Source: Candidatus Saccharimonadota bacterium
GTDB taxonomy: Bacteria; Patescibacteriota; Gracilibacteria; Absconditabacterales; Absconditicoccaceae
Direction of reading: 5' to 3'
Assembly: GCA_030429145.1 (NCBI GenBank)
Contig: JAUIDC010000001.1
Location: 480,001-512,000, forward strand
Length of the DNA: 32,000 nucleotides
Shown here: one piece after another, positions 1 to 32,000 of the stretch
Position numbering within the stretch: position 1 is the stretch's first letter
Layout: each line of letters starts with the position of its first letter
The notes under the pieces: model-generated
Databases searched by the model: none
Seen by the model: the letters and a program-made list of their open reading frames with translations, nothing else
What the model was told of the DNA's origin: nothing
Position numbers and translations under genes: made by a program

Positions 1-368
1 GCAAGAAGAAACCTTGGCAGTACTTTTTTTAGTTCAAATGCGTCTTTGCTGAAAAACGATTTGAGAATGCCCGCAAGAAAGAGAAATCACAGTATGAAGT
101 TTGCTATGTTCTTCATATAGTTCCATAGCTTAAAGAGAGCGCTATCGAGATGGATGAATGTACCATAGATGAAATCATTGGACATAAGCTTCCCTGCGAG
201 AAATGCGAGGAGCATCCATCCCCATGAAAGAACCTTTACTATGGCATTAAAGATTTCAACAGACCATGATACTGCAGGATCTCACTCGGCGGCAAAAGCT
301 GGATGTATCCAGAAGAGACATCCTAGTCAGATTAGTATAACTAACGCTTTTGCGTGCTGTTTCATCAT
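1..368 (-). CDS. N-terminal part of a polytopic membrane protein that runs off the left edge; paralog of the N-terminus of 371..2965; translated with UGA=Gly
   Basis: ATG at 366-368 lies 2 nt after the TAA of the upstream gene. Reads MMKQHAKALVILI[TGA]LGCLFWIHPAFAAE[TGA]DPAVSW...HLDSALFKLWNYMKNIANFIL[TGA]FLFLAGILK. It aligns with ...QLDSALFTFWNIVKNFANFAL[TGA]FLFLRSILK in the neighbouring gene, with TGA at the same column. It has 3 in-frame TGA and no TAA/TAG. Confidence 0.6.
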
Positions 369-370
369 GA

Positions 371-2965
371 TTATTGGTTTGTTGTGTTAGTAGTATTGTT
401 TGCGTTGTTGTCTTTATCTTTGTTTGTGTTGTTAGTGTTTTGTTTATTATTGTTGTTATTTTGAGATTGATCGTCTGCATTATCTGCGCCATCATTAGCA
501 GATTTGTTGTCGTCAGCAGCAGTCTTATTTAACCATGTGCTAAATGGAGTAGCTAGAGTTGTGTTGTCTGGTTTCATCTTCTTCATTGTCTCTTTATCTA
601 TAGTAGGAAGGAGTGACTCCCAAGAAGCCTCGTCTGTATAGTTTGTCTTAGCACTATTGCCTTTCTTTTGCGATACGAAACCATCTTTCGTCATAGTATA
701 GGTTGTGCCATCGGGCATGACGAATGATTTATCTTTTAGCTCTCCTTGCGCTGTGGCCTGGCTTGCTTCCGCTGCAACCTGGTCGATTTTGACAGTGATG
801 TCATCCTTTATGTCGTCTCTACCAGTATAGAAGTCTTTGATCTGCTGTGCGGTGAGTCCTGCGCCTCCAGCTGCGAGAGGAGTTGCGAGATATCTGACGA
901 AATCATCGTTTTGGAATGCCTCGTTTACGCTCTTGAAAGGACCAATCTTTCTTGTTTCAGCAATTTTGTTTACGAGGTCCAGACTCGGCTGTCCGTATTG
1001 GCTCAGGTCGAGCTGATTACCTTGGAGAGTAATACCTGCATTGGATGCATTGTAGAGAGCTCCTGTCGGTCATACGAGCGACCCGATTTGCTTGTTCACG
1101 TCGGCGTTTGTTTTGATGCCAGCAATAGCGCTTTTAATCTGAGCCTGTCATTTACTCTTCTGATCGGTAAATGTACCCTGGAAGATGTTTTCAATAGTAG
1201 GGGAAACAACCGTTCTTGCATTTTCCTCTGAAGCTCTTTCGATCTGATTTCCGATCTTTGAGGTTGTGTTTTTCAGTGCTGCGATACTTGTTCCACCTCC
1301 GATAGGGATGATTTCTGCCGTAGAGACAGCATTGGTGGCAACTTTTTCTAGGCTGTTTACTACGCCTCCAGTAAACGATGTGCTCTTCATCGCTGTCATG
1401 ACGATCGTCCACATGAGTCCGGTTCCGAAGATGTTGAGGATAAGCCATGGAAAGAAGTCGAGCATACCTGACACACCAAGATCCTGCGAAGGATTGTCGA
1501 TACAAAGCGTCGTAACAACAAGATTGATACAGGTCTTGTTGTTTTCGTTGAATGTGTTCATGCCTACGTCTTCTAGGCTGTTTCCCTTTGTAAGTCATTC
1601 GCTGAGTACTGAAAGGAAGACGATACTAATACTGATGGCAAACGTAACGATCACAGGAAGGAAGATCATTGCAAGAGCGTTTTTTACTGCGAATTTATCA
1701 TAGTTCTTTCCGATTTTACTAAGACTAAATCAAAATACTTCACTGAGTACCAATACTGGCGAGAAAGCGATTGTGATCCAGAGGATAGCAATTCTAATGA
1801 TGAGTATCACACACAGTATGAGTAGTGGAACAAGATATGCGATACCTATGATAGCTTTAATGATAGACTCCATAGTCATGGCTCCTATCGACTTGTTGAC
1901 GTTGACATGGATACTTCCAAGGTTGAGAAGACTACCGTAGAGCGTGTAGAAAGCGCCTTGGTATCCTTTAGATTTTTGTACGATACTTGAAATGTTCTGA
2001 CACTGATTGAATGCATCATTACAGTTGTTTTTATCAAGAAAGTCTTCTTGTGACTCATCGAGGAGTCTCTTGAGCTCTGGCGATCCAGAGATGATCTTGT
2101 CGCTATCTTGTACAATAGAAAAACTGAGGACATTGTTCCCGAACATACAGTAGTTCTGGTTGATATTATCCCAGGTAACATCGGTGTTTCCAACTTGTCT
2201 TCCAGTCGTGGTTACTCCATATGCGGATGCCCACTCGTCACCTCTGAGAAGTTTTTGGTTTTTCACTGCACAAGGGAGGTAGTATTCTCCTTCCGTTGTC
2301 GGGTAGGTATAGAGGATAACAAATCCTTTGTCGGCGGTCAGCGAGTTTCCAACGTCAGAGACTTTCAGATTTGTTTTTGCCCCAAATACTGGCTTTTTAC
2401 CGACCTCTTCTTGTCTGACAAGCTGCAAAGGTAGTCCGCCAACACCGATAGTTGCGACAGTTGATAGGTCGATGAGCGCTCCCATCACGAACCAACTTGC
2501 TTGGATACCAATACCAGCAATAAGAAGCTTTGATATCATTCCCATAGGGTTGGTCGCTTTGCTTCAGAAGTTGAAAATATATTTCAGTATGGACCGTAAA
2601 AAGAGGAATCACAAAGCAAAGTTAGCAAAGTTTTTAACGATATTCCAGAAGGTGAAGAGTGCTGAATCAAGTTGAAAATAGCTTCCATAGACAAGTCCAT
2701 TGTCGAGTGCGAGGCCTGCTAGCATCAGTAGTGGCCACATGAAAATATAGATCACCTTGAGGATGACCTCTAGCGTATCTGCGAACTCTTTTTGGCTATC
2801 TACATCGCTTGTGGTCGTTTGGCTACCCGTTGCAGCGTACACTACGGGGCCGTTGTGTACCACTTGCCCTTGATGGTTTTGTTGTAAAGGCACAAAAAAA
2901 GTAGCCAGTCCGACCATACCAGCGAGGAGATACTTCGTTCGTTTTTTTATTGTGTTTTTGTGCAT
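371..2965 (-). CDS. 864-aa polytopic membrane protein with a large extracytoplasmic loop and an Asn/Thr/Lys-rich C-terminal tail; topology resembles VirB6/TrbL but the family is not recognised
   Basis: Track ORFs 2609..2965, 1730..2545, 1148..1561 and 371..718 share one frame. I read the gaps 2546-2608, 1562-1729 and 719-1147 codon by codon and the only stops are TGA (2609, 2564, 1730, 1595, 1148, 1070). The true stop is TAA at 371-373. It has an N-terminal signal/anchor (MHKNTIKKRTKYLLAGMVGLATFFVPL), several hydrophobic segments, a central hydrophilic loop of about 190 aa, and a low-complexity tail (NNNNNKQNTNNTNKDKDNN). Confidence 0.75.
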
Positions 2966-3041
2966 TATGGCAATGCTGTTTGATAAAGAAATAGCTCTTT
3001 ATCAATTATAGGGAAGGGTGCCCCTAAACACGAAAATTAAC

Positions 3042-4256
3042 TTATGAAAGGATGTTTAACTCGTCTAATAGTTTGCGATATTTGTCAAAATCCTCTCATG
3101 TTCTTGACTTAATAAAATCTTTAACGATAATCTTTCGATCAACCAAACTCTCCTGGAGATTTTTTTGTGCGATTTCGAGCGTAAATGACATGTCTCCCGA
3201 GTAGTGAGATTTTCTCTTTAACGCCACATCTTTGACAGTGTGTAGCAGATTTGGCTCGATGTGTGTTTGGAGCTCATCGTAGCTGATAGACTCGGAAAGT
3301 ACTGTCAGATGGGTCTGAGCAAGAGTATAGTCGGAAAATGAGAGTGAAATGTCTCGTTTCCCACTAAAATTCTTTGCAATATTCTCGTCGATAGATTTTC
3401 TATGTTCTAAGATCTTATTTGCATTGAGATGTTCATCTTTTGCCAGAGCAACTACTATATATGGGTTTATTGCTACCTGTTTTGCCGTTATCTTGTTGGT
3501 TTCGCCATCCCAGCGAAACAGAAATTTATGGTGGTCTTGTTCCAGTGGTGATGTATACCAGATACTACCCGTACAGAGGTAGTTTTTATAGGCAAAAGGC
3601 ATATGGATGTGCCCTGAAATCAGCTGGATGTTCTCATTGTCTAAGAGTGCTGGGCTCAATGCAATATCCTTGTAGTCAAAAATGGCTTGCTGCCCAGGAA
3701 ATTTCGTGTCAGCGATATAATAGTGATGAATGATGGTTAACTGTTTATATTTTCTTATATACTCTTCTAAAATGATATTAATTTCACCACTTAAACGTTC
3801 ATTATTATTCTTCGACGAAAGTAGTGTCTTCAATGTGTCGTTTATCTTTTCTGAATCTTTTTCTTGAGAAGGGGTAATGTGTTTTGTAAATGGGAAAAAA
3901 AGAATCTCTTTCCCTTCCACAGTATGCACCTCTGGCGAAGTGATAAAACGAAGTATGTTTCCACCTTGATCTGGTAGCATATCAGCGATCTTTTTTCCCT
4001 CAGCGTAGACAAACTGTTGCCCGATCCAGTCATGATTTCCGGCGAGAATATAGAGACTTTTGCCTTTTTTCCGGAGCTCTAAGAAAAGGTCAAATAGCGC
4101 TGCTAGAGCCTTGCGGTCATAACTAAACATGTACATATAATCTCCCATGAAAATGAGGTTTTTTTCTTCCGGAAAACTGTCGACATAGTGCTTAATAGCG
4201 TCGATGATGGCGTGTGTATGTTTTGTTGTGATGTGTATGTCTCCTATGAGTAGCAT
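3042..4256 (-). CDS. Calcineurin-like metallophosphoesterase (Mre11/SbcD-type motif set), 404 aa under UGA=Gly
   Basis: Motifs present: LLIGDIHI (DxH), FMGDYMYM (GD), LAGNHDW (GNHD) and SGHIHMP (GHxH). The preferred start is MLLIGDIH at 4254-4256, because the longer track ORF start would overlap the upstream gene. The track ORF ends at TGA 3096-3098. Reading through adds GEDFDKYRKLLDELNILS before TAA at 3042-3044. Confidence 0.8.
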
Positions 4257-4294
4257 AAGAGCACTATAATTATTGGGTAGAAAATATCTATATC

Positions 4295-6301
4295 TTATTG
4301 TCCTCTTTGTATTTTTTTCTCGAGATTTCCTGCTGTGGTATTGATGGCGTTCATAGTGTCGGCTACTTGTTGCCACAGGAGAGCATTTTGACTCATAAAG
4401 TCGCTAATGAGCGTTAACATGTCGTTGTTGAGCGTTTTTGCTAGGGTATATGGAAATGAAGGATCGAGAGTGTTCGTCTGTTCTGACGAAGCATAGAGTG
4501 AAAGATTGGTAGAAGCTTGCTGCTGTTTAACTGGATTTGGGAGAATGATATATTTGTTTCTTTCCTGACCAACAGGACTATCTATGTACCTTCCTTGGCG
4601 AGCGCGGTCAGCGATAGCCTGCTGCTGTGATTTCTGAGCATTTTCTTTGTCTTTGTAGAGATTTGAGTCATAGATTGGTTTGAAAGCGATATTCATATCA
4701 AATGAGAGGATTTGATTGAGTTTGATCTTCGAAAGGGATGTGTCGAGAAATTCAGTGCTTTTTGTGTGTTTCATCAGCTGCCCAGAGTTTTTGAGCGCTG
4801 TGAGCACTGCATTTATCTCATCGACAATCTCTTCGACAGTTTTGACGGTCTTTCATCCGATAACCTCGGTCTGTGCAGTCGGTACAGTACAGACGCTGAT
4901 ACCAAAGATGCCGTTGTCGCTGTACTTTGTCCCACACAGACACTGCGCTTGGCAGACAGCTTTGTCTGCAGGAGCCAGTCCATCACATCTTGATAAACAA
5001 GAGTTTGCAGTGCTGTTTGGGTCGTTAGTCGAGCCATTGTTGCTTGATCCATTTTGGTTAGCAGAGCTACCTAAATTGGCTACTGCTGCGCTTGTTGGGC
5101 TGTTTTGCTGTAAACTTGAAGATCTGAGTGTCTGAGCAAGCGCAGCTGGTGCATTTATGGCACTATTGTATGTGCTGAGAGCTGAGGCGAGATTTTGTGC
5201 CTCAACGATCTGATTAGTTGCAGTCTGTTCAGCGCTTATTGTCGGTTCTTGTGTTGATCCAACAGGAGTGACGCATACGAGGCTGTTTTGGGGATTTGCC
5301 CCTATTGATTGACTATTGCTACGCGTGCTGGTTGATGCGCCATTGGGACTACTTGTAGTAGTCGTGCCTTGTACCGTCTGATGGTAGTTTGAAAGTTGAT
5401 TGAGTGACTGCGTTGCAGATACTGAGACAGATGTACCGACACTGTTCGTAGAAACTGCTGTGCTTGAGCGAGTGGCGCTTACCCCTGCTGATTGAGTATT
5501 ACCAAATGTGATACCGGCGTTGGTAGTTCCACCATTGCCACTCGGATTGAAATACGTCGGTGAGCCTCCAGCTCATCACAGACCAGGGAAATCATAGAGT
5601 ATAACTTCAGGAGCTGCGGTATTTGACTTGAAGAGGACATCTCCGATCATTTGCATGTCTAACAGTAGATCAAATGGACTGTCGTCCAGTGAACCATTGT
5701 AGAAGATGTCGTCACCACGATTCGCTGCATCCATAGTATTTTTCTTGGCTGCAATACTTATCGTATTGGTAAATGCTTGTGAAACAACCTGTCTACAGTA
5801 CGTGTAGGCTTCCTGTGAGTAGTTATCGTTCAATTGAAACTCCTGAAAATCTTGTCATTTTGCGCACTGAGCGACTCTTACGCAGCTTCTGACAAGCTGA
5901 TCGTTGTCCACAGCAAAGCTTGGTTTGCCGGTATAACCCGCAAACGATGCATTGAGTATTGGATCGCTAGCTGCGATAGTAGAAATGTCTGACGAACTGA
6001 GAGAGCATTCGTATTGTGCATTGAGGTTGTCTGCGACGCTTGAAAATGCCTCAGAGATAGAGCCTAGGGTGTTTTTTCTGGCGAGTGAGTAGGCCTGATC
6101 GTATATATTTCCTCACTGTGCGAGCGATTTGGTGAGAGCAGAAAAATCTTCTTCTTGGCTACGAAGATAGGCCTGTTGGATCAGTGTATCAACGGGGAGT
6201 ACAGAGACTGCATATATATAATGTGGAGCTACAAGAAAACTACCAATCGCAATGATGGTGAACAAGCTGTATGAGAGAAGGGTTTTGCGTGATAGTTTCA
6301 T
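4295..6301 (-). CDS. 668-aa secreted or anchored protein of unknown family, with a central Ser/Thr/Asn/Gly/Ala-rich low-complexity region and a Cys cluster
   Basis: Track ORFs 6113..6301, 5576..5833 and 4295..4807 share one frame. Gaps 5834-6112 and 4808-5575, read codon by codon, contain only TGA stops (6113, 5855, 5576, 5573, 4853). The true stop is TAA at 4295-4297. N-terminal hydrophobic segment: MKLSRKTLLSYSLFTIIAIGSFLVAPHYIYA. Cys cluster: CLSRCDGLAPADKAVCQAQCLCG. Confidence 0.75.
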
Positions 6302-6327
6302 GAGCCTTGCAAGAGATAAAGAGCATG

Positions 6328-7479
6328 TTATTGTTTTTGTTGTACATTTCTTAGTTTGTAGTAGAGTTGGTGTATTGGTGTGTAGATACGGAGTAATGAC
6401 TTCCTAAAGGCTATAATATCCTCATAATAGGCAAGTAGCCCAATATGGATAGGAAAGGCAGCCTGCATGTTTTGGAGCGTTTTCTCGGTAAATGCGACTG
6501 CTTCCTCACTGAGAGCAACTTCTTGCCTGAGGCGCATCCTTTCCTGGTCTGCTTCCATAGATGTGTCACTATAAGCGCGGAATTTGTTGTATGCTGGGAA
6601 TTGGAGCTGTTCGATGGTTATAGTAATGAATAGTTTGTAGAAAAGCAGTTCATTGTAGAGGAGATTGTGGAAAGACTCTCGAGAACTTGTGTTGAGGTTG
6701 CTGTTGTCAAAGGCACAGACGAGGAACTCTTTTGATGTCTCAGTACATTTTTTCCCCTGTGCTGTCAATAGTCTTCACGCATCGACATAGTTGGTCTGCT
6801 CTGTAAGTGTTTGTGCTTGTTGGATGAACTGTGCAAGGACATTACGTGTTTGTGGATGGAGACAAGGAGCCTCTTTTTCAGATCCTTGCGTTGCTCCAAG
6901 ATAGGTGACATTTTTGCTACCACAGATGCTATCACCAGGTCCAAAATAGGTATCTGAGAATGCCTTAATAGCTTCGTCAATAGATCATTCCTGGTAGCTA
7001 TAGAGCTGAGCGAGCTTTATCTTGCTGAGATCATTCATGACGATGGCAAAGAGCTGAGGGAAGAAGCTAGCAAGATCACATGAGGTCATGTCTCCATCTC
7101 GTTTGCAACCCGCAATCTTTTCTTGCTCTCGGTCAAAGGAGTTTGCATATTGCTTTGCTAGCTCAGATTGCTCGCTGTGGGTACAAAGTATGCTAAGAAA
7201 GAGAGATTGCTTTGGATCATAGTAGAGCCCTGGTGCTGCCGGATCGGTAAATCCTTGTGCCTCGGCCGTTGCCTCACAGTAGGCTTCTATCAGTCACTGT
7301 CTCGATGTATTCCCTTCGAGTCCTAACGACACATTGGTCATAAGGTTGTTCACGAAACCCTCTTTTGTGGTGTCTTCTGAGTATCCTTTTGGTACATTGC
7401 TGAAAACAACTGCGCTTGCGAGTGCAAGAGTAGCGATGCATAGTGTACTCATAAAGATAATCTTCTGACGTTTGTGCAT
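6328..7479 (-). CDS. 383-aa signal-peptide protein, largely helical with several Cys, family not recognised
   Basis: Starts MHKRQKIIFMSTLCIATLALASAVVF. Track ORFs 7294..7479 and 6328..6768 are in frame. Gap 6769-7293 read codon by codon has TGA only (7294, 6985, 6775). The stop is TAA at 6328-6330. Confidence 0.75.
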
Positions 7480-7496
7480 GGTCTCTTATAAATATA

Positions 7497-8867
7497 CTAA
7501 TAATAACATGTTCCTCAAAGGTTACTACATTGATTTTCGCAGGCTTTCCCCAGATTTTGTGTGATACTCTTTGCTTTCTGTGCATCACCAATAATGTTGA
7601 TGGCTCCATAGACAACAATGCTTGTACGTGGCATCTCTCTGGTGATTACCAGTGGATCTGCTAGTACATGGGCTTGCCGTGAGGACTTGCTCTGTGCAAG
7701 GGTCGTGTTGACGTCGGAGAGAAGCGCAGTGTAAAGACTTTCTGATGCGCGTCTTGTGGCAAAGTCAGGAGTTTCAATATCAAAGAGTGATCTGGATGGT
7801 AATGTAATGGCGCTCGCTTCGTTGTCGTTTTTTGTATAGAACTCTTTGACGTCGTTGATTTCACGAGCGAAGCTATTGCCGAGGCGTTGCATGCTGTTTG
7901 CCAGTGCTGAGACGCCTTCTCTGTTGGCGTAAGGTCACTCTATGCCATAGAGGTTTCTGAGAAGGTCATTTTGTTTTTCTCTAAAGCCGAGGTCTTGGCA
8001 CTTAACACTTGATTGCTTTGCAAATGCACATTTTAGTCTTTCGAGCGATGTCTTGATGGTGTCGACAGCTTCCTTTGTGTCGTCCTTCGCTCCATCTCGC
8101 GTCTCTGAGACGTTCTGACCAAATCTCTTATAGGTATCGTCACACTTGTTGATACCTCTGGTACATGCATATTCTTCTTGAAGGGATTCATAATTGATGC
8201 TTGTCAGGCTTATACCCAATTTCTCTCCATGTTTTTCCATAAACACATTGAATCCGTTGGTATTGCCTCCGGCAATGAACCTCTTGTATGCTTGATTGAG
8301 ATCCCGTAGGGCAGCCATGATTTCTGAAGCCGAACTGGTCGGTTCACCTACCACCTCTATAAATGCGTCTTCCTGATCTCCGTATTTATTGAGTACTTCA
8401 GTAATTCTTTGTCTATAGTCTTGAATGTTACGAATGAACGCTCACGCTTGTCACAAGTCAAAAAGTGTATCGGCAATATCTTGATCCAGTTGATCGAGTT
8501 TCTCTCGGTCTCTCATCAGGGCCTTTGAGTTGGTCATCACAGCGAGTTCTTGGCGGACACTTGAGGTCACTATCTGTGTTCCGATGGTTCCCATAAGAAC
8601 ATTGAATGTAACAGCAGTTTGTCCCTTCTGATTGAGGTTGTTTGCGATACGGGTAAGAACGTCAGTGTCTGTGCTTTGCTGGATATTTGTTTGTCTCTCA
8701 TTTGCTACTGTCTGTAGCGTTTGTATCATATCGTATGAAAAATCTATGTATTGATCAATAACGGGTGAAGTACTGGCACATCTCAAACATTGTTCTGCAG
8801 CAAAAGCTGGGGCAGTCAGCCCGATGAGTCAGAGTACACTTACTACAGCTATTGCTCGTTTTTTCAT
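7497..8867 (-). CDS. 456-aa signal-peptide protein, family not recognised
   Basis: Starts MKKRAIAVVSVL[TGA]LIGLTAPAFAAEQC. Track ORFs 8451..8786, 7935..8354 and 7515..7892 share one frame. The gaps contain TGA only (8829, 8451, 8442, 7935, 7515). The stop is TAG at 7497-7499, after ...CSNL[TGA]GTCYY. Confidence 0.75.
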
Positions 8868-8888
8868 AGAGAGAGTATGAGATAAAGA

Positions 8889-9740
8889 TTAGTTTGAACA
8901 CATTCTTGTCCCTTCTTGCACTTTTCCGTTAACTGATGAGAAGGTTTCATTGATACGAGAGAATTTATCTATGAGTGTTGCCCGTCTTGTTTCGAGAAGG
9001 TAACTTTTTGTATATGTTTCCCAGACATTGGTCATGAGAGTGTTACTTTTTCTTACCATGAGTGTTTGTATGTATGTCATTTCATCTTCGATGCGTCTTT
9101 TTGCGAGATCTTCACATCAAGCGAGGTTGTAGCGAGAGTCGAGATCACTAGTCGTTACAAAGAACTTACTTGTGACGCAAGCTGCTTGTCTACATACCGC
9201 CGTATATCTTGTTGCGAGATCAAGATCACCGTAGTTTTCTATCTGGCAAGTGTTGTTGTTGATGCGAGCTTTGTATCGGCCTGCTGGGTCCCGTACTTGT
9301 AGAAATGTATTTTGTAGGCTTACGGGAGCATTTCATTTTCCATCGTCTTCTCGTTCTTTGAGCTTTGTTGCCCATTCGTCTCCTTTCGAGTCTTTGCTAT
9401 CACCAAGTTGATCATCAAGTTTGAAGAATCATCTACTCACAAGATGGTCAAAGATATATGGGCTTTCTGCGTTGCTAGTGTTTTGTGTCGGTCCTTCACA
9501 CTCGTTTACGATGGATCCTATCTGACAGCAATATGATTTCAGATCTGCCAGCGCTCCTTCAAGGTCATCGCTACTCAGTGGATTAACAGTAGTAACATTG
9601 ATAGAGCTGAGCGGGTTGAAGTTCTCATTTGCTACCAAGCTACAATCATACAAAATATCAGCACTCGCAAAACTGCTGGCGATGGCCAGTCCTACGAGAG
9701 AGATAGATCAAACTGCTTTATAAAGCATCTGTCTTTGCAT
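8889..9740 (-). CDS. 283-aa signal-peptide, Cys-containing protein, family not recognised
   Basis: Starts MQRQMLYKAV[TGA]SISLVGLAIASSFASA, 5 nt after the giant gene's TAA. Track ORFs 9429..9653 and 8889..9080 are in frame. Gap 9081-9428 has TGA only (9333, 9117; also 9708 and 9429). The stop is TAA at 8889-8891. Confidence 0.75.
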
Positions 9741-9745
9741 GATTT

Positions 9746-12700
9746 TTATGGAAGGGGCTCTGGAATAAAACGAGTAGTCGCGACTTCCGTTCCTTGGCGG
9801 TCATAGAAGGCAATAGTGATAGCGTTGTCGTTGTATGAGTAGGTTCCAGTAAATTCATTTTTATATGAGTCAGATATCCAGATGGTTCCTTGTGTTCCAA
9901 TATAGATCTGGCATTGTTCTTGTTTGTCTGCGATACAAGTACCATTGCTAAACGTCTGACCATATCAGTCGTCTAGTTTTTTCTGTCATCGATTTGCTGT
10001 ATCGGTAATAGTAGTGTTTAGAGCACTCTTTCCTTTGAGGATTAGAGAGAAGAGGACTTTGCCAGTCGTTTTCTCTTTGAGGAGAATGGTCGGCGTATTA
10101 GATGTAAACACTACCTGTATATCTATAGCTCATTTGAATGCATCATCAAGAGATATTTCACCAGTGTTTTTGTCGATAGTACCAATGCGTTCTCCTTTGT
10201 CATTGTGGAGTGCAAGTCTATTGTCTTTAATGAATACTCATCCTTGTAGCTGTTGTTGGTTGAACCCAAGAGGGAAGAGCGAAAGAACATTCTTCCCTGT
10301 ATCTACGCCAGTAAGGAGTGATCGTATTCCACCCCTCTCTCTTTCGAAGATCACCTTGCTGTTGTCGAGACCTTCTGAGATGGCTGTATCTATGGTGCTA
10401 GTCGTGTCACTTGGACGGTCGACATTGGTGATAGTTATCTCAGGTTCTTTCCATGATATATTGATATTGCTTGATGCAACATTTCCTTGGTTGTCTGTTG
10501 CAGAAATAGTGAGCACCTCACTGTTGGAGTTATATCTGAGAGAGTTAATGGTCGTTCTTGGTCCTGCTGCTGTTTGGGTGTTTCCATTTGGGAAGATGAC
10601 TGTATTGTTTTTCACTCCACTGTCATCTGACCATTCGATAGCAAGCGAATAGTTATTACCAATAACTGGTTGTAGATTTAATCCGTTTGCTTCGACATCT
10701 CCATTTTGAGACCTGATAAGAGAGACTGTTGCAACAGGTCAGAGGTTATCTCCTGCTGCCTGGATACCTGCTGCTTCCTGATGAGATCGTGCTGAGTTTT
10801 TCTCTAGTAGAGTAGCCGTTCTTCCAAGTGATCTACTACCAAGTTTTGCAACAGAGAGATATTGCCATGCTCTTGGTAGATCTGTAAGAGTCAGACCGAT
10901 AGTGTCGTCGTTGCTGTCAAAGTAGGTCACACGGAGTACGCTACCATTGTTGATAAGGTCGCTTACTCTCTTTTGACCGCCGAGTAGTTCATCATAGAGG
11001 AAGAGTCCATCGAGATTCGTTCCTGATGCGAGGACGAGTACATATTTTGTATTGCTTCTATTGAGAGCATGAGAGAATCTATGATGCACTTTGTCGGTAA
11101 GTTGTACAACATATCCTACGGCACTATTGTTGTCCCATCCTAATGTGATAGTGTCGAAGCTCTGTCCTGCCACGTTGAATCCTTGAGGAGCAGTGTGTTC
11201 ATCTCGTAGCTTAAATGTACTACCTGCTACGTTGAGCCATCCACCTCTTCTTACCTCGTCAGCAAGATCACTAGGCGATTCAAATGAAGGAGTGCGATAG
11301 AGACGAGTAAATCTTGTGGTCGATTGATCTTTTTCTGGGTCTGCATACTTTATCCAGATTTGTTTGCTATCCCATAAGATGATGTCTTCTTTTGCATCAC
11401 CATTGAGGTCATTGCGTATCTGATTTTGTTGTAGTGTATCTATGATGTCCTCTCTGTTGACGACGTTGACCATGTCACCATCCGTATTTTCGACGAAAAC
11501 TCATTTGATATACTGGCTAATGTCTGCCTGAGCGGTTCCTGCATTTGTGCTTCATCCATGTCATGATGGGTTACCAGAGCTATTGGCTGCGAGCAGTATA
11601 GGTTCCTTTTTGTCGTCTATCACTTCTAGTCCCGCATTGACAGCTCCTAGTGTGCGTGAGACATATTGTTTGGTTTCATTGTAGGTGAGGAGTGACATAT
11701 TGAGTTCTTCAGGAGAACGAGTAGCAAGAGCATGCGAGAATCCTTCCATAACTTTCTTATTGAGTTTCAGATAGCTTGTTGTTGGATGAGGCTCTGTCTT
11801 CACTGTGTCGATAAGTTGGTGATTTGCATTGAAGAATGCAGAACTCAATGTCTTGTTGTCCGTGTTGTCGCTCACGAGAGTTGTTTGCAGAGAGTCTATA
11901 AAGAGATCGTAGTCATTTATTATCTTTTCCTGTATCTCACCAATTTCTTTCTTTTTCTCATCTACTATATTTTCTGCTTGCTGACGTATGGCCTCAATAC
12001 CCTCTATATTCATCTTCACCTCTGAAGGTGTGTTGAGGAATGCAATGACCTGATCAAGCTGCACTTGTCTTTCCATCGATGTGTCTACATCACGTAGTGC
12101 ATGTAGTTGAGTGAGGAGATCCTGACGTCAGTCGGTTGTGTTGTCGTACGAGAGATCTCGTCTTTGTGGTCGAGCGAAACCTTGTAGATTGATGTTTCCA
12201 TTGAGATTTCACTGATCAACAGTGTTTTGTAGAGTGTTGCTTATGTCTCCAGCTTCTGCAGAGAGCTCACCGATGTTCTCGCTAACGACATTGGTAAATA
12301 CTTCATTTGTCTTGCCATTGATCTGATCAGCAAATGCTGCGAGGATGTCGTAGATCTCATCAAAGTTAAGTTGCATATTGATATAGGTATCTATCTCAAT
12401 ATCGAAGCCTCTCAGAGGTGGGGTAATTCTTGTGACACTGAGACTATCAAACGGTTCCACAGATCGGCTTCTTTGCGTCATCTGTTCTATCCTTGTTTTC
12501 ACTCCCTTCTCAGCTACCAGTCCAATACCTCATTTCACGATACAGAAGACCTTGGCGATAAATTCAGCCACTTTCAGTGTTTGTTGAATTTGTGGAGCTA
12601 TCTTTGGTATACGAGGTGCCGGAGGCAGTGTCGGTAGATTAAGCTCGATGTTTGGTATAAATGATGGAAGTTCTGGTAGTGTCGGTGGCATAGGAAGTAC

Positions 12701-15700
12701 TGGTATCTGTGGTATAGACACATTGAGATTCGTTTCTAGATCTATAGTTGGAGGAGTTGGTAGGTCTGGAACTCTTGGTAGTGGTACATTCAATGGAACG
12801 AAATTGAATTTAGGTAGGACAATGTCCATGCCAAGATTTATATTGGAGAGGTCTATATTGATGTTTGGTATCCTGAAATTTGGTATCGGTAATACAGGGA
12901 GATCAATACAGAGGAGACTCAAGGTACAAGAGTAGAAGTCGTAATTGTCTACCTTACACTTTCCACACTTTGTCTTCCAGTTTACCGAGAAGTCTATGAG
13001 CACTTGCCATGTTTTGACTGCGCTGATGAGGAGAATGATAGCATCTACATATTGCTCAAATCTTCTTGCGTTGAGTTGCAGCCAGTTTGTTATACCATAG
13101 GTGAAAGTAGATATAGTATCAGAGACTTCTGTAAGATATCTTTGTGATACACCAAGCCATTTATTGAGTTCAATTGGAAACTCTCTGTACTGTTCAAGTA
13201 CATTGATATTTTGTTTTAGTGCTCTGACTACCTGCGCAGATTTGCTACTGACGCTAATGTACTGTTGTAGTTTTTGTTCACATGCACTTCTTTCAAAAGC
13301 AGATGAGTATGCAGCACATGTGCCTTCTATACTTTGTGCTAACTGATTTCGCTCTTGTAGTGTTCTTTCATTTCTCTCTGCTCGGTCGGTGAGATAACCC
13401 TTATATTTTGTTAAGTCTTCTTGTGCGATGAAAGGAACCTGTATATTGATGTTCTTCGTATTGATGTTGATGAGTGGGACGTTTTCAAAAAGAGAAGAAA
13501 GAGCGTCGAAAGGATTTGAGACTGTATCACTATTTTGTCTCATACCTTCTCTACTAAAGAGGCTTTGTGCAACATTTTTTCTTGCCGATGGTCCTGGATC
13601 TGTCTGATTTTGGACATCCTCATAGAGCTGCCCAAGTCTGTCGAGAGAGAGGGTGTCAAATCACTCAAAAAGAGAGGATAGTTCAGGTAGATAGAGATTG
13701 ACTTGTAGGTTTGTCAGATTGTTGATGATATATCTGATCTGATTGTCCATCCACTTGTTGATGATACATTTTACGAGGCCTTTCACATTTCCGCCTTCTA
13801 TTTTAAGGTTGATAGATTGTCATCATCTGAGTGATTCGCTACCTGCAGAAAATCTCGCAGATGAGACATATGCCGGTTCTTGATCAAAATGTATAAGATT
13901 TCATGCATAGCCTCCACCTGGAGCAGAACTACTTCCCGGAGATGATGTTGCACTACCTCCTGGAGTAAGAGCGAAAGGAGAAGAAGGTCTGTTAGGATTG
14001 TTTGAAGGACGGTTACATGTTCCACCTTGTGCGAGGTTGTATTGTCGTGATGGCACGGTAAGTTGTGTGTTGGCAGGATCATTGTTGTTTTTGTCTTTGC
14101 CAAAGTTTTTCGCAAGGACGATACAGTTTCCTGCTATATGTCTAAATGGGCTTGGAATCTTTGCGCCTACAGTATAAGGGCCAAAACAGATTCCGATACC
14201 GACACCCATGGTAAGTGTTGGAGACACGTAAATTCTTATCATAGAAGGATATGCACCACCTGGTCCCCAGTAGAATCCATCGGTAGAGCCTTTGAGTCCA
14301 TATGGAAATGGTACGGTATAAGGACCAGCATAAACAGTTCCTGGGAAGAAGAAGGCAGGCAGTCCTTTGTCTACCATGAGTTTACATCCAAATATATTAT
14401 ATGTTCCTGGCGAGAGGAAAGCCATATTAAACGGCACTGGTGGTCAGCTAGTTGCTCATCATTTGCCAAGCTGAAATCACTGGCAGAGGCCCTTTATCGC
14501 AGTGTCTACTTGTAACTCTGCCTCATCAACAAAGTCCTGAAATGCTTGATTGTTGATGTCTATCGAGAGATTGCCACCTTGGATAAATGTCTGTCACTGA
14601 TTCCATTGCTCAAGTACTTCATCCATGCCTGGCATGTCTACAACTTGTGGATCATCACTGTCTGCAGCTTCTTTAATTTTTCACTGCACATCAGCAAGAA
14701 GATTCTTTACAGCATTTTCTGCTTCTTGTTGTGCTTGTGTAATATCACTTGCTAGATTGATATATGACTCTGAGAAGTTCTTGCCTCTGTCAGACATGAA
14801 TGTTCGATAGCCCTGCTGGCAGCTATCTGTAGAGTAGGTTTTTATGTCGGTGTACTCATCTTTGTTGATGTCTTCTAACTCTATGCTAATCAGCGTCGGA
14901 GCGACATAGTTGAGTGTATAAGAAAATGAAACAGTTTGTCAGGCCTGTAGGGTGATGTTGTCTACCATATACTCGTATCCATTGGATATGTTCCAGTCTA
15001 CGACTGATGCTGTCGGTAGTGTTCATCTATTTCGTGATGAGATGCTACCATCATCATTTTTCTCGATCTGTCGTGGTCCTTGTATCTGATCAAGGTAGGT
15101 GAATTGTGTAGATTGTCTCGCTGTAAGAGTAACAGTTACTTTTATCTGTTCTCCATCAGTAAGTACGCCATTTGCTGTCCTTGAGTATTCTTTTGCAATA
15201 CTGATAGGGGAATTATTGTCCAATAAATGAATTGGCATATAGGCAATGTTTTCTGTGGTGATATTGTTTTCGTATGAAGGTAGTTTACTGATTGGCGATG
15301 AAGAGTACTGGATAACTTCAGGGAGCCCACTGTTTACGATGTTTGTGACATCTAGTGTTGAGAAGTCGCTGTCTTTTCCTTTGACGAGATTTTGAAATTG
15401 TGGCTGAGATGCTAGAGCGGAGTCTGTATCATTGTTAGGATCTTCTTCAGCAGGAAGAGTCAATCATCTTCGATGAACAAGGCTGTTGTCATAAATCTTT
15501 TGTCCTGGGGTGAGTGTAACGCCGTACGATTTGATAAGTTTTTTATTTGCATCAATTCTTGTCTGTCGGTTTTCATCACAGTCGCTGATATTCTTGGAAA
15601 TATAATTGTCTCATGCTGATGAGTTTCCACCATAGAAGAGCGTAATATTTCAGAGGGTATCATTGGTAACAATATCTATGCTTCCATCATTATCCATGTC

Positions 15701-18700
15701 TCTCACAAACATCTCATGGGCGTTTTTTATGTCCTCATCACCTCATGGTATAGCAAGACATATTTGCTTTCCATCAACGTCCATTTTTCCTTCGTTATTT
15801 TTATATACTCTGAGAGTATCTTTATTTGTCTGTACGATGATATCTTCATAACTATTGCCGTCTGCATCACCAATAAAGACATTTTTTATACCATCAGCAA
15901 TGAGCATAAGCATTCATAGGTCATTGAATGGCTTGTTTTCACCTCCGTGATTTTTGAGTATTCTTACACTTCCATCAGTGTAAATTACAAGCAAATCTTT
16001 TTGTCCACTTCTGTCTAGATCGAATGGTAGTGTTTGAGAGATGCTTTTCTCCGATTCCGTGAATGTAAGTTCACCGATACCAGCATCGTAGTCTGTTGAA
16101 ACAACTTTGCTATTATTACTCTGACGTGCGATCAAAGGATCTCCGTAGGTGATGAGAAATGGAGATGCCCCGTGTTGAGTCGATTCTCATACATTGTCTC
16201 ACTGGGCAAAAGCTGTAGCTGCTTGGAAAGTATTTTTTCGATTGGTCTGTGTGTCTGCGTCACGACTTTCCTCGATACCTCCATTCCAAGAAGTTTGAGA
16301 ACTGAGAGGAGATGCATTTCTGTCGTAGACTATCCATCATGCAGGACTATTTGTCGATCATCCAAGCCAGCTCTTTTCTACTCAAGCATTGTCGCTAAGA
16401 TTAAAATAGTTTTCTTGTAGGCTCGCATGAAGACGAAGTGTTCCCACGCGTTTCCCTTGTAGTCTTACCTCCCATATCATATCGCGGTTGTTGTCATAGT
16501 TCTGTGTTGATACAATTTCAGCTGCGTTGTTATTGCTGTTAGGATTCCAGACGGTTTCTCCATTTACTACAATAGATCTGTTTTGAACAGTGTTTGAAGT
16601 AATCGAACTGTCGAGCTGTTCAGGAGTGTAGATGATAGTGTTGTTCCCTATGCTTTCATTGGTAGCTCACTGTCTTACTGCGAAACCATTAGCATTTCCT
16701 AGAGAGACATATCAATACTTATCTAGATCATAGATAAGTTGATTATCTTTTGTACTAAGTGTTACAGTATGACTGTCATATATTTGTCCGTTTTGACTGA
16801 TGCGTGCAAGAGCAGGCATGACGCGTTCGGGGTGTGTTAAGAGCGTGGTGACGGCTATAGTCTTATCTGAAGAGCGGATAGTATCCCCAGCTTCGTTGGC
16901 TTGTTCTGTGAAGTAGCCCCATTTGTTTCATCGGTCATTACCAGCAAGAAGGAGGTACATCGCATTGAGGTTTGATGACTTTCGTTGTGGCGCCAAAGTA
17001 GTGACTGTCTGAGTGTCACGTAATTGCTCATTAATATTTTTATTAGCTATCTCAGCATACAGATAATGATTGCCTCCTATTTTGCCGCTGTCGATAGTGA
17101 ACGAACCAACGCCATCTTCATCAGTGCTTACCGATGTATTTTTGTTTCCATTGATAGTTATGTCTCCGATAGCTGTGATATTAACTGTCGTCGTGCTCGA
17201 AACAGGGTTGTTTCGTCTGTCATAGACCATTGCTCTTGCAGAAAATGTTTTGTCGGCAAGCATGTTTTCAGGAGTGAGCAGTGCTACGCGATATGGCTCT
17301 GCCGACTCAATAGTTACAGGAATTGTTTGGAGGGTAAGTCATGGGACCTCTATCGTTAGAGTGTCGTCTCCTGCGCGGAAAGAAGGATATAGGAGGATAG
17401 TTGCAACACCGTTTCTTATAGAGAACGATTGTTGTTCGACAAACTCTTTTGATGTGATGTTTCTTCATGACACAGCATATGTTGTTTGTTTTGAGCTACC
17501 TGGTATGAGTAGTCCGTTTGTGCTTCTCACGATAGCAGTAGAGTCTAGAGGATTGCCATTTGTATCTGTGAGTGTTAGTACAACTCTTGGTAGAGCTGAC
17601 TCTTGGAGCTGCGCCACGTTGTTTTGTGTTGAGAAATAGTTGTCGGTATTTTCAGGGAGTGTGATATTTATGTTAGATGCTGTTTGAGAGTTGTATTTTA
17701 TTGAAAGTGTTCCGTTTGTCAGAGAGAGAGATTTAGATGCACGAGGCGCAACACTTGTAGAATTTGGGTTGATAGGTTCAAGAACGAGATCTATCGATAA
17801 TACATTTCCAGGAAGGTTTGCTGTGTCAAGATAGTATGCTTGTGTATCATTGAGTTGTTGCAATTGGATTTCCCTTTCAGCTGTTCCGTTGCTGATGATC
17901 TGTCAGGCAGAGGTGGTTAGTCTATATGTCGTTGTGGTTTGTTCTACTTTATTTCCGTAGGTGTCATAGCCTGCGACTAAGATAGGGAGCTGAGAGTTGT
18001 AGAGAATTCTCTCTGTCGGTGTGATAATCTCTGCTCTTGTCATAGCTCCTGCTACGATAGGTATAATTATCTGTTTTTCTGCACAACGAGAACCTTGACA
18101 GACTTTGACATCCAATATGCTTGAACCTACATTTGTTGAAGCGAGGCTAATAGGAATAGCGCGTGGGTTGGTAAAGAGGTTTTCTTGGAAGACATATTCG
18201 GACTGACAAAGGTTTCTGTTGTTTGCGATCGGGCAATTGTCTCCTGTTCCACTGAGGCGCACTGTAAGCGATCCCAAGTCATCTTTACTAGTGAGACTGA
18301 GGGCAACATCATCTCTATCGTCCATACTCACACTTGCTTTGTTGAGTCTCATAGTAAGCGATGCATCGAGAGAACGAATGAGTGCTTGTGCATCTTGTGA
18401 AAGATTTTCACTTCCTCCTCATATCAATGCTTTCCATTTGTCACTAAAGCGCTCTACGTTGTCTCATCGCTGTGTTGCTGTTTGCTCAAACTGATCAAGA
18501 GAAAGAACAGGTCACTGAGCATTGTTGAAATTGATTTTTACTACATCAGAAACAGTGAGCTCTTTCAAAGAGTCCATCCAACAAGAGAGGGCTTTAGGCC
18601 ACTTTAACAATGGTACTGTCGCATTTTTTTCGATACCGCATCTTTTGTTCCTTTCTGTTTCTATCATTTCCAATCATGCATTTTGTGCATCGCTACGAGT

Positions 18701-21442
18701 ATTTGCTGTTGCAGAAGCAACAATCTTTTCTTGGTTGATAGAAGAGACAATAGCAGGTGTTGTAGTATTCTCTATGATATCATTACCATCGGAATTGATA
18801 TAGACTAGTTCATATCATTTTGGTTCGTATTCAGGCGTGATAGCAGAGGAAGGGTTATCATTTTTAGTAAGATATTGTTCCACGACGTATCCAATCTTTT
18901 TGTTGATATCCAAAGAGGACTGATTGTTTTGGAGATCAGTCATCAGGTCATTTGATGCTGGTTTAGTATATCGTCAAAGGTTATGTCGGTGGAGTATTTG
19001 TGCGACCTCGTTAATGGTGTTTTCTCCAAGTACGTTGATGAAGAAGTCGCTAGGAAGAGTATTGTAAGAGCGTCATTTAGGCGATGCGAACTGATCTACA
19101 GTTGTCAGCTTGTCATAGGCAGCAGCTCTTGATGCATAATAGCTCGCTGCTTTTGTGTTTTCCTGTGAGAGTGTAAGATTGATCGCTGTCACCTTTTCTT
19201 GTAAGTATTGTTTGATAGCATCTGCAATTTCGGCAGGAGATTTAAGTGTGAGCGTATCATTGTTTTTATTGTAGACTTCGACATTGTAGATGTTTGGATA
19301 GTCAAATCTGATTGCGCTTCCTCAGATACCTTTGAAAGCAACATAACGAGTGCTGTCGATAGGTCTGTCTTGGGTAAGAGGATTCATATTTTCGATTTGC
19401 TCTGGAGTCGGAGATGTATGAGACTCTAATGTACTGATGGTTTTATAAACATAGTTGTCTCCACAAGCTTCAGGGCTTGTGTTCTGATTGTTATTTGTTA
19501 AGTGTACTCTCGAAGGAGATGATTTATATGTAGCGAAATATTCAACGCTTCCTGGTTGCTTCTGAGGGTAGCCATTGTACCGGTTTTCATTTACTTCTCC
19601 TGGAGGAACTGTCTTGCCACATACAAGCCAAGGAGCAACGCGATACTGTTGTGTTCTATGTAAGAGTGAATTGGTTAACTCTTCAAGAAAGTACATCTCT
19701 TGACTCATTTTTGTGAGAGTCATTTTAGAACCAGCAATATCAAAGACAGGTCAACCAATGCTTGTGTCAAAGCGAGGATTCCATGCCATCTTTGGATTGT
19801 TTTGTTTGAGTTGCATAGTATCTCCATCGATATTGAGAGGACTTATACCTCCCCAATATTTAGTTACAAAGTCATCTATCTCTTGGCTTGCTCTACACTT
19901 TCTATCTTCATAAAATTTTTGATCACTTGGTACAAGCATCGTATTGTAACCTCTAGAACTTTCTACCTGCCTAGAAGAGATACCATAAGAAGCTCCTATA
20001 GATCTGGCTGTATAATCAACATCGATATCATCTTGGTCTCCTTCGGTTGTATAATCATATGTTGTCAAGTTCTGTCGACTTCAAATATTCTTCCATGTGC
20101 CTGGATAGATAGATATATCCTGTGTTGAAGAAACATCGTAAGCGCTTCTTCCAAAATAGAAATTTTCAAATCTCTCTTCCACGAACTTCGGTAACAATGG
20201 AGGCGGTGCACCACATCTGACTTTTTCATATACAAGAGGAATAGGGATGTGCAGATCGTAGTTTTCTGTATCTAACTTATTGTAAAGTGCATCTTCAAGT
20301 AACGAGTTTGCATCTAGTAGAACCACGCTTGTAATATTGTCTTTGAGAACAGTCTTTTTGATGTGGCTATCAACGTCCGTATCAGACCATCTTCCACCAG
20401 CTTTGACATTTTCAGATATACTTGTAAGAAACTCGGGTGTGAAGAGACTCGTATAAGGGTGTACCAGTCCTCAAAGTGACTGTCCGATCATTAGTGTCGG
20501 GATCCTGTCGCTGTCACCTCCGACTTCATTGAGGTCTGCGTCAGCTTCTTGAGCCATCCTATTGAGATTGTTCTTTCGGCTACTGATAGTAGAGTTATAC
20601 TGTTCTCCGATCTCTCCAAGTTCGCTATAATCATCATCTGTAGGTAAACTGTTGTTTGCTGTATAGTTGCTGACCAGAGACACAGCGCTTTCATTCGCTC
20701 CATCTTTAAAGTAGTCTACTATGAGGTTAGTAAACCTATGATAGGTCATGTCTTCATGAAAGAGGAAGCTATTGGTATATCACGATAAGAACTGATCAGA
20801 AAAATATTTCTTGAGTCCAATAAAGTCGTCGTATCGTATTTTATTGCTTGCATAAGCTGCTGGATTTTGATCGTAGTTCCTTAGTTTTTGAAAGAACTCC
20901 GCATATTCAGCCGTGTCATCAAACTGTATCATACTTTGTCGGATGTCTGCTTTTTGATCTCCGTTTTCGTGTGGGACAAAGTAGGTAGAGCTTGGGTCAA
21001 ACACATATGTGGGTTTTTCGAGGTCGGTATATGGGTATATACTTGGATAGACGTAGTTATTTTCTTTGATAACAGGAAGCGGAAGGTCTCCTATGAGGAT
21101 AGTTCCTATCAGTGCTGACTTCTTTTCTTTGATGCCTTCCTGATAGAGATTTTCCAGCATCTTCCATATGTCTGTAGATTGGAAATTATCTTTGTTGATA
21201 GGCATAAGTAGGGCTTTGGTCATCGAACTGCGCTTTTGTAGGTGGTTTTGCGCATACCAGTCGATGTCGCTACGATATTGTTGATAGATGTTTCTATCTA
21301 CAAAGACAGCTATGATAGATTCTGCTGATTCGTCTGCTGCCTGAGCTGTATTACTAAAGCCAAAAATCCACTGTGTGAACGAGTGGGAGAAAAAATATAT
21401 ACCTATCAATATACCTATACTTACTTTGGTTTTTACCGACAT
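9746..21442 (-). CDS. Giant 3,898-aa secreted surface or adhesin-like protein with bacterial Ig-like and FG-GAP-type repeats; translated with UGA=Gly
   Basis: At least 17 track ORFs from 20780..21517 down to 10238..10615 lie in one frame (end coordinate mod 3 = 1). I read every inter-ORF gap codon by codon and found 51 in-frame TGA, no TAA/TAG and no frameshift. The preferred start is MSVKTKVSIGILIGIYFFSHSFTQWIFGFSNTAQA (ATG 21440-21442), which reads as a signal peptide. The stop is TAA at 9746-9748. Confidence 0.85.
12593..12907 (-). repeat. Periodic Pro/Ile/Leu/Asn-rich segment inside the giant protein
   Basis: About 105 aa read IDLPVLPIPNFRIPNINIDLSNINLGMDIVLPKFNFVPLNVPLPRVPDLPTPPTIDLETNLNVSIPQIPVLPMPPTLPELPSFIPNIELNLPTLPPAPRIPKIAP. 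It is preceded by a Cys knot, KCGKCKVDNYDFYSCTLSLLC. Confidence 0.6.
15464..16135 (-). other. FG-GAP/VCBS-like Asp-rich repeat region inside the giant protein
   Basis: Repeats of the DxDxDG type: DLDRSGQKDLLVIYTDGSVRILKN, GDADGNSYEDIIVQTNKDTLRVYKN and DMDNDGSIDIVTNDTL. One more copy lies near 11400 (NDLNGDAKEDIILWD). Confidence 0.55.
16928..18352 (-). other. Bacterial Ig-like (invasin/Big-type) repeat region inside the giant protein
   Basis: Segments typical of Big domains: VAGYDTYGNKVEQTTTTYRLTTS, LTLTDTNGNPLDSTAIVRSTNGLLIPGS and MVYDRRNNPVSSTTTVNITAIGDITINGNKNTSVSTDEDGVGSFTIDSGKIGGNHYLYAEI. A further Ig-like unit lies at about 10238-10615 (ISATDNQGNVASSNINISW). Confidence 0.6.
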
Positions 21443-21550
21443 GAACCAGAGTACTATACAAAGAACCTTACAATGCCTCTTTTCTATGTATATACAGCAT
21501 AATTGCAAGCGTTCCACCTACCAATCCTGCATAAATAATATGTAGTATAT

Positions 21551-21585
21551 AAAAAAGTCCCTTCTGTGAGAGAAAGGACTTTTTG
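21551..21585 (-). terminator. Rho-independent terminator after the fibre-protein pair (symmetric A-run/T-run, could act in both directions)
   Basis: The sequence aaaaaAGTCCCTTCTgtgagAGAAAGGACTtttt has a 10-bp stem with one mismatch and a 5-nt loop, flanked by an A-run and a T-run. It lies 34 nt downstream of the TAATAA stop at 21616-21621. Confidence 0.6.
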
Positions 21586-21618
21586 TTATATGAAAGCACA
21601 CATTTTACTTAGCTTTTA

Positions 21619-23511
21619 TTACTCGTTTTCGAGAGCAGTGACTCTTGCTTCTAGTGCATCAATGGCTGTGGCATTTGTCACATACTGATTGTAGAGATCG
21701 GTAACCGTTGGGTTTTCTCCACCTCATTCTGATCCACCGTATGTTGTATTAAGATCTGTTGCTCTTTGATCTAGCTCTTTGATGGCTTGGATAACAAGAC
21801 CTATCAAGTTTGCATACTCAACAGACTTGTAACCATCTTCATCTGTATGAACGATCTCTGGGAATACGTTTTCAACCTCTTGTGCAAGAAGACCAATGTC
21901 AGCTCTTCCGCTTGTTTTCCATGTAAATGTATATCCTGTAAGACTATCAATCTTGCTGATAGCACCAGTAATAGGCGTTATACTTTCCTTGAGTGTTTCA
22001 TCTGAAACGATGTATGTAGTATTTGCAATGATATCTCCACCTACATGTAATTTTACCTGAGGATTTGCAACACCGATACCGACAGAACCTCCGTTGTAGT
22101 AGATGGCTCCATTTGAACCTGACATCCACATGCTATTAAGAAGGTTTGAGATAGATGGTACGAGTACCACATTACCAAGACCGTCTACACCAAGATTTCT
22201 AATACCATAACCTGCATATGAAGAGAAACGTACGTTACCGACAACTTCAAGAGCAGCAGCAGGGAAGAGAGTGTTGATACCTACACGAGCGGCAGCAGCG
22301 ATGAATGAAGAAGCTGCGTTACTTACCTGTACGCTACCAGTATTGAGACCTACATTGTAGTAGAATCTTACTGGTTGACGTGTAGCAGGAGGGTTGCTAC
22401 TTACAGGGTAGTTAGAGTCGTTTTGTCCATCAGCAACATCGACACAGTAGGCTGCACTATGATTTGAAACGATACTGCTACCACAGTCATTAGTTGACGC
22501 TGATGTATCACAGTCACATCTTGGGAAATTTGACCAGAATGTATACTGGTATGGTTGTAATTCTGTATAGACATCTACGCTAGTACCAAGATTGTCAACT
22601 CATCGAGCAGGATATGCATATGGCAAGAATGCAGAGCTCAGATGGATAACTCCCATCCACAATGCAGCACTTGAAACATGGAAACCTTCTGCACCTGTGA
22701 GCACGAAAGAGTATCCACCGCCGCCTGTCGTTGGTAGCATCACACTACCACTCATGTCTACTCTCAGAGCGCTATCTACATGAAGCTTTGCCATAGGAGT
22801 ATCTGTTCCGACACCGACGTTACCATTGCTATCATGAAACCATGTTCAGTAGAAAATATCATTGGTCCCTGAAATTGCATGCCATAGAGACGATCCTCCT
22901 GGGTTTTGCAATCATCCTGAACTGTAATTACATATAATGGTTCCGGTAGATGACCACCCTTGGACATATCAGGTTGAGCCGCAGTCTCCTGTTCCAATAA
23001 TTGGAGCACATTGTGCTGCACCGTTTGAGATACCTATCATGGTCTCTCCAGCTCCACAAGTGAGCGTTACTGTACCAGTAGCACCTCCACCTGTTGAGAA
23101 ATTGATACCAGTAAGGTGCCCTGTGGTGATCGTTCCAGTGGCGATATGGATTCCTGAGATGGTATATGGCTGGATGTTGCTGCCATTGATAAGATCTCTC
23201 ACGATATACCCATCTGCATCTGTTTTGAGTACACCTCCAGTTGGACCTCCCAACGCTGCTGGATCTACCCAGATACCTGTAGAACTGAGTATCACCTTAT
23301 TGTCTCCTTGTGGAGAACCATCAGTGGTGATGCGGAGCTCTTTAATGGTTTGTATCACATTGTCGATAGACGACTGTATCTGTAGATCAGCATGTGTGAT
23401 CGATCATCGTAGACCAGTCAAACCAACCAGTGCAAGTACAACCATGACTCCCTTCATGAAAGGATGACGTGGAAGATGATTTCCTAAATCAAATGTGTGC
23501 TTTTTTGGCAT
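21619..23511 (-). CDS. 630-aa fibre-like surface protein with a C-terminal peptidase S74 (endosialidase-type intramolecular chaperone) domain
   Basis: Track ORFs 22969..23358, 22600..22794 and 21724..22170 share one frame. The gaps have TGA only (23404, 22969, 22912, 22846, 22600, 21724). N-terminus: MPKKHTFDLGNHLPRHPFMKGVMVVLALVGLTGLR[TGA]SITHA. Repeated GNVGVGTDTPMAKLHV-type motifs. S74 signature: YIVSDETLKESITPI...IGLLAQEVENVFPEIV...VEYANLIGLVIQAIKEL. The stop is a double TAA at 21616-21621. An alternative start is the internal MKGVM. Confidence 0.8.
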
Positions 23512-23562
23512 TTTGAGATCAATAATGATTAAAGAATTTTTATGTTAGTATGATGATTGATA

Positions 23563-26500
23563 TTATTCTGGCAATGTTCCATCTCGTTTCATTCCTCATT
23601 CGAGGGCGGAGATACGAGCTTCAAGTATTTGTAGTTCTAGATTTTGTTGATCGAGTCTTGCTTGTCACGCATCCAACATCTTTGTATGTATTTCTTTGAC
23701 TGCCTGGATGGCAACAGCGATGAGATTATAGTATTCAACTGCTTTTCTTTCTGAACCATCAACTAGATTGAATGTTTTCACAAGGTCAGGGAAGACAGCT
23801 TCTACATGCTGAGCAATAACACCGATGCTTGATCTACCGTCGAGGATCCAGCTAAATGATACGCCTGTAAACTGTTGGATACCTGTAGCGGCATTTGTCA
23901 GAGGTGTGATATTTTCTTTGAGTGTTTCATCAGAGACAATATAGTTTGTGTTTGCAATGATGTCTCCCGCTACATGTAGTTTTACAACTGGTCAACTTGT
24001 ACCTATACCTACATTTCCTCAGTTATAATAAAGTCACTTGGTTCCAATTTGCCATAACCCAGCAGACTGTCCATTGAGATCTCCAGTAGTGAAAAGGTCT
24101 CCTTGGTTGTCGACACTAAGATATGAGTAGTTTGTATTGTTGAGATTGGTGAAACGGACATCACCTACAACGTCAAGTGCTGCTTGAGGGGTCTCTGTAT
24201 TGATTCCAATTTTACCTCCATTTGCATAGAAGATAGCACCTTGATAGTGTACTGAAAGTGCTCCAACAGTACCAGCGCCAGGCATGACTGCTTTGTCTAC
24301 AAGAGCTTGTATCATACCGTCGCCATCTACTCTGAGAGTAGGAATGTCTCCTGTAGAGATGATCGTACCAGTAGAACCTACCGAACCACTAAGGAACGAC
24401 CCAGTGAGACTTGCAGCCCATCGATATCTTTCTAGCTTTCGACCAACAGTACCTGAATGCATACTGTAGTTCGTTCCGTTTGCTCGAGTGATATCAATAC
24501 AGTTAGGTCCTATATAGTCTCCAGTAAAGTATGGAGCAGGATTGTTGAATATAGGAGAGAATGGTCTGTTGTTTACACTGTGACTTCCGTTACCATTGTA
24601 GCTTGTGCGCACAAAGTCGTAGTATCTGTTTGCATATTGGCTATTGAGAAGAGGACTCATGTTGAAGTATCCTTGATATGGTGCTCCAGATGGAAGTGGA
24701 GGATAGTTCATAGATGGCCATGCTATATTTGGAAAGTGTGAGTTCATCTGACCTCCCGCTGTCGCACAGTCTGCTGAGTTGTCGTCTGCATCACATTCAC
24801 ATCTTGGAGGAACAGGAAGCACCTCGGCTGCATATCGAGAACCGTCGGGTTGCCAGTCGCCCATTTTCATTGTATAGATGTTGTTTGCAAATGTGATATT
24901 GAGGCGATGCATAAATGCAGCTCCATAAGGATAGTGTGTTGCTCCAGTTGTTACTGTTCGTCCAAAAGGAGCTCCTCCAGAAGGTGGTGCTGCATTGAGA
25001 GCGAGGTCGACACACCTCAGTAGTCCTATATGATATCCACTTGTTGCAGGAGCATAGTATGTTGTTCCGTATGGAGGAGTTCCGTTTGTTCCACAGTCTT
25101 CTGTGTTGATGTCGACATCACATGGACACTGGTAGACAGGCTCCTGAGATCCTCGTGTGAAGAGCTGTTCAAGAGTGTGAGGCACTTGAGCATACAGTGT
25201 TGAGCCTGTTGCATAACTAGGAGGAGTCGCTGCTACCGCTCATGAAATAACAGCCGGTCCTGTTGAAGGTGATGAGACATGAAGTCTTACTAGTGGGTTG
25301 TCGGTACCAACACCGACCTTTTCGTTGACGATGCCTCCTGAAACTATCAGAGTTCCTGATACATAACCTCCGCTATAGAGATCAAAGACTTTATCCATTT
25401 TTGCGAGGGTGTATTGCTTTGCTGCGTTTGGAAGAACGTCGTCGCTAATGTCGTAGCAGTGAGGACCGAGATCGCTACCTGTCCACACATAGCCGTCAGA
25501 CGGAGACCGAGGGATAGTAGGGTAAAGGAGGTTCATTTGTTTTCCAGGCACATTACACTCATTTCCTGTTCCTACGTCACATCCACATCTTGGAGGTAAG
25601 TTTCCTACAGTGTTTGGAGATGGAGAATAGTTCAGGTAGTAAGTGCTACCCGATAGAGAAATATTCATAGAGTGTTGGGTCACTTTATTGTTTGTTGTAT
25701 CAATGTCATAACATGACTGTTGACCTATATAGAAGAAATACTGAGAAGTAGGTCTTGAGTAGGTAGCAGGTACATTACATGCTGCATCAGTACTAGTGAT
25801 GCTACTATCACAAGGACACTCGTATCCTTGATAGTATTGTCCGATAGGTGCTGAAGCATAAACCGAATATCCAGTCCCTGCAACATATCCTGTGACAAGG
25901 CTATACACACCGCCCGCGCCAGTACCATAATAGATGTCGTTAGCATTACTAGGTGTTTGTTTCCAGTAGTCACCATTGGCTGCAGAGAGTACGCCTCCTG
26001 TTAAAAGACAGTTCGGACTGCCAATGCCTGACCGTCATATAAACGATCCATTTGAACAGAGGGGAGAAGGTATACCACTTACTAAACCTGCTGGTGCACA
26101 TGTAGCATTACCATTGGTAAATGAGATGATTACCTCTCCACTTGGACAAGAGCCATCATTTACTGTAAGAGTACCAGCTCCTATATAATTGTAGATATTA
26201 AATCCAAGATTTCGCACGGTGATGGTTCCAGTAGCGATAGAACTACCAGTGATACTATAAGGAGAAAAAGCACCTCAAGTTATTTTATCTGATCTTAAGA
26301 AAATTCCTTCAGGAGCAACTAAGACTCTCTCATTTCCTAGAGAAGGATGGAGTCTGATAAGTTTGTTGTTTGTTCATGAAAGCTCTACTATGGCCGTGCT
26401 ACTTTGATCTCCGTCTTGCGTGATCATTAGCTTTTGCAAGATAGGAAAAGATCTTGTAATGCTTGAGTCCAGTGTTAGAGCATGGACGCTTCCAAATACT

Positions 26501-26589
26501 AACAAACTGCCTAAAAATGCTAGGCCAAGCAACTGAAGTCTGTTGAGTGATGTACGGTGCTTTCTGTGCTTTCTGTGCTTTTGTTTCAT
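23563..26589 (-). CDS. 1,008-aa fibre-like surface protein; longer paralog of 21619..23511 with an internal module duplication and a C-terminal S74 chaperone domain
   Basis: Track ORFs 26374..26589, 26035..26217, 25240..25908 and 24034..25185 share one frame. The gaps have TGA only (26374, 26275, 26035, 25240, 24034, 24019, 23992, 23665, 23596). Signal peptide: MKQKHRKHRKHRTSLNRLQLLGLAFLGSLLVFGSVHA. S74 signature: YIVSDETLKENITPL...IGVIAQHVEAVFPDLV...VEYYNLIAVAIQAVKEI. The stop is TAA at 23563-23565. Confidence 0.8.
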
Positions 26590-26932
26590 TATACCCAGAA
26601 ATGAGTGAATAAAAGCTCTTTTTTCTCACATACAATAGTATGTAATCATATTGAATTTGCTGTTTTTGTACTATTTTAAGATGAAAAGTGTATAGCAAAT
26701 AGCAAAAACAAGAACCAATGTAGTTAAAAAATGATACAATATAAAACTGCCAGTATGTGCTAAAATGCTTCATCAGAACGTCTTTTTTAGATGTTTGCGG
26801 GCTGGTATGATTTATAAAAATGAAAATTTGCTAACTACATTATATCAGAGCCTATTGAAACATCTTGATAAGGGTGCGGATTCTTGTATAAGAAAGGTGT
26901 TATAGTAGAGGTTGTTCTGCTATAGTAAAATA

Positions 26933-26960
26933 TTGACTTTCTTTTGATTGTCAGTATAAT
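26933..26960 (+). promoter_or_regulatory. Near-consensus sigma-70 type promoter (TTGACT-N16-TATAAT) facing the S8 peptidase gene
   Basis: TTGACT sits at 26933-26938, followed by a 16-nt spacer and TATAAT at 26955-26960, about 130 nt upstream of the ATG at 27090. It is identified by sequence match only, in an AT-rich intergenic region. Confidence 0.4.
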
Positions 26961-27089
26961 ATTATTGTCCCTCTTTGGGGATATGATCATTAACAGTTAC
27001 TCTTGTTGAAACAATATATTTAGAAGGTAATAGAGCGGCTACTCTATACTTTTCTCATCACAATTAATTAATGCAAAAAAGAAGAAATT

Positions 27090-30000
27090 ATGAAAAAAAC
27101 AATTTTAATGGTGATGGGGATATTGATTAGCTTTGCTATCCTTCCATCACGAACGATGGGGCAATATGCCCAACCACAGATCATACCAGACTCATTTGTT
27201 CAGGATGAGCTGGTAATAATTACTAAAACTCCTGTTGTTTGGGACGAATGTTCTCAGTCTATAGAAGGAGTTATGCATTCCCTGCCCATGGGAAGTACAA
27301 TCGTAGGTTGTGCCGATAAAGCTCTTTTTAAACAAGACGCAGAATCCACAGCTCAAGGTATGTATGTAGGGACTAGCTTCCTTGTGAAGTTGCCTACAAG
27401 CTCTCCTTACTCTGATGCACAGAGTGCTTTACACTATGTGCAGGAGTGTTTACAAGAACCGACGAGTATTATCTCTGTCGTAGATGTAAATAGGGTAGGT
27501 GCGTTACATGCTTCTTCTCCTGTGTCATATAACGATCCTGAGTTTGCTAACTCTCAATATCATCGTAAATATGATTTGACAGCCATAGCAAATGGTGTGA
27601 AATATACAGGATGGCAGCATGCTACTGGCTACAAATTTAAGAACACTTCTAAAGTTTTGATAGCAGTACTAGATGCTGGACTGAGATTTACTCACCAAGA
27701 TGTTCAAAATGCATACTGGGTTAACTCATCAGAGTCTTCAAATTCGTCTGATGATGATAGCAATGGTTATGTTGATGATATCAATGGCTGGGATTTTGTT
27801 AATAATGATAATGATCCAACCGATGATAATACTGGGAACTGGCATGGAACGCATGTGTTTGGCATTATAGCTGCTAGAAACAATAATAGTTACAATATTT
27901 GCGGGATGATTACTGACACGTTATCTACTATGGTTTTGAAAGTTGGTAACGCATCAGGCAGTGTAACTGATTTCTGGACAGCTTCAGGTTATAATTATGC
28001 CTTGGCTAAAGGAGCTCGTATTATGAATATGTCCTTTGGCTTTAATAATTCACCTACGCTTCTTATGAATGCGATAGCGAACGGTGTAGCAAACTACAAG
28101 GCTGTTCCTGTAGCATCTGTTGGCAACACAGGTAATCAATATTATGGATATCCTGCCTCAGGTGCTAATGTGATTACGGTAGGTAATGCTAGCTATGGGG
28201 GGACACTTTATACTGGCTCTAGCTATTCAGATAGTGTAGATGTAACTGCTGCGGGTGTTTCAGTTCGTTCCTTATTGGGAAATAGCAATACGGCGAGCGG
28301 TAATCTTACTGGTTCGTCTATGGCTGCACCTCATGTAAGTGGCTTCGTATGGTGGATCCTGAAAATGGATACATCATTGACAGTGCAACAAGTGACTCAG
28401 AAAATCCGTTCTATGGGTATGAATGGGTCATTTGTCTCTGGTCAAGGTTGGGGTTATGTTGTTGGGTTAGATACATTGTGTTACAACACGATGATGCCCG
28501 ACACAAGCGTTACTCTCTCTAAATGTGGGGGAATGCAACCTCTGCCTGTTACGAAAGTGTTCCAAATAGTAGATAGTGAGCGTTATGGTGTGTCATGGAT
28601 CGTAAATGATTCAGTTAACACAAACGTTGCTCCTACTGGGACATTTGACTACAAGATGGCCTGGGAATCTGCACCAAGAAGTTCGGTGTCATACAATGAT
28701 ACCTTTAGGTATGGTAATAAATACCTACACTTTACTGTGTCTGGCTCAGGTGGTACGACACCTTCTACCACAGTTCTTTCTTCAAAGGACACAATGTGCG
28801 TAGGGGATACGCTTCATATTACACGTGGAGGAAACACTGCTAATGCCAAGAGAAAGTGGTACAAAAATTCCACTTTGGTAGACACTTCGGTTGTCTATAT
28901 TGATACAGCAACTACAGCAGGCGTCGACACCATCAAGTTGGTCGTAGATCTTTCTACGACAGGGACTTGTTGGACTAAAGCGTATGACACGACAACTAAG
29001 TTGATCGTTAAAAACGCTACTGTTACGCCATCTGTATCTATAAGTGCTAATCCGGGCAATACAATCTGCTCGGGTACGTCAGTGACCTTCACTGCGTCGC
29101 CAACCAATGGAGGCTCTTCACCGAGCTACCAGTGGAAGGTGGGTAGCACAAATGTGGGTACCAATAGCAATACATATACTTCATCAACGTTATCAAACAA
29201 TGATGTTGTTTCATGTATTATGACTCCTACTACGGGAGGGTGTTATACTTCTTCAAGTGCGACATCAAATACTATTACTATGACCGTGAACACACCGGTA
29301 ACTCCATCAGTGAGTATCTCCGCTAATCCCGGTAATACAATCTGTGCGGGCACCAGTGTGACCTTCACTGCATCGCCAACCAACGGTGGCTCCTCAGCGA
29401 GTTACCAATGGAAAGTGAATAGCAGTAATGTTGGTACAAATAGCACAACCTTTAGCTCATCAACATTGTCTAACAATGATGTTGTAAGCTGTGTGATGAC
29501 AACTTCTTTAAGTTGTGTTACATCGGGTAATGCTACTAGTAACACGGTTACTATGTCAGTGACTAACAACGTGACACCAACGGTGTCTATAGCTCCTACA
29601 AGCACAACTATTTGTGAAGTAGGTGGGTCTGCTACATTGACAGCAAGCACTACTATCAGTGGTGTAAGTTATCAGTGGTATCGTGGCACTACGCCAGTCG
29701 GTACAAATAGCAATACTCATAATGTTTCTGGTATCTCACCAGGCACACATAGCTATACCGTTCAGATCACTGTGCCAAATGGATGTTTTACGTCCAGCAC
29801 GGCAACCAGCAACACGGCTTCTATAACTGTGAATGCTGCAACACCCGTAAATAGTTCTGCAAATGCCTCATCGCTTTCCATCTGCAATACGGTGGGAGAT
29901 ACGATCACTGCTAATTGCAGTGTGACTGGTGCTACCGTTCTTAAATGGCAGCACGATGATGGCACTGGCTTCGTAGATGTGATAGGTTCAAATGGTACAT

Positions 30001-30692
30001 ACTATGCACCAAGTGGTCTGTCAGGCGGTACTCACAAGTATCGTGCAATCTATACCATGCCAACCGGCTGTTACACTCAAGATAAAGATACAACTAACGA
30101 AGTGTCTATTAGTGTGACAGAAGCACAGGCTTTCACTGCTTCTTTAGCAGGTACTGATGCTTTTGTGCAAGCAGGTGTGTGGAAAGGGCTTTATACCCTT
30201 ACATTACCTGTCGGTTTGACAAGCTATACTGTAAAATGGTATCGTATCATCAATGGTCAGCCTGTTCTACAGACTACCTTGAACGATATAAAAACTTGGG
30301 TACGTGATCCTTTGGATAACGACCACCCAGACACTGTTTACGCAGTGGTGATACCAAAAGGGTGTTGGGACAAAGATTCTACACTTACCAATCAGGTCAT
30401 TGTGACCGCTTCGGTAAGTGTAGCCGCACTTCCCAAGCTGTCTGATGACTACCGCATATATCCTAACCCTGCAACTACCCAGTTATTCATAACCGGGTTG
30501 AAGCGTGATGATCGTATGATCATGACCAATGCAGTTGGACAACAAGTTCTACAGTACACGTTTGTACAGGAGAATAATCCTACACAAATTAATCTGTCTG
30601 GACTTCCCAACGGCATCTATATGGTGAGATTCATCTCTCATGATGGACAACCATACGCAGGAGGCGGAGCAAAAATAATCAAACAAGAGTAA
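27090..30692 (+). CDS. Subtilisin-like serine peptidase (family S8) with tandem Ig/PKD-like repeats and a T9SS (Por) C-terminal sorting domain, 1,200 aa
   Basis: The ORF is uninterrupted in the standard code. Signal peptide: MKKTILMVMGILISFAILPS. S8 triad motifs: AVLDAGL (Asp), WHGTHVFGIIAA (His) and GSSMAAPHVSG (Ser). The C-terminus YRIYPNPATTQLFITGL...LSGLPNGIYMVRFISHDG...KIIKQE matches the T9SS secretion-tail pattern of Bacteroidota. The stop is TAA. Confidence 0.9.
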   Translation: MKKTILMVMGILISFAILPSRTMGQYAQPQIIPDSFVQDELVIITKTPVVWDECSQSIEGVMHSLPMGSTIVGCADKALFKQDAESTAQGMYVGTSFLVKLPTSSPYSDAQSALHYVQECLQEPTSIISVVDVNRVGALHASSPVSYNDPEFANSQYHRKYDLTAIANGVKYTGWQHATGYKFKNTSKVLIAVLDAGLRFTHQDVQNAYWVNSSESSNSSDDDSNGYVDDINGWDFVNNDNDPTDDNTGNWHGTHVFGIIAARNNNSYNICGMITDTLSTMVLKVGNASGSVTDFWTASGYNYALAKGARIMNMSFGFNNSPTLLMNAIANGVANYKAVPVASVGNTGNQYYGYPASGANVITVGNASYGGTLYTGSSYSDSVDVTAAGVSVRSLLGNSNTASGNLTGSSMAAPHVSGFVWWILKMDTSLTVQQVTQKIRSMGMNGSFVSGQGWGYVVGLDTLCYNTMMPDTSVTLSKCGGMQPLPVTKVFQIVDSERYGVSWIVNDSVNTNVAPTGTFDYKMAWESAPRSSVSYNDTFRYGNKYLHFTVSGSGGTTPSTTVLSSKDTMCVGDTLHITRGGNTANAKRKWYKNSTLVDTSVVYIDTATTAGVDTIKLVVDLSTTGTCWTKAYDTTTKLIVKNATVTPSVSISANPGNTICSGTSVTFTASPTNGGSSPSYQWKVGSTNVGTNSNTYTSSTLSNNDVVSCIMTPTTGGCYTSSSATSNTITMTVNTPVTPSVSISANPGNTICAGTSVTFTASPTNGGSSASYQWKVNSSNVGTNSTTFSSSTLSNNDVVSCVMTTSLSCVTSGNATSNTVTMSVTNNVTPTVSIAPTSTTICEVGGSATLTASTTISGVSYQWYRGTTPVGTNSNTHNVSGISPGTHSYTVQITVPNGCFTSSTATSNTASITVNAATPVNSSANASSLSICNTVGDTITANCSVTGATVLKWQHDDGTGFVDVIGSNGTYYAPSGLSGGTHKYRAIYTMPTGCYTQDKDTTNEVSISVTEAQAFTASLAGTDAFVQAGVWKGLYTLTLPVGLTSYTVKWYRIINGQPVLQTTLNDIKTWVRDPLDNDHPDTVYAVVIPKGCWDKDSTLTNQVIVTASVSVAALPKLSDDYRIYPNPATTQLFITGLKRDDRMIMTNAVGQQVLQYTFVQENNPTQINLSGLPNGIYMVRFISHDGQPYAGGGAKIIKQE
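29025..29570 (+). repeat. Two adjacent, highly similar repeats of about 90 aa (Ig/PKD-like modules) within the S8 gene; more diverged copies continue to about 30130
   Basis: TPSVSISANPGNTICSGTSVTFTASPTNGGSSPSYQWKVGSTNVGTNSNTYTSSTLSNNDVVSCIM... aligns with TPSVSISANPGNTICAGTSVTFTASPTNGGSSASYQWKVNSSNVGTNSTTFSSSTLSNNDVVSCVM.... Later units keep the C...YQWY/KWQ...GT...C pattern. Confidence 0.8.
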
Positions 30693-30714
30693 TTGATTTC
30701 AATGAACATAACAC

Positions 30715-30746
30715 AGCGCTCGGTATTGTCCCGAGCGCTTTTTTTG
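30715..30746 (+). terminator. Rho-independent terminator after the S8 gene
   Basis: AGCGCTCGGtattgtcCCGAGCGCT is a perfect 9-bp GC-rich stem followed by a T-run. It starts 23 nt after the TAA. Confidence 0.85.
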
Positions 30747-30882
30747 TTGGAGGAGTGTTTTTGTGCAAAAAATTATTGTAATGGAAGACCACTTCTTTAT
30801 ATTGGTAGTTCGCGCAGAGAGAGAACTTTAAATGGTAAAATTCGATTAATTAACAACAAAAAGTACGAGAAATAGAATAAAT

Positions 30883-31638
30883 ATGCTAATTATCCTGCGT
30901 CGAAATGCGAAGATGCACGCGTGCTGGGTTTTGATCCTGGCGGGCTGTGCAAAAACGGGATACGATGGAAAATATGGCGTTTCGCCTTTATCATCGCCCC
31001 AATTAATGCCCAATACAATAGGGAGTGAAATGAATCAACTTCCTAATGACATGGACTCTATCAACATTCATACTGTTAACGAAGATCAACCAGCAGAAAG
31101 TTATTCTGATAAAGCTGGTTCATATATTGATTCTTCACTTGCTCAGTCTATATTCCAAGATGTGTTTGCTCAGGGTGAAAACCTCTGGGGGAGCTATTTC
31201 ACTGACGGACAATTTGTGTATGCTCACATGGTTCGTCGGTATATAGAAAGCAAGTATAACATAGAGTGTAGAAAACTGTTCATATTTGGTGACATTACAG
31301 CAACCTCTTTACGGTATGATTGCTGTGCAACATGGAGTTATGATGTTGCCTGTGTCTTACTAGGGAAAGAAGGGCGTCTTTACGTCATCGATCCAAGGTT
31401 ATTTAACTCGGTAGTGTCAAAAGATGTTTGGATGCAAGCACATGTCTCACCAACAATGTGCGAGCCGTATCCGATCATCTCGACATCAGAGCTAGTCTCT
31501 GGGGAGAGTCTCTTCCCACTGGGTGGGCCATCACTAGGCTATAAAAAAGATCCTGACTATCAAGCTGCTGAAGCCTGGAAGGGCTACTATGCTGATAGCA
31601 CAGGGTGTGGCTGTGTGAATGCCCTCGCTGTAAAGTAA
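30883..31638 (+). CDS. Protein-glutaminase-like lipoprotein (catalytic Cys and His positions appear substituted)
   Basis: The lipobox VLILAGC follows a basic N-terminus; an alternative start is the Met at 30913. The core DGQFVYAHMVRRYIESKYNIECRKLFIFGD...CCATWSYDVACVLLGKEGRLYVIDPRLF aligns, from my memory of the sequence, with Chryseobacterium protein-glutaminase DGCYARAHKMRQILMNNGYDCEKQFVYGN...CCVAWSYHVAILV...KRIIDPSLF. The ORF has no TGA and stops at TAA. Confidence 0.7.
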   Translation: MLIILRRNAKMHACWVLILAGCAKTGYDGKYGVSPLSSPQLMPNTIGSEMNQLPNDMDSINIHTVNEDQPAESYSDKAGSYIDSSLAQSIFQDVFAQGENLWGSYFTDGQFVYAHMVRRYIESKYNIECRKLFIFGDITATSLRYDCCATWSYDVACVLLGKEGRLYVIDPRLFNSVVSKDVWMQAHVSPTMCEPYPIISTSELVSGESLFPLGGPSLGYKKDPDYQAAEAWKGYYADSTGCGCVNALAVK

Positions 31639-31657
31639 ACCATATTCTCTCTGCGCA

Positions 31658-31683
31658 AACGCCCCGCTTCCGGGGCGTTTTTC
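31658..31683 (+). terminator. Rho-independent terminator after the glutaminase-like gene
   Basis: AACGCCCCGcttcCGGGGCGTT is a 9-bp GC-rich stem with a 4-nt loop followed by TTTTT. It starts 20 nt after the stop. Confidence 0.85.
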
Positions 31684-31831
31684 TCTTGCTTTTTTAGAGT
31701 TGTTCCTTATAGTCTACGTCACGTTGTTAATTAATGAAAAAAATGCAGGTAACGACAGGATAAAGTTTGCCAATTTATAAACCTGAAATTGGCAGATAGG
31801 CATTATTTCATGGTGATAGGGTTTATAGTGT

Positions 31832-31865
31832 AAGCGCACTGGGTTTTCCCAGAGCGCTTTTTTTA
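31832..31865 (+). terminator. Orphan terminator-like hairpin with a T-run; no ORF of 60 aa or more lies upstream
   Basis: AAGCGCACTGGGttttCCCAGAGCGCTT is a 12-bp stem with one mismatch, followed by TTTTTTT. Confidence 0.5.
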
Positions 31866-32000
31866 AAATTCAAGTCTGGATATAGAATCTAAATTTTCTA
31901 TTCAATGGTCCTTATATATAGAGGAGGTGTTTGCACAGGAAGTTTCGTATTCATCGATCTTAAGTAGGCTTAGAGTTTCATTTACTTTTTTTCATTGGGT

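Follow-up and report, generated by a model that had tools for sequence, protein, structure and literature searches.

The window, the whole 32,000-nucleotide stretch of DNA analysed here, holds a minus-strand gene block (1-26589) and two plus-strand genes (27090-31638). Nine complete minus-strand genes lie between 371 and 26589, and a tenth is open at the left window edge. The genes are as follows, with limits of the open reading frame (ORF) in brackets.

1-368, minus strand: membrane protein, a paralog of the 371-2965 gene; it leaves the left edge and is 652 codons long when entire; 3 in-frame TGA within the window.
371-2965 (ORF 371-2998), minus strand: multi-pass membrane protein, 864 aa; 6 TGA, 1 CGA, 1 CGG.
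3042-4256 (ORF 3042-4403), minus strand: calcineurin-like metallophosphoesterase, 404 aa (Pfam Metallophos, E = 7e-10); 1 TGA, 2 CGA, 1 CGG.
4295-6301 (ORF 4295-6403), minus strand: secreted Ser/Thr/Gly-rich protein with a signal peptide, 668 aa; 5 TGA; orthologs in 26 related loci.
6328-7479 (ORF 6328-7485), minus strand: secreted Cys-rich protein, 383 aa; 3 TGA, 3 CGA; orthologs in 27 related loci.
7497-8867 (ORF 7497-8888), minus strand: secreted protein, 456 aa; 5 TGA, 3 CGA, 2 CGG; orthologs in 11 related loci.
8889-9740 (ORF 8889-9860), minus strand: secreted Cys-rich protein, 283 aa; 4 TGA, 2 CGA, 2 CGG; orthologs in 48 related loci.
9746-21442 (ORF 9746-21517, 3,923 codons), minus strand: giant surface protein with VCBS/FG-GAP repeats, 3,898 aa; 51 TGA, 26 CGA, 33 TGG; an ortholog in 80 of 80 related loci.
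21619-23511 (ORF 21619-23544), minus strand: tail-fibre-like secreted protein with a C-terminal Peptidase_S74 chaperone domain, 630 aa (PF13884, E = 3e-14); 6 TGA.
23563-26589 (ORF 23563-26670), minus strand: tail-fibre-like paralog with Peptidase_S74, 1,008 aa (PF13884, E = 2e-12); 9 TGA, 8 CGA, 2 CGG.
27090-30692, plus strand: S8 subtilase with Ig/PKD repeats and a T9SS-type C-terminal sorting domain, 1,200 aa (Pfam).
30883-31638, plus strand: Gln_deamidase_2 (protein-glutaminase-like) protein, 251 aa (Pfam PF18626).

The entire leftmost gene is ORF 13889-15847 of L082, a sequence of the same contig that adds 6.9 kb leftward, and its start corresponds to window position 368. Pfam returned no match for five of the secreted and membrane proteins of the window, including the product of the 371-2965 gene. 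Orthologs of the metallophosphoesterase gene adjoin the giant gene in five related loci. Most of the codon statistics below come from the giant gene; Gracilibacteria and Absconditicoccaceae have homologs of its product that are 4,000-5,000 aa long, and the PF13517 and PF01839 matches were obtained on those homologs. Where gene direction switches divergently, a search for a replication origin found that the GC skew keeps its sign and that DnaA boxes number 8 against 10 expected.

Under the standard code the minus-strand block falls apart into dozens of short collinear fragments. A preliminary description of the DNA had attributed this to UGA being a sense codon, and our recount agrees with it: the nine complete genes hold 93 in-frame TGA, 0 TAA and 0 TAG in 8,800 codons (90 TGA when counted from the likely start codons), and the three TGA of the truncated gene are additional. 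Chance is ruled out, because the other two frames of the same DNA contain 578 TAA or TAG. Every re-joined gene ends in TAA or TAG, as had been claimed, and the same stop codons close all 11 complete genes of the window (nine minus-strand, two plus-strand); flanking genes outside the window were delimited by TAA and TAG alone and so add no independent test of stop codons. When ORFs were re-called with TGA as sense, the summed length of those of at least 150 codons rose from 6,416 to 15,745 aa, and treating TAA or TAG as sense instead gave only 7,342 or 8,944 aa. The warning that a standard-code annotation would be wrong here was also borne out, in that automated gene calling with code 11 yields fragments on this contig. 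We give almost no credence to the idea that the TGA codons are real stops, arising from pseudogenes, sequencing errors, programmed read-through or selenocysteine: it would fit the collinear table-11 fragments and the fragmentary automated calls, but the frame is unbroken across every TGA break, TAA and TAG are absent in frame against 93 TGA, the orthologs in 80 genomes read through TGA too (8-72 per 1,000 codons), and the TGA columns are Gly columns rather than Cys columns or alignment ends.

Three independent comparisons, with the codons of relatives, with distant homologs and with solved structures, agree that UGA encodes glycine and not tryptophan or a stop, as first proposed. We aligned the giant gene of the window codon for codon with its orthologs from 79 related loci. 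At window TGA columns, the relatives carry GGN in 32.4 %, TGA in 25.9 % and TGG in 0.3 % of cells, and at window GGN columns they carry GGN in 38.0 %, TGA in 20.1 % and TGG in 0.1 %. The profile of TGA columns therefore matches that of GGN columns and differs from that of TGG columns. Columns with at least 60 % GGN or TGA account for 21 of 57 TGA positions, and Trp-class columns account for none. In distant homologs whose Trp and Gly contents are normal, Gly fills 56 of 237 cells opposite TGA (background 5.6 %) and Trp fills one. Across the 80 related loci, the highest TGA frequencies go with the lowest GGN frequencies.

Genes on the contig of the window were also set against solved structures of FolD, SufS, RNase HII and HflX. 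TGA there coincides with conserved Gly residues and in no case with Trp; the Gly is invariant in FolD, RNase HII and SufS. FolD has Gly opposite TGA in 13 of 15 cells, and both Gly of its PGGVGP motif are encoded by TGA. RNase HII has TGA at GRG and KGY, and TGA-364 of HflX corresponds to Gly. The Gly-rich contexts noted earlier were found in place: YYNxGNVGIG at 24019, PGLxxAGGSPTYF at 5573-5578 (a TGA-TGA doublet in the 4295-6301 gene), GGSExGGENP at 21724, LGKxxATSxPP at 14444-14461 and SWLGxSTNSPAxW at 16337-16360. For the 323-codon stretch 18353-19321, the counts of 7 GGN and 3 TGG in the preliminary description were right, but TGA occurs 7 times and not 8, and the stretch also holds 3 CGA. 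The alignment of paralogs, offered as evidence for Gly, pairs TGA in its best segment with G, G and N.

TGA could also be read as tryptophan, following translation table 4, the code of Mycoplasmatales, some insect endosymbionts and TGA-recoded phages. TGA is clearly a sense codon, many public databases hold code-4 translations of the homologs, and the Trp content that would result (about 1.8 %) is not impossible. We nevertheless regard this reading as vanishingly improbable given the near absence of TGG or Trp opposite TGA in relatives and distant homologs and the TGA-encoded invariant Gly of three enzymes. There are, moreover, three TGA-TGA doublets, all in Gly-rich contexts, and the code-4 database translations of homologs contain 6-8 % Trp and 1-2 % Gly.

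The preliminary description had assigned the window to table 25. Its UGA part holds, but table 25 alone does not describe the code: CGA is reassigned as well, to tryptophan, a second reassignment that had been missed and that we read from the codon alignments. Native window genes contain 47 CGA and 9 CGG against 64 TGG, so that CGA makes up about 40 % of Trp codons. At window CGA columns, the 79 relatives show TGG in 31.2 %, CGA in 29.1 % and CGG in 5.9 % of cells, with CGY/AGR at 0.5 % and Lys at 0.9 %; their profile at window TGG columns is 27.9 % TGG, 24.5 % CGA and 4.3 % CGG. At true Arg columns, the relatives use CGA in at most 0.2 %. Twelve of 27 CGA positions fall in columns with at least 60 % TGG, CGA or CGG, and none falls in an Arg/Lys column. 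Codon CGA-122 of SufS corresponds to the invariant W of HHANIVPWQ in three of three structures. Some CGA lie opposite non-aromatic residues in distant homologs (FolD CGA-229 opposite Ile; RNase HII CGA-96 opposite Lys/Asn). With CGA read as Trp, table 25 would mistranslate about 0.55 % of codons.

CGG probably also encodes Trp in this genome. It is rare in native genes (9 codons, 45 aligned cells), its columns are hydrophobic or aromatic, and the relatives place CGG at window Trp columns. In the glutaminase gene, the column of CGG-119 is Arg in the nine closest homologs.

When all codons were inferred together, a change of residue class appeared for TGA (to Gly) and CGA (to Trp) only. CAC, CCC, CGC, AGG and GTC also had a deviant top residue, representing conservative swaps or few columns. 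The commonest deviation was CAC, with four CAC codons of the giant gene on columns of at least 85 % Tyr. We rejected CAC = Tyr because the metal-binding His residues of GDIH and GHIH in the metallophosphoesterase, among its catalytic His codons, are CAC; the four cases are ordinary Tyr-to-His substitutions. With TGA translated as Gly and CGA and CGG as Trp, 61 of 67 conserved-Gly columns and 20 of 20 conserved-Trp columns were matched. A tRNA search of the window and its L081/L082 extensions (15.6 kb; about 47.6 kb in total) detected no tRNA gene, and neither tRNA(UCA) nor tRNA(UCG) was detected there or in 58 related loci.

The combination of UGA = Gly and CGA = Trp is already known for Absconditabacterales, and the preliminary description had recognised its UGA part correctly. 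Table 25 is the code of candidate division SR1/Gracilibacteria (Campbell et al. 2013 and Rinke et al. 2013, as cited in PMC8629427), and class JAEDAM01 is assigned to it in the gTranslate preprint. The window resembles table 25 in its frequent in-frame UGA for Gly, its ends at UAA and UAG only and its membership of a clade that uses this table; it differs in CGA, which here is Trp, whereas CGA and CGG stay Arg in table 25. For Absconditabacteria, UGA = Gly together with CGA/CGG = Trp was reported with Codetta (Shulgina & Eddy 2021, eLife, PMC8629427; also PMC13092985). The window shares with that variant both reassignments, AGA as the main Arg codon, the rarity of CGG and the interchange of CGA and TGG at Trp columns. 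However, CGA reaches 55 per 10,000 of all native window codons against the fewer than 37 per 10,000 that the paper reports for aligned Pfam domains, two measures that are not identical, and the window GC content of 40-45 % exceeds the range of 26-38 % given for clades with reassigned CGA/CGG. CGG = Trp is published for the variant but only probable in the genome of the window.

The expected placement in Absconditabacteria/Gracilibacteria was upheld, as 80 of 80 loci with the giant protein belong to SR1/Absconditabacterales-type metagenome-assembled genomes with conserved synteny. The surrounding DNA is cellular. Genes for L10, L7/L12, S2, EF-Ts, S6-S18 and RpoB are found 2-7 kb beyond the left window edge, and recoded trhO, hflX, sufS, folD and rnhB form the right flank, all on the same contig. 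The translation-machinery genes of this contig are nearly without UGA.

These flanks bear on whether the window is part of a stop-codon-recoded phage or mobile element, with TGA-reassigned late genes beside standard-code host or early-module genes at 27-32 kb. The tail-fibre-like Peptidase_S74 proteins and the abrupt change from TGA-rich to TGA-free at about 26.7-27.1 kb would suit such an element, and TGA-avoiding, code-agnostic phages are known for code-25 hosts, the Gracilibacteria and Absconditabacteria (Liu et al. 2023, mBio, PMC10746230). Recoded housekeeping genes nevertheless lie on both flanks of one contig, a protein 100 % identical to the S8 peptidase of the window is found on a 936,577-bp NCBI contig, and the giant-gene locus is syntenic across 80 Absconditabacterales genomes. 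We consider a phage or mobile element highly improbable.

The two plus-strand genes form a cassette with 0 TGA in 1,451 codons. The S8 gene, the first of the pair, uses TGA for none of its 102 Gly codons and has 21 TGG and 1 CGA, and the glutaminase gene has 0 TGA, 1 CGA and 2 CGG. The C terminus of the S8 protein (residues 1123-1185) matches Por_Secre_tail (PF18962, E = 2.4e-10), a domain also present on the orthologs P0039 and P0041; to our knowledge, no T9SS is known in Patescibacteria. Three further genomes from different samples (L083, L084 and L085) carry this cassette at the same locus, with the S74 genes on one side and trhO-hflX on the other. In the four diverged genomes it is always UGA-free (no UGA in about 530 Gly codons). 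A few CGR codons of native style occupy Trp or hydrophobic columns, at least in the S8 gene. Across the four genomes, CGA and CGG of the glutaminase gene swap with CGT, AGA and AGG.

A foreign origin of 27090-31638, either as a Bacteroidota assembly chimera or as a very recent transfer still in the standard code of its donor, is very unlikely. Features typical of Bacteroidota are present (a T9SS-type sorting domain and CHU_C-type Ig domains), and the lack of TGA, the Arg column at glutaminase CGG-119 and the CGA/CGG swaps in that gene all point in the same direction. Against this, an independent Logan assembly is 100 % identical over both junctions, and both genes recur at the locus in the three other genomes. 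Among these roughly equidistant genomes, S8 identity is 40-49 % compared with 75-82 % for flanking genes. Codon usage of the cassette tracks that of neighbouring plus-strand native genes (r 0.58-0.82). The shared locus, the divergence and the matched codon usage imply that any acquisition was old and that the cassette has been vertically inherited.

Several specific versions of a foreign origin were rejected. A contig chimera at 26.7-27.1 kb is contradicted by the identical Logan assembly, which runs on into recoded housekeeping genes, and by the unchanged synteny in three other genomes. A recent Bacteroidota transfer had been considered from codon usage; the difference from the minus-strand genes is mostly a strand effect (in all four genomes, minus-strand genes favour C-ending and plus-strand genes G-ending codons), and the cassette resembles its plus-strand neighbours. 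The impression that the best hits are Bacteroidetes came from a sole named close match (P0040), which is a 3.7-kb partial contig; the close homologs with readable context lie in Absconditabacterales loci in three of three cases. A 40-mer spanning the junction had no exact match among the metagenome contigs scanned. We conclude that the cassette belongs to the same genome as 1-26589 and is neither a chimera nor DNA of a different organism.

The absence of UGA from the cassette most likely reflects selection linked to expression level, which is favoured because ribosomal genes avoid UGA too. An unlikely alternative is that selection for readability in the standard code, not expression level, has kept the cassette UGA-free. 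Lacking in-frame TGA and ending in TAA or TAG, the cassette would be readable under both codes. Observations leaning toward this idea are that UGA is missing although other synonymous usage has equilibrated with the neighbours, that the glutaminase interchange of CGA/CGG with CGT/AGA/AGG occurs at Arg columns, and that the S8 sorting signal is known to work only in Bacteroidota-type (T9SS) cells. The idea would fit a cassette whose expression takes place in standard-code host bacteria, or which regularly passes to and from such hosts; it would then parallel, on the cellular side, the code-agnostic phages of these lineages. It resembles the phages of PMC10746230 in lacking in-frame TGA and ending in TAA/TAG in a code-25 organism, but it is a chromosomal, syntenic and vertically inherited gene pair.

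We are highly confident that the window is part of the chromosome of an uncultured Absconditabacterales bacterium (SR1, JAEDAM01) in which UGA encodes Gly, CGA encodes Trp, CGG probably encodes Trp, and UAA and UAG are the sole stops; the meanings of UGA and CGA, the stops and the taxonomic affinity are direct results of the comparisons above. Ribosomes of this organism read UGA as glycine, CGA as tryptophan and CGG probably as tryptophan, and terminate at UAA and UAG only. Read in this way, 1-26589 is a set of ten ordinary intact genes, not dozens of fragments, and these genes form a conserved cell-surface locus around the 3,898-aa VCBS/FG-GAP protein. Published work on the clade suggests that a tRNA-Gly with the UCA anticodon decodes UGA, release factor 2 having been lost, and that CGA and CGG are decoded by tRNA(UCG) and tRNA(CCG) with tryptophan identity. 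In some genes (the translation machinery and the S8-peptidase/glutaminase pair), UGA is a disfavoured Gly codon.

Giant membrane or surface proteins have been described in Vampirococcus lugosii (Moreira et al. 2021, PMC8080830). The giant protein of the window is likewise from Absconditabacteria, about 4,000 aa long and predicted to be membrane- or surface-located; the likeness is one of size and predicted location, and any function is putative. Its homologs carry interaction repeats (VCBS/FG-GAP), and its neighbours are other secreted proteins.

For annotation, the official table 25 renders each CGA-encoded Trp as Arg, which affects 47 codons in the window and, elsewhere on the contig, the catalytic-site-proximal Trp of SufS. 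Many public protein sets contain code-4 translations of homologs, with 6-8 % Trp, alongside the fragmentary code-11 calls on this contig. The window is a well-resolved case, at about 42 % GC, of CGA having become a major codon for Trp. The use of UGA for Gly is uneven, being excluded from translation-machinery genes and from one conserved secreted-enzyme cassette, and this bears on the cost that may remain in, or the regulation of, decoding a captured stop codon.

Under table 11 the window breaks up into 107 short ORFs. Reading TGA as a sense codon yields nine long minus-strand ORFs within 371-26670, the longest of 3,923 codons, and the preliminary description had joined the collinear minus-strand fragments in the same way. 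Its reading is confirmed by 93 in-frame TGA and no TAA or TAG over 8,800 codons; 578 TAA/TAG fall in the remaining two frames. ORFs do not lengthen to a similar extent when TAA or TAG is taken as sense instead. If each gene is begun at its most plausible start codon, the TGA count is 90 (10.5 per 1,000 codons). A tenth gene, on the minus strand, starts at 368 and is cut by the left edge of the window, its ORF extending beyond. All genes stop at TAA or TAG, and termination is exclusively at UAA/UAG. The TGA contexts quoted in the preliminary description are all present where it placed them, and TGA lies opposite G, G and N in the paralog alignment.

Homologs of the giant VCBS/FG-GAP surface protein (3,898 aa; window 9746-21442, minus strand) of about 4,000-5,000 aa were found in Candidatus Gracilibacteria and Absconditicoccaceae, with more distant ones in, for example, Peregrinibacteria. 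Many close homologs in the databases are code 4 translations with 6-8 % Trp and 1-2 % Gly; table 25 translations have 0.4 % Trp and 7 % Gly. For the homologs P0001-P0023, most public translations (Logan, JGI, ENA) use code 4, which gives 4-8 % Trp and 1-3 % Gly. Related loci were sought in one genome per species, and 80 were obtained. Every one comes from an SR1/Absconditabacterales-type MAG and has a giant-gene ortholog, complete or cut by the contig end, with 8-72 in-frame TGA per 1,000 codons; the highest TGA goes with the lowest GGN. We aligned the relatives codon for codon with the window.

Codons of relatives at aligned window columns
Window TGA columns: GGN 32.4 %, TGA 25.9 %, TGG 0.3 %
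Window GGN columns: GGN 38.0 %, TGA 20.1 %, TGG 0.1 %
Window CGA columns: TGG 31.2 %, CGA 29.1 %, CGG 5.9 %, CGY/AGR 0.5 %, Lys 0.9 %, Tyr/Phe 13.4 %

At TGA columns GGN far exceeds TGG, as expected from the earlier proposal that UGA means Gly and not Trp. Columns of the Gly class (at least 60 %) hold 21 of the 57 TGA positions and Trp-class columns none (0/57). Among distant homologs in which Trp and Gly contents are normal, TGA columns show G in 56 of 237 cells and W in one (background 5.6 % and 0.7 %). Housekeeping genes on the same contig, compared with solved structures, provided an independent test. Gly is opposite TGA in 13 of 15 cells in FolD, the two glycines of PGGVGP among them, and in 7 of 15 cells in SufS (Trp 0/15). 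The glycines of GRG and KGY in RNase HII are TGA, and in HflX TGA-364 encodes the Gly of SA-x-x-G. The assignment of UGA to Gly is thus well supported, and Trp, stop, selenocysteine and pseudogenes are excluded as explanations.

The window TGG columns face 'R' in 14-21 % of the Gracilibacteria/Absconditabacteria translations, and Arg codons were therefore tabulated separately. In the relatives CGA follows the pattern of TGG, unlike Arg, and makes up at most 0.2 % at window CGY or AGR columns. Trp-class columns (at least 60 %) hold 12 of the 27 CGA positions and Arg/Lys columns 0/27. Recoding TGA to Gly and CGA/CGG to Trp makes the window proteins match 20 of 20 conserved-Trp columns, and in SufS, encoded on this contig, CGA occupies the invariant Trp position of HHANIVPWQ. 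An inference over all codons gave a change of class for TGA and CGA only; the few further codons with a different top residue are conservative swaps or have few columns. CGA is Trp here. The nine CGG codons of the native genes lie where the aligned residues are hydrophobic or aromatic, and CGG, too, is probably Trp in this genome. With both codons included, Trp content is 1.4 %; GC content is about 42 %.

An Absconditabacteria code with CGA/CGG as Trp was described by Shulgina and Eddy (PMC8629427) and repeated later (PMC13092985). The window code matches it and differs from plain table 25. The preliminary description therefore stands for UGA as Gly and not for plain table 25, having missed CGA as Trp; with that one addition, its interpretation is supported. 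CGA amounts to 55 per 10,000 codons if every codon of the native genes in the window is counted; the published figure, fewer than 37 per 10,000, is for aligned Pfam domains, a measure not identical to ours (PMC8629427). In L003, L015, L034, L061 and other related loci, the giant gene carries CGA at 8-10 per 1,000 codons, above TGG at 2-4; CGA is the main Trp codon there, a stage of reassignment beyond the original report. Trp columns still show Arg in the table-25 translations of P0001-P0023, and the code 4 and table-25 versions of such proteins amount to systematic mistranslation across large protein databases.

The commonest deviation at conserved columns is CAC at Tyr columns: codons 67, 818, 1832 and 3746 of the giant gene are CAC (His) where 92-100 % of relatives have Tyr. 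A reassignment of CAC was rejected, since CAC also encodes catalytic His elsewhere, and the four sites look like lineage-specific Tyr-to-His changes.

Homology and synteny place the window in the Absconditabacterales on sequence grounds. From the literature on the clade, UGA would be decoded by tRNA-Gly(UCA) with RF2 lost (PMC8629427; gTranslate preprint), and CGA/CGG by tRNA(UCG)/tRNA(CCG) with Trp identity (PMC8629427). The roughly 47.6 kb examined (the window and its same-contig extensions L081 and L082) contain no tRNA genes.

The window is cellular DNA. Its left neighbours on the contig are genes for L10, L7/L12, S2, EF-Ts, S6-S18 and rpoB, and its right neighbours are trhO, hflX, a sigma factor, sufS, folD and rnhB. 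L081 matches window 17108-32000 at 100 % identity and runs on for 8.7 kb beyond it, and a protein 100 % identical to the window S8 peptidase lies on a 936,577-bp NCBI contig. The locus at 3042-21442 is conserved within the order, and most products of the surface locus have signal peptides.

Orthologs adjoining the giant gene in related loci
Gene at 8889: 48 loci
Gene at 6328: 27 loci
Gene at 4295: 26 loci
Gene at 7497: 11 loci
Gene at 3042: 5 loci

The products of two genes upstream of the giant gene are tail-fibre-like and carry Peptidase_S74 domains. Giant surface proteins of the Absconditabacterium Vampirococcus are thought to serve host attachment (PMC8080830), and by analogy the window protein may do the same. 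Between the ribosomal-protein genes and the surface locus lie tandem paralogous multi-pass membrane proteins of 864 and 652 aa (window 1-2965 and L082 13889-15847), which share an N-terminal region, …YGxxxxLDSALFxxWN…NFxLGFLFL, and have no match in Pfam. A 9.8-kb contig with a recoded giant gene (L074, CAZTRB010000026.1) is binned in a 'Muribaculaceae' MAG, and a partial S8 ortholog (P0040) is labelled 'Bacteroidetes bacterium'. In both cases Absconditabacterales contigs were probably mis-binned with Bacteroidota, a possible hint of co-occurrence.

An S8 peptidase and a Gln_deamidase_2 glutaminase-like gene form a cassette between the S74 genes and trhO-hflX, and the same pair occupies this position in three other Absconditabacterales genomes from other samples (L083, L084, L085).

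Cassette features
Window 27090-30692, plus strand: S8 peptidase with Ig/PKD repeats and Por_Secre_tail, a T9SS-type C-terminal domain (Pfam)
Window 30883-31638, plus strand: glutaminase-like gene
Whole cassette: window 27090-31638; L083 3414-8185; L084 7001-11947; L085 7001-11603

The two window genes contain no TGA in 1,451 codons. An independent assembly has identical junctions, and the position is shared with the three other genomes; a chimera and a recent transfer from Bacteroidota were both rejected on these grounds. Pairwise identity among the four genomes is 75-82 % for trhO and hflX, 40-49 % for S8 and 35-52 % for the glutaminase. All genome pairs lie at about the same distance, which fits vertical inheritance with fast evolution.

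UGA among Gly codons of the cassette and its neighbours
Window genome: 0/121; neighbours 14 % TGA; binomial P 1e-8
L083: 0/130; neighbours 30 % TGA; binomial P 7e-21
L084: 0/146; neighbours 21 % TGA; binomial P 5e-16
L085: 0/134; neighbours 9 % TGA; binomial P 3e-6

Over the four diverged genomes the cassette thus has UGA at 0 of about 530 Gly codons, against 9-30 % in neighbours. UGA aside, its synonymous codon usage resembles that of adjacent plus-strand native genes (r 0.58-0.82). The large codon-usage gap between cassette and minus-strand genes is a strand effect present in all four genomes. Across the whole window and L081-L085, C-ending codons are favoured on the minus strand (CTC 31 per 1,000) and G-ending codons (GTG, GGG, TTG) on the plus strand, where GC skew is positive throughout. 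The orientation switch at about 26.7-27.1 kb shows neither a change of skew sign nor DnaA-box enrichment.

On the same contig, translation-machinery genes have TGA at one of 73 Gly codons (P = 2e-4), and they share with the cassette a preference for GGT. The absence of UGA from the cassette is therefore explained most economically by strong expression, with UGA selected against in genes of that kind. The stretch L082 16065-21160, 2-7 kb left of the window (L10, L7/L12, S2, EF-Ts, S6-S18 and the start of rpoB), has one TGA and two CGA in 1,328 codons; reassigned codons are strongly avoided in these genes. The glutaminase gene does not fit neatly with expression-linked selection. Across the four genomes its CGA/CGG swap with CGT/AGA/AGG at Arg columns (window 30883-31638, codons 118-119; alignment columns 617, 618, 680 and 705), which, in small numbers, is standard-code behaviour, whereas CGA/CGG sit at Trp columns in native genes. 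In the S8 gene CGR codons are few as well, and most stand at Trp, Phe or Ile columns. It is unlikely that the cassette has been preserved in a form readable under the standard code, even with the precedent of code-agnostic phages of these hosts (PMC10746230).

The code has already been published for the order, and a public-archive contig carries the identical S8 protein. The preliminary description correctly recognized known biology and made no discovery. One unexplained item deserves follow-up, the conserved UGA-free cassette.

Follow-up and report, generated by a model that had tools for sequence, protein, structure and literature searches.

A conserved eight-gene envelope array of Absconditabacterales and its possible tie to type IV secretion

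We describe an array of eight same-strand genes, G1 to G8, in a 32,000-nt stretch of DNA (the window) that its sequence assigns to a code-25 Absconditabacterales (candidate division SR1) bacterium. [quoted passage not shown] With genomes of 1 Mb, Absconditabacteria live as obligate epibiotic predators or parasites, and those members that have been cultivated are epibiotic predators. The related Saccharibacteria cannot grow epibiotically without a type IV secretion-like system. The operon offers a candidate for the missing membrane subunit (VirB6) of the lineage, together with five co-inherited surface proteins, one giant and four unknown, which are conserved throughout Gracilibacteria and touch pilin genes in some genomes. 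As a defined eight-gene unit, it is testable in the existing Absconditicoccus and Vampirococcus co-cultures.

Gene models, operon boundaries and gene order

Read with table 11, the region holds short ORFs only; taking TGA as a sense codon gives long minus-strand ORFs. Under code 25, the tight same-strand array proposed in the initial annotation was reproduced exactly, with gaps from G1 to G8 of 5, 21, 17, 26, 38, 76 and 2 nt by ORF coordinates, G8 starting 2 nt past the G7 stop codon. The eight genes contain 81 in-frame TGA codons, 51 of them in G1. Those at conserved columns (G3 aa 139, 142 and 451; G7 aa 119; G2 aa 136) align with GGN or TGA codons in the orthologs, in agreement with the table-25 reading that had been adopted, and Trp is not among the common ortholog residues at any TGA column of the window. 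UGA thus encodes glycine rather than Trp, and the code-25 reading is correct.

As previously noted, terminators are absent between the genes, with no terminator-like site in any of the seven intergenic gaps. Directly upstream of G1 sits the strong intrinsic terminator of the upstream gene U1 (21551..21584, minus strand; 14-bp stem followed by U6, dG -15.7 kcal/mol), which marks the 5' boundary of the operon; the G1 promoter is therefore predicted to lie within 21443-21550. The eight same-strand genes are thus predicted to constitute one operon-like transcription unit. Its longest intergenic gap, the 76 nt between G6 and G7 (2966..3041, minus strand), contains an AT-rich 11-bp hairpin (2980-3005) that lacks a U-run, together with a TATAAT hexamer at 3005-3010, and may serve the G7-G8 module as an internal promoter or as a processing site. 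Except for G6, every product (G1-G5, G7 and G8) has a hydrophobic signal or anchor segment at its N-terminus, which bears out the claim of signal peptides or TM segments in seven of the eight products.

All close homologs come from the code-25 lineage, and are named as Vampirococcus lugosii, Absconditicoccus praedator or Absconditabacterales. At 21-67% identity, no fewer than four further Absconditabacterales genomes share the order of the array, which is complete in L009 (42-67%), L016 (23-40%) and L030 (64% for G4), and present from G3 to G8, ordered as in the window, in L002. Independent assemblies, a complete chromosome among them, carry the genes in matching succession, and the fused order is kept although sequence identity falls to 21-30%. 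Conservation of synteny in relatives, suggested as a check on the array, was therefore found, and because the same order recurs in these four loci, the eight-gene arrangement is not due to chance.

In most relatives the array is split into four separate modules, G1-G2, G3-G4-G5, G6 and G7-G8. In each of the 49 metagenomic loci of sufficient length, the G3-G4-G5 triad has the same order. G2 lies downstream of G1 in L006, L007, L009, L016, L030-L032 and nine of the ten convergent-type loci; with respect to the triad, G1-G2 stands in tandem in four loci and is convergent in ten more and in L007. G6 is found directly upstream of G7 in L001, L002, L003, L009, L013, L014, L016 and L030, and the G7-G8 tandem was seen at every locus extending far enough. 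These larger blocks occur apart as well: the neighbours of G6-G7-G8 in L001, L003 and L014 are ribonucleotide reductase and ribosomal genes, G7-G8 is found alone in SR1 RAAC1-type genomes, and G1-G5 occurs without G6-G8 in L031 and many metagenomic loci. This modularity weakens the earlier hypothesis that the genes encode a single apparatus. As most genomes keep G1-G5 apart from G6-G8, the joining of the two modules in one clade could have been inherited by descent, with no functional meaning.

The giant exported protein and its four neighbours

G1 (9746..21442, minus strand) encodes a giant exported protein of 3898 aa with an N-terminal signal or anchor. FG-GAP/VCBS-type repeats at approximately aa 1808-1940 match Pfam FG-GAP_3 (PF13517) in two stretches (E=4.8e-8, 33.9 bits against a cutoff of 26.9), and such above-threshold repeats in an exported protein place G1 among the FG-GAP/VCBS surface proteins, even though they span just ~130 of its 3898 residues. 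The consensus of the G1 family gave FG-GAP_3 at E=2.2e-10 and no other match. Of the earlier label "giant adhesin", the giant exported protein stands, while the word adhesin derives from the FG-GAP repeats only. There are 36 homologs, of 3300-5500 aa, from Absconditabacterales, Gracilibacteria and Peregrinibacteria. G1 is best explained as a Sec-exported giant that has both FG-GAP and Ig-like domains and that two hydrophobic segments near aa 2800-2980 probably anchor in the membrane; hydropathy places these segments at aa ~2798-2820 and ~2958-2977, where they are conserved, moderately hydrophobic and border a Pro-rich repeat region.

The four secreted proteins that follow had been called unrecognisable, and indeed G2-G5 gave no family match in Pfam, NCBIfam, PDB and family-consensus searches. 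G2 (8889..9740, minus strand; 283 aa) is exported and Cys-rich, with seven invariant Cys in the ortholog alignment and no match in Pfam or NCBIfam. G3 (7497..8867, minus strand; 456 aa), an exported, helical protein and the first of the triad, has a signal peptide that ends in AFA, followed by AE, and a conserved CxxQCxNxxxxC motif at its C-terminus; Pfam, NCBIfam and consensus searches returned no significant family. G4 (6328..7479, minus strand; 383 aa), exported or anchored, is the best-conserved marker of the triad, with 49 related metagenomic loci, a highly conserved C-terminus (FPxHIGxxxYxE...YxxRNVQ; alignment A5) and no PDB sequence match. The exported G5 (4295..6301, minus strand; 668 aa) opens with a conserved block (GDDxFxNGSLDDSPxDLLxDxxxIGDxLF; alignment A6), continues through a low-complexity S/T/N/G linker into a conserved C-terminal domain, and matched neither a PDB sequence nor a Pfam model. 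With their conserved cysteines, G2-G5 are probably disulfide-bonded, and they would act with G1.

The metallophosphoesterase, the membrane pair and the search for VirB6

G6 (3042..4256, minus strand; 404 aa) is a cytoplasmic calcineurin-like metallophosphoesterase, in line with its first labelling as a phosphoesterase. It matches Pfam Metallophos (PF00149) at E=7.3e-10 (40 bits against a cutoff of 21.5) and, when checked for the PF00149 motif set (DxH, GD, GNH[D/E], H, GH, GxH), shows GDIH, GD, GNHD, HH and GHxH, all invariant in 7-8 orthologs. The match and the full complement of metal-binding motifs make it a member of this family; it also has a C-terminal helical extension. Assignment as an SbcD/Mre11 nuclease found no support, the best PDB profile matches being non-significant (Mre11 3qg5, E=0.067; SbcD, 0.7-0.8), and no SbcC-like partner gene adjoins G6 in the window or in relatives.

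The array ends in two genes that had been described as paralogous polytopic membrane proteins, a description that our analysis upholds: G7 (371..2965, minus strand; 864 aa) shows ~8 hydrophobic segments, the N-terminus of G8 (1..368, minus strand; first 122 aa, truncated by the window edge) is paralogous to that of G7, and the two fall into one family by clustering. From hydropathy, G7 is predicted to comprise 3-4 N-terminal TMs, a Cys-containing external loop of ~180 aa (aa 180-360), 4-5 further TMs and a hydrophilic tail of ~330 aa; the second TM cluster carries an invariant core, P380/R391/P403. G8 shares 51-64% identity with the gene that comes second in the pair in L001, L003 and L009, and its full-length relatives, of about 620-680 aa, are shorter than G7. 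The AlphaFold model of a G7 homolog (P0001) has a TM-core pLDDT of ~90, with long helices flanking a beta-rich loop. At E<=1e-3, the G7/G8 family numbers about 2,844 representatives. G7 has at least five TMs and a large extracytoplasmic loop, yet this feature is not specific to TrbL/VirB6.

The VirB6/TrbL likeness suggested in the initial annotation was recovered with family consensus sequences but not with individual proteins. A consensus of 169 G7-family members matched PF04610 at profile positions 94-191 (E=6.9e-6, 26.4 bits against a cutoff of 25.9, a margin of 0.5 bit). Four sub-consensus sequences gave 9.7e-5, 0.0075 and, twice, no match, and wherever G7 consensus sequences matched, they did so in profile region 88-198; PF04610 was found in none of four reversed controls or of the consensus sequences of other families, and neither one random half of the family nor the G8-type consensus gave the match. 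The top NCBIfam matches of the G7 consensus, both weak, were the mycoplasma ICE membrane proteins NF045889 and NF045848, and two homologs (P0008 and P0018) bear the NCBI name "type IV secretion system protein", a generic name that is also given to PF04610/true VirB6 proteins. Against these stand the searches with single sequences: G7, G8 and 27 relatives gave no PF04610 match even at E<=10, and single family members matched no Pfam model, PDB sequence or solved fold. An hhalign comparison of the family alignment (A4) with 37 Agrobacterium-type VirB6 proteins (A7) returned a probability of 0.24%, the G7 family HMM found nothing in pTi VirB6, pCF10 PrgH, Tn916 Orf15 and pCW3 TcpH, and PDB profile searches with the family were likewise empty. 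Foldseek searches of the PDB with two AlphaFold models yielded no match at E<1, a weak negative because the VirB6 structures known to be solved (e.g. R388 TrwI) are partial models. The proposed remote-homology and structure searches thus reached PF04610 through the G7 family consensus and found nothing for G2-G5 or by Foldseek. Weak but convergent, the consensus matches, ICE models, NCBI names and pilin proximity partly support the resemblance, and we infer that G7/G8 most likely represent a very divergent TrbL/VirB6 family.

Pilin genes lie near both parts of the array in relatives. G1-G5 are conserved across the class, and in sister clades a VirB2-like pilin gene stands next to them: in nine loci, the gene that follows G2 is matched by a PF18895 pilin profile (3.5e-11 to 2.4e-6). 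Pairs of PF18895 pilins are found 5-8 kb from G7-G8 in L002, L018, L021 and L024. As first observed, the window contains no ATPase; no VirB4 or VirD4 was detected within 10 kb among 872 ORFs of ~70 related loci (window proteins included). Nor was a VirB4 ATPase, coupling protein or relaxase found in the window or in the flanks of relatives, and a conjugative (monoderm) type IV secretion operon was rejected on these grounds. Judged from relatives, the VirB4/VirD4 genes sought beyond the left edge do not follow G8, past which lie ribosomal genes and rpoB.

Weighing the readings and comparison with known systems

In the reading that we favour, transcription of G1-G8 would start after the U1 terminator and supply envelope proteins for host or prey contact. 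G7/G8 would serve as inner-membrane platform or channel subunits of a chromosomal, relaxase-less, monoderm-type type IV secretion system whose ATPase (VirB4) and pilins are encoded elsewhere in the genome, with G6 as a cytoplasmic metallophosphoesterase travelling with G7-G8. G2-G5 would work with G1, the G1-G2 and G3-G4-G5 groups being neighbours in two arrangements across Gracilibacteria, and we infer a physical or functional link between this G1-G5 surface module and the G7-G8 membrane module. A stronger version, in which G7/G8 are the "missing" VirB6 of Gracilibacteria/Absconditabacteria and G1-G5 are unrecognised extracellular parts of a patescibacterial type IV secretion-like machine, is tentative and, in our view, unlikely. 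If true, G7/G8 would be a large family (~2,800 cluster representatives) absent from Pfam and overlooked by HMM surveys, a giant surface protein and four partners would replace the adhesins or outer parts of classical systems, and the fusion of the two halves in Absconditicoccaceae would provide a compact genetic handle on the feeding and attachment organelle of these epibiotic predators.

It is conceivable, if on balance rather improbable, that independent modules have merely been juxtaposed, G1-G5 as a surface or adhesion module and G6-G8 as a membrane module unrelated to type IV secretion, with genome streamlining in a single Absconditabacterales family having brought the two into one transcription unit; G7/G8 would then be a lineage-specific membrane family, VirB6-like in topology only. 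The separation of the modules in most genomes (L001, L003 and L014; SR1 RAAC1-type; L031), the failure of every rigorous VirB6 test on real sequences and the lack of a linked secretion ATPase all agree with this. However, in two independent libraries every top match of the consensus is a membrane protein of conjugation or type IV secretion, with clean controls, both modules repeatedly have pilin genes as neighbours, in different clades, and the fused order has outlasted the drop in identity to 21-30%. Even without the secretion link, the array would present four sizeable protein families lacking a Pfam model (G2-G5) and a very large G7/G8 family in a clear genomic context.

We consider it very improbable that the locus is a prophage, phage-derived or other mobile element whose giant and upstream tail-fibre-like genes are virion or tailocin components. 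U1 and U2, just upstream, do end in a Peptidase_S74 tail-fibre chaperone domain, and neighbouring plus-strand genes deviate in composition and codon use, but these two genes are not syntenic with G1 in relatives, 50,697 phage records contained no nucleotide match, a probe from the left end of the window was not found in IMG/VR viral contigs, and capsid, terminase, integrase and tRNA genes are all absent. On complete 1.1-Mb chromosomes, moreover, the array is flanked by housekeeping genes (ribosomal proteins, rpoB, SecA, RNR). An assembly artefact, by which the apparent operon would exist in no single genome, is exceedingly improbable. It might be suspected from the right-hand 5 kb of the window (D1, D2), which lack TGA sense codons and have a different tetranucleotide signature, from the absence of the left-end probe from viral, genome and metagenome collections, and from that of D1 from the protein collection; yet positions 1-21442 are homogeneous in composition (tetranucleotide correlation 0.86-0.93) and colinear with the independent assemblies, and any chimeric junction would fall near 26650-27090, outside the array.

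Among known systems, G1 belongs with the giant surface proteins of Absconditabacteria (Vampirococcus lugosii, Strigamonas), which the passages retrieved by keyword from two papers describe as membrane/surface proteins of >1,500 aa (up to ~4,100 aa) with integrin/FG-GAP-type domains, proposed as mediators of attachment to the host in the lineage (PMC8080830; PMC13059738). The same passages handle giant proteins generically, and mention neither the G1-G2/G3-G4-G5 neighbourhood nor its fusion with G6-G8 (PMC8080830; PMC13059738).

With TrbL/VirB6 proteins (PF04610), G7/G8 share a polytopic layout, a large extracytoplasmic loop and a hydrophilic C-terminal tail, the last also borne, at length, by "extended" VirB6 proteins, and a similar motif (VAIGPLxLIGYLF in VirB6, IAFSPxxxLxxVF in G7). 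In contrast, they are two to three times longer than the classical VirB6 of 295 aa, and their genes do not adjoin virB4, virB3 or virB8. Tandem duplication of VirB6 is known from Rickettsiales. The mycoplasma ICE proteins Mbov_0396 (NF045889) and MMCAP2_0566 (NF045848), the best NCBIfam matches of the G7 consensus and of two members, align colinearly with the two TM clusters, but at 15-18 bits, far under the curated cutoffs of 70-90; they belong to another host lineage, and no ICE genes lie near G7-G8.

Patescibacterial type IV secretion is chromosomal and belongs to the same superphylum; in Gracilibacteria its genes are dispersed, with VirB6 reported as undetected (10.1101/2025.01.22.634366). 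PF18895 VirB2-like pilin genes likewise lie near the array modules in relatives, whereas the G1-G8 operon has no VirB4, TrsD or VirB3, and the survey does not describe the giant protein, the G2-G5 proteins or the metallophosphoesterase as associated genes (10.1101/2025.01.22.634366). The prgQ operon of the Enterococcus faecalis plasmid pCF10 differs in being carried on a conjugative plasmid rather than a chromosome, and in having PrgJ (VirB4), PcfC (VirD4), the PrgK hydrolase, a relaxase and LPXTG anchors, none of which was found here. Within one operon, it nevertheless places the adhesins PrgA/PrgB/PrgC ahead of the type IV secretion channel genes, much as large surface proteins are encoded upstream of candidate channel membrane proteins in G1-G8.

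Gene models and limits of the array

Translated with the standard bacterial code, nucleotides 1-21,442 yield short ORFs; once TGA counts as sense, the minus strand gives one 3,898-aa ORF followed by seven more. Gene models were built with chosen ATG starts, all on the minus strand: G1 (9746-21442, 3898 aa), G2 (8889-9740, 283 aa), G3 (7497-8867, 456 aa), G4 (6328-7479, 383 aa), G5 (4295-6301, 668 aa), G6 (3042-4256, 404 aa), G7 (371-2965, 864 aa) and G8 (1-368), of which the window holds the first 122 aa only. Together these genes contain 81 in-frame TGA codons. At conserved columns where the window carries TGA, orthologues use either GGN or TGA codons, and Trp never ranks with the most frequent residues, from which the code was assigned as 25 (UGA = Gly) and not 4.

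Neighbouring genes are spaced by exactly 5, 21, 17, 26, 38, 76 and 2 nt, as the initial annotation had reported, and its reading of an array without internal terminators was borne out, with terminator-like sites in none of the seven gaps. A hairpin with a 14-bp stem and a U6 tract (21551-21584, minus strand; dG -15.7 kcal/mol), lying between G1 and the upstream gene U1, is a strong intrinsic terminator that sets the 5' boundary of the operon, and the transcription unit therefore starts at G1. Inspection by eye revealed no obvious purine-rich (AGGAGG-type) Shine-Dalgarno sequence upstream of any G1-G8 start, and no tRNA or Rfam match was found in the window. The only long gap of the array, between G6 and G7 (2966-3041, minus strand), holds a TATAAT hexamer (3005-3010) along with an AT-rich hairpin of 11 bp (2980-3005) that lacks a U-run. 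Judged from sequence, these elements may mark a processing site or an internal promoter, a reading in keeping with the occurrence of G7-G8 as an independent module elsewhere.

Conserved gene order and flanking genes

The synteny check showed that the order G1 to G8 is kept in relatives, with all eight genes present in three loci: the complete 1.1-Mb chromosome OZ246420.1 (L009; 42-67% identity), L016 (23-40%; G8 is followed there by a third paralogue) and the metagenomic locus L030 (64% identity for G4). A fourth, in Absconditicoccus praedator (L002), retains G3-G8 and a third paralogue, the part upstream of G3 being cut off. Homologues of G7 and G1 all belong to Absconditabacterales/Gracilibacteria and, for G1, distantly also to Peregrinibacteria. 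Candidatus Vampirococcus lugosii and Candidatus Absconditicoccus praedator are among the named carriers, and both are described as epibiotic predators in the genome literature (PMC8080830).

Beyond this clade, the array behaves as a set of modules. The triad G3-G4-G5 has a single order in every locus long enough to show it (49 metagenomic loci were recovered with G4). G1-G2 lie in tandem directly upstream of the triad in 4 loci, and convergently downstream of it in 10 further loci and L007; this neighbourhood thus survives inversion, good evidence for a joint function of G1-G2 and G3-G5. G7-G8 form a tandem pair in every locus of sufficient extent, preceded by G6 in 8 distinct loci, and G6-G8 are usually unlinked from G1-G5 outside the clade of the window. 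In another clade, a conserved pair of genes precedes the triad (e.g. L045 5050-8158; also upstream of it in L041, L049, L055, L056, L061, L065, L067, L068 and L071), encoding proteins of ~717 and ~331 aa. By visual inspection only, the former has a DnaQ-like exonuclease motif (DFETTGL) at its N-terminus, and the latter the zinc-peptidase motif HELGH. In one relative (L006 23747-29411), G1-G2 are followed downstream, past one small opposite-strand ORF, by a Cas12a-Cas4-Cas1 locus.

The genes flanking the array bring in phage and chimera readings. Upstream of G1, U1 (21619-23511, minus strand, 630 aa) and U2 (23563-26649, minus strand, 1028 aa) encode exported, tail-fibre-like paralogues with repeated PRC(D/E/G)CD cysteine motifs and a C-terminal Peptidase_S74 domain, which in endosialidases and phage tail fibres acts as an intramolecular chaperone. 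Neither gene lies beside G1 in any of the examined relatives. A megablast of the locus gave no phage match, and an exact 52-mer from the left end of the window was absent from viral, genome and metagenome collections. At the right of the window, D1 (27090-30692, plus strand) encodes an S8 peptidase of 1200 aa that carries PKD/Ig domains and the type IX secretion sorting domain Por_Secre_tail and is missing from the protein collection searched, and D2 (30883-31638, plus strand) a Gln_deamidase_2 protein. Across both genes (27090-31638), TGA accounts for 0 of 121 Gly codons, against ~19% of Gly in minus-strand G1, and in tetranucleotide usage they correlate with the remaining window sequence at 0.66-0.75, compared with 0.86-0.93 inside that remainder. 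These features suggest that D1 and D2 either passed from Bacteroidota into a code-25 genome by horizontal transfer or follow a chimeric join near 26650-27090, outside G1-G8. For the G1-G8 region itself, a prophage or an assembly artefact was rejected on synteny and composition. G1-G8 is a real, conserved envelope operon, whose structure the initial annotation had described accurately.

Array products and the case for VirB6

Among the array proteins of the window, Pfam and NCBIfam recognised only Metallophos in G6 and FG-GAP in G1. G1, whose family members span 3,300-5,500 aa, has a hydrophobic N-terminal leader, FG-GAP/VCBS-type repeats (in Pfam, and also in the family consensus) and a Pro-rich repeat flanked by two conserved, moderately hydrophobic segments; the remainder outside the FG-GAP repeats gave no match. 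Sections of two genome papers mention, in generic terms only, giant surface proteins that are likely for host attachment (PMC8080830, PMC13059738). G2-G5 each combine an N-terminal signal or anchor sequence with invariant cysteines, and single, profile and consensus queries returned nothing significant in Pfam, NCBIfam or PDB sequences. G6 is a cytoplasmic calcineurin-like metallophosphoesterase; all of its metal-binding motifs are invariant, and the closest solved structures are those of Mre11 and SbcD, at matches below significance. PDB sequence and profile searches with the G7, G4, G5 and G6 families, and with f6, a gene family found near G7-G8, likewise gave no significant match.

The likeness of G7 and G8 to VirB6/TrbL channel components, proposed from their membrane layout, found partial support: tests on real sequences were negative, and several independent weak signals favour it. 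The family comprises 2,844 cluster representatives at E<=1e-3. No Pfam match was obtained for G7, G8 or 27 relatives, and profiles of 23 or 150 members matched no PDB sequence. The family HMM detected neither pTi VirB6 nor the Gram-positive VirB6 analogues pCF10 PrgH, Tn916 Orf15 and pCW3 TcpH, and hhalign against 37 Agrobacterium-type VirB6 proteins gave 0.24% probability, aligning solely IAFSPxxxLxxVF of G7 with VAIGPLxLIGYLF of VirB6. AlphaFold models were built on the homologue P0001 in place of the G7 of the window (first model, pLDDT 57.8; second, pLDDT 70.2 overall and close to 90 in the TM core), and Foldseek of both against the PDB found no fold at E<1. On the other side, the TM-core consensus of a 169-member HMM matched PF04610 (TrbL/VirB6) at E=6.9e-6 over profile positions 94-191, with a score of 26.4 bits that barely exceeds the 25.9-bit threshold. 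Of four sub-consensus sequences built independently, two again matched the same stretch of the profile (9.7e-5 and 0.0075), whereas four reversed controls and the consensus sequences of eight other families gave no such match. The best NCBIfam matches of the consensus and two members were mycoplasma ICE transmembrane or conjugal-transfer proteins, and two homologues carry the NCBI name 'type IV secretion system protein', as do PF04610 proteins such as pTi VirB6. A recent survey reported dispersed type IV secretion genes in Gracilibacteria and did not detect VirB6 there (10.1101/2025.01.22.634366), which fits a divergent, overlooked VirB6. On balance, we regard G7 and G8 as probable, as yet unproven, homologues of VirB6.

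Both proteins also carry an N-terminal TM hairpin, FWN(I/Y)(V/M)KN(F/I)ANF, at aa ~106-125 of G7 (371-2965) and aa ~80-99 of G8 (1-368). In Pfam searches with the consensus sequences, this hairpin weakly matched T4SS_pilin (PF18895; E=0.002-0.013), and a local pilin HMM scored G8 at E=0.005 in a 12-sequence search; the likeness could point to a pilin-like module or be a coincidence between TM segments.

Type IV secretion context

In Absconditicoccus praedator and three SR1-type genomes, pairs of PF18895 VirB2-like pilins are encoded at a distance of 5-8 kb from G7-G8. An HMM made from these pilins matched a ~155-aa gene directly 3' of G2 in nine convergent-type loci of sister-clade Gracilibacteria, at 3.5e-11 to 2.4e-6 (L007 24211-24666; L042, L043, L046, L047, L048, L060, L068 and L072). 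Each half of the operon thus has pilin genes near it in other clades; the window has no pilin gene after G2, and its G2-G3 gap is only 21 nt. In SR1 RAAC1-type loci (L018, L021 and L024; e.g. L024 12465-20539), G7-G8 are followed by f6, uvrA, DUF1846, f33 and two PF18895 pilins. Here f6 is a conserved 278-aa exported protein, for which a VirB1-like transglycosylase identity, raised from motifs seen by eye, found no support in the PDB profile search, and f33 is a 237-aa protein resembling TrsD/VirB4-N by eye only, its consensus search giving no match.

The initial annotation had seen no ATPase in the window, and the wider search agrees. With L009 and L030 as proxies for the sequence past the left edge, the genes 3' of G8 in L009, the closest complete genome, are rplJ, rpsB, tsf, rpsF-rpsR and rpoB, with no ATPase gene among them, and no VirB4 or coupling-protein homologue was seen among 872 ORFs drawn from the 10 kb around the related loci. 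That all eight genes encode one attachment or transfer apparatus is still inferred, and the idea is weakened by the modularity of the array. Taken together, the array is a chromosomal cluster without ATPase or relaxase, and compared with known systems it is a variant that combines a giant FG-GAP protein, four unrecognised exported proteins, candidate VirB6-like paralogues and a phosphoesterase.

What the first reader, a model, noticed from the sequence alone, without database searches (positions are those of the whole stretch)
9746..21442. One 11.7-kb gene encodes a 3,898-aa secreted giant protein hidden by 51 in-frame UGA codons
All fragments between 21442 and 9746 fuse into a single ORF with no frameshift and no TAA/TAG. 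It has an N-terminal signal peptide. Going from the N-terminus to the C-terminus, I could read these regions:
- An alpha/beta-looking N-terminal region.
- Invasin-type Ig-like repeats (16928-18352).
- FG-GAP-like Asp-rich repeats (15464-16135).
- A Gly-rich segment (13901-14437).
- A helical plus Cys-knot region followed by a periodic Pro/Ile/Leu/Asn tract (12593-12907).
- More Ig-like units near the C-terminus.

Giant integrin- or Ig-repeat surface proteins are what one expects for host attachment in episymbiotic or predatory CPR bacteria. Large parts of this protein resemble nothing I can name.
Basis: partly seen in the sequence, partly recalled or inferred. Interest (0 to 1): 0.8.

Follow-up and report, generated by a model that had tools for sequence, protein, structure and literature searches.

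The report
Giant UGA-recoded surface protein gene
This is one real 11.7-kb gene of an uncultured SR1/Absconditabacteria-type bacterium that reads UGA as glycine; it encodes a 3,898-residue exported surface protein from a large, already annotated but uncharacterised family, so it is a good catch but not a new kind of thing.

Summary
Window 9746-21442 (-) is one ATG-to-TAA frame of 3,898 codons with 51 in-frame TGA and no other TAA or TAG.

TGA means glycine (code 25). Against a 62%-identical orthologue, the 51 TGA codons align with 17 TGA, 25 GGN and 0 TGG.

The protein belongs to a conserved family of 3.5-6 kaa proteins in Absconditabacteria/SR1, Gracilibacteria and Peregrinibacteria. The family has at least 814 clusters at 50% identity, and NCBI names members "VCBS repeat-containing protein". 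A second assembly is 100% identical across the whole gene.

- **Confirmed domain calls:** an N-terminal alpha/beta domain, FG-GAP repeats, a Gly/Pro-rich segment and a periodic Pro tract.
- **Sub-threshold call:** invasin-type Ig units.
- **Unconfirmed calls:** C-terminal Ig units and a "Cys-knot".

The most conserved part, a Cys/Pro-rich core at aa 2300-3000, matches nothing in Pfam or the PDB.

The gene heads a conserved operon-like array: four secreted Cys-containing proteins, a metallophosphoesterase and two polytopic membrane proteins.

Host or prey attachment is the most likely role. It is inferred and matches what the literature already proposes for giant Absconditicoccaceae proteins. 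My verdict is a new member of a known kind, of moderate interest.

The parts
9746..21442 (-). Complete CDS of the giant protein (3,898 aa, ATG to TAA, 51 UGA = Gly codons)
   Evidence: frame statistics; full-length homologues; the same uninterrupted frame in 38 related loci; TGA/GGN interchange.
21335..21442 (-). N-terminal signal peptide or signal anchor (aa 1-36: MSVKTK, then a 23-residue hydrophobic stretch, then AQA/AD)
   Evidence: Read directly from the sequence. All 36 homologues start with a similar hydrophobic stretch. No signal-peptide predictor was available.
20663..21337 (-). Conserved N-terminal alpha/beta domain (aa 36-260; motif GTILIGDLPLPV..YPSIYPYTD)
   Evidence: Conservation profile. 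AF2 of the orthologous segment has pLDDT above 85 over ~165 residues. Foldseek finds only weak clan-CD-like and Rossmann-like matches, E >= 0.05.
17033..17635 (-). Two Ig-like units of Big_1/invasin type (aa 1270-1470), sub-threshold
   Evidence: Pfam on segments: Big_1 E 1e-4 (22.8 bits, cut-off 34.9) and Invasin_D3 E 1.7e-3 for aa 1375-1470; Glyco_hydro2_C5, Invasin_D3 and Big_1 at about 1e-2 for aa 1270-1380. The same three families are significant in distant relative P0027.
15623..16210 (-). FG-GAP/VCBS Ca-loop repeats (aa 1745-1940; loops DLDRSGQKD at 1808, DADGNSYED at about 1859, DMDNDGSID at 1915)
   Evidence: Pfam FG-GAP_3 E 4.8e-8, 33.9 bits against cut-off 26.9, aa 1808-1870. Family-invariant Asp/Gly columns. 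Motif scan.
14093..14545 (-). Core, part 1: Cys/Gly/Pro-rich hydrophobic block (aa 2300-2450; C..GG.C.P.P.N.AFLAP ... R.Y..PTLT.G.G.A.C.GP)
   Evidence: Among the most conserved stretches of the family. No Pfam or PDB match.
12908..13795 (-). Core, part 2: long helices ending in an invariant CxxC (aa 2550-2845)
   Evidence: conservation; C2826 and C2829 invariant. AF2 of the orthologue gives long helices with pLDDT 70-86.
12593..12907 (-). Core, part 3: periodic Pro/Leu/Ile tract (aa 2846-2950, ending LPTLPPAPRIPKI), followed by an amphipathic helix with invariant Cys2967
   Evidence: 27 Pro in aa 2801-3000. Many invariant Pro columns across 36 homologues.
9749..12445 (-). C-terminal ~900 aa, less conserved, no recognisable domain
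   Evidence: no family match for aa 3330-3898. Peregrinibacteria relatives carry an SLH domain near the C-terminus instead.
8889..9740 (-). g6: 283-aa secreted Cys-containing protein, 5 nt downstream of the giant gene
   Evidence: A homologue lies directly downstream of the giant gene in about 25 related loci. Gap measured.
4295..8867 (-). g5 (7497-8867), g4 (6328-7479) and g3 (4295-6301): three secreted Cys-containing proteins with no Pfam match
   Evidence: Homologues lie next to the giant gene in about 18 related loci, on the same or the opposite strand.
3042..4256 (-). g2: calcineurin-like metallophosphoesterase, 404 aa, no signal peptide
   Evidence: Pfam Metallophos E 7e-10. Same position in L004, L006 and L036.
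1..2965 (-). g1 (371-2965, 864 aa) and the start of its paralogue g1' (1-368, partial): polytopic membrane proteins
   Evidence: Hydropathy. g1 and g1' are 44% identical over 72 aa. Syntenic in L004 and L036. Some homologues are named 'type IV secretion system protein'/'TraG N-terminal' by their sources, which Pfam and NCBIfam did not reproduce.
21549..21584 (-). Terminator-like hairpin plus T-run between g8 and the giant gene, so the giant gene probably starts its own transcript
   Evidence: RNAfold gives a 14-bp stem, dG -15.7 kcal/mol. The simple consensus scan did not list it.

Best explanation
**What is shown**
This is a single intact gene of an SR1/Absconditabacterales-type CPR bacterium that translates UGA as glycine (table 25). 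It encodes a 3,898-aa protein of a conserved family of 3.5-6 kaa proteins found in Absconditabacteria, Gracilibacteria and Peregrinibacteria.

From N- to C-terminus the protein has:
- a signal peptide or signal anchor;
- a conserved alpha/beta domain;
- Ig-like units;
- Ca-loop FG-GAP/VCBS repeats;
- a family-specific Cys/Pro-rich core with no known relative;
- a variable C-terminal part.

It is the first gene of a tightly spaced array (gaps of 5-76 nt), whose g6-g3 core is conserved next to the giant gene in many related loci and whose g2 and g1 recur in three. The array also encodes four secreted Cys-containing proteins, a metallophosphoesterase and two polytopic membrane proteins.

**What is inferred**
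The protein is exported by Sec and stays on the cell envelope. There, together with the co-encoded secreted proteins, it forms a long surface fibril or complex. The FG-GAP and Ig-like modules of that complex bind the surface of the host or prey cell. The conserved Pro-rich core serves as the rigid, disulfide-stabilised part that crosses or holds on to the wall.
For: **One gene**
- Frame statistics support a single frame.
- There are 24 full-length-type homologues with 1023-2045 bits.
- The same TAA/TAG-free frame, with 42-310 TGA, occurs in 38 loci of related genomes.
- A second assembly is 100% identical.

**UGA = Gly**
- In homologues with normal Trp content, the 51 TGA positions align to Gly in 25-58% of aligned cells (about 45% overall). 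They align to Trp in at most one cell per homologue, exactly like GGN positions.
- Against the orthologue in L006 they align to 17 TGA, 25 GGN and 0 TGG.

**Family size and architecture**
- The core profile finds 814 clusters with E <= 1e-3. The core always lies about two thirds along a giant protein.
- 106 of the 144 newly fetched representatives also have the N-terminal domain.

**Exported and extracellular**
- The N-terminus is hydrophobic in all homologues.
- There are many conserved Cys residues.
- FG-GAP_3 scores above its threshold.
- SLH, Big_1 and Invasin_D3 domains occur in Peregrinibacteria relatives.

**Operon**
- Gene spacing is tight, and there is synteny in about 25 loci for g6 and about 18 for g3-g5.

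**Core chromosomal gene**
- Ribosomal protein and RNA polymerase genes lie next to the cluster both here and in L001.

**Literature**
- The longest proteins of Vampirococcus (up to 4,163 aa) and Strigamonas are membrane or surface proteins with integrin and similar domains, proposed to mediate host recognition (PMC8080830, PMC13059738).
- VCBS proteins of Gracilibacteria were detected in a metaproteome (PMC11452946).
Against: - No experiment or structure ties this family to adhesion.
- Only about 5% of the sequence matches any adhesion-type domain above threshold.
- The most conserved parts (the N-terminal domain and the core) have no recognisable fold. The AF2 model of the core has mean pLDDT 53, and Foldseek finds nothing.
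- High conservation of the core across three class-level lineages fits a housekeeping envelope role at least as well as host-specific binding, which usually evolves fast.
- The mode of anchoring is unknown. The window protein has no SLH domain, no LPXTG motif and no clear internal transmembrane helix.
- It is unknown whether the signal sequence is cleaved.
Confidence: 0.6

Rival explanations
1. The protein is a general envelope scaffold, that is, an S-layer-like or wall-organising giant protein. It is needed for cell shape and integrity rather than for binding a host.
For: - The family is conserved in architecture across Absconditabacteria, Gracilibacteria and Peregrinibacteria.
- Peregrinibacteria members carry SLH domains.
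- The gene sits beside ribosomal and RNA polymerase genes in two genomes.
- The core is far more conserved than expected for a host-specific ligand binder.
Against: - The window protein has no SLH domain.
- The FG-GAP and Ig-like modules are typical of ligand-binding adhesins.
- Nothing is known about whether these organisms have an S-layer made of this protein.
Confidence: 0.2
2. The giant protein is part of a contact-dependent transfer or feeding apparatus. In this reading it works together with the four secreted partners and with the two polytopic membrane proteins, g1 and g1', which some databases call VirB6/TraG_N-like type IV secretion proteins. The giant protein would be the extracellular conduit or penetration device.
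For: - g1 homologues are named 'type IV secretion system protein' (Vampirococcus lugosii, Absconditabacterales) and 'TraG N-terminal' by NCBI and UniRef.
- g1 and g1' are syntenic with the giant gene in the L004 and L036 relatives.
- The core has conserved hydrophobic Gly/Pro-rich blocks and long helical hairpins.
- Cultured relatives are epibiotic predators that feed on the host's contents from outside (PMC8080830, PMC12428579).
Against: - No VirB4/VirD4-type ATPase lies in the window or in the 10 kb beyond it.
- The T4SS naming could not be reproduced with Pfam or NCBIfam; the best match was a faint 14.8-bit hit to a Mycoplasma conjugal transfer family.
- g1 is linked to the giant gene in only a minority of the loci fetched.
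Confidence: 0.12
3. It is not one functional gene. It would instead be a string of separate ORFs ending at UGA, a decaying pseudogene, or a collapsed or mis-joined assembly.
For: Under table 11 the region does break into many ORFs. No read data could be examined here.
Against: - Conservation runs straight through the TGA positions.
- TGA and GGN interchange between orthologues.
- There are zero TAA/TAG in 3,898 codons, against 80-172 in the other frames.
- The same architecture occurs in 38 genomes.
- A second assembly is identical across the gene.
- BLAST finds no internal repeats that could cause a collapse.
Confidence: 0.02
4. The cluster is part of a prophage or another mobile element. This is suggested by the two tail-fibre-like genes with an S74 chaperone domain just upstream.
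For: g8 and g9 carry Peptidase_S74 domains. Such genes also lie upstream of the giant gene in L006 and L015.
Against: - The core has no match in 50,697 phage records.
- There are no phage structural or integration genes in the window.
- Neighbours in other genomes are housekeeping genes.
- The giant gene and g6 are conserved without g8/g9 in most loci.
Confidence: 0.03

Closest known systems
Giant membrane/surface proteins of Absconditicoccaceae (Vampirococcus lugosii, Absconditicoccus praedator, Strigamonas methylophilicida); NCBI 'VCBS repeat-containing protein' of Gracilibacteria/Absconditicoccaceae
   Same: - Same lineage and the same genetic code.
- Same size class: Vampirococcus proteins reach 4,163 aa (PMC8080830).
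- Predicted envelope location and an integrin-type (FG-GAP) domain.
- Full-length homology to NCBI entries P0007 and P0008.
   Different: - The papers list such proteins only as a class with adhesion-type domains.
- I found no description in those papers of this particular family, its N-terminal domain, its Cys/Pro-rich core or its linked genes.
- I could not check whether the 4,163-aa Vampirococcus protein is the orthologue.
Integrin alpha-type FG-GAP beta-propellers and bacterial FG-GAP/VCBS adhesins
   Same: Two to three Ca-loop repeats of D-x-D-x-D-G-x-x-D type. Pfam FG-GAP_3 scores above its threshold.
   Different: - Only about 130-200 of the 3,898 residues are involved.
- A full seven-blade propeller is not demonstrable.
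- There is no integrin-like stalk or transmembrane tail.
Invasin/intimin Big_1 Ig-like adhesins
   Same: Sequence pattern (..D..GNPV..) and sub-threshold Big_1 and Invasin_D3 matches in two units. The matches are significant in Peregrinibacteria relatives.
   Different: - Below the Pfam gathering score in this protein.
- No beta-barrel anchor, no LysM domain and no C-type lectin tip.
- The organism is thought to have a single membrane.
Clan CD cysteine peptidases (gingipain C25, clostripain-like C11, caspases)
   Same: The N-terminal domain models as a three-layer alpha/beta sandwich. RgpB, a C11 peptidase and caspases appear among the weak Foldseek matches. One family member touches Pfam Peptidase_C25 at E 0.0026. 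The motif 'LIGD.P.P...YPYTD' recalls C25; this resemblance is from memory only.
   Different: - No match is significant.
- The family's 'WHG' motif reads 'RQS' in the window protein, and there is no conserved Cys. Peptidase activity is therefore unlikely here.

Membership tests
Genetic code 25 (SR1/Gracilibacteria, UGA = Gly) | In-frame UGA in conserved genes falls at positions where relatives have Gly, not Trp | tested here: met
   51 TGA align with 17 TGA, 25 GGN and 0 TGG in the 62%-identical orthologue. In correctly translated homologues they align to Gly in 25-58% of aligned cells (about 45% overall) and to Trp in at most one cell per homologue. The g8/g9 paralogue alignment puts G opposite TGA.
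Genetic code 25 (SR1/Gracilibacteria, UGA = Gly) | UGA is not used as a stop; genes end in UAA or UAG | tested here: met
   All 11 genes of the window end in TAA or TAG.
Genetic code 25 (SR1/Gracilibacteria, UGA = Gly) | A tRNA-Gly with anticodon UCA is present and release factor 2 is lost | not testable with these tools
   No tRNA gene lies in the window. The 937-kb source contig could not be fetched.
Giant 'VCBS repeat-containing' surface protein family of Absconditabacteria/Gracilibacteria/Peregrinibacteria | Full-length collinear homology: N-terminal domain, FG-GAP repeats and Cys/Pro-rich core in the same order | tested here: met
   24 homologues with 1023-2045 bits; the core lies about two thirds along in every listed representative that is near full length; the N-terminal domain is present in 106 of the 144 newly fetched.
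Giant 'VCBS repeat-containing' surface protein family of Absconditabacteria/Gracilibacteria/Peregrinibacteria | FG-GAP/VCBS repeat above the curated threshold | tested here: met
   PF13517 scores 33.9 bits against a cut-off of 26.9.
Integrin-alpha-type seven-bladed FG-GAP propeller | Seven FG-GAP blades forming a closed propeller | tested here: inconclusive
   Only 2 Pfam stretches and 3 Ca-loop motifs were found. This region was not modelled.
Invasin/intimin Big_1 Ig-like domains | Pfam Big_1 or Invasin_D3 at or above the gathering score | tested here: not met
   Best result: Big_1 at 22.8 bits against 34.9, and Invasin_D3 at 19.3 against 33. The fold may still be Ig-like, since distant relative P0027 passes.
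Clan CD cysteine peptidase (C25/C11/caspase) | Catalytic His-Cys dyad on a caspase-like fold | tested here: not met
   The His of the family's WHG motif is Gln in the window protein, and there is no conserved Cys. Fold matches have E >= 0.05.
SLH-anchored S-layer or wall protein | S-layer homology domain(s) | tested here: not met
   No SLH match in the window protein. SLH is present in Peregrinibacteria relatives.
Sortase-anchored (LPXTG) surface protein | C-terminal LPXTG motif, a hydrophobic stretch and a charged tail | tested here: not met
   The C-terminus reads ...ATTRFIPEPLP, with no hydrophobic tail.
Sec-exported protein | N-terminal signal peptide (n-, h- and c-regions with A-x-A) | tested here: inconclusive
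   The sequence shows MSVKTK, a 23-residue hydrophobic stretch and AQA-AD. That h-region is long enough for an uncleaved anchor. No predictor was available.
Type IV secretion system (for neighbour g1) | VirB6/TraG_N-type family match and co-located VirB4/VirD4 ATPases | tested here: not met
   Only names given by the sources support this. Pfam and NCBIfam give no match. No ATPase gene lies nearby.

The most novel reading that the evidence does not exclude
The giant protein may define a previously undescribed cell-surface apparatus specific to the Absconditabacteria-Gracilibacteria-Peregrinibacteria clade. Its components would be the giant protein, with its ~700-aa Cys/Pro-rich core that matches no known fold; the four co-encoded secreted Cys-containing proteins; and possibly the two polytopic membrane proteins. 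The apparatus would serve for attaching to, and perhaps opening or tapping, the host cell. That would make it more than one more repeat adhesin.
Probability: 0.2. Interest if true: 0.7.

Novelty: new member of a known kind. Interest (0 to 1): 0.35.

Why it matters
How the predatory or episymbiotic SR1/Gracilibacteria hold on to and feed from their hosts is unknown, and giant surface proteins are the standing candidates. This gene is a clean, complete example of one family of them.

The analysis adds several things the annotation does not say:
- The family has a fixed architecture.
- It has a very conserved core of unknown fold, with at least 814 clusters at 50% identity.
- It has a set of linked partner genes.

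Together these give concrete targets for structure prediction, proteomics and localisation in the few cultured relatives.

The case is also a practical warning. Code-11 pipelines shred such genes, and code-4 pipelines fill them with false Trp.

Tried and rejected
- **Predicting the window protein's own structure.** I modelled orthologous segments of P0008 (43% identical) instead.
- **AF2 model of the core.** Mean pLDDT was 53, and Foldseek against the PDB gave no match with E < 3.
- **AF2 model of the N-terminal domain.** It is good for only ~165 residues. Foldseek gave best E 0.05, with a mixed list of clan-CD peptidases, asparaginases and lumazine synthases. A profile search against PDB sequences found nothing.
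- **phmmer of the whole protein against the PDB.** No hits.
- **Chimeric-contig hypothesis.** The plus-strand genes at 27-31.6 kb have no TGA at all, which raised the question. I rejected it because a second assembly has the same junction and continues with TGA-containing housekeeping genes.
- **Recoded-phage or prophage hypothesis.** Rejected.
- **Finding the source contig.** An exact 37-mer scan of the JGI metagenomes found nothing. An exact protein look-up of g10 and of P0181 also failed.
- **Transmembrane reading of the two hydrophobic helices flanking the Pro tract.** Rejected, because both carry family-conserved Lys/Asp/Gln.
- **Internal repeats.** BLAST found none.
- **T4SS identity of g1.** Not reproducible.
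Full report
**Observation**

The stretch 9746-21442 on the minus strand is 11,697 nt. It starts with ATG and ends with TAA. In frame it contains 51 TGA, no TAG and no other TAA. Each of the other five frames of the same DNA holds 80-172 TAA/TAG. At this base composition, the chance of 3,898 codons free of TAA/TAG is about 1e-77.

Under the standard code the region falls apart into short ORFs. A public code-11 gene call of the identical DNA lists at least a dozen small products where this gene lies.

**Genetic code**

All nine minus-strand genes between 371 and 26589 contain in-frame TGA, and every gene of the window stops with TAA or TAG. Two tests show that TGA means glycine rather than tryptophan.

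1. I aligned the protein pairwise to 36 database homologues. Some of these have a normal Trp content of 0.4-1.2%; they are either correctly translated or come from standard-code Peregrinibacteria.
   - In these homologues the 51 TGA positions face Gly in 25-58% of aligned cells, about 45% overall.
   - They face Trp in at most one cell per homologue, which is just how GGN positions behave.
   - TGG positions face Trp, Tyr or Phe and almost never Gly.
2. At the codon level, against the 62%-identical orthologue in locus L006, the 51 TGA align with 17 TGA, 25 GGN, 0 TGG and 9 other codons.

Many database homologues have 6-8% Trp and under 2% Gly, because a pipeline translated them with code 4. 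No tRNA or Rfam element lies in the window.

**Is it one real gene?**

A search of 5.8 billion proteins gave 36 hits. Of these, 24 are full-length-type relatives of 3,286-5,028 aa with 1023-2045 bits. They include NCBI entries named 'VCBS repeat-containing protein' from Candidatus Gracilibacteria and Absconditicoccaceae. More distant members of 136-275 bits include a 5,487-aa protein of a Peregrinibacteria genome.

A scan of one genome per species found 38 loci. All are in SR1, Absconditabacterales, Gracilibacteria or 'Peribacteria' genomes, and one is SR1 human oral taxon HOT-345. The closest is Patescibacteria bin Gw_Eff_bin_18, at 62% protein identity. In every locus long enough to judge, the gene is one TAA/TAG-free frame of 3,500-4,700 codons with 42-310 TGA.

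A profile of the core region finds 814 clusters (at 50% identity) among 1.84 billion representatives. In those that are near full length, the core lies about two thirds along a protein of 3.5-6 kaa.

The Logan contig ERR3428547_6724 (111 kb, seen in two samples) is 100% identical, without gaps, to window 2530-23543 and 17108-32000. Separate products, a pseudogene and a mis-join are thus all very unlikely.

**Anatomy of the protein**

| Region (aa) | Feature | Evidence |
|---|---|---|
| 1-36 | Charged start, 23-residue hydrophobic stretch, AQA/AD: a signal peptide or an uncleaved anchor. All homologues start alike. | |
| 36-260 | Strongly conserved alpha/beta domain | |
| 1270-1470 | Two Ig-like units, sub-threshold | |
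| 1745-1940 | FG-GAP/VCBS repeats | |
| 2300-3000 | Family-specific Cys/Pro-rich core | |
| ~3000-3898 | Less conserved, no family match | |

- **N-terminal domain.** An AF2 model of the orthologous segment of P0008, built with 30 sequences, gives a three-layer alpha/beta fold with pLDDT above 85 for about 165 residues.
  - Foldseek finds only weak matches (E >= 0.05). Gingipain RgpB, a C11 peptidase and caspases are mixed with asparaginases and lumazine synthases.
  - One of 30 members touches Pfam Peptidase_C25 at E 0.0026.
  - The family's WHG motif reads RQS in the window protein, and no Cys is conserved. I do not call it a peptidase.
- **Ig-like units.** For aa 1375-1470, Big_1 gives E 1e-4 and Invasin_D3 gives 1.7e-3. 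For aa 1270-1380, three families match at about 1e-2. The same three families hit the distant relative P0027 significantly in the corresponding part of its protein, N-terminal to its FG-GAP repeats.
- **FG-GAP repeats.** FG-GAP_3 scores above threshold at aa 1808-1870. There are three Ca-loop motifs and invariant Asp/Gly columns.
- **Core.** It has three parts:
  - A Cys/Gly/Pro-rich hydrophobic block (C..GG.C.P.P.N.AFLAP ... PTLT.G.G.A.C.GP).
  - Long helices that end in an invariant CxxC.
  - A ~105-residue tract of periodically spaced, largely invariant Pro (ending LPPAPKIP), followed by an amphipathic helix with an invariant Cys.

  The core has no Pfam or PDB relative. Its AF2 model is poor, with mean pLDDT 53, and finds nothing. 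The two hydrophobic helices beside the Pro tract carry conserved Lys/Asp/Gln, so they are probably not membrane-spanning.
- **C-terminus.** The last ~900 residues are less conserved and give no family match. There is no LPXTG-type ending and no SLH domain, whereas Peregrinibacteria relatives do have SLH.

**Surroundings**

The giant gene is followed at short gaps by, in order (gaps of 5, 21, 17, 26, 38, 76 and 2 nt):
- g6, g5, g4 and g3, which are secreted Cys-containing proteins with no family match;
- g2, a metallophosphoesterase;
- g1 and the start of its paralogue g1', which are polytopic membrane proteins.

A strong hairpin with a T-run (21549-21584) separates the giant gene from the upstream gene g8.

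With code-25 tblastn, a g6 homologue lies directly after the giant gene in about 25 related loci. Homologues of g3-g5 lie next to it in about 18 loci, on either strand. The full order down to g2 or g1 recurs in L004, L006 and L036.

Beyond the window's left end the same contig continues with ribosomal protein genes, tsf and rpoB. The same gene set flanks the giant gene in L001. This is therefore a chromosomal core region and not a mobile element, and the core has no match among 50,697 phage records.

Some g1 homologues are named 'type IV secretion system protein' or 'TraG N-terminal' by NCBI and UniRef. Pfam and NCBIfam do not reproduce this, and no secretion ATPase is nearby.

**How it most likely works**

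What is shown:
- It is one code-25 gene, and a member of a large conserved family.
- It has an N-terminal export signal or anchor.
- It has extracellular-type modules and many conserved Cys.
- It has a conserved set of co-encoded secreted partners.

What is inferred: the protein is exported and kept on the envelope. With its partners it forms a long surface structure whose FG-GAP and Ig-like parts bind the host or prey surface. The rigid Pro-rich, Cys-stabilised core is the wall-crossing or wall-holding part.

This agrees with what has been proposed for the giant proteins of Vampirococcus lugosii (ten longest proteins, 1,392-4,163 aa, membrane-located, with integrin and other interaction domains; PMC8080830) and of Strigamonas (PMC13059738). 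VCBS proteins of Gracilibacteria have been seen in a metaproteome (PMC11452946), although I could not verify that they are of this family.

My confidence by claim:

| Claim | Confidence |
|---|---|
| One code-25 gene | about 0.97 |
| Host or prey adhesin | about 0.5 |
| General envelope scaffold | 0.2 |
| Part of a transfer or feeding apparatus with g1 | 0.12 |
| Phage-derived | 0.03 |
| Artefact | 0.02 |

**Comparison and novelty**

The gene is a new member of a known kind. Giant surface proteins of SR1/Gracilibacteria are described in the literature, and homologues are annotated in GenBank.

I did not find the following described in the papers I searched:
- the fixed architecture of this particular family;
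- its very conserved core of unknown fold;
- its linked partner genes.

These features carry the remaining interest, and they support the more novel reading of a clade-specific surface apparatus. I give that reading about 0.2 probability.

**Verdict**

Interest is moderate, at 0.35.

Noticed in passing
window 27090-31638 (+): Two plus-strand genes use no TGA at all among about 120 Gly codons. At the 14% TGA share of the neighbouring genes, the chance of this is about 1e-8. They also use far more GGG.

The first gene is an S8 subtilase with PKD/Ig_7 domains and a type IX secretion (Por_Secre_tail) sorting domain. The second is a Gln_deamidase_2 protein. Both look Bacteroidota-like; the best named hit is a Bacteroidetes S8 peptidase at 53% identity.

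A second assembly has the same junction and continues with TGA-containing housekeeping genes. This is therefore an island inside a code-25 genome, probably a recent horizontal transfer and perhaps from the host lineage. A T9SS sorting signal should have no use in a CPR cell.
   Followed up: partly
window 21619-23511 and 23563-26589 (-): Two paralogous secreted proteins of 630 and 1,008 aa share 43% identity over the last 241 residues. Each has a C-terminal Peptidase_S74 domain, the intramolecular chaperone of phage tail spikes and fibres, and repeated C.C.-type Cys motifs. They lie directly upstream of the giant gene. Similar genes sit upstream of it in L006 and L015.
   Followed up: partly
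window 1-2965 (-); homologues P0309, P0319: g1 and its tandem paralogue g1' are polytopic membrane proteins. NCBI and UniRef name their homologues in Vampirococcus lugosii and in Absconditabacterales 'type IV secretion system protein'/'TraG N-terminal'. Pfam and NCBIfam scans do not support that name, and no secretion ATPase is nearby.
   Followed up: partly
proteins P0003, P0005, P0009, P0011-P0015, P0020-P0023: Many public translations of this family carry 6-8% Trp and under 2% Gly, because the source pipelines used code 4 instead of code 25. Such entries will mislead alignments and structure predictions.
   Followed up: yes
window 14456-14461 and 13820-13825 (-), aa 2328-2329 and 2540-2541: There are two places with tandem TGA-TGA codons (Gly-Gly) inside the gene. 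They make a handy test for read-through in proteomics or ribosome profiling.
   Followed up: no
L003 23747-29411: In a related genome, the giant gene and g6 are followed directly by a Cas12a (Cpf1)-Cas4-Cas1 locus.
   Followed up: no
L005 9225-9818: In the Peregrinibacteria relative, a 197-aa protein with a prepilin-type N-terminal methylation domain (N_methyl) lies immediately upstream of the giant gene, on the same strand. This may hint at a link with type IV pilus-like export or assembly.
   Followed up: no
L046 14348-20810 and L001 1-8054: The giant-gene cluster lies next to the genes for L10, L7/L12, S2, EF-Ts, S6/S18 and RpoB, both in this organism and in a 31%-identical relative. The chromosomal position is therefore conserved.
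   Followed up: partly

Follow-up and report, generated by a model that had tools for sequence, protein, structure and literature searches.

Genes A and B, two tandem paralogues on the minus strand of the window (the whole stretch of 32,000 nucleotides that was analysed), probably encode a pair of chromosomal fibre proteins that are exported by the Sec pathway, matured by a Peptidase_S74 (S74) domain and similar to the mosaic adhesive trimer (MAT) fibres of Bdellovibrio; the fibres are most likely homotrimeric and would contact a host or prey cell. Gene structure, genetic code, domain content, catalytic residues, the S74 fold and a non-phage context were directly supported by the data obtained here. 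An adhesin role is suggested by analogy and by the lifestyle of related organisms.

In the minus-strand frame spanning positions 21619–26670, TGA was the sole interrupting codon, and both genes form uninterrupted ORFs only when TGA is a sense codon. Because TGA coincided with conserved Gly residues in alignments of A, B and the homologue P0002, as well as with universally conserved Gly residues of the flanking FolD (PVPGGVGP), RNase HII (DEAGRGP) and HflX, the code was assigned to table 25 (UGA = Gly). That A and B are readable only with this code adds to an earlier sequence-only reading of the window, whose coordinates (21619, and a start of B at 26589) are those of the two ORFs found:

23563–26589, minus strand: gene B, predicted secreted fibre protein of 1008 aa, nine in-frame TGA codons read as Gly, stop codon TAA
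21619–23511, minus strand: gene A, predicted secreted fibre protein of 630 aa from MPKK at 23511, six TGA codons read as Gly
21551–21585, minus strand: intrinsic-terminator-like hairpin with U-run, downstream of A

Residues of A are numbered below on a 612-aa form with its start Met at 23457; the database copy, P0001, begins at MPKK, and the long basic leader is common to homologues P0168 and P0171. The best named relatives of the flanking SufS were from Absconditabacterales, SR1 and Gracilibacteria (52–57% identity), and the flanking housekeeping genes indicate that the contig derives from a very small, uncultured Absconditabacteria/SR1-like CPR bacterium.

An adjacent 4.7-kb segment, g10–g11, is free of TGA codons and includes a T9SS sorting domain of the Bacteroidota type. 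This segment, together with the splitting of the A/B region into ORFs of 80–380 aa under table 11, could be taken to mean that the locus is pseudogene debris, or that the assembly wrongly joined a recoded organism to a Bacteroidota genome. Such an origin is highly improbable, as over 5 kb only TGA interrupts the frame, at Gly positions conserved in paralogues, homologues and housekeeping enzymes, and neither protein has lost its catalytic or structural motifs. Moreover, recoded genes flank g10–g11 on both sides, the same gene arrangement was present in an independent Logan assembly, base-for-base identical to the window over an 11,118-bp overlap, and the Logan contig and the 936,577-bp NCBI contig each join recoded g2 and g5 with unrecoded g11.

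The HMM search returned Peptidase_S74 in both proteins, at residues 485–536 of A (E 2.5e-14, 53.7 bits) and 886–938 of B (E 1.9e-12, 47.7 bits), above the gathering threshold of 22 bits. The motifs from which the domain had been recognised were found as described: the Ser codons lie exactly at 22003–22005 (TCA, Ser485) and 23932–23934 (TCT, Ser886), Lys stands five residues past Ser (SDETLK), and IG(L/V)(L/I)AQ(E/H)VE.VFP and VEY.NLI...AIKE occur in both translations. Ser and Lys of this SDxxxK dyad were invariant across 32 homologues. The loop motif [VI]G[IV][GN]xxxPxxxLxV occurs three times per protein, at residues 214, 392 and 459 of A and 425, 794 and 860 of B. These parts are arranged as follows:

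22777–22818, minus strand: A third loop, residues 214–227 (motif position)
22006–22287, minus strand: A distal fibre tip, residues 391–484, with capping loops 392–405 and 459–472 at motif positions
21772–22005, minus strand: A S74 chaperone/protease domain, residues 485–562, with Ser485 (22003–22005) and Lys490
21622–21771, minus strand: A C-terminal tail, residues 563–612, helical where modelled, ending ...LEARVTALENE
25276–25317, minus strand: B further loop, residues 425–438 (motif position)
23935–24213, minus strand: B distal fibre tip, residues 793–885, with capping loops 794–807 and 860–873
23701–23934, minus strand: B S74 domain, residues 886–963, with Ser886 (23932–23934) and Lys891
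23566–23700, minus strand: B C-terminal tail, equivalent to that of A

Structure prediction for A and B comprised monomer models. The AF2 model of A reached pLDDT > 90 for residues 486–576, with a low-confidence tip, and contained a helix at model positions 262–290 (A residues 548–576), stopping at residue 577; heptad-like tails resembling that of A were seen in Bdellovibrionota homologues. Foldseek searches with the modelled S74 domain gave as top match the intramolecular chaperone domain (ICA) of eukaryotic MyRF (7dc3, E 1.5e-5, probability 1.0), together with the endosialidase chaperone 3gw6/3gud (probability ~1). Profile matches in PDB were phage S16 gp37 (6f45), Bd2133 (8ond), MyRF (7dc3) and Bd3182 (8ojn), of which Bd2133 (6e-5), Bd3182 (0.04) and the MyRF stalk loop matched the tip of A, the segment that would form the C-terminus of the mature fibre after predicted cleavage.

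The N-terminal and middle regions are organised as follows, with signal peptides assigned by inspection:

26479–26589, minus strand: B signal peptide, residues 1–37, MKQKHRKHRKHRTSLNRLQLLGLAFLGSLLVFGSVHA then LTLD
25915–26478, minus strand: B N-terminal domain, residues 38–225, homologous to that of A
25405–25875, minus strand: B Cys-rich module copy 1, residues ~239–395, 8 Cys, with YxCPCD, PRCxCD and GPxCxDI
24490–25209, minus strand: B Cys-rich module copy 2, residues ~461–700, the 8-Cys pattern of copy 1 with insertions
23389–23511, minus strand: A signal peptide, ...MKGVMVVLALVGLTGLRGSITHA then DLQ
22843–23388, minus strand: A N-terminal domain, residues 24–205, 35% identical to B (E 4e-16)
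22288–22776, minus strand: A middle region, residues 228–390, half a Cys-rich module with PRCDCD at 312 and 4 Cys

Both signal peptides, which the sequence-only reading had also proposed, have a basic n-region and a hydrophobic core of 12–15 residues by inspection; the predicted cut is preceded by T-H-A in A and V-H-A (−3/−1) in B, and the 'THAD' junction of the A-type site is kept in family members. The N-terminal domain of A, with two Cys-bounded loops (C134–C150 and C159–C176), is proposed to be the cell-proximal or anchoring end. This domain type is rare and lineage-restricted, with 12 relatives in 1.84 billion proteins. Its match between A and B over ~200 aa, together with 43% identity over the C-terminal 240 aa (E 3e-50), confirmed the suggested collinear architecture. 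The claimed internal duplication of B is also real, but old: residues 239–359 and 461–622 share 26% identity (E 1e-7), and the Cys pattern of copy 1 (258/260/271/293/335/337/345/378) is exactly duplicated in copy 2 (488/490/499/526/597/599/608/697). The coordinates first given for it are those of the TGA-delimited ORF pieces holding the two copies. The middle region of A has a 50% identical homologue, P0002. For the Cys-rich module, the AF2 model had a pLDDT of 31, too low to give a usable fold. Cys counts are even, 8 in A and 20 in B, with none in the S74 domain or tip, a distribution that fits extracytoplasmic disulfides. Past the signal peptide, neither protein shows an evident sortase signal, lipobox or transmembrane segment by which it could be anchored, so attachment to the cell is assumed; the fibres could simply be released.

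Genes B and A come first in a 26-kb run of genes, all on one strand, for proteins with signal peptides, among them a 3898-aa FG-GAP protein. Housekeeping genes lie on the opposite side, and FolD, SufS, HflX, RNase HII and a sigma factor are encoded in the flanks. The hairpin downstream of A has a folding energy of −18 kcal/mol (z = −5.7), a stability reached by none of 200 shuffles, and a U-run comes directly after it, in agreement with the proposal that the pair has its own terminator; a simple terminator scanner overlooked the hairpin, since some of the T-run is taken up by the stem. Phage genes were sought with Pfam and PHROGs on window ORFs g1–g6, with Pfam on g7 and g10–g11, and in the precomputed Pfam labels of the Logan contig. 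As the sequence-only reading had noted for the surroundings of the pair, no phage structural module was found: the 32-kb window and 10-kb flank (~42 kb) yielded no capsid, portal, terminase, baseplate, sheath, tape-measure, integrase or lysis genes.

This context bears on a rival reading in which A and B would serve as ordinary tail fibres of a prophage, prophage remnant or tailocin and be built into a virion or tail-like particle within the cytoplasm. The S74 module is classically a phage one, and the domain in A and B matches its phage counterparts by Pfam, by sequence (6f45) and by fold (3gw6/3gud), as well as in Ser-Lys spacing and in lying at the very C-terminal end, behind a beta-helical or fibrous region. 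Phage representatives of the domain (PF13884) are K1F endoNF (3gw6/3gud), T5 pb1 (4uw8) and S16 gp37 (6f45). The best sequence match in PDB was the S16 long tail fibre, 32 PHROG families, mostly tail-fibre or baseplate, matched A and 23 matched B, and similar S74 domains occur on viral contigs (33–46% identity). However, the PHROG and viral matches were confined to the last 100–150 residues. Phage S74 fibres lack a signal peptide, assemble in the cytoplasm and dock to the virion by their N-terminus, whereas A and B have a cellular context, unrelated N-terminal and middle domains and predicted Sec export. Cytoplasmic assembly is a poor fit for proteins that begin with a Sec signal peptide and contain numerous paired Cys. 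Relatives sharing this N-terminal domain (P0172, P0178) are full-length secreted proteins as well, and the genes around A and B encode giant or secreted proteins and housekeeping functions. A phage identity is thus very unlikely. The significant S74 matches and the absence of a phage structural module within ~42 kb, the two points on which the sequence-only reading had staked its proposal, support its idea of exported cell-surface trimeric fibres distinct from ordinary prophage tail fibres.

The closest characterised system is the S74 subgroup of the MAT fibre family of Bdellovibrio bacteriovorus, exemplified by Bd3182 (Caulton et al., Nat Microbiol 2024, PMC10769870; structures 8ojn/8onb/8onc and 8ond). 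MAT fibres unite a signal peptide, capping loops and an S74 domain carrying SDxxxK; they are displayed by the predator on its surface and bind glycans of the prey. Bd3182 cleaves itself at S782, and S782A blocks cleavage (PMC10769870). Given this precedent, which the sequence-only reading did not name, the idea of cell-surface S74 fibres is right but not unprecedented. Like MAT proteins, A and B are chromosomal rather than phage-borne, begin with a signal peptide, would form a long fibre, and end in S74 with SDxxxK and a coiled-coil-like tail. Their GNVGIGTxxPxxxLxV loops are residue-for-residue the motif of Bdellovibrio sp. HCB-162 homologues, the C-terminal 270 aa are 31% identical (E 6e-20), Bd2133 and Bd3182 structures were matched by profile, a small Cys-bounded loop 'C-x3-E/Q-x...NG-x3-C-A-P' is common to both, and tandem paralogy recurs (L012 has adjoining 1531-aa and 1236-aa genes). 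The best genome matches to the C-terminal half were mostly Bdellovibrionota, along with other CPR and DPANN episymbionts; predator enrichment in a pattern-based genome scan is biased by the peptides chosen.

In contrast, the ~130-aa beta-rich N-terminal domain common to all 21 MATs was not detectable in A or B (no BLAST match; hhalign probability 0.1%). The rare lineage-specific domain stands in its place, followed by orphan 8-Cys modules, and MAT localisation data are not simply transferable since the defining domain is absent. The hosts also differ: Bdellovibrio is a diderm predator invading the periplasm, whereas A and B belong to a CPR bacterium with UGA = Gly whose cultured relatives are single-membraned (PMC8080830). 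MAT function was shown by experiment, and A and B are known here from sequence and models.

We infer export, trimerisation, cleavage and anchoring of A and B along the following lines. After removal of the signal peptide behind THA in A or VHA in B, the C-terminal S74 chaperone would nucleate trimerisation and folding of the preceding beta-helical tip with its 'VGIGTxxPxxxLxV' loops. The chain would then be cut at Ser by the dyad, formed by Ser485 and Lys490 in A and by Ser886 and Lys891 in B. A chaperone fragment of ~125 residues would be freed, and the mature fibres, with ...GDIIANT(T/N)YIV as their C-terminus, would measure ~461 aa in A and ~848 aa in B. The family-specific N-terminal domain would hold the fibre on the cell surface, while the disulfide-rich middle modules and exposed tip would contact a host or prey envelope, as in Bdellovibrio MAT fibres and phage receptor-binding proteins. 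MyRF offers a eukaryotic parallel, its loop upstream of the ICA being nearly the same as ARVGINTLFPAAALEVVGNV of A; it is a membrane-tethered transcription factor whose cleavage frees a DNA-binding trimer, has a domain context unrelated to that of A and B, and does not form an extracellular fibre.

Exported S74-matured fibres might serve other ends, as the bacterium's own fibrous coat, as cell-cell connections or as tail-spike-like polysaccharide depolymerases. S74 domains also mature enzymes such as endosialidases (3gw6), and neither A nor B gave a match to a ligand-binding domain whose specificity is known. In Vampirococcus, TEM revealed fibrous material that surrounds the bacterium's own cells and also lies between them, with connections seen in stacks of cells (PMC8080830). 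A non-adhesin role is nevertheless rather unlikely: no glycosidase or lyase domain was found in A or B, the pre-Ser region is short and loop-rich, as in MAT and fibre tips and unlike a large catalytic beta-helix, and two divergent paralogues with shuffled or duplicated middles look more like recognition diversification than a uniform coat. On the adhesive reading, A and B, which resemble the recently described prey-recognition fibres of Bdellovibrio, are good candidates for the means by which the bacterium holds on to its host.

Vampirococcus and similar Absconditabacteria are epibiotic predators with a fibrous surface, and the V. lugosii genome is enriched for very large proteins, secreted or membrane-bound, that presumably serve in attachment to the host (PMC8080830). 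V. lugosii shares its lineage and genetic code with the A/B host, in which the pair adjoins the 3898-aa FG-GAP protein. S74-terminated fibres are unmentioned in that study and among the top-ranked CPR literature results; the fibrous Vampirococcus surface was ascribed to giant proteins whose domains are of the integrin, PKD or WD40 type (PMC8080830), unlike the S74-terminated fibres described here.

In the standard bacterial code (table 11), the region from 21.6 to 26.7 kb yields nothing but ORF fragments of 80–380 aa. ORF reading revealed a single minus-strand frame broken by TGA alone, and treating TGA as a sense codon mends it, giving two neighbouring fibre genes, A and B. Residue numbers of A refer here to its 612-aa form.

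Fibre genes of the window
21619-23511, minus strand: gene A, 630 aa (612 aa from the Met at 23457), 6 TGA codons
23563-26589, minus strand: gene B, 1008 aa, 9 TGA codons

The same change approximately doubles the ORF content of the whole window and brings out a compact run of genes on one strand, among them a gene for a 3898-aa protein.

The sequence-only reading had described an exported pair of fibres ending in S74, the self-cleaving Peptidase_S74 chaperone (PF13884), and not prophage tail fibres. This description is supported and the feature is real. The proposed collinearity was borne out by 43% identity over the C-terminal 240 aa and 35% over the N-terminal 200 aa, and the repeated motif by three [VI]G[IV][GN]xxxPxxxLxV loops in each protein. 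The internal duplication reported for B corresponds to an ancient copy of an 8-Cys module (26% identity, E 1e-7, identical Cys pattern), half of which is kept in A. Both signal peptides are clear by inspection, with a cleavage junction (between THA and D) conserved among homologues, and the terminator placed downstream of the pair is a thermodynamically convincing hairpin. An NCBIfam search of A and B returned zero matches. No template/variable repeats of the diversity-generating (DGR) type were found in the two genes, whose sole DNA repeat is an 89-nt conserved region around the cleavage site.

This stretch (21968-22056 in A, 23897-23985 in B; 80% identical) encodes ...VKLHV(G/A)GDIIANT(T/N)YIVSDETLKE(S/N)ITP, a segment covering the final capping loop together with the cleavage site and catalytic Ser-Lys dyad. 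It is far more conserved than the remainder of both genes, suggesting that the processing site is under strong constraint or subject to gene conversion.

Alignments across the region indicate that translation table 25 (UGA = Gly) is used here. In FolD, four of five TGA codons, including both in PVPGGVGP, align with Gly in two PDB homologues, and at the fifth one homologue has Gly and the other Lys. TGA also occupies a Gly of the RNase HII motif DEAGRGP and Gly positions of HflX (in its Gly-rich motif) and SufS in the flank provided by L001, an independent Logan assembly that is 100% identical to the window over 11,118 bp. In alignments of A, B and P0002, a 50%-identical homologue, TGA corresponds to Gly at 3/3 informative sites. 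The paralogue comparison paired YYN-TGA-G with YYNGG and FY-TGA-T with YYGT, and AR-TGA-VDNLG aligned with LKGVEVMG of P0002. Table 4 (TGA = Trp), suggested by Trp at these sites in P0001, the public copy of A on a 936,577-bp NCBI contig, was ruled out by the Gly alignments; the Trp residues of P0001 are a table-4 artefact. A tRNA scan of the window and flank (42 kb) detected no tRNA genes. The best named relatives of SufS belong to Absconditabacterales, candidate division SR1 and Gracilibacteria (52–57% identity; Vampirococcus 52%), and it is from these SufS homologues that the organism was placed.

Throughout the contig (window 1-26670 and L001 11100-20756), TGA serves as a Gly codon at ~1% of codons and makes up 7–27% of Gly codons in most genes. 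The share is lower in A (6/81) and B (9/115) than in the 3898-aa protein g7 (51/262) and the neighbouring ORFs g5 and g6, and it is low in g1 and g2 too. For A and B, the fibre genes may have arrived later, from a donor with the standard code, or the share may simply vary from gene to gene. In public databases, genes of this kind are shredded (table 11) or carry Trp at TGA sites (table 4; e.g., P0001, P0171, P0172). Genes of the A/B type are consequently invisible or shredded under standard-code annotation, and under table 4 they show Trp in place of Gly.

The HMM search recovered the S74 signature in both proteins, with Pfam Peptidase_S74 scores of 53.7 bits (E 2.5e-14) for A and 47.7 bits (E 1.9e-12) for B against a curated cutoff of 22 bits. 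The domain opens with an S-D-x-x-x-K dyad, SDETLK (A 485-490, B 886-891), whose Ser codons lie exactly where they had been placed and whose Ser and Lys do not vary across 32 aligned sequences. An AF2 model of A 287-577 reached pLDDT > 90 across residues 486-576 and was poor upstream, as expected of a monomer taken from an intertwined trimer. The first Cys-rich module was modelled with a pLDDT of 31. According to Foldseek against PDB, the best match of the A model was the MyRF ICA domain (7dc3, E 1.5e-5), followed by the K1F endosialidase chaperone (3gw6/3gud, probability 0.98–1.0) and, weakly, the Bd3182 beta-helix. Sequence-profile matches of A in PDB comprised phage S16 gp37 (6f45), Bd2133 (8ond, E 6e-5), MyRF and Bd3182 (8ojn, E 0.04), and the alignments to Bd2133 and Bd3182 pass through the capping loops. 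In MyRF, the loop preceding the ICA domain is almost equal to that of A, ARVGINTLFPAAALEVVGNV. By profile and dyad, and by the modelled fold of A, the two proteins are members of the S74 group, and trimerisation-dependent self-release is predicted for both.

The S74 module is shared with phage tail fibres and baseplates, and PHROG families of these two kinds matched A and B solely within their last 100–150 residues. The survey of neighbouring DNA agreed with the earlier statement that phage genes are not nearby: no capsid, portal, terminase, tail or baseplate gene was detected in the window or 10 kb beyond it (Pfam, PHROGs, annotated Logan flank). The neighbours are housekeeping and surface-protein genes. 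On the downstream side of A, the genes encode a secreted FG-GAP protein of 3898 aa, four secreted orphans, a metallophosphoesterase and a polytopic membrane protein; beyond an island upstream of B lie rhodanese, HflX, sigma factor, SufS, FolD, RNase HII and NhaA genes, every one with TGA codons. Viral contigs (IMG/VR) gave S74-domain matches only, as did JGI metagenomes, which contained zero members of the A/B family. All Cys residues (8 in A, 20 in B) lie outside the tip and chaperone; together with the Sec signal peptides, this argues for folding outside the cytoplasm, and virion assembly does not fit. Phage fibres or spikes would be marked by a phage module nearby and by the lack of an export signal, and neither mark appears to apply to A or B.

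A genome scan with the C-terminal half recovered mostly Bdellovibrionota (Oligoflexia, Bacteriovoracaceae, Peredibacter, Bdellovibrio), an enrichment biased by the search pattern, as well as CPR (Moranii-, Wolfe- and Paceibacterota, Saccharibacteria, Gracilibacteria), DPANN archaea and Bacteroidota. Many of the recovered ORFs carry a signal peptide and SDxxxK. The Bdellovibrio matches are mosaic adhesive trimer (MAT) fibres, of which there are 21 paralogues, 13 ending in S74 with SDxxxK (Caulton et al. 2024, PMC10769870). [quoted passage not shown]

A and B share with MATs the signal peptide (by inspection and the conserved homologue cleavage junction), the capping loops (three each, although the beta-helix itself is modelled at low confidence), the S74 module, the tandem-paralogue arrangement and a small Cys-bounded loop. 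In contrast, the ~130-aa N-terminal beta-rich domain is absent. BLASTP against two MATs of Bdellovibrio HCB-162 gave no N-terminal match, and hhalign of an 8-sequence A/B-family N-domain alignment with an 8-sequence MAT N-domain alignment returned a probability of 0.1%. A and B would function like MATs by all sequence criteria, yet appear to lack one defining MAT feature, and we therefore file them under "bacterial secreted S74-terminated fibres" and not as MAT members. This shows that the MAT N-terminal domain is replaceable.

An exhaustive search of 1.84 billion representatives with the N-domain profile, using TGA-free segments as queries, found just 12 proteins. Most are short, seemingly truncated pieces, likely owing to TGA truncation by standard-code gene calling. 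The two full-length relatives, P0172 (467 aa) and P0178 (685 aa), have the A/B layout of signal peptide, N-domain, Cys loops, capping loops and S74. Apart from A, a word-indexed search with the first 371 mature residues of A gave a single weak match to a loop. Hence the N-terminal and middle parts are orphans confined to the lineage, and the C-terminal half is a widespread module. In exact-protein look-ups, g11 of the island upstream of B was on record; P0001 and g10, the other gene of the island, had no entry.

The Cys-bounded loop is a ~17-residue module, C-[PG]-x-G-[EQ]-[VT]-[MIL]-x-[GS]-[IF]-x-N-G-x-[AP]-x-C, located as follows.

Copies of the Cys-bounded module
Gene A: residues 134-150 and 159-176
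Gene B: residues 148-164 and 178-194

No Pfam family for the module matched in A or B. A looser form occurs in Bdellovibrio MATs (CAANEFLSWNGTALVCAP; ORF 7220-11815 of L012, Bdellovibrio HCB-162 DNA with tandem MAT genes), and 5–7 tandem copies are present in the otherwise unrelated secreted proteins P0174 and P0177. A different N-terminus, A-[WF]-[ST]-x-P-...-PP-...-PLN-...-Q-x-K-x-G-x-L straight after the signal peptide, was seen in the DNA matches L014, L020, L029 and L063. This PLN-type motif is common to several CPR capping-loop proteins, some with S74, and to one protein from a MAG labelled Xanthobacteraceae, which suggests a third interchangeable cell-proximal module of such fibres.

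Little is understood of the way in which episymbionts and predators among the CPR/Patescibacteria find and grip their hosts, for which type IV pili and unnamed giant proteins are usually invoked. In the mechanism proposed here, A and B would be exported by Sec and lose their signal peptides, the C-terminal S74 domain would nucleate trimerisation of the loop-capped beta-helical tip, and Ser-Lys autoproteolysis would free a ~125-aa chaperone. The mature fibre would then be held via its N-domain, leaving the exposed tip to bind. Export, trimerisation and cleavage are predicted from strong homology to experimentally characterised systems. Anchoring and a host-adhesin role are suggested by analogy, backed by the epibiotic and predatory way of life of the lineage; A and B show no anchor motif, which makes anchoring the weakest link. 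Tentatively, and as a possibility that falls short of probable, predatory or epibiotic CPR of the Absconditabacteria lineage may use Sec-exported, S74-matured trimeric fibres for host or prey recognition, with a lineage-specific anchoring domain and duplicated, shuffled 8-Cys modules.

If so, S74 fibres would be a cell-targeting solution that recurs in phages, Bdellovibrio-like predators and ultrasmall episymbionts, horizontal transfer having carried the module among them. With A and B, the recently defined class of bacterial non-phage S74 fibres is no longer confined to Bdellovibrionota and includes an uncultured bacterium in which a stop codon is reassigned. We consider this finding moderately interesting and not unprecedented. 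A and B are defined, recombinant-ready candidates with a well-understood maturation module; their mature tips (A 391-484, B 793-885) could be made with the help of the S74 chaperone that each gene supplies, for screening on envelopes of hosts. S74 and endosialidase terms were absent from the top-ranked literature on S74 or tail fibres in CPR/Absconditabacteria. The Vampirococcus paper does not mention S74 fibres and ascribes the fibrous surface to giant proteins (PMC8080830).

The 4.7-kb island upstream of B (27090-31638, plus strand) consists of two genes with not a single TGA among 1451 codons, where ~15 would be expected (P ~ 2.5e-7). One gene encodes an S8 subtilase of 1200 aa that carries Ig/PKD repeats and the T9SS C-terminal sorting domain Por_Secre_tail; its companion encodes a lipoprotein-like Gln_deamidase_2 protein. 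A chimeric assembly at the junction with g10, one of this pair, was rejected, since the island is found in two assemblies and recoded genes flank it on both sides. The island has the appearance of a recent acquisition from a Bacteroidota donor. In a lineage whose cultured relatives are single-membraned (PMC8080830), the T9SS sorting signal should not be functional. The donor could be the host of this bacterium; if the S74 fibres are recognition devices, a Bacteroidota-derived island directly upstream of them hints at a Bacteroidota host.

On the same strand as the fibres, 371-9740 (minus) holds g1, an 864-aa polytopic membrane protein with an Asn/Thr-rich tail, g2, a Metallophos enzyme, and g3-g6, four orphans with signal peptides and conserved Cys. 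Pfam and PHROG searches of these genes gave nothing except Metallophos, and the stretch may represent an island of genes for the cell surface or for secretion. Immediately downstream of the two fibre genes, 9746-21442 (minus) encodes the secreted g7, with 51 TGA codons. Its sole Pfam match is one FG-GAP_3 repeat (residues 1808-1870), and the orphan remainder includes a stretch rich in Pro ('LP.lP') and, near residue 3000, a hydrophobic segment. At 3898 aa, g7 resembles the giant surface proteins of Vampirococcus.

What the first reader, a model, noticed from the sequence alone, without database searches (positions are those of the whole stretch)
26590..31700. Abrupt switch from a UGA-recoded block to TGA-free Bacteroidota-type genes: assembly chimera or very recent horizontal transfer
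Left of about 26.6 kb, TGA occurs at roughly 1 per 100 codons. The two plus-strand genes on the right total about 1,450 codons and contain none. At the left-hand rate about 15 would be expected.

The content of the right-hand genes is taxonomically diagnostic. One has a T9SS C-terminal sorting domain; that secretion system is found in Bacteroidota. The other is a homolog of Chryseobacterium-type protein-glutaminase. Each is followed by a strong GC-rich hairpin terminator, and I found only one weaker, mismatched terminator-like hairpin in the left block.

There are two explanations. The contig may be a mis-join or mis-bin of a CPR and a Bacteroidota genome. Alternatively, a code-25 organism may have recently captured host-like genes. 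Both genes end in TAA, so they would still terminate correctly, and a sigma-70-like TTGACT-N16-TATAAT sits upstream at 26933-26960. The second explanation would be biologically notable.
Basis: partly seen in the sequence, partly recalled or inferred. Interest (0 to 1): 0.8.

Follow-up and report, generated by a model that had tools for sequence, protein, structure and literature searches.

The report
Conserved TGA-free genes in code-25 bacteria
Two secreted-protein genes inside a bacterium that reads the stop codon TGA as glycine have stayed completely free of TGA in at least six diverged relatives, so this is neither an assembly error nor a fresh gene transfer but a long-maintained gene pair that can be read correctly in both genetic codes.

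Summary
The two plus-strand genes (27090-30692 and 30883-31638) have 0 TGA in 1,453 codons, against about 15.6 expected. Their identities, the promoter and the terminators are as described.

Both interpretations fail. A 111 kb public contig identical to the window shows TGA=Gly housekeeping genes (trhO, hflX, sufS, folD, rnhB) resuming 1.2 kb to the right, so the pair is an island inside a code-25 genome. The same pair sits at the same position in five other diverged genomes, one of them a 1.1 Mb chromosome. Synonymous sites are saturated between these genomes and tree topology matches the flanks, which indicates vertical inheritance.

In all six genomes both genes lack in-frame TGA: 9,014 codons against about 143 expected. 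Out-of-frame TGA is normal, and flanking orthologs gain and lose TGA freely. In the closest genome pair, 0 of 110 conserved Gly sites carry TGA, against 36 expected (P about 1e-19). So selection specifically excludes the reassigned codon from these two genes, which keeps them readable in both codes.

The protease keeps its catalytic residues and its T9SS sorting domain. The "glutaminase" has lost its catalytic Cys and His. Two S8 homologs nested in the clade lie outside the clade's conserved context, one clearly in a non-CPR genome. Why TGA is excluded is inferred, not shown.

The parts
371..26649 (-). Left recoded block: nine tightly packed minus-strand genes. They include a 3,899-codon surface protein (9746-21442) and two Peptidase_S74-tailed proteins (21619-23511, 23563-26649). 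Together they hold 91 in-frame TGA=Gly.
   Evidence: Orthologs in the other genomes also carry TGA.
26933..26960 (+). Near-consensus sigma-70 promoter (TTGACT-N16-TATAAT) for the S8 gene. It is conserved in all six genomes.
   Evidence: 11 of 12, best in the window; TTGAC[T/A]/TTGAAT and TATAAT are invariant or nearly so across six loci.
26963..27089 (+). Conserved structured 5' leader of the S8 mRNA: hairpin 1 (26969-26980), the core TTAACAG(C)TTACTCTT (26990-27004), and hairpin 2 with a CGGCAA-type loop (27027-27049).
   Evidence: 5 of 6 hairpin-2 pairs show compensatory changes. No Rfam match.
27090..30692 (+). S8 subtilase gene: 1,200 aa, with a Sec signal peptide, a catalytic domain, Ig/PKD-like repeats and a T9SS type A C-terminal domain. 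It has 0 in-frame TGA and a TAA stop.
   Evidence: D195, H252, N346 and S410 are invariant in eight family members. dN/dS is 0.15.
30456..30644 (+). Region encoding the T9SS type A C-terminal sorting domain (aa 1123-1185).
   Evidence: PF18962 and TIGR04183 score above their cutoffs. The domain is kept in all six CPR orthologs.
30715..30739 (+). Strong bidirectional intrinsic terminator after the S8 gene, conserved in all six genomes.
30811..30825 (+). 5' arm (CGCGCAGAGAGAGAA) of the inverted repeat that brackets the second gene.
   Evidence: Complementarity to the 3' arm is kept in all six genomes although the sequences differ.
30883..31638 (+). Lipoprotein gene with a protein-glutaminase fold (251 aa; lipobox ILAGC). 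The catalytic Cys is replaced by Gln110 and the catalytic His by Asp154. It has 0 in-frame TGA and a TAA stop.
   Evidence: dN/dS is 0.25.
31645..31656 (+). 3' arm (TTCTCTCTGCGC) of the inverted repeat that brackets the second gene.
31657..31680 (+). Strong intrinsic terminator after the second gene (10 pairs, 7 of them GC), conserved in all six genomes.
31686..31857 (+). Right boundary: a promoter-like site (TTGCTT-N16-TATAGT), a conserved GTGATAGGGTTTATAG motif and a further terminator. This is a short, unannotated transcription unit. Recoded genes resume at about window-equivalent position 32.8 kb.
   Evidence: The continuation in L001 shows trhO, hflX, the sigma factor, sufS, folD, rnhB and nhaA with 1-7 TGA each.

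Best explanation
The segment is a true part of the chromosome of a code-25 (TGA=Gly) bacterium of the Absconditabacteria/Gracilibacteria radiation. It carries two separately transcribed genes:
- an active S8 subtilase with Ig-like repeats and a T9SS type A C-terminal sorting domain
- a lipoprotein with a protein-glutaminase fold that has lost its catalytic Cys and His

The pair was probably captured long ago from an FCB/Bacteroidota-type source. It has since been inherited vertically at the same chromosomal position in at least six diverged lineages. Purifying selection keeps it free of in-frame TGA, although TGA supplies 6-29% of the Gly codons in all neighbouring genes. In these two genes TGA behaves as a forbidden, nonsense-like codon, so both remain correctly readable under code 25 and under the standard code.

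Shown:
- chromosomal location, synteny and vertical descent
- frame-specific TGA exclusion despite saturated synonymous turnover
- purifying selection on the proteins
- native-looking sigma-70 promoter, leader and terminators

Inferred: the products must be made where or when UGA is not decoded as glycine. I favour translation in, or continuing exchange with, standard-code partner (host or prey) bacteria that have a T9SS. Two observations point that way. The sorting signal is conserved although, as far as is known, only such cells can use it. And S8 homologs that nest inside this clade sit outside its conserved context, one clearly in a non-CPR genome. The main alternative within this explanation is bldA-like: translation in the CPR cell at a stage when tRNA-Gly(UCA) is unavailable.
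For: 1. It is an island, not an edge. L001 is 100% identical to window 20883-32000 and extends 9.6 kb further. Every ORF beyond the pair again carries TGA, and TGA=Gly was verified on FolD and SufS.
2. Synteny is conserved. The order S74 genes(-) | S8(+) Gln(+) | trhO hflX sigma sufS folD rnhB appears in L002 (OZ246420.1, 1.107 Mb chromosome), L004, L005 and L006. L007 has it with a local rearrangement.
3. The pair has 0 TGA in 9,014 codons across six genomes, against about 143 expected from each genome's own Gly codon usage. TGA is normal in frames 2 and 3 (7-10 per kb). All 12 stop codons are TAA or TAG.
4. TGA turns over quickly in the five flanking housekeeping orthologs: 47 of 90 invariant Gly columns carry TGA in at least one genome, mostly in a single lineage. 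In S8 and Gln the figure is 0 of 41, although GGN codon identity is only about 0.3.
5. In the closest pair, L002 and L005, dS is 2.25 for S8 and 1.4-3.1 for the flanks. Conserved Gly sites: flanks 326, with 75 TGA in one genome and 32 in both. Pair: 110 sites, 66 with changed GGN codons, 0 TGA. Expected 36, P about 1e-19. dN/dS is 0.15 and 0.25.
6. Topologies agree. Flanks: (L002,L005) 100%, (WIN,L004) 53%. S8: both splits at 100%.
7. There is no strong codon bias: ENC is 52-56 against 50-54 in the flanks.
8. Seven further lineages of the small glutaminase subfamily are also full length with no TGA signature.
9. In a census of 73 long ORFs in seven clade loci, 61 contain TGA. The TGA-free ones are the six S8 genes, four glutaminase-like genes, one chance case and one mobile-type ATPase.
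10. The C-terminal sorting domain is retained in 6 of 6 CPR orthologs. P0005 and P0008 nest inside the CPR S8 clade (100% bootstrap) but lie outside its conserved context. P0008 sits beside GC-rich DNA with an OsmC-like gene, and both copies differ in composition from the CPR copies.
Against: - The promoter is canonical sigma-70 and resembles other promoters of this clade. It is not the Bacteroidota TAnnTTTG type, so DNA-level expression in a Bacteroidota host is not supported.
- No transfer machinery or mobility genes lie next to the pair.
- I could not test whether the CPR genome itself has a T9SS, or another use for the C-terminal domain.
- Only about 175 kb of the clade's DNA was examined, so I do not know how many other TGA-free genes exist genome-wide. 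One other was seen (L012 ATPase).
- The glutaminase-like gene has no close standard-code relatives.
- P0005 sits on a 3.7 kb MAG contig and could be mis-binned.
- Trees are neighbour-joining only, and sample metadata are unknown.
- The reason for TGA exclusion is inference. Nothing here shows where the proteins are made.
Confidence: 0.7

Rival explanations
1. Assembly chimera or mis-bin: a Bacteroidota fragment was joined to a code-25 contig.
For: Abrupt loss of TGA at about 26.7 kb, Bacteroidota-type domains, and a mild tetranucleotide outlier (r 0.70 against 0.74-0.94).
Against: - Recoded genes lie on both sides.
- Identical junctions appear in an independent 111 kb Logan contig seen in two samples, and both proteins sit on a 936 kb NCBI contig.
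- The same arrangement occurs in five other diverged genomes, including a chromosome-level 1.1 Mb assembly.
- The promoter, leader and terminators around the pair are conserved within the clade.
Confidence: 0.01
2. Very recent horizontal transfer from a Bacteroidota donor: too little time has passed for TGA codons to arise.
For: Zero TGA, T9SS sorting domain, some codon-choice differences from the flanks (for example CTC 0.08 against 0.29, AGA 0.20 against 0.40).
Against: - The orthologs are syntenic in six lineages with saturated dS, and S8 identity among them is only 38-62%.
- GC and GC3 match the host.
- The closest S8 relative outside the clade's conserved context is 53% identical and nests inside the clade.
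- The closest glutaminase relative outside the clade's own small subfamily is about 31% identical.
- There is no integrase, tRNA gene or direct repeat at the borders.
Confidence: 0.03
3. Recurrent replacement: the resident copies are repeatedly overwritten by TGA-free alleles from standard-code bacteria or dual-code phages. The TGA-free state would then reflect gene flow, not selection within the CPR lineage.
For: S8 homologs from outside the clade's conserved context (P0005, P0008) interleave with CPR sequences in the tree, so exchange has happened. Phages of these bacteria that lack in-frame TGA are known (PMC10746230).
Against: - The S8 topology matches the flank topology, and S8 dS matches flank dS in the L002/L005 pair.
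- The CPR-specific promoter, leader, terminators and inverted repeat flank each ORF. Two separate intragenic replacements per event would be needed.
- The glutaminase subfamily has no close relative outside its own small subfamily among 1.84 billion representatives. The genomic context of seven of its lineages is unknown.
- No close relatives of either gene occur on viral contigs.
- P0005 and P0008 differ in GC from the CPR copies, so they are not recent donors.
Confidence: 0.12
4. Ordinary translational selection: the pair is very highly expressed, as the consensus promoter suggests, and avoids TGA because tRNA-Gly(UCA) decodes it poorly.
For: The strongest promoter match in the window, strong terminators and a structured leader suggest high, regulated expression.
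Against: - There is no general codon bias: ENC is 52-56, slightly above the flanks, and Gly codon use among GGN is more even than in the flanks.
- TGA is not a rare codon here. It supplies 6-29% of Gly codons and sits at invariant catalytic-site glycines of FolD and SufS.
- Proteomics of a BD1-5 bacterium detected 40 peptides with UGA=Gly although that population was only 2.8% of the proteome, so abundant proteins do contain it (PMC4032931).
- Total exclusion over 9,014 codons would need selection far stronger than typical codon bias.
Confidence: 0.1

Closest known systems
Code-11-compatible phages of Gracilibacteria and Absconditabacteria (Liu et al., mBio 2023, PMC10746230)
   Same: These are genetic elements associated with code-25 bacteria that lack in-frame TGA and terminate at TAA or TAG. 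They can therefore be translated correctly under both codes. The authors infer an advantage in keeping standard-code compatibility.
   Different: Those are whole phage genomes predicted from spacer matches. Here it is two chromosomal genes, vertically inherited in conserved synteny and surrounded by TGA-rich genes, with direct comparative evidence for selection against TGA. No phage genes are present and no relatives occur on viral contigs.
bldA/TTA codon-restricted regulation in Streptomyces (from general knowledge; not tested here)
   Same: The presence or absence of one specific codon in a gene decides whether it can be translated when one tRNA is missing. Gene sets are defined by one synonymous codon.
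   Different: In Streptomyces a rare codon marks a few late genes. Here a common reassigned codon is missing from two genes only. I have no data on regulation of tRNA-Gly(UCA).
Stop-codon-recoded phages with standard-code early genes (work cited as refs 20-23 in PMC10746230)
   Same: One genome is partitioned into blocks that do and do not contain a reassigned stop codon, which is thought to tie translation to the state of the decoding machinery.
   Different: That is a phage in a standard-code host, with recoding in the late genes. Here it is a cellular genome with the reverse polarity and only two genes.
T9SS type A cargo subtilases of Bacteroidota
   Same: The architecture matches: signal peptide, S8 catalytic domain, Ig/PKD-like repeats including a CHU_C-associated Ig domain, and a C-terminal Por_Secre_tail domain scoring above the curated cutoffs.
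   Different: It is encoded in a CPR genome, where a T9SS (which needs an outer membrane) is not expected. The family is restricted to this clade plus two copies outside its conserved context.
Chryseobacterium proteolyticum protein-glutaminase (PDB 2KSV, 2ZK9, 3A54-56)
   Same: The fold and family are homologous (PF18626). The Asp of the triad and the surrounding motifs (RR, WxYxVA, IDPxLF) are kept.
   Different: The catalytic Cys156 is replaced by Gln and His197 by Asp. The score is 55 bits against a 250-bit equivalog cutoff. The long pro-region is absent, and the protein is a lipoprotein of about 245 aa. It is probably non-catalytic or has a different chemistry.
Agrobacterium T-DNA (analogy for the novel reading only; from general knowledge)
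   Same: Genes are kept in a parasite's genome but carry features suited to the partner's expression and sorting machinery. Occasional copies become fixed in partner genomes.
   Different: No transfer borders or transfer machinery were seen, and the promoter here is of the bacterium's own type.

Membership tests
Code 25 (TGA=Gly) genome: flanks on both sides | In-frame TGA in conserved genes aligns with Gly, not Trp, in homologs | tested here: met
   FolD (RVGxD, PxGVGP) and SufS (FGGGE, LYGP) against PDB homologs. In flank orthologs, Gly is by far the commonest residue opposite TGA.
Code 25 (TGA=Gly) genome: flanks on both sides | Phylogenetic affiliation with Absconditabacteria or Gracilibacteria | tested here: met
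   SufS hits named Absconditabacterales, SR1, Gracilibacteria and Vampirococcus lugosii at 52-57% identity. OZ246420.1 is labelled Candidatus Peribacteria by its submitter.
Subtilase (MEROPS S8) | Pfam Peptidase_S8 above the gathering score, with the catalytic Asp, His, Ser and the oxyanion Asn present | tested here: met
   122.5 bits against 21.8. D195, H252, S410 and N346 are invariant in the eight-member alignment.
T9SS type A cargo | C-terminal Por_Secre_tail / TIGR04183 domain above the curated cutoff | tested here: met
   PF18962 41 bits against 27, and TIGR04183 32.8 bits against 23. Present in 6 of 6 CPR orthologs.
T9SS type A cargo | T9SS machinery (SprA/PorV/PorU, GldKLMN) encoded in the same genome | not testable with these tools
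   Only about 24-42 kb per genome could be fetched, and no whole-genome access was available. No T9SS gene occurs in the fetched loci.
Protein-glutaminase (EC 3.5.1.44, Chryseobacterium type) | Family domain (PF18626) | tested here: met
   44.1 bits against 25.
Protein-glutaminase (EC 3.5.1.44, Chryseobacterium type) | Catalytic triad Cys156-His197-Asp217 | tested here: not met
   The alignment to 2KSV/3A56 puts Gln110 at the Cys and Asp154 at the His. Only the Asp (D170) is kept. The nucleophile Cys is absent (Gln, or Ala in the L007 type) in all 13 lineages, and the His is replaced except in the L007 type. The Tannerellaceae outgroup keeps Cys and His.
Protein-glutaminase (EC 3.5.1.44, Chryseobacterium type) | NCBIfam equivalog score (NF040782) | tested here: not met
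   55.4 bits against a cutoff of 250.
Recently acquired genomic island | Deviant base composition relative to the host | tested here: inconclusive
   GC and GC3 equal the flanks. The tetranucleotide correlation of 0.70 is just below the null range of 0.74-0.94. The RSCU correlation of 0.41-0.69 lies within the range of individual flank genes.
Recently acquired genomic island | Mobility signatures (integrase, tRNA target, direct repeats) and absence from close relatives | tested here: not met
   No tRNA gene and no integrase or transposase domain in the neighbouring genes. The pair is present at the same site in all six clade genomes whose locus covers this position.
Dual-code (code 11 and code 25) compatible element, in the sense of PMC10746230 | No in-frame TGA, and termination at TAA or TAG | tested here: met
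   0 of 9,014 codons, and 12 of 12 stops are TAA or TAG.
Dual-code (code 11 and code 25) compatible element, in the sense of PMC10746230 | Being a phage or prophage | tested here: not met
   The pair contains no phage genes, and no relatives occur on IMG/VR contigs. The adjacent S74-tailed proteins are TGA-rich.

The most novel reading that the evidence does not exclude
Cross-code expression. The cassette is kept readable by standard-code ribosomes because its mRNA or DNA reaches the cytoplasm of a standard-code host or prey cell that has a T9SS. There, the host's Sec pathway, lipoprotein pathway and T9SS would export the protease and the pseudo-glutaminase lipoprotein to the host's own surface. 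This would be a bacterial parallel to T-DNA. The copies of the S8 gene found outside the clade's conserved context would be occasional integrations left behind by this traffic.
Probability: 0.12. Interest if true: 0.95.

Novelty: new variant of a known kind. Interest (0 to 1): 0.8.

Why it matters
Alternative genetic codes are usually seen as a wall. Genes cannot leave a recoded genome because their reassigned codons read as stops elsewhere. Here two chromosomal genes in a code-25 lineage have been held on the readable side of that wall over a long evolutionary time, while every neighbouring gene drifted across it.

This gives three things:
- A clean natural measure of how quickly a reassigned codon spreads through genes, and of how strongly selection can forbid it in particular genes.
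- A concrete, testable candidate for communication across genetic codes between an uncultivated CPR bacterium and a standard-code partner. The secretion signal points to T9SS-bearing bacteria as that partner.
- A practical warning. Genes like these get mislabelled as Bacteroidota or binned apart from their genome, and gene callers that pick one code per contig hide the pattern.

I found no prior report of chromosomal genes in code-25 bacteria that are kept free of the reassigned codon.

Tried and rejected
- Phage or prophage reading of the left block. The S74 tails suggested it. I rejected it because housekeeping genes with TGA=Gly lie on the far side.
- TGA=Trp (code 4). Rejected by the alignments. 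Some database gene calls do translate TGA as Trp.
- Sequence-motif avoidance, such as a nuclease site. Rejected because TGA is normal in frames 2 and 3.
- Strand or replication bias. Rejected because same-strand neighbours carry TGA.
- Shine-Dalgarno difference between the pair and the flanks. Neither uses one, so it is uninformative.
- Bacteroidota-type promoter upstream. Not seen by eye (no systematic pattern scan). The promoter is canonical sigma-70 and conserved in the clade.
- Exact-protein look-ups for the S8 product and the two NCBI products failed because of different start calls.
- GTDB and JGI scans with the glutaminase alignment returned only genomes I already had.
- Viral scans gave no close relatives.
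- Rfam found nothing at either the gathering or the permissive threshold.
- Sample accessions are absent from the literature library.
- L012, a seventh clade member, ends before the position of the pair.
- The original SR1 paper (PMC3619370) is not held.

Full report
**1. The observation**

Under the standard bacterial code, the window left of about 26.7 kb breaks into short ORFs. If TGA is read through, it resolves into nine tightly packed minus-strand genes, among them one of 3,899 codons. These genes hold 91 in-frame TGA in 8,623 codons.

The two plus-strand genes on the right are 27090-30692 and 30883-31638. Together they have 1,453 codons, 121 Gly codons and no TGA. From the flank rate, 15.6 TGA are expected (P = 1.6e-7). 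As a share of Gly codons, P = 4e-9.

- Gene 1 has Peptidase_S8 plus Por_Secre_tail, and the T9SS type A sorting domain TIGR04183 scores above its cutoff.
- Gene 2 has Gln_deamidase_2.

The promoter at 26933-26960 is the best sigma-70 match in the window. The two strongest terminators follow the two genes. No tRNA or Rfam family is present.

**2. It is an island inside a code-25 chromosome, not an edge**

An exact look-up of the second protein returned a 111,393 bp Logan contig (ERR3428547_6724, seen in two samples). It is 100% identical to window 20883-32000 and continues 9.6 kb further right.

Beyond the pair lie trhO (UPF0176/rhodanese), hflX, an ECF-type sigma factor, sufS, folD, rnhB and nhaA. 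Each is interrupted by 1-7 in-frame TGA. Alignments of FolD and SufS to solved structures place these TGA at conserved glycines and never at Trp, so the genome uses code 25.

SufS places the organism in the Absconditabacteria/Gracilibacteria radiation. Named relatives are 52-57% identical, and unnamed members of its own clade are 69-76% identical. Both proteins of the pair also occur on a 936,577 bp NCBI contig.

A chimera would need two mis-joins that are reproduced in independent assemblies.

**3. The pair is conserved and syntenic in diverged relatives**

The next-best S8 homologs are only 38-53% identical. Their contexts could be fetched for five further genomes:
- L002: OZ246420.1, a 1,107,293 bp chromosome-level MAG
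- L004: JGI metagenome 3300020156
- L005, L006 and L007: Logan assemblies

All show the same neighbourhood: S74-tailed surface proteins on the minus strand, then S8 and the glutaminase-like gene on the plus strand, then trhO, hflX, sigma, sufS, folD and rnhB. In L007 two S74 genes lie between the two genes of the pair.

Re-calling genes under code 25 shows the S8 orthologs (1,039-1,344 codons) and the glutaminase-like orthologs (about 250 codons) have zero TGA in every genome. Nearly all flank genes have TGA, at 0.25-4.9 per 100 codons.

**4. The TGA-free state is maintained by selection**

- Across six genomes the pair totals 9,014 codons with 0 TGA, against about 143 expected from each genome's own Gly codon usage.
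- The depletion is frame-specific. TGA trinucleotides occur at 7-10 per kb in frames 2 and 3.
- All 12 stop codons are TAA or TAG.
- In the five flanking housekeeping orthologs, 47 of 90 invariant Gly columns carry TGA in at least one genome, usually only one, so TGA and GGN interchange quickly. In S8 and Gln the count is 0 of 41, although their GGN codons are just as scrambled (pairwise identity about 0.3).

The closest genome pair, L002 and L005, gives the sharpest test:
- dS is 1.4-3.1 in the flanks and 2.25 in S8.
- Of 326 conserved Gly sites in the flanks, 75 have TGA in one genome and 32 in both.
- Of 110 conserved Gly sites in the pair, 66 changed codon and none is TGA. Expected 36, P about 1e-19.
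- dN/dS is 0.15 for S8 and 0.25 for Gln, so both are functional genes.

Tree topologies agree. The flanks give (L002,L005) at 100% and (WIN,L004) at 53%. S8 gives both splits at 100%. This supports vertical descent.

ENC is 52-56 for the pair and 50-54 for the flanks, so there is no general codon bias.

An exhaustive search of 1.84 billion representatives found only a small glutaminase-like subfamily: eight other clusters at 43-52% identity, plus the L007 type at 34%. The seven lineages not already in hand are full length and show no sign of TGA.

**5. What the genes are**

The S8 protein:
- has a Sec signal peptide
- keeps invariant catalytic residues D195, H252, S410 and the oxyanion N346
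- carries several Ig/PKD-like repeats and a textbook type A C-terminal domain
- retains that domain in all six CPR orthologs despite about 40% overall identity

The second protein:
- is a lipoprotein, with a lipobox Cys conserved in 13 lineages
- aligns to mature protein-glutaminase with Gln110 at the catalytic Cys and Asp154 at the catalytic His; the triad is Cys156-His197-Asp217 according to PMC4214742
- lacks the catalytic Cys in every lineage of the subfamily (Gln, or Ala in the L007 type), and has Asp in place of the His in all but the L007 type
- has as its nearest outside relative a Tannerellaceae protein that keeps both residues

So it is a pseudo-glutaminase, or an enzyme with a different chemistry. 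It is not a Chryseobacterium-type protein-glutaminase (55 bits against a 250-bit cutoff).

**6. Expression signals**

All six genomes share the following:
- a near-consensus TTGAC[T/A]-N16/17-TATAAT promoter
- a leader of about 110-130 nt, with two hairpins that covary around an invariant TTAACAG core
- strong terminators after both genes
- an 11-14 bp inverted repeat that brackets the second ORF, with different sequences in different genomes

The promoter resembles the clade's other promoters and is not of the Bacteroidota type. Neither the pair nor the flanks use a Shine-Dalgarno sequence. So transcription, at least, looks native to the CPR cell.

**7. Gene flow**

Two partial S8 homologs from NCBI MAGs nest inside the CPR S8 clade. 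The clade of six plus P0005 plus P0008 has 100% bootstrap, and P0005 groups with WIN and L004 at 100%.

- P0008 lies next to GC-rich DNA that encodes an OsmC-like protein, and it lacks the clade's regulatory sequences.
- P0005 is labelled Bacteroidetes and also lacks those sequences.
- Their GC content (0.49 and 0.47) differs from the uniform 0.43 of the CPR copies.

The family has therefore crossed between this clade and genomes outside it at least once, and not recently. Only a TGA-free gene could make that crossing and stay functional.

**8. Interpretation**

An ancient capture from an FCB/Bacteroidota-type source remains likely.

The new and robust result is gene-specific, long-term exclusion of the reassigned codon. 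The reason is inferred. I favour a need to be translated where UGA is not read as glycine, for three reasons:
- a sorting signal is conserved that, as far as is known, only T9SS-bearing cells can use
- S8 homologs nested in the clade occur outside its conserved genomic context
- the exclusion is absolute, which makes TGA look like a nonsense codon for these genes

A bldA-like scenario is the main alternative. Recurrent replacement and expression-driven codon bias are weaker rivals, for the reasons given under each.

The native-type promoter argues against simple DNA-level expression in a Bacteroidota host. The missing whole-genome census is the main gap.

**9. Literature**

The closest published idea is that some phages of these bacteria avoid in-frame TGA and so remain compatible with both codes (PMC10746230). 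Searches for T9SS in these phyla, and for TGA-free chromosomal genes in code-25 bacteria, found nothing.

Noticed in passing
window 26963-27089 (and L002, L004, L005, L006, L007 upstream of S8): Conserved structured 5' leader between the promoter and the S8 start codon. Two hairpins have stems that differ in sequence but stay complementary, and they flank an invariant TTAACAG core. Hairpin 2 has a CGGCAA-type loop. There is no Rfam match, so this is a candidate new cis-regulatory RNA.
   Followed up: partly
window 30811-30825 and 31645-31656: An 11-14 bp inverted repeat brackets the pseudo-glutaminase ORF, one arm in the 5' UTR and one just after the stop codon. It is present in all six genomes with different sequences (duplex dG -24 to -35 kcal/mol). 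It may be a long-range mRNA stem, such as a processing or stabilising stem.
   Followed up: partly
window 31686-31857: A short unit between the pseudo-glutaminase and trhO has its own promoter-like site, a conserved GTGATAGGGTTTATAG motif and its own terminator. Counterparts exist in L002, L005 and L006. It could be a small RNA. It is not a tRNA and matches no Rfam family.
   Followed up: partly
window 30883-31638: The 'protein-glutaminase' has lost the catalytic Cys (now Gln110) and His (now Asp154). The Cys is absent in all 13 known lineages of its subfamily, and the His is replaced in all but the L007 type. It is a lipoprotein and is likely a pseudoenzyme.
   Followed up: yes
L012 840-3284 (-), Logan SRR31724218_3098076: Another long TGA-free gene in a genome of the same clade: a DUF87/TrwB-like ATPase with 815 codons, 47 Gly codons and 0 TGA. 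Its neighbours have 3-17 TGA each. It is absent from this position in the window's genome. It may be a mobile-element gene that is also compatible with both codes.
   Followed up: no
L011 (GCA_018267925.1 JAFDXO010000169.1) and L013 (GCA_035911835.1 JAMILU010000696.1): S8 homologs that nest inside the CPR clade sit on short contigs of non-CPR MAGs. One is labelled Bacteroidetes bacterium. The other lies next to GC-rich DNA with an OsmC-like gene and is truncated before the C-terminal domain. This is evidence of old gene flow, or of mis-binning in the first case.
   Followed up: partly
L002/L009 (OZ246420.1): A chromosome-level 1.107 Mb MAG labelled 'uncultured Candidatus Peribacteria bacterium' clearly uses TGA=Gly in this region. 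Its SufS-type relatives are Absconditabacterales/SR1, so the taxonomic label looks imprecise.
   Followed up: no
window 21619-23511 and 23563-26649 (-): Two paralogous surface proteins end in a Peptidase_S74 (intramolecular chaperone) domain, which is typical of phage tail fibres. They lie directly beside the pair in all genomes and are rich in TGA. In L007 they lie between the two genes of the pair.
   Followed up: partly
window 9746-21442 (-): A giant 3,899-codon secreted protein with 51 TGA=Gly codons. By eye it contains FG-GAP/VCBS-like repeats. Its orthologs in the other genomes are 57-65% identical. I did not scan its domains.
   Followed up: no
P0125-P0129 (database proteins): Some public gene calls for this clade translate TGA as Trp (code 4), which puts Trp at conserved Gly positions. 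Others use code 11 and fragment the genes. Both hide the code-25 signal and the TGA-free exceptions.
   Followed up: yes
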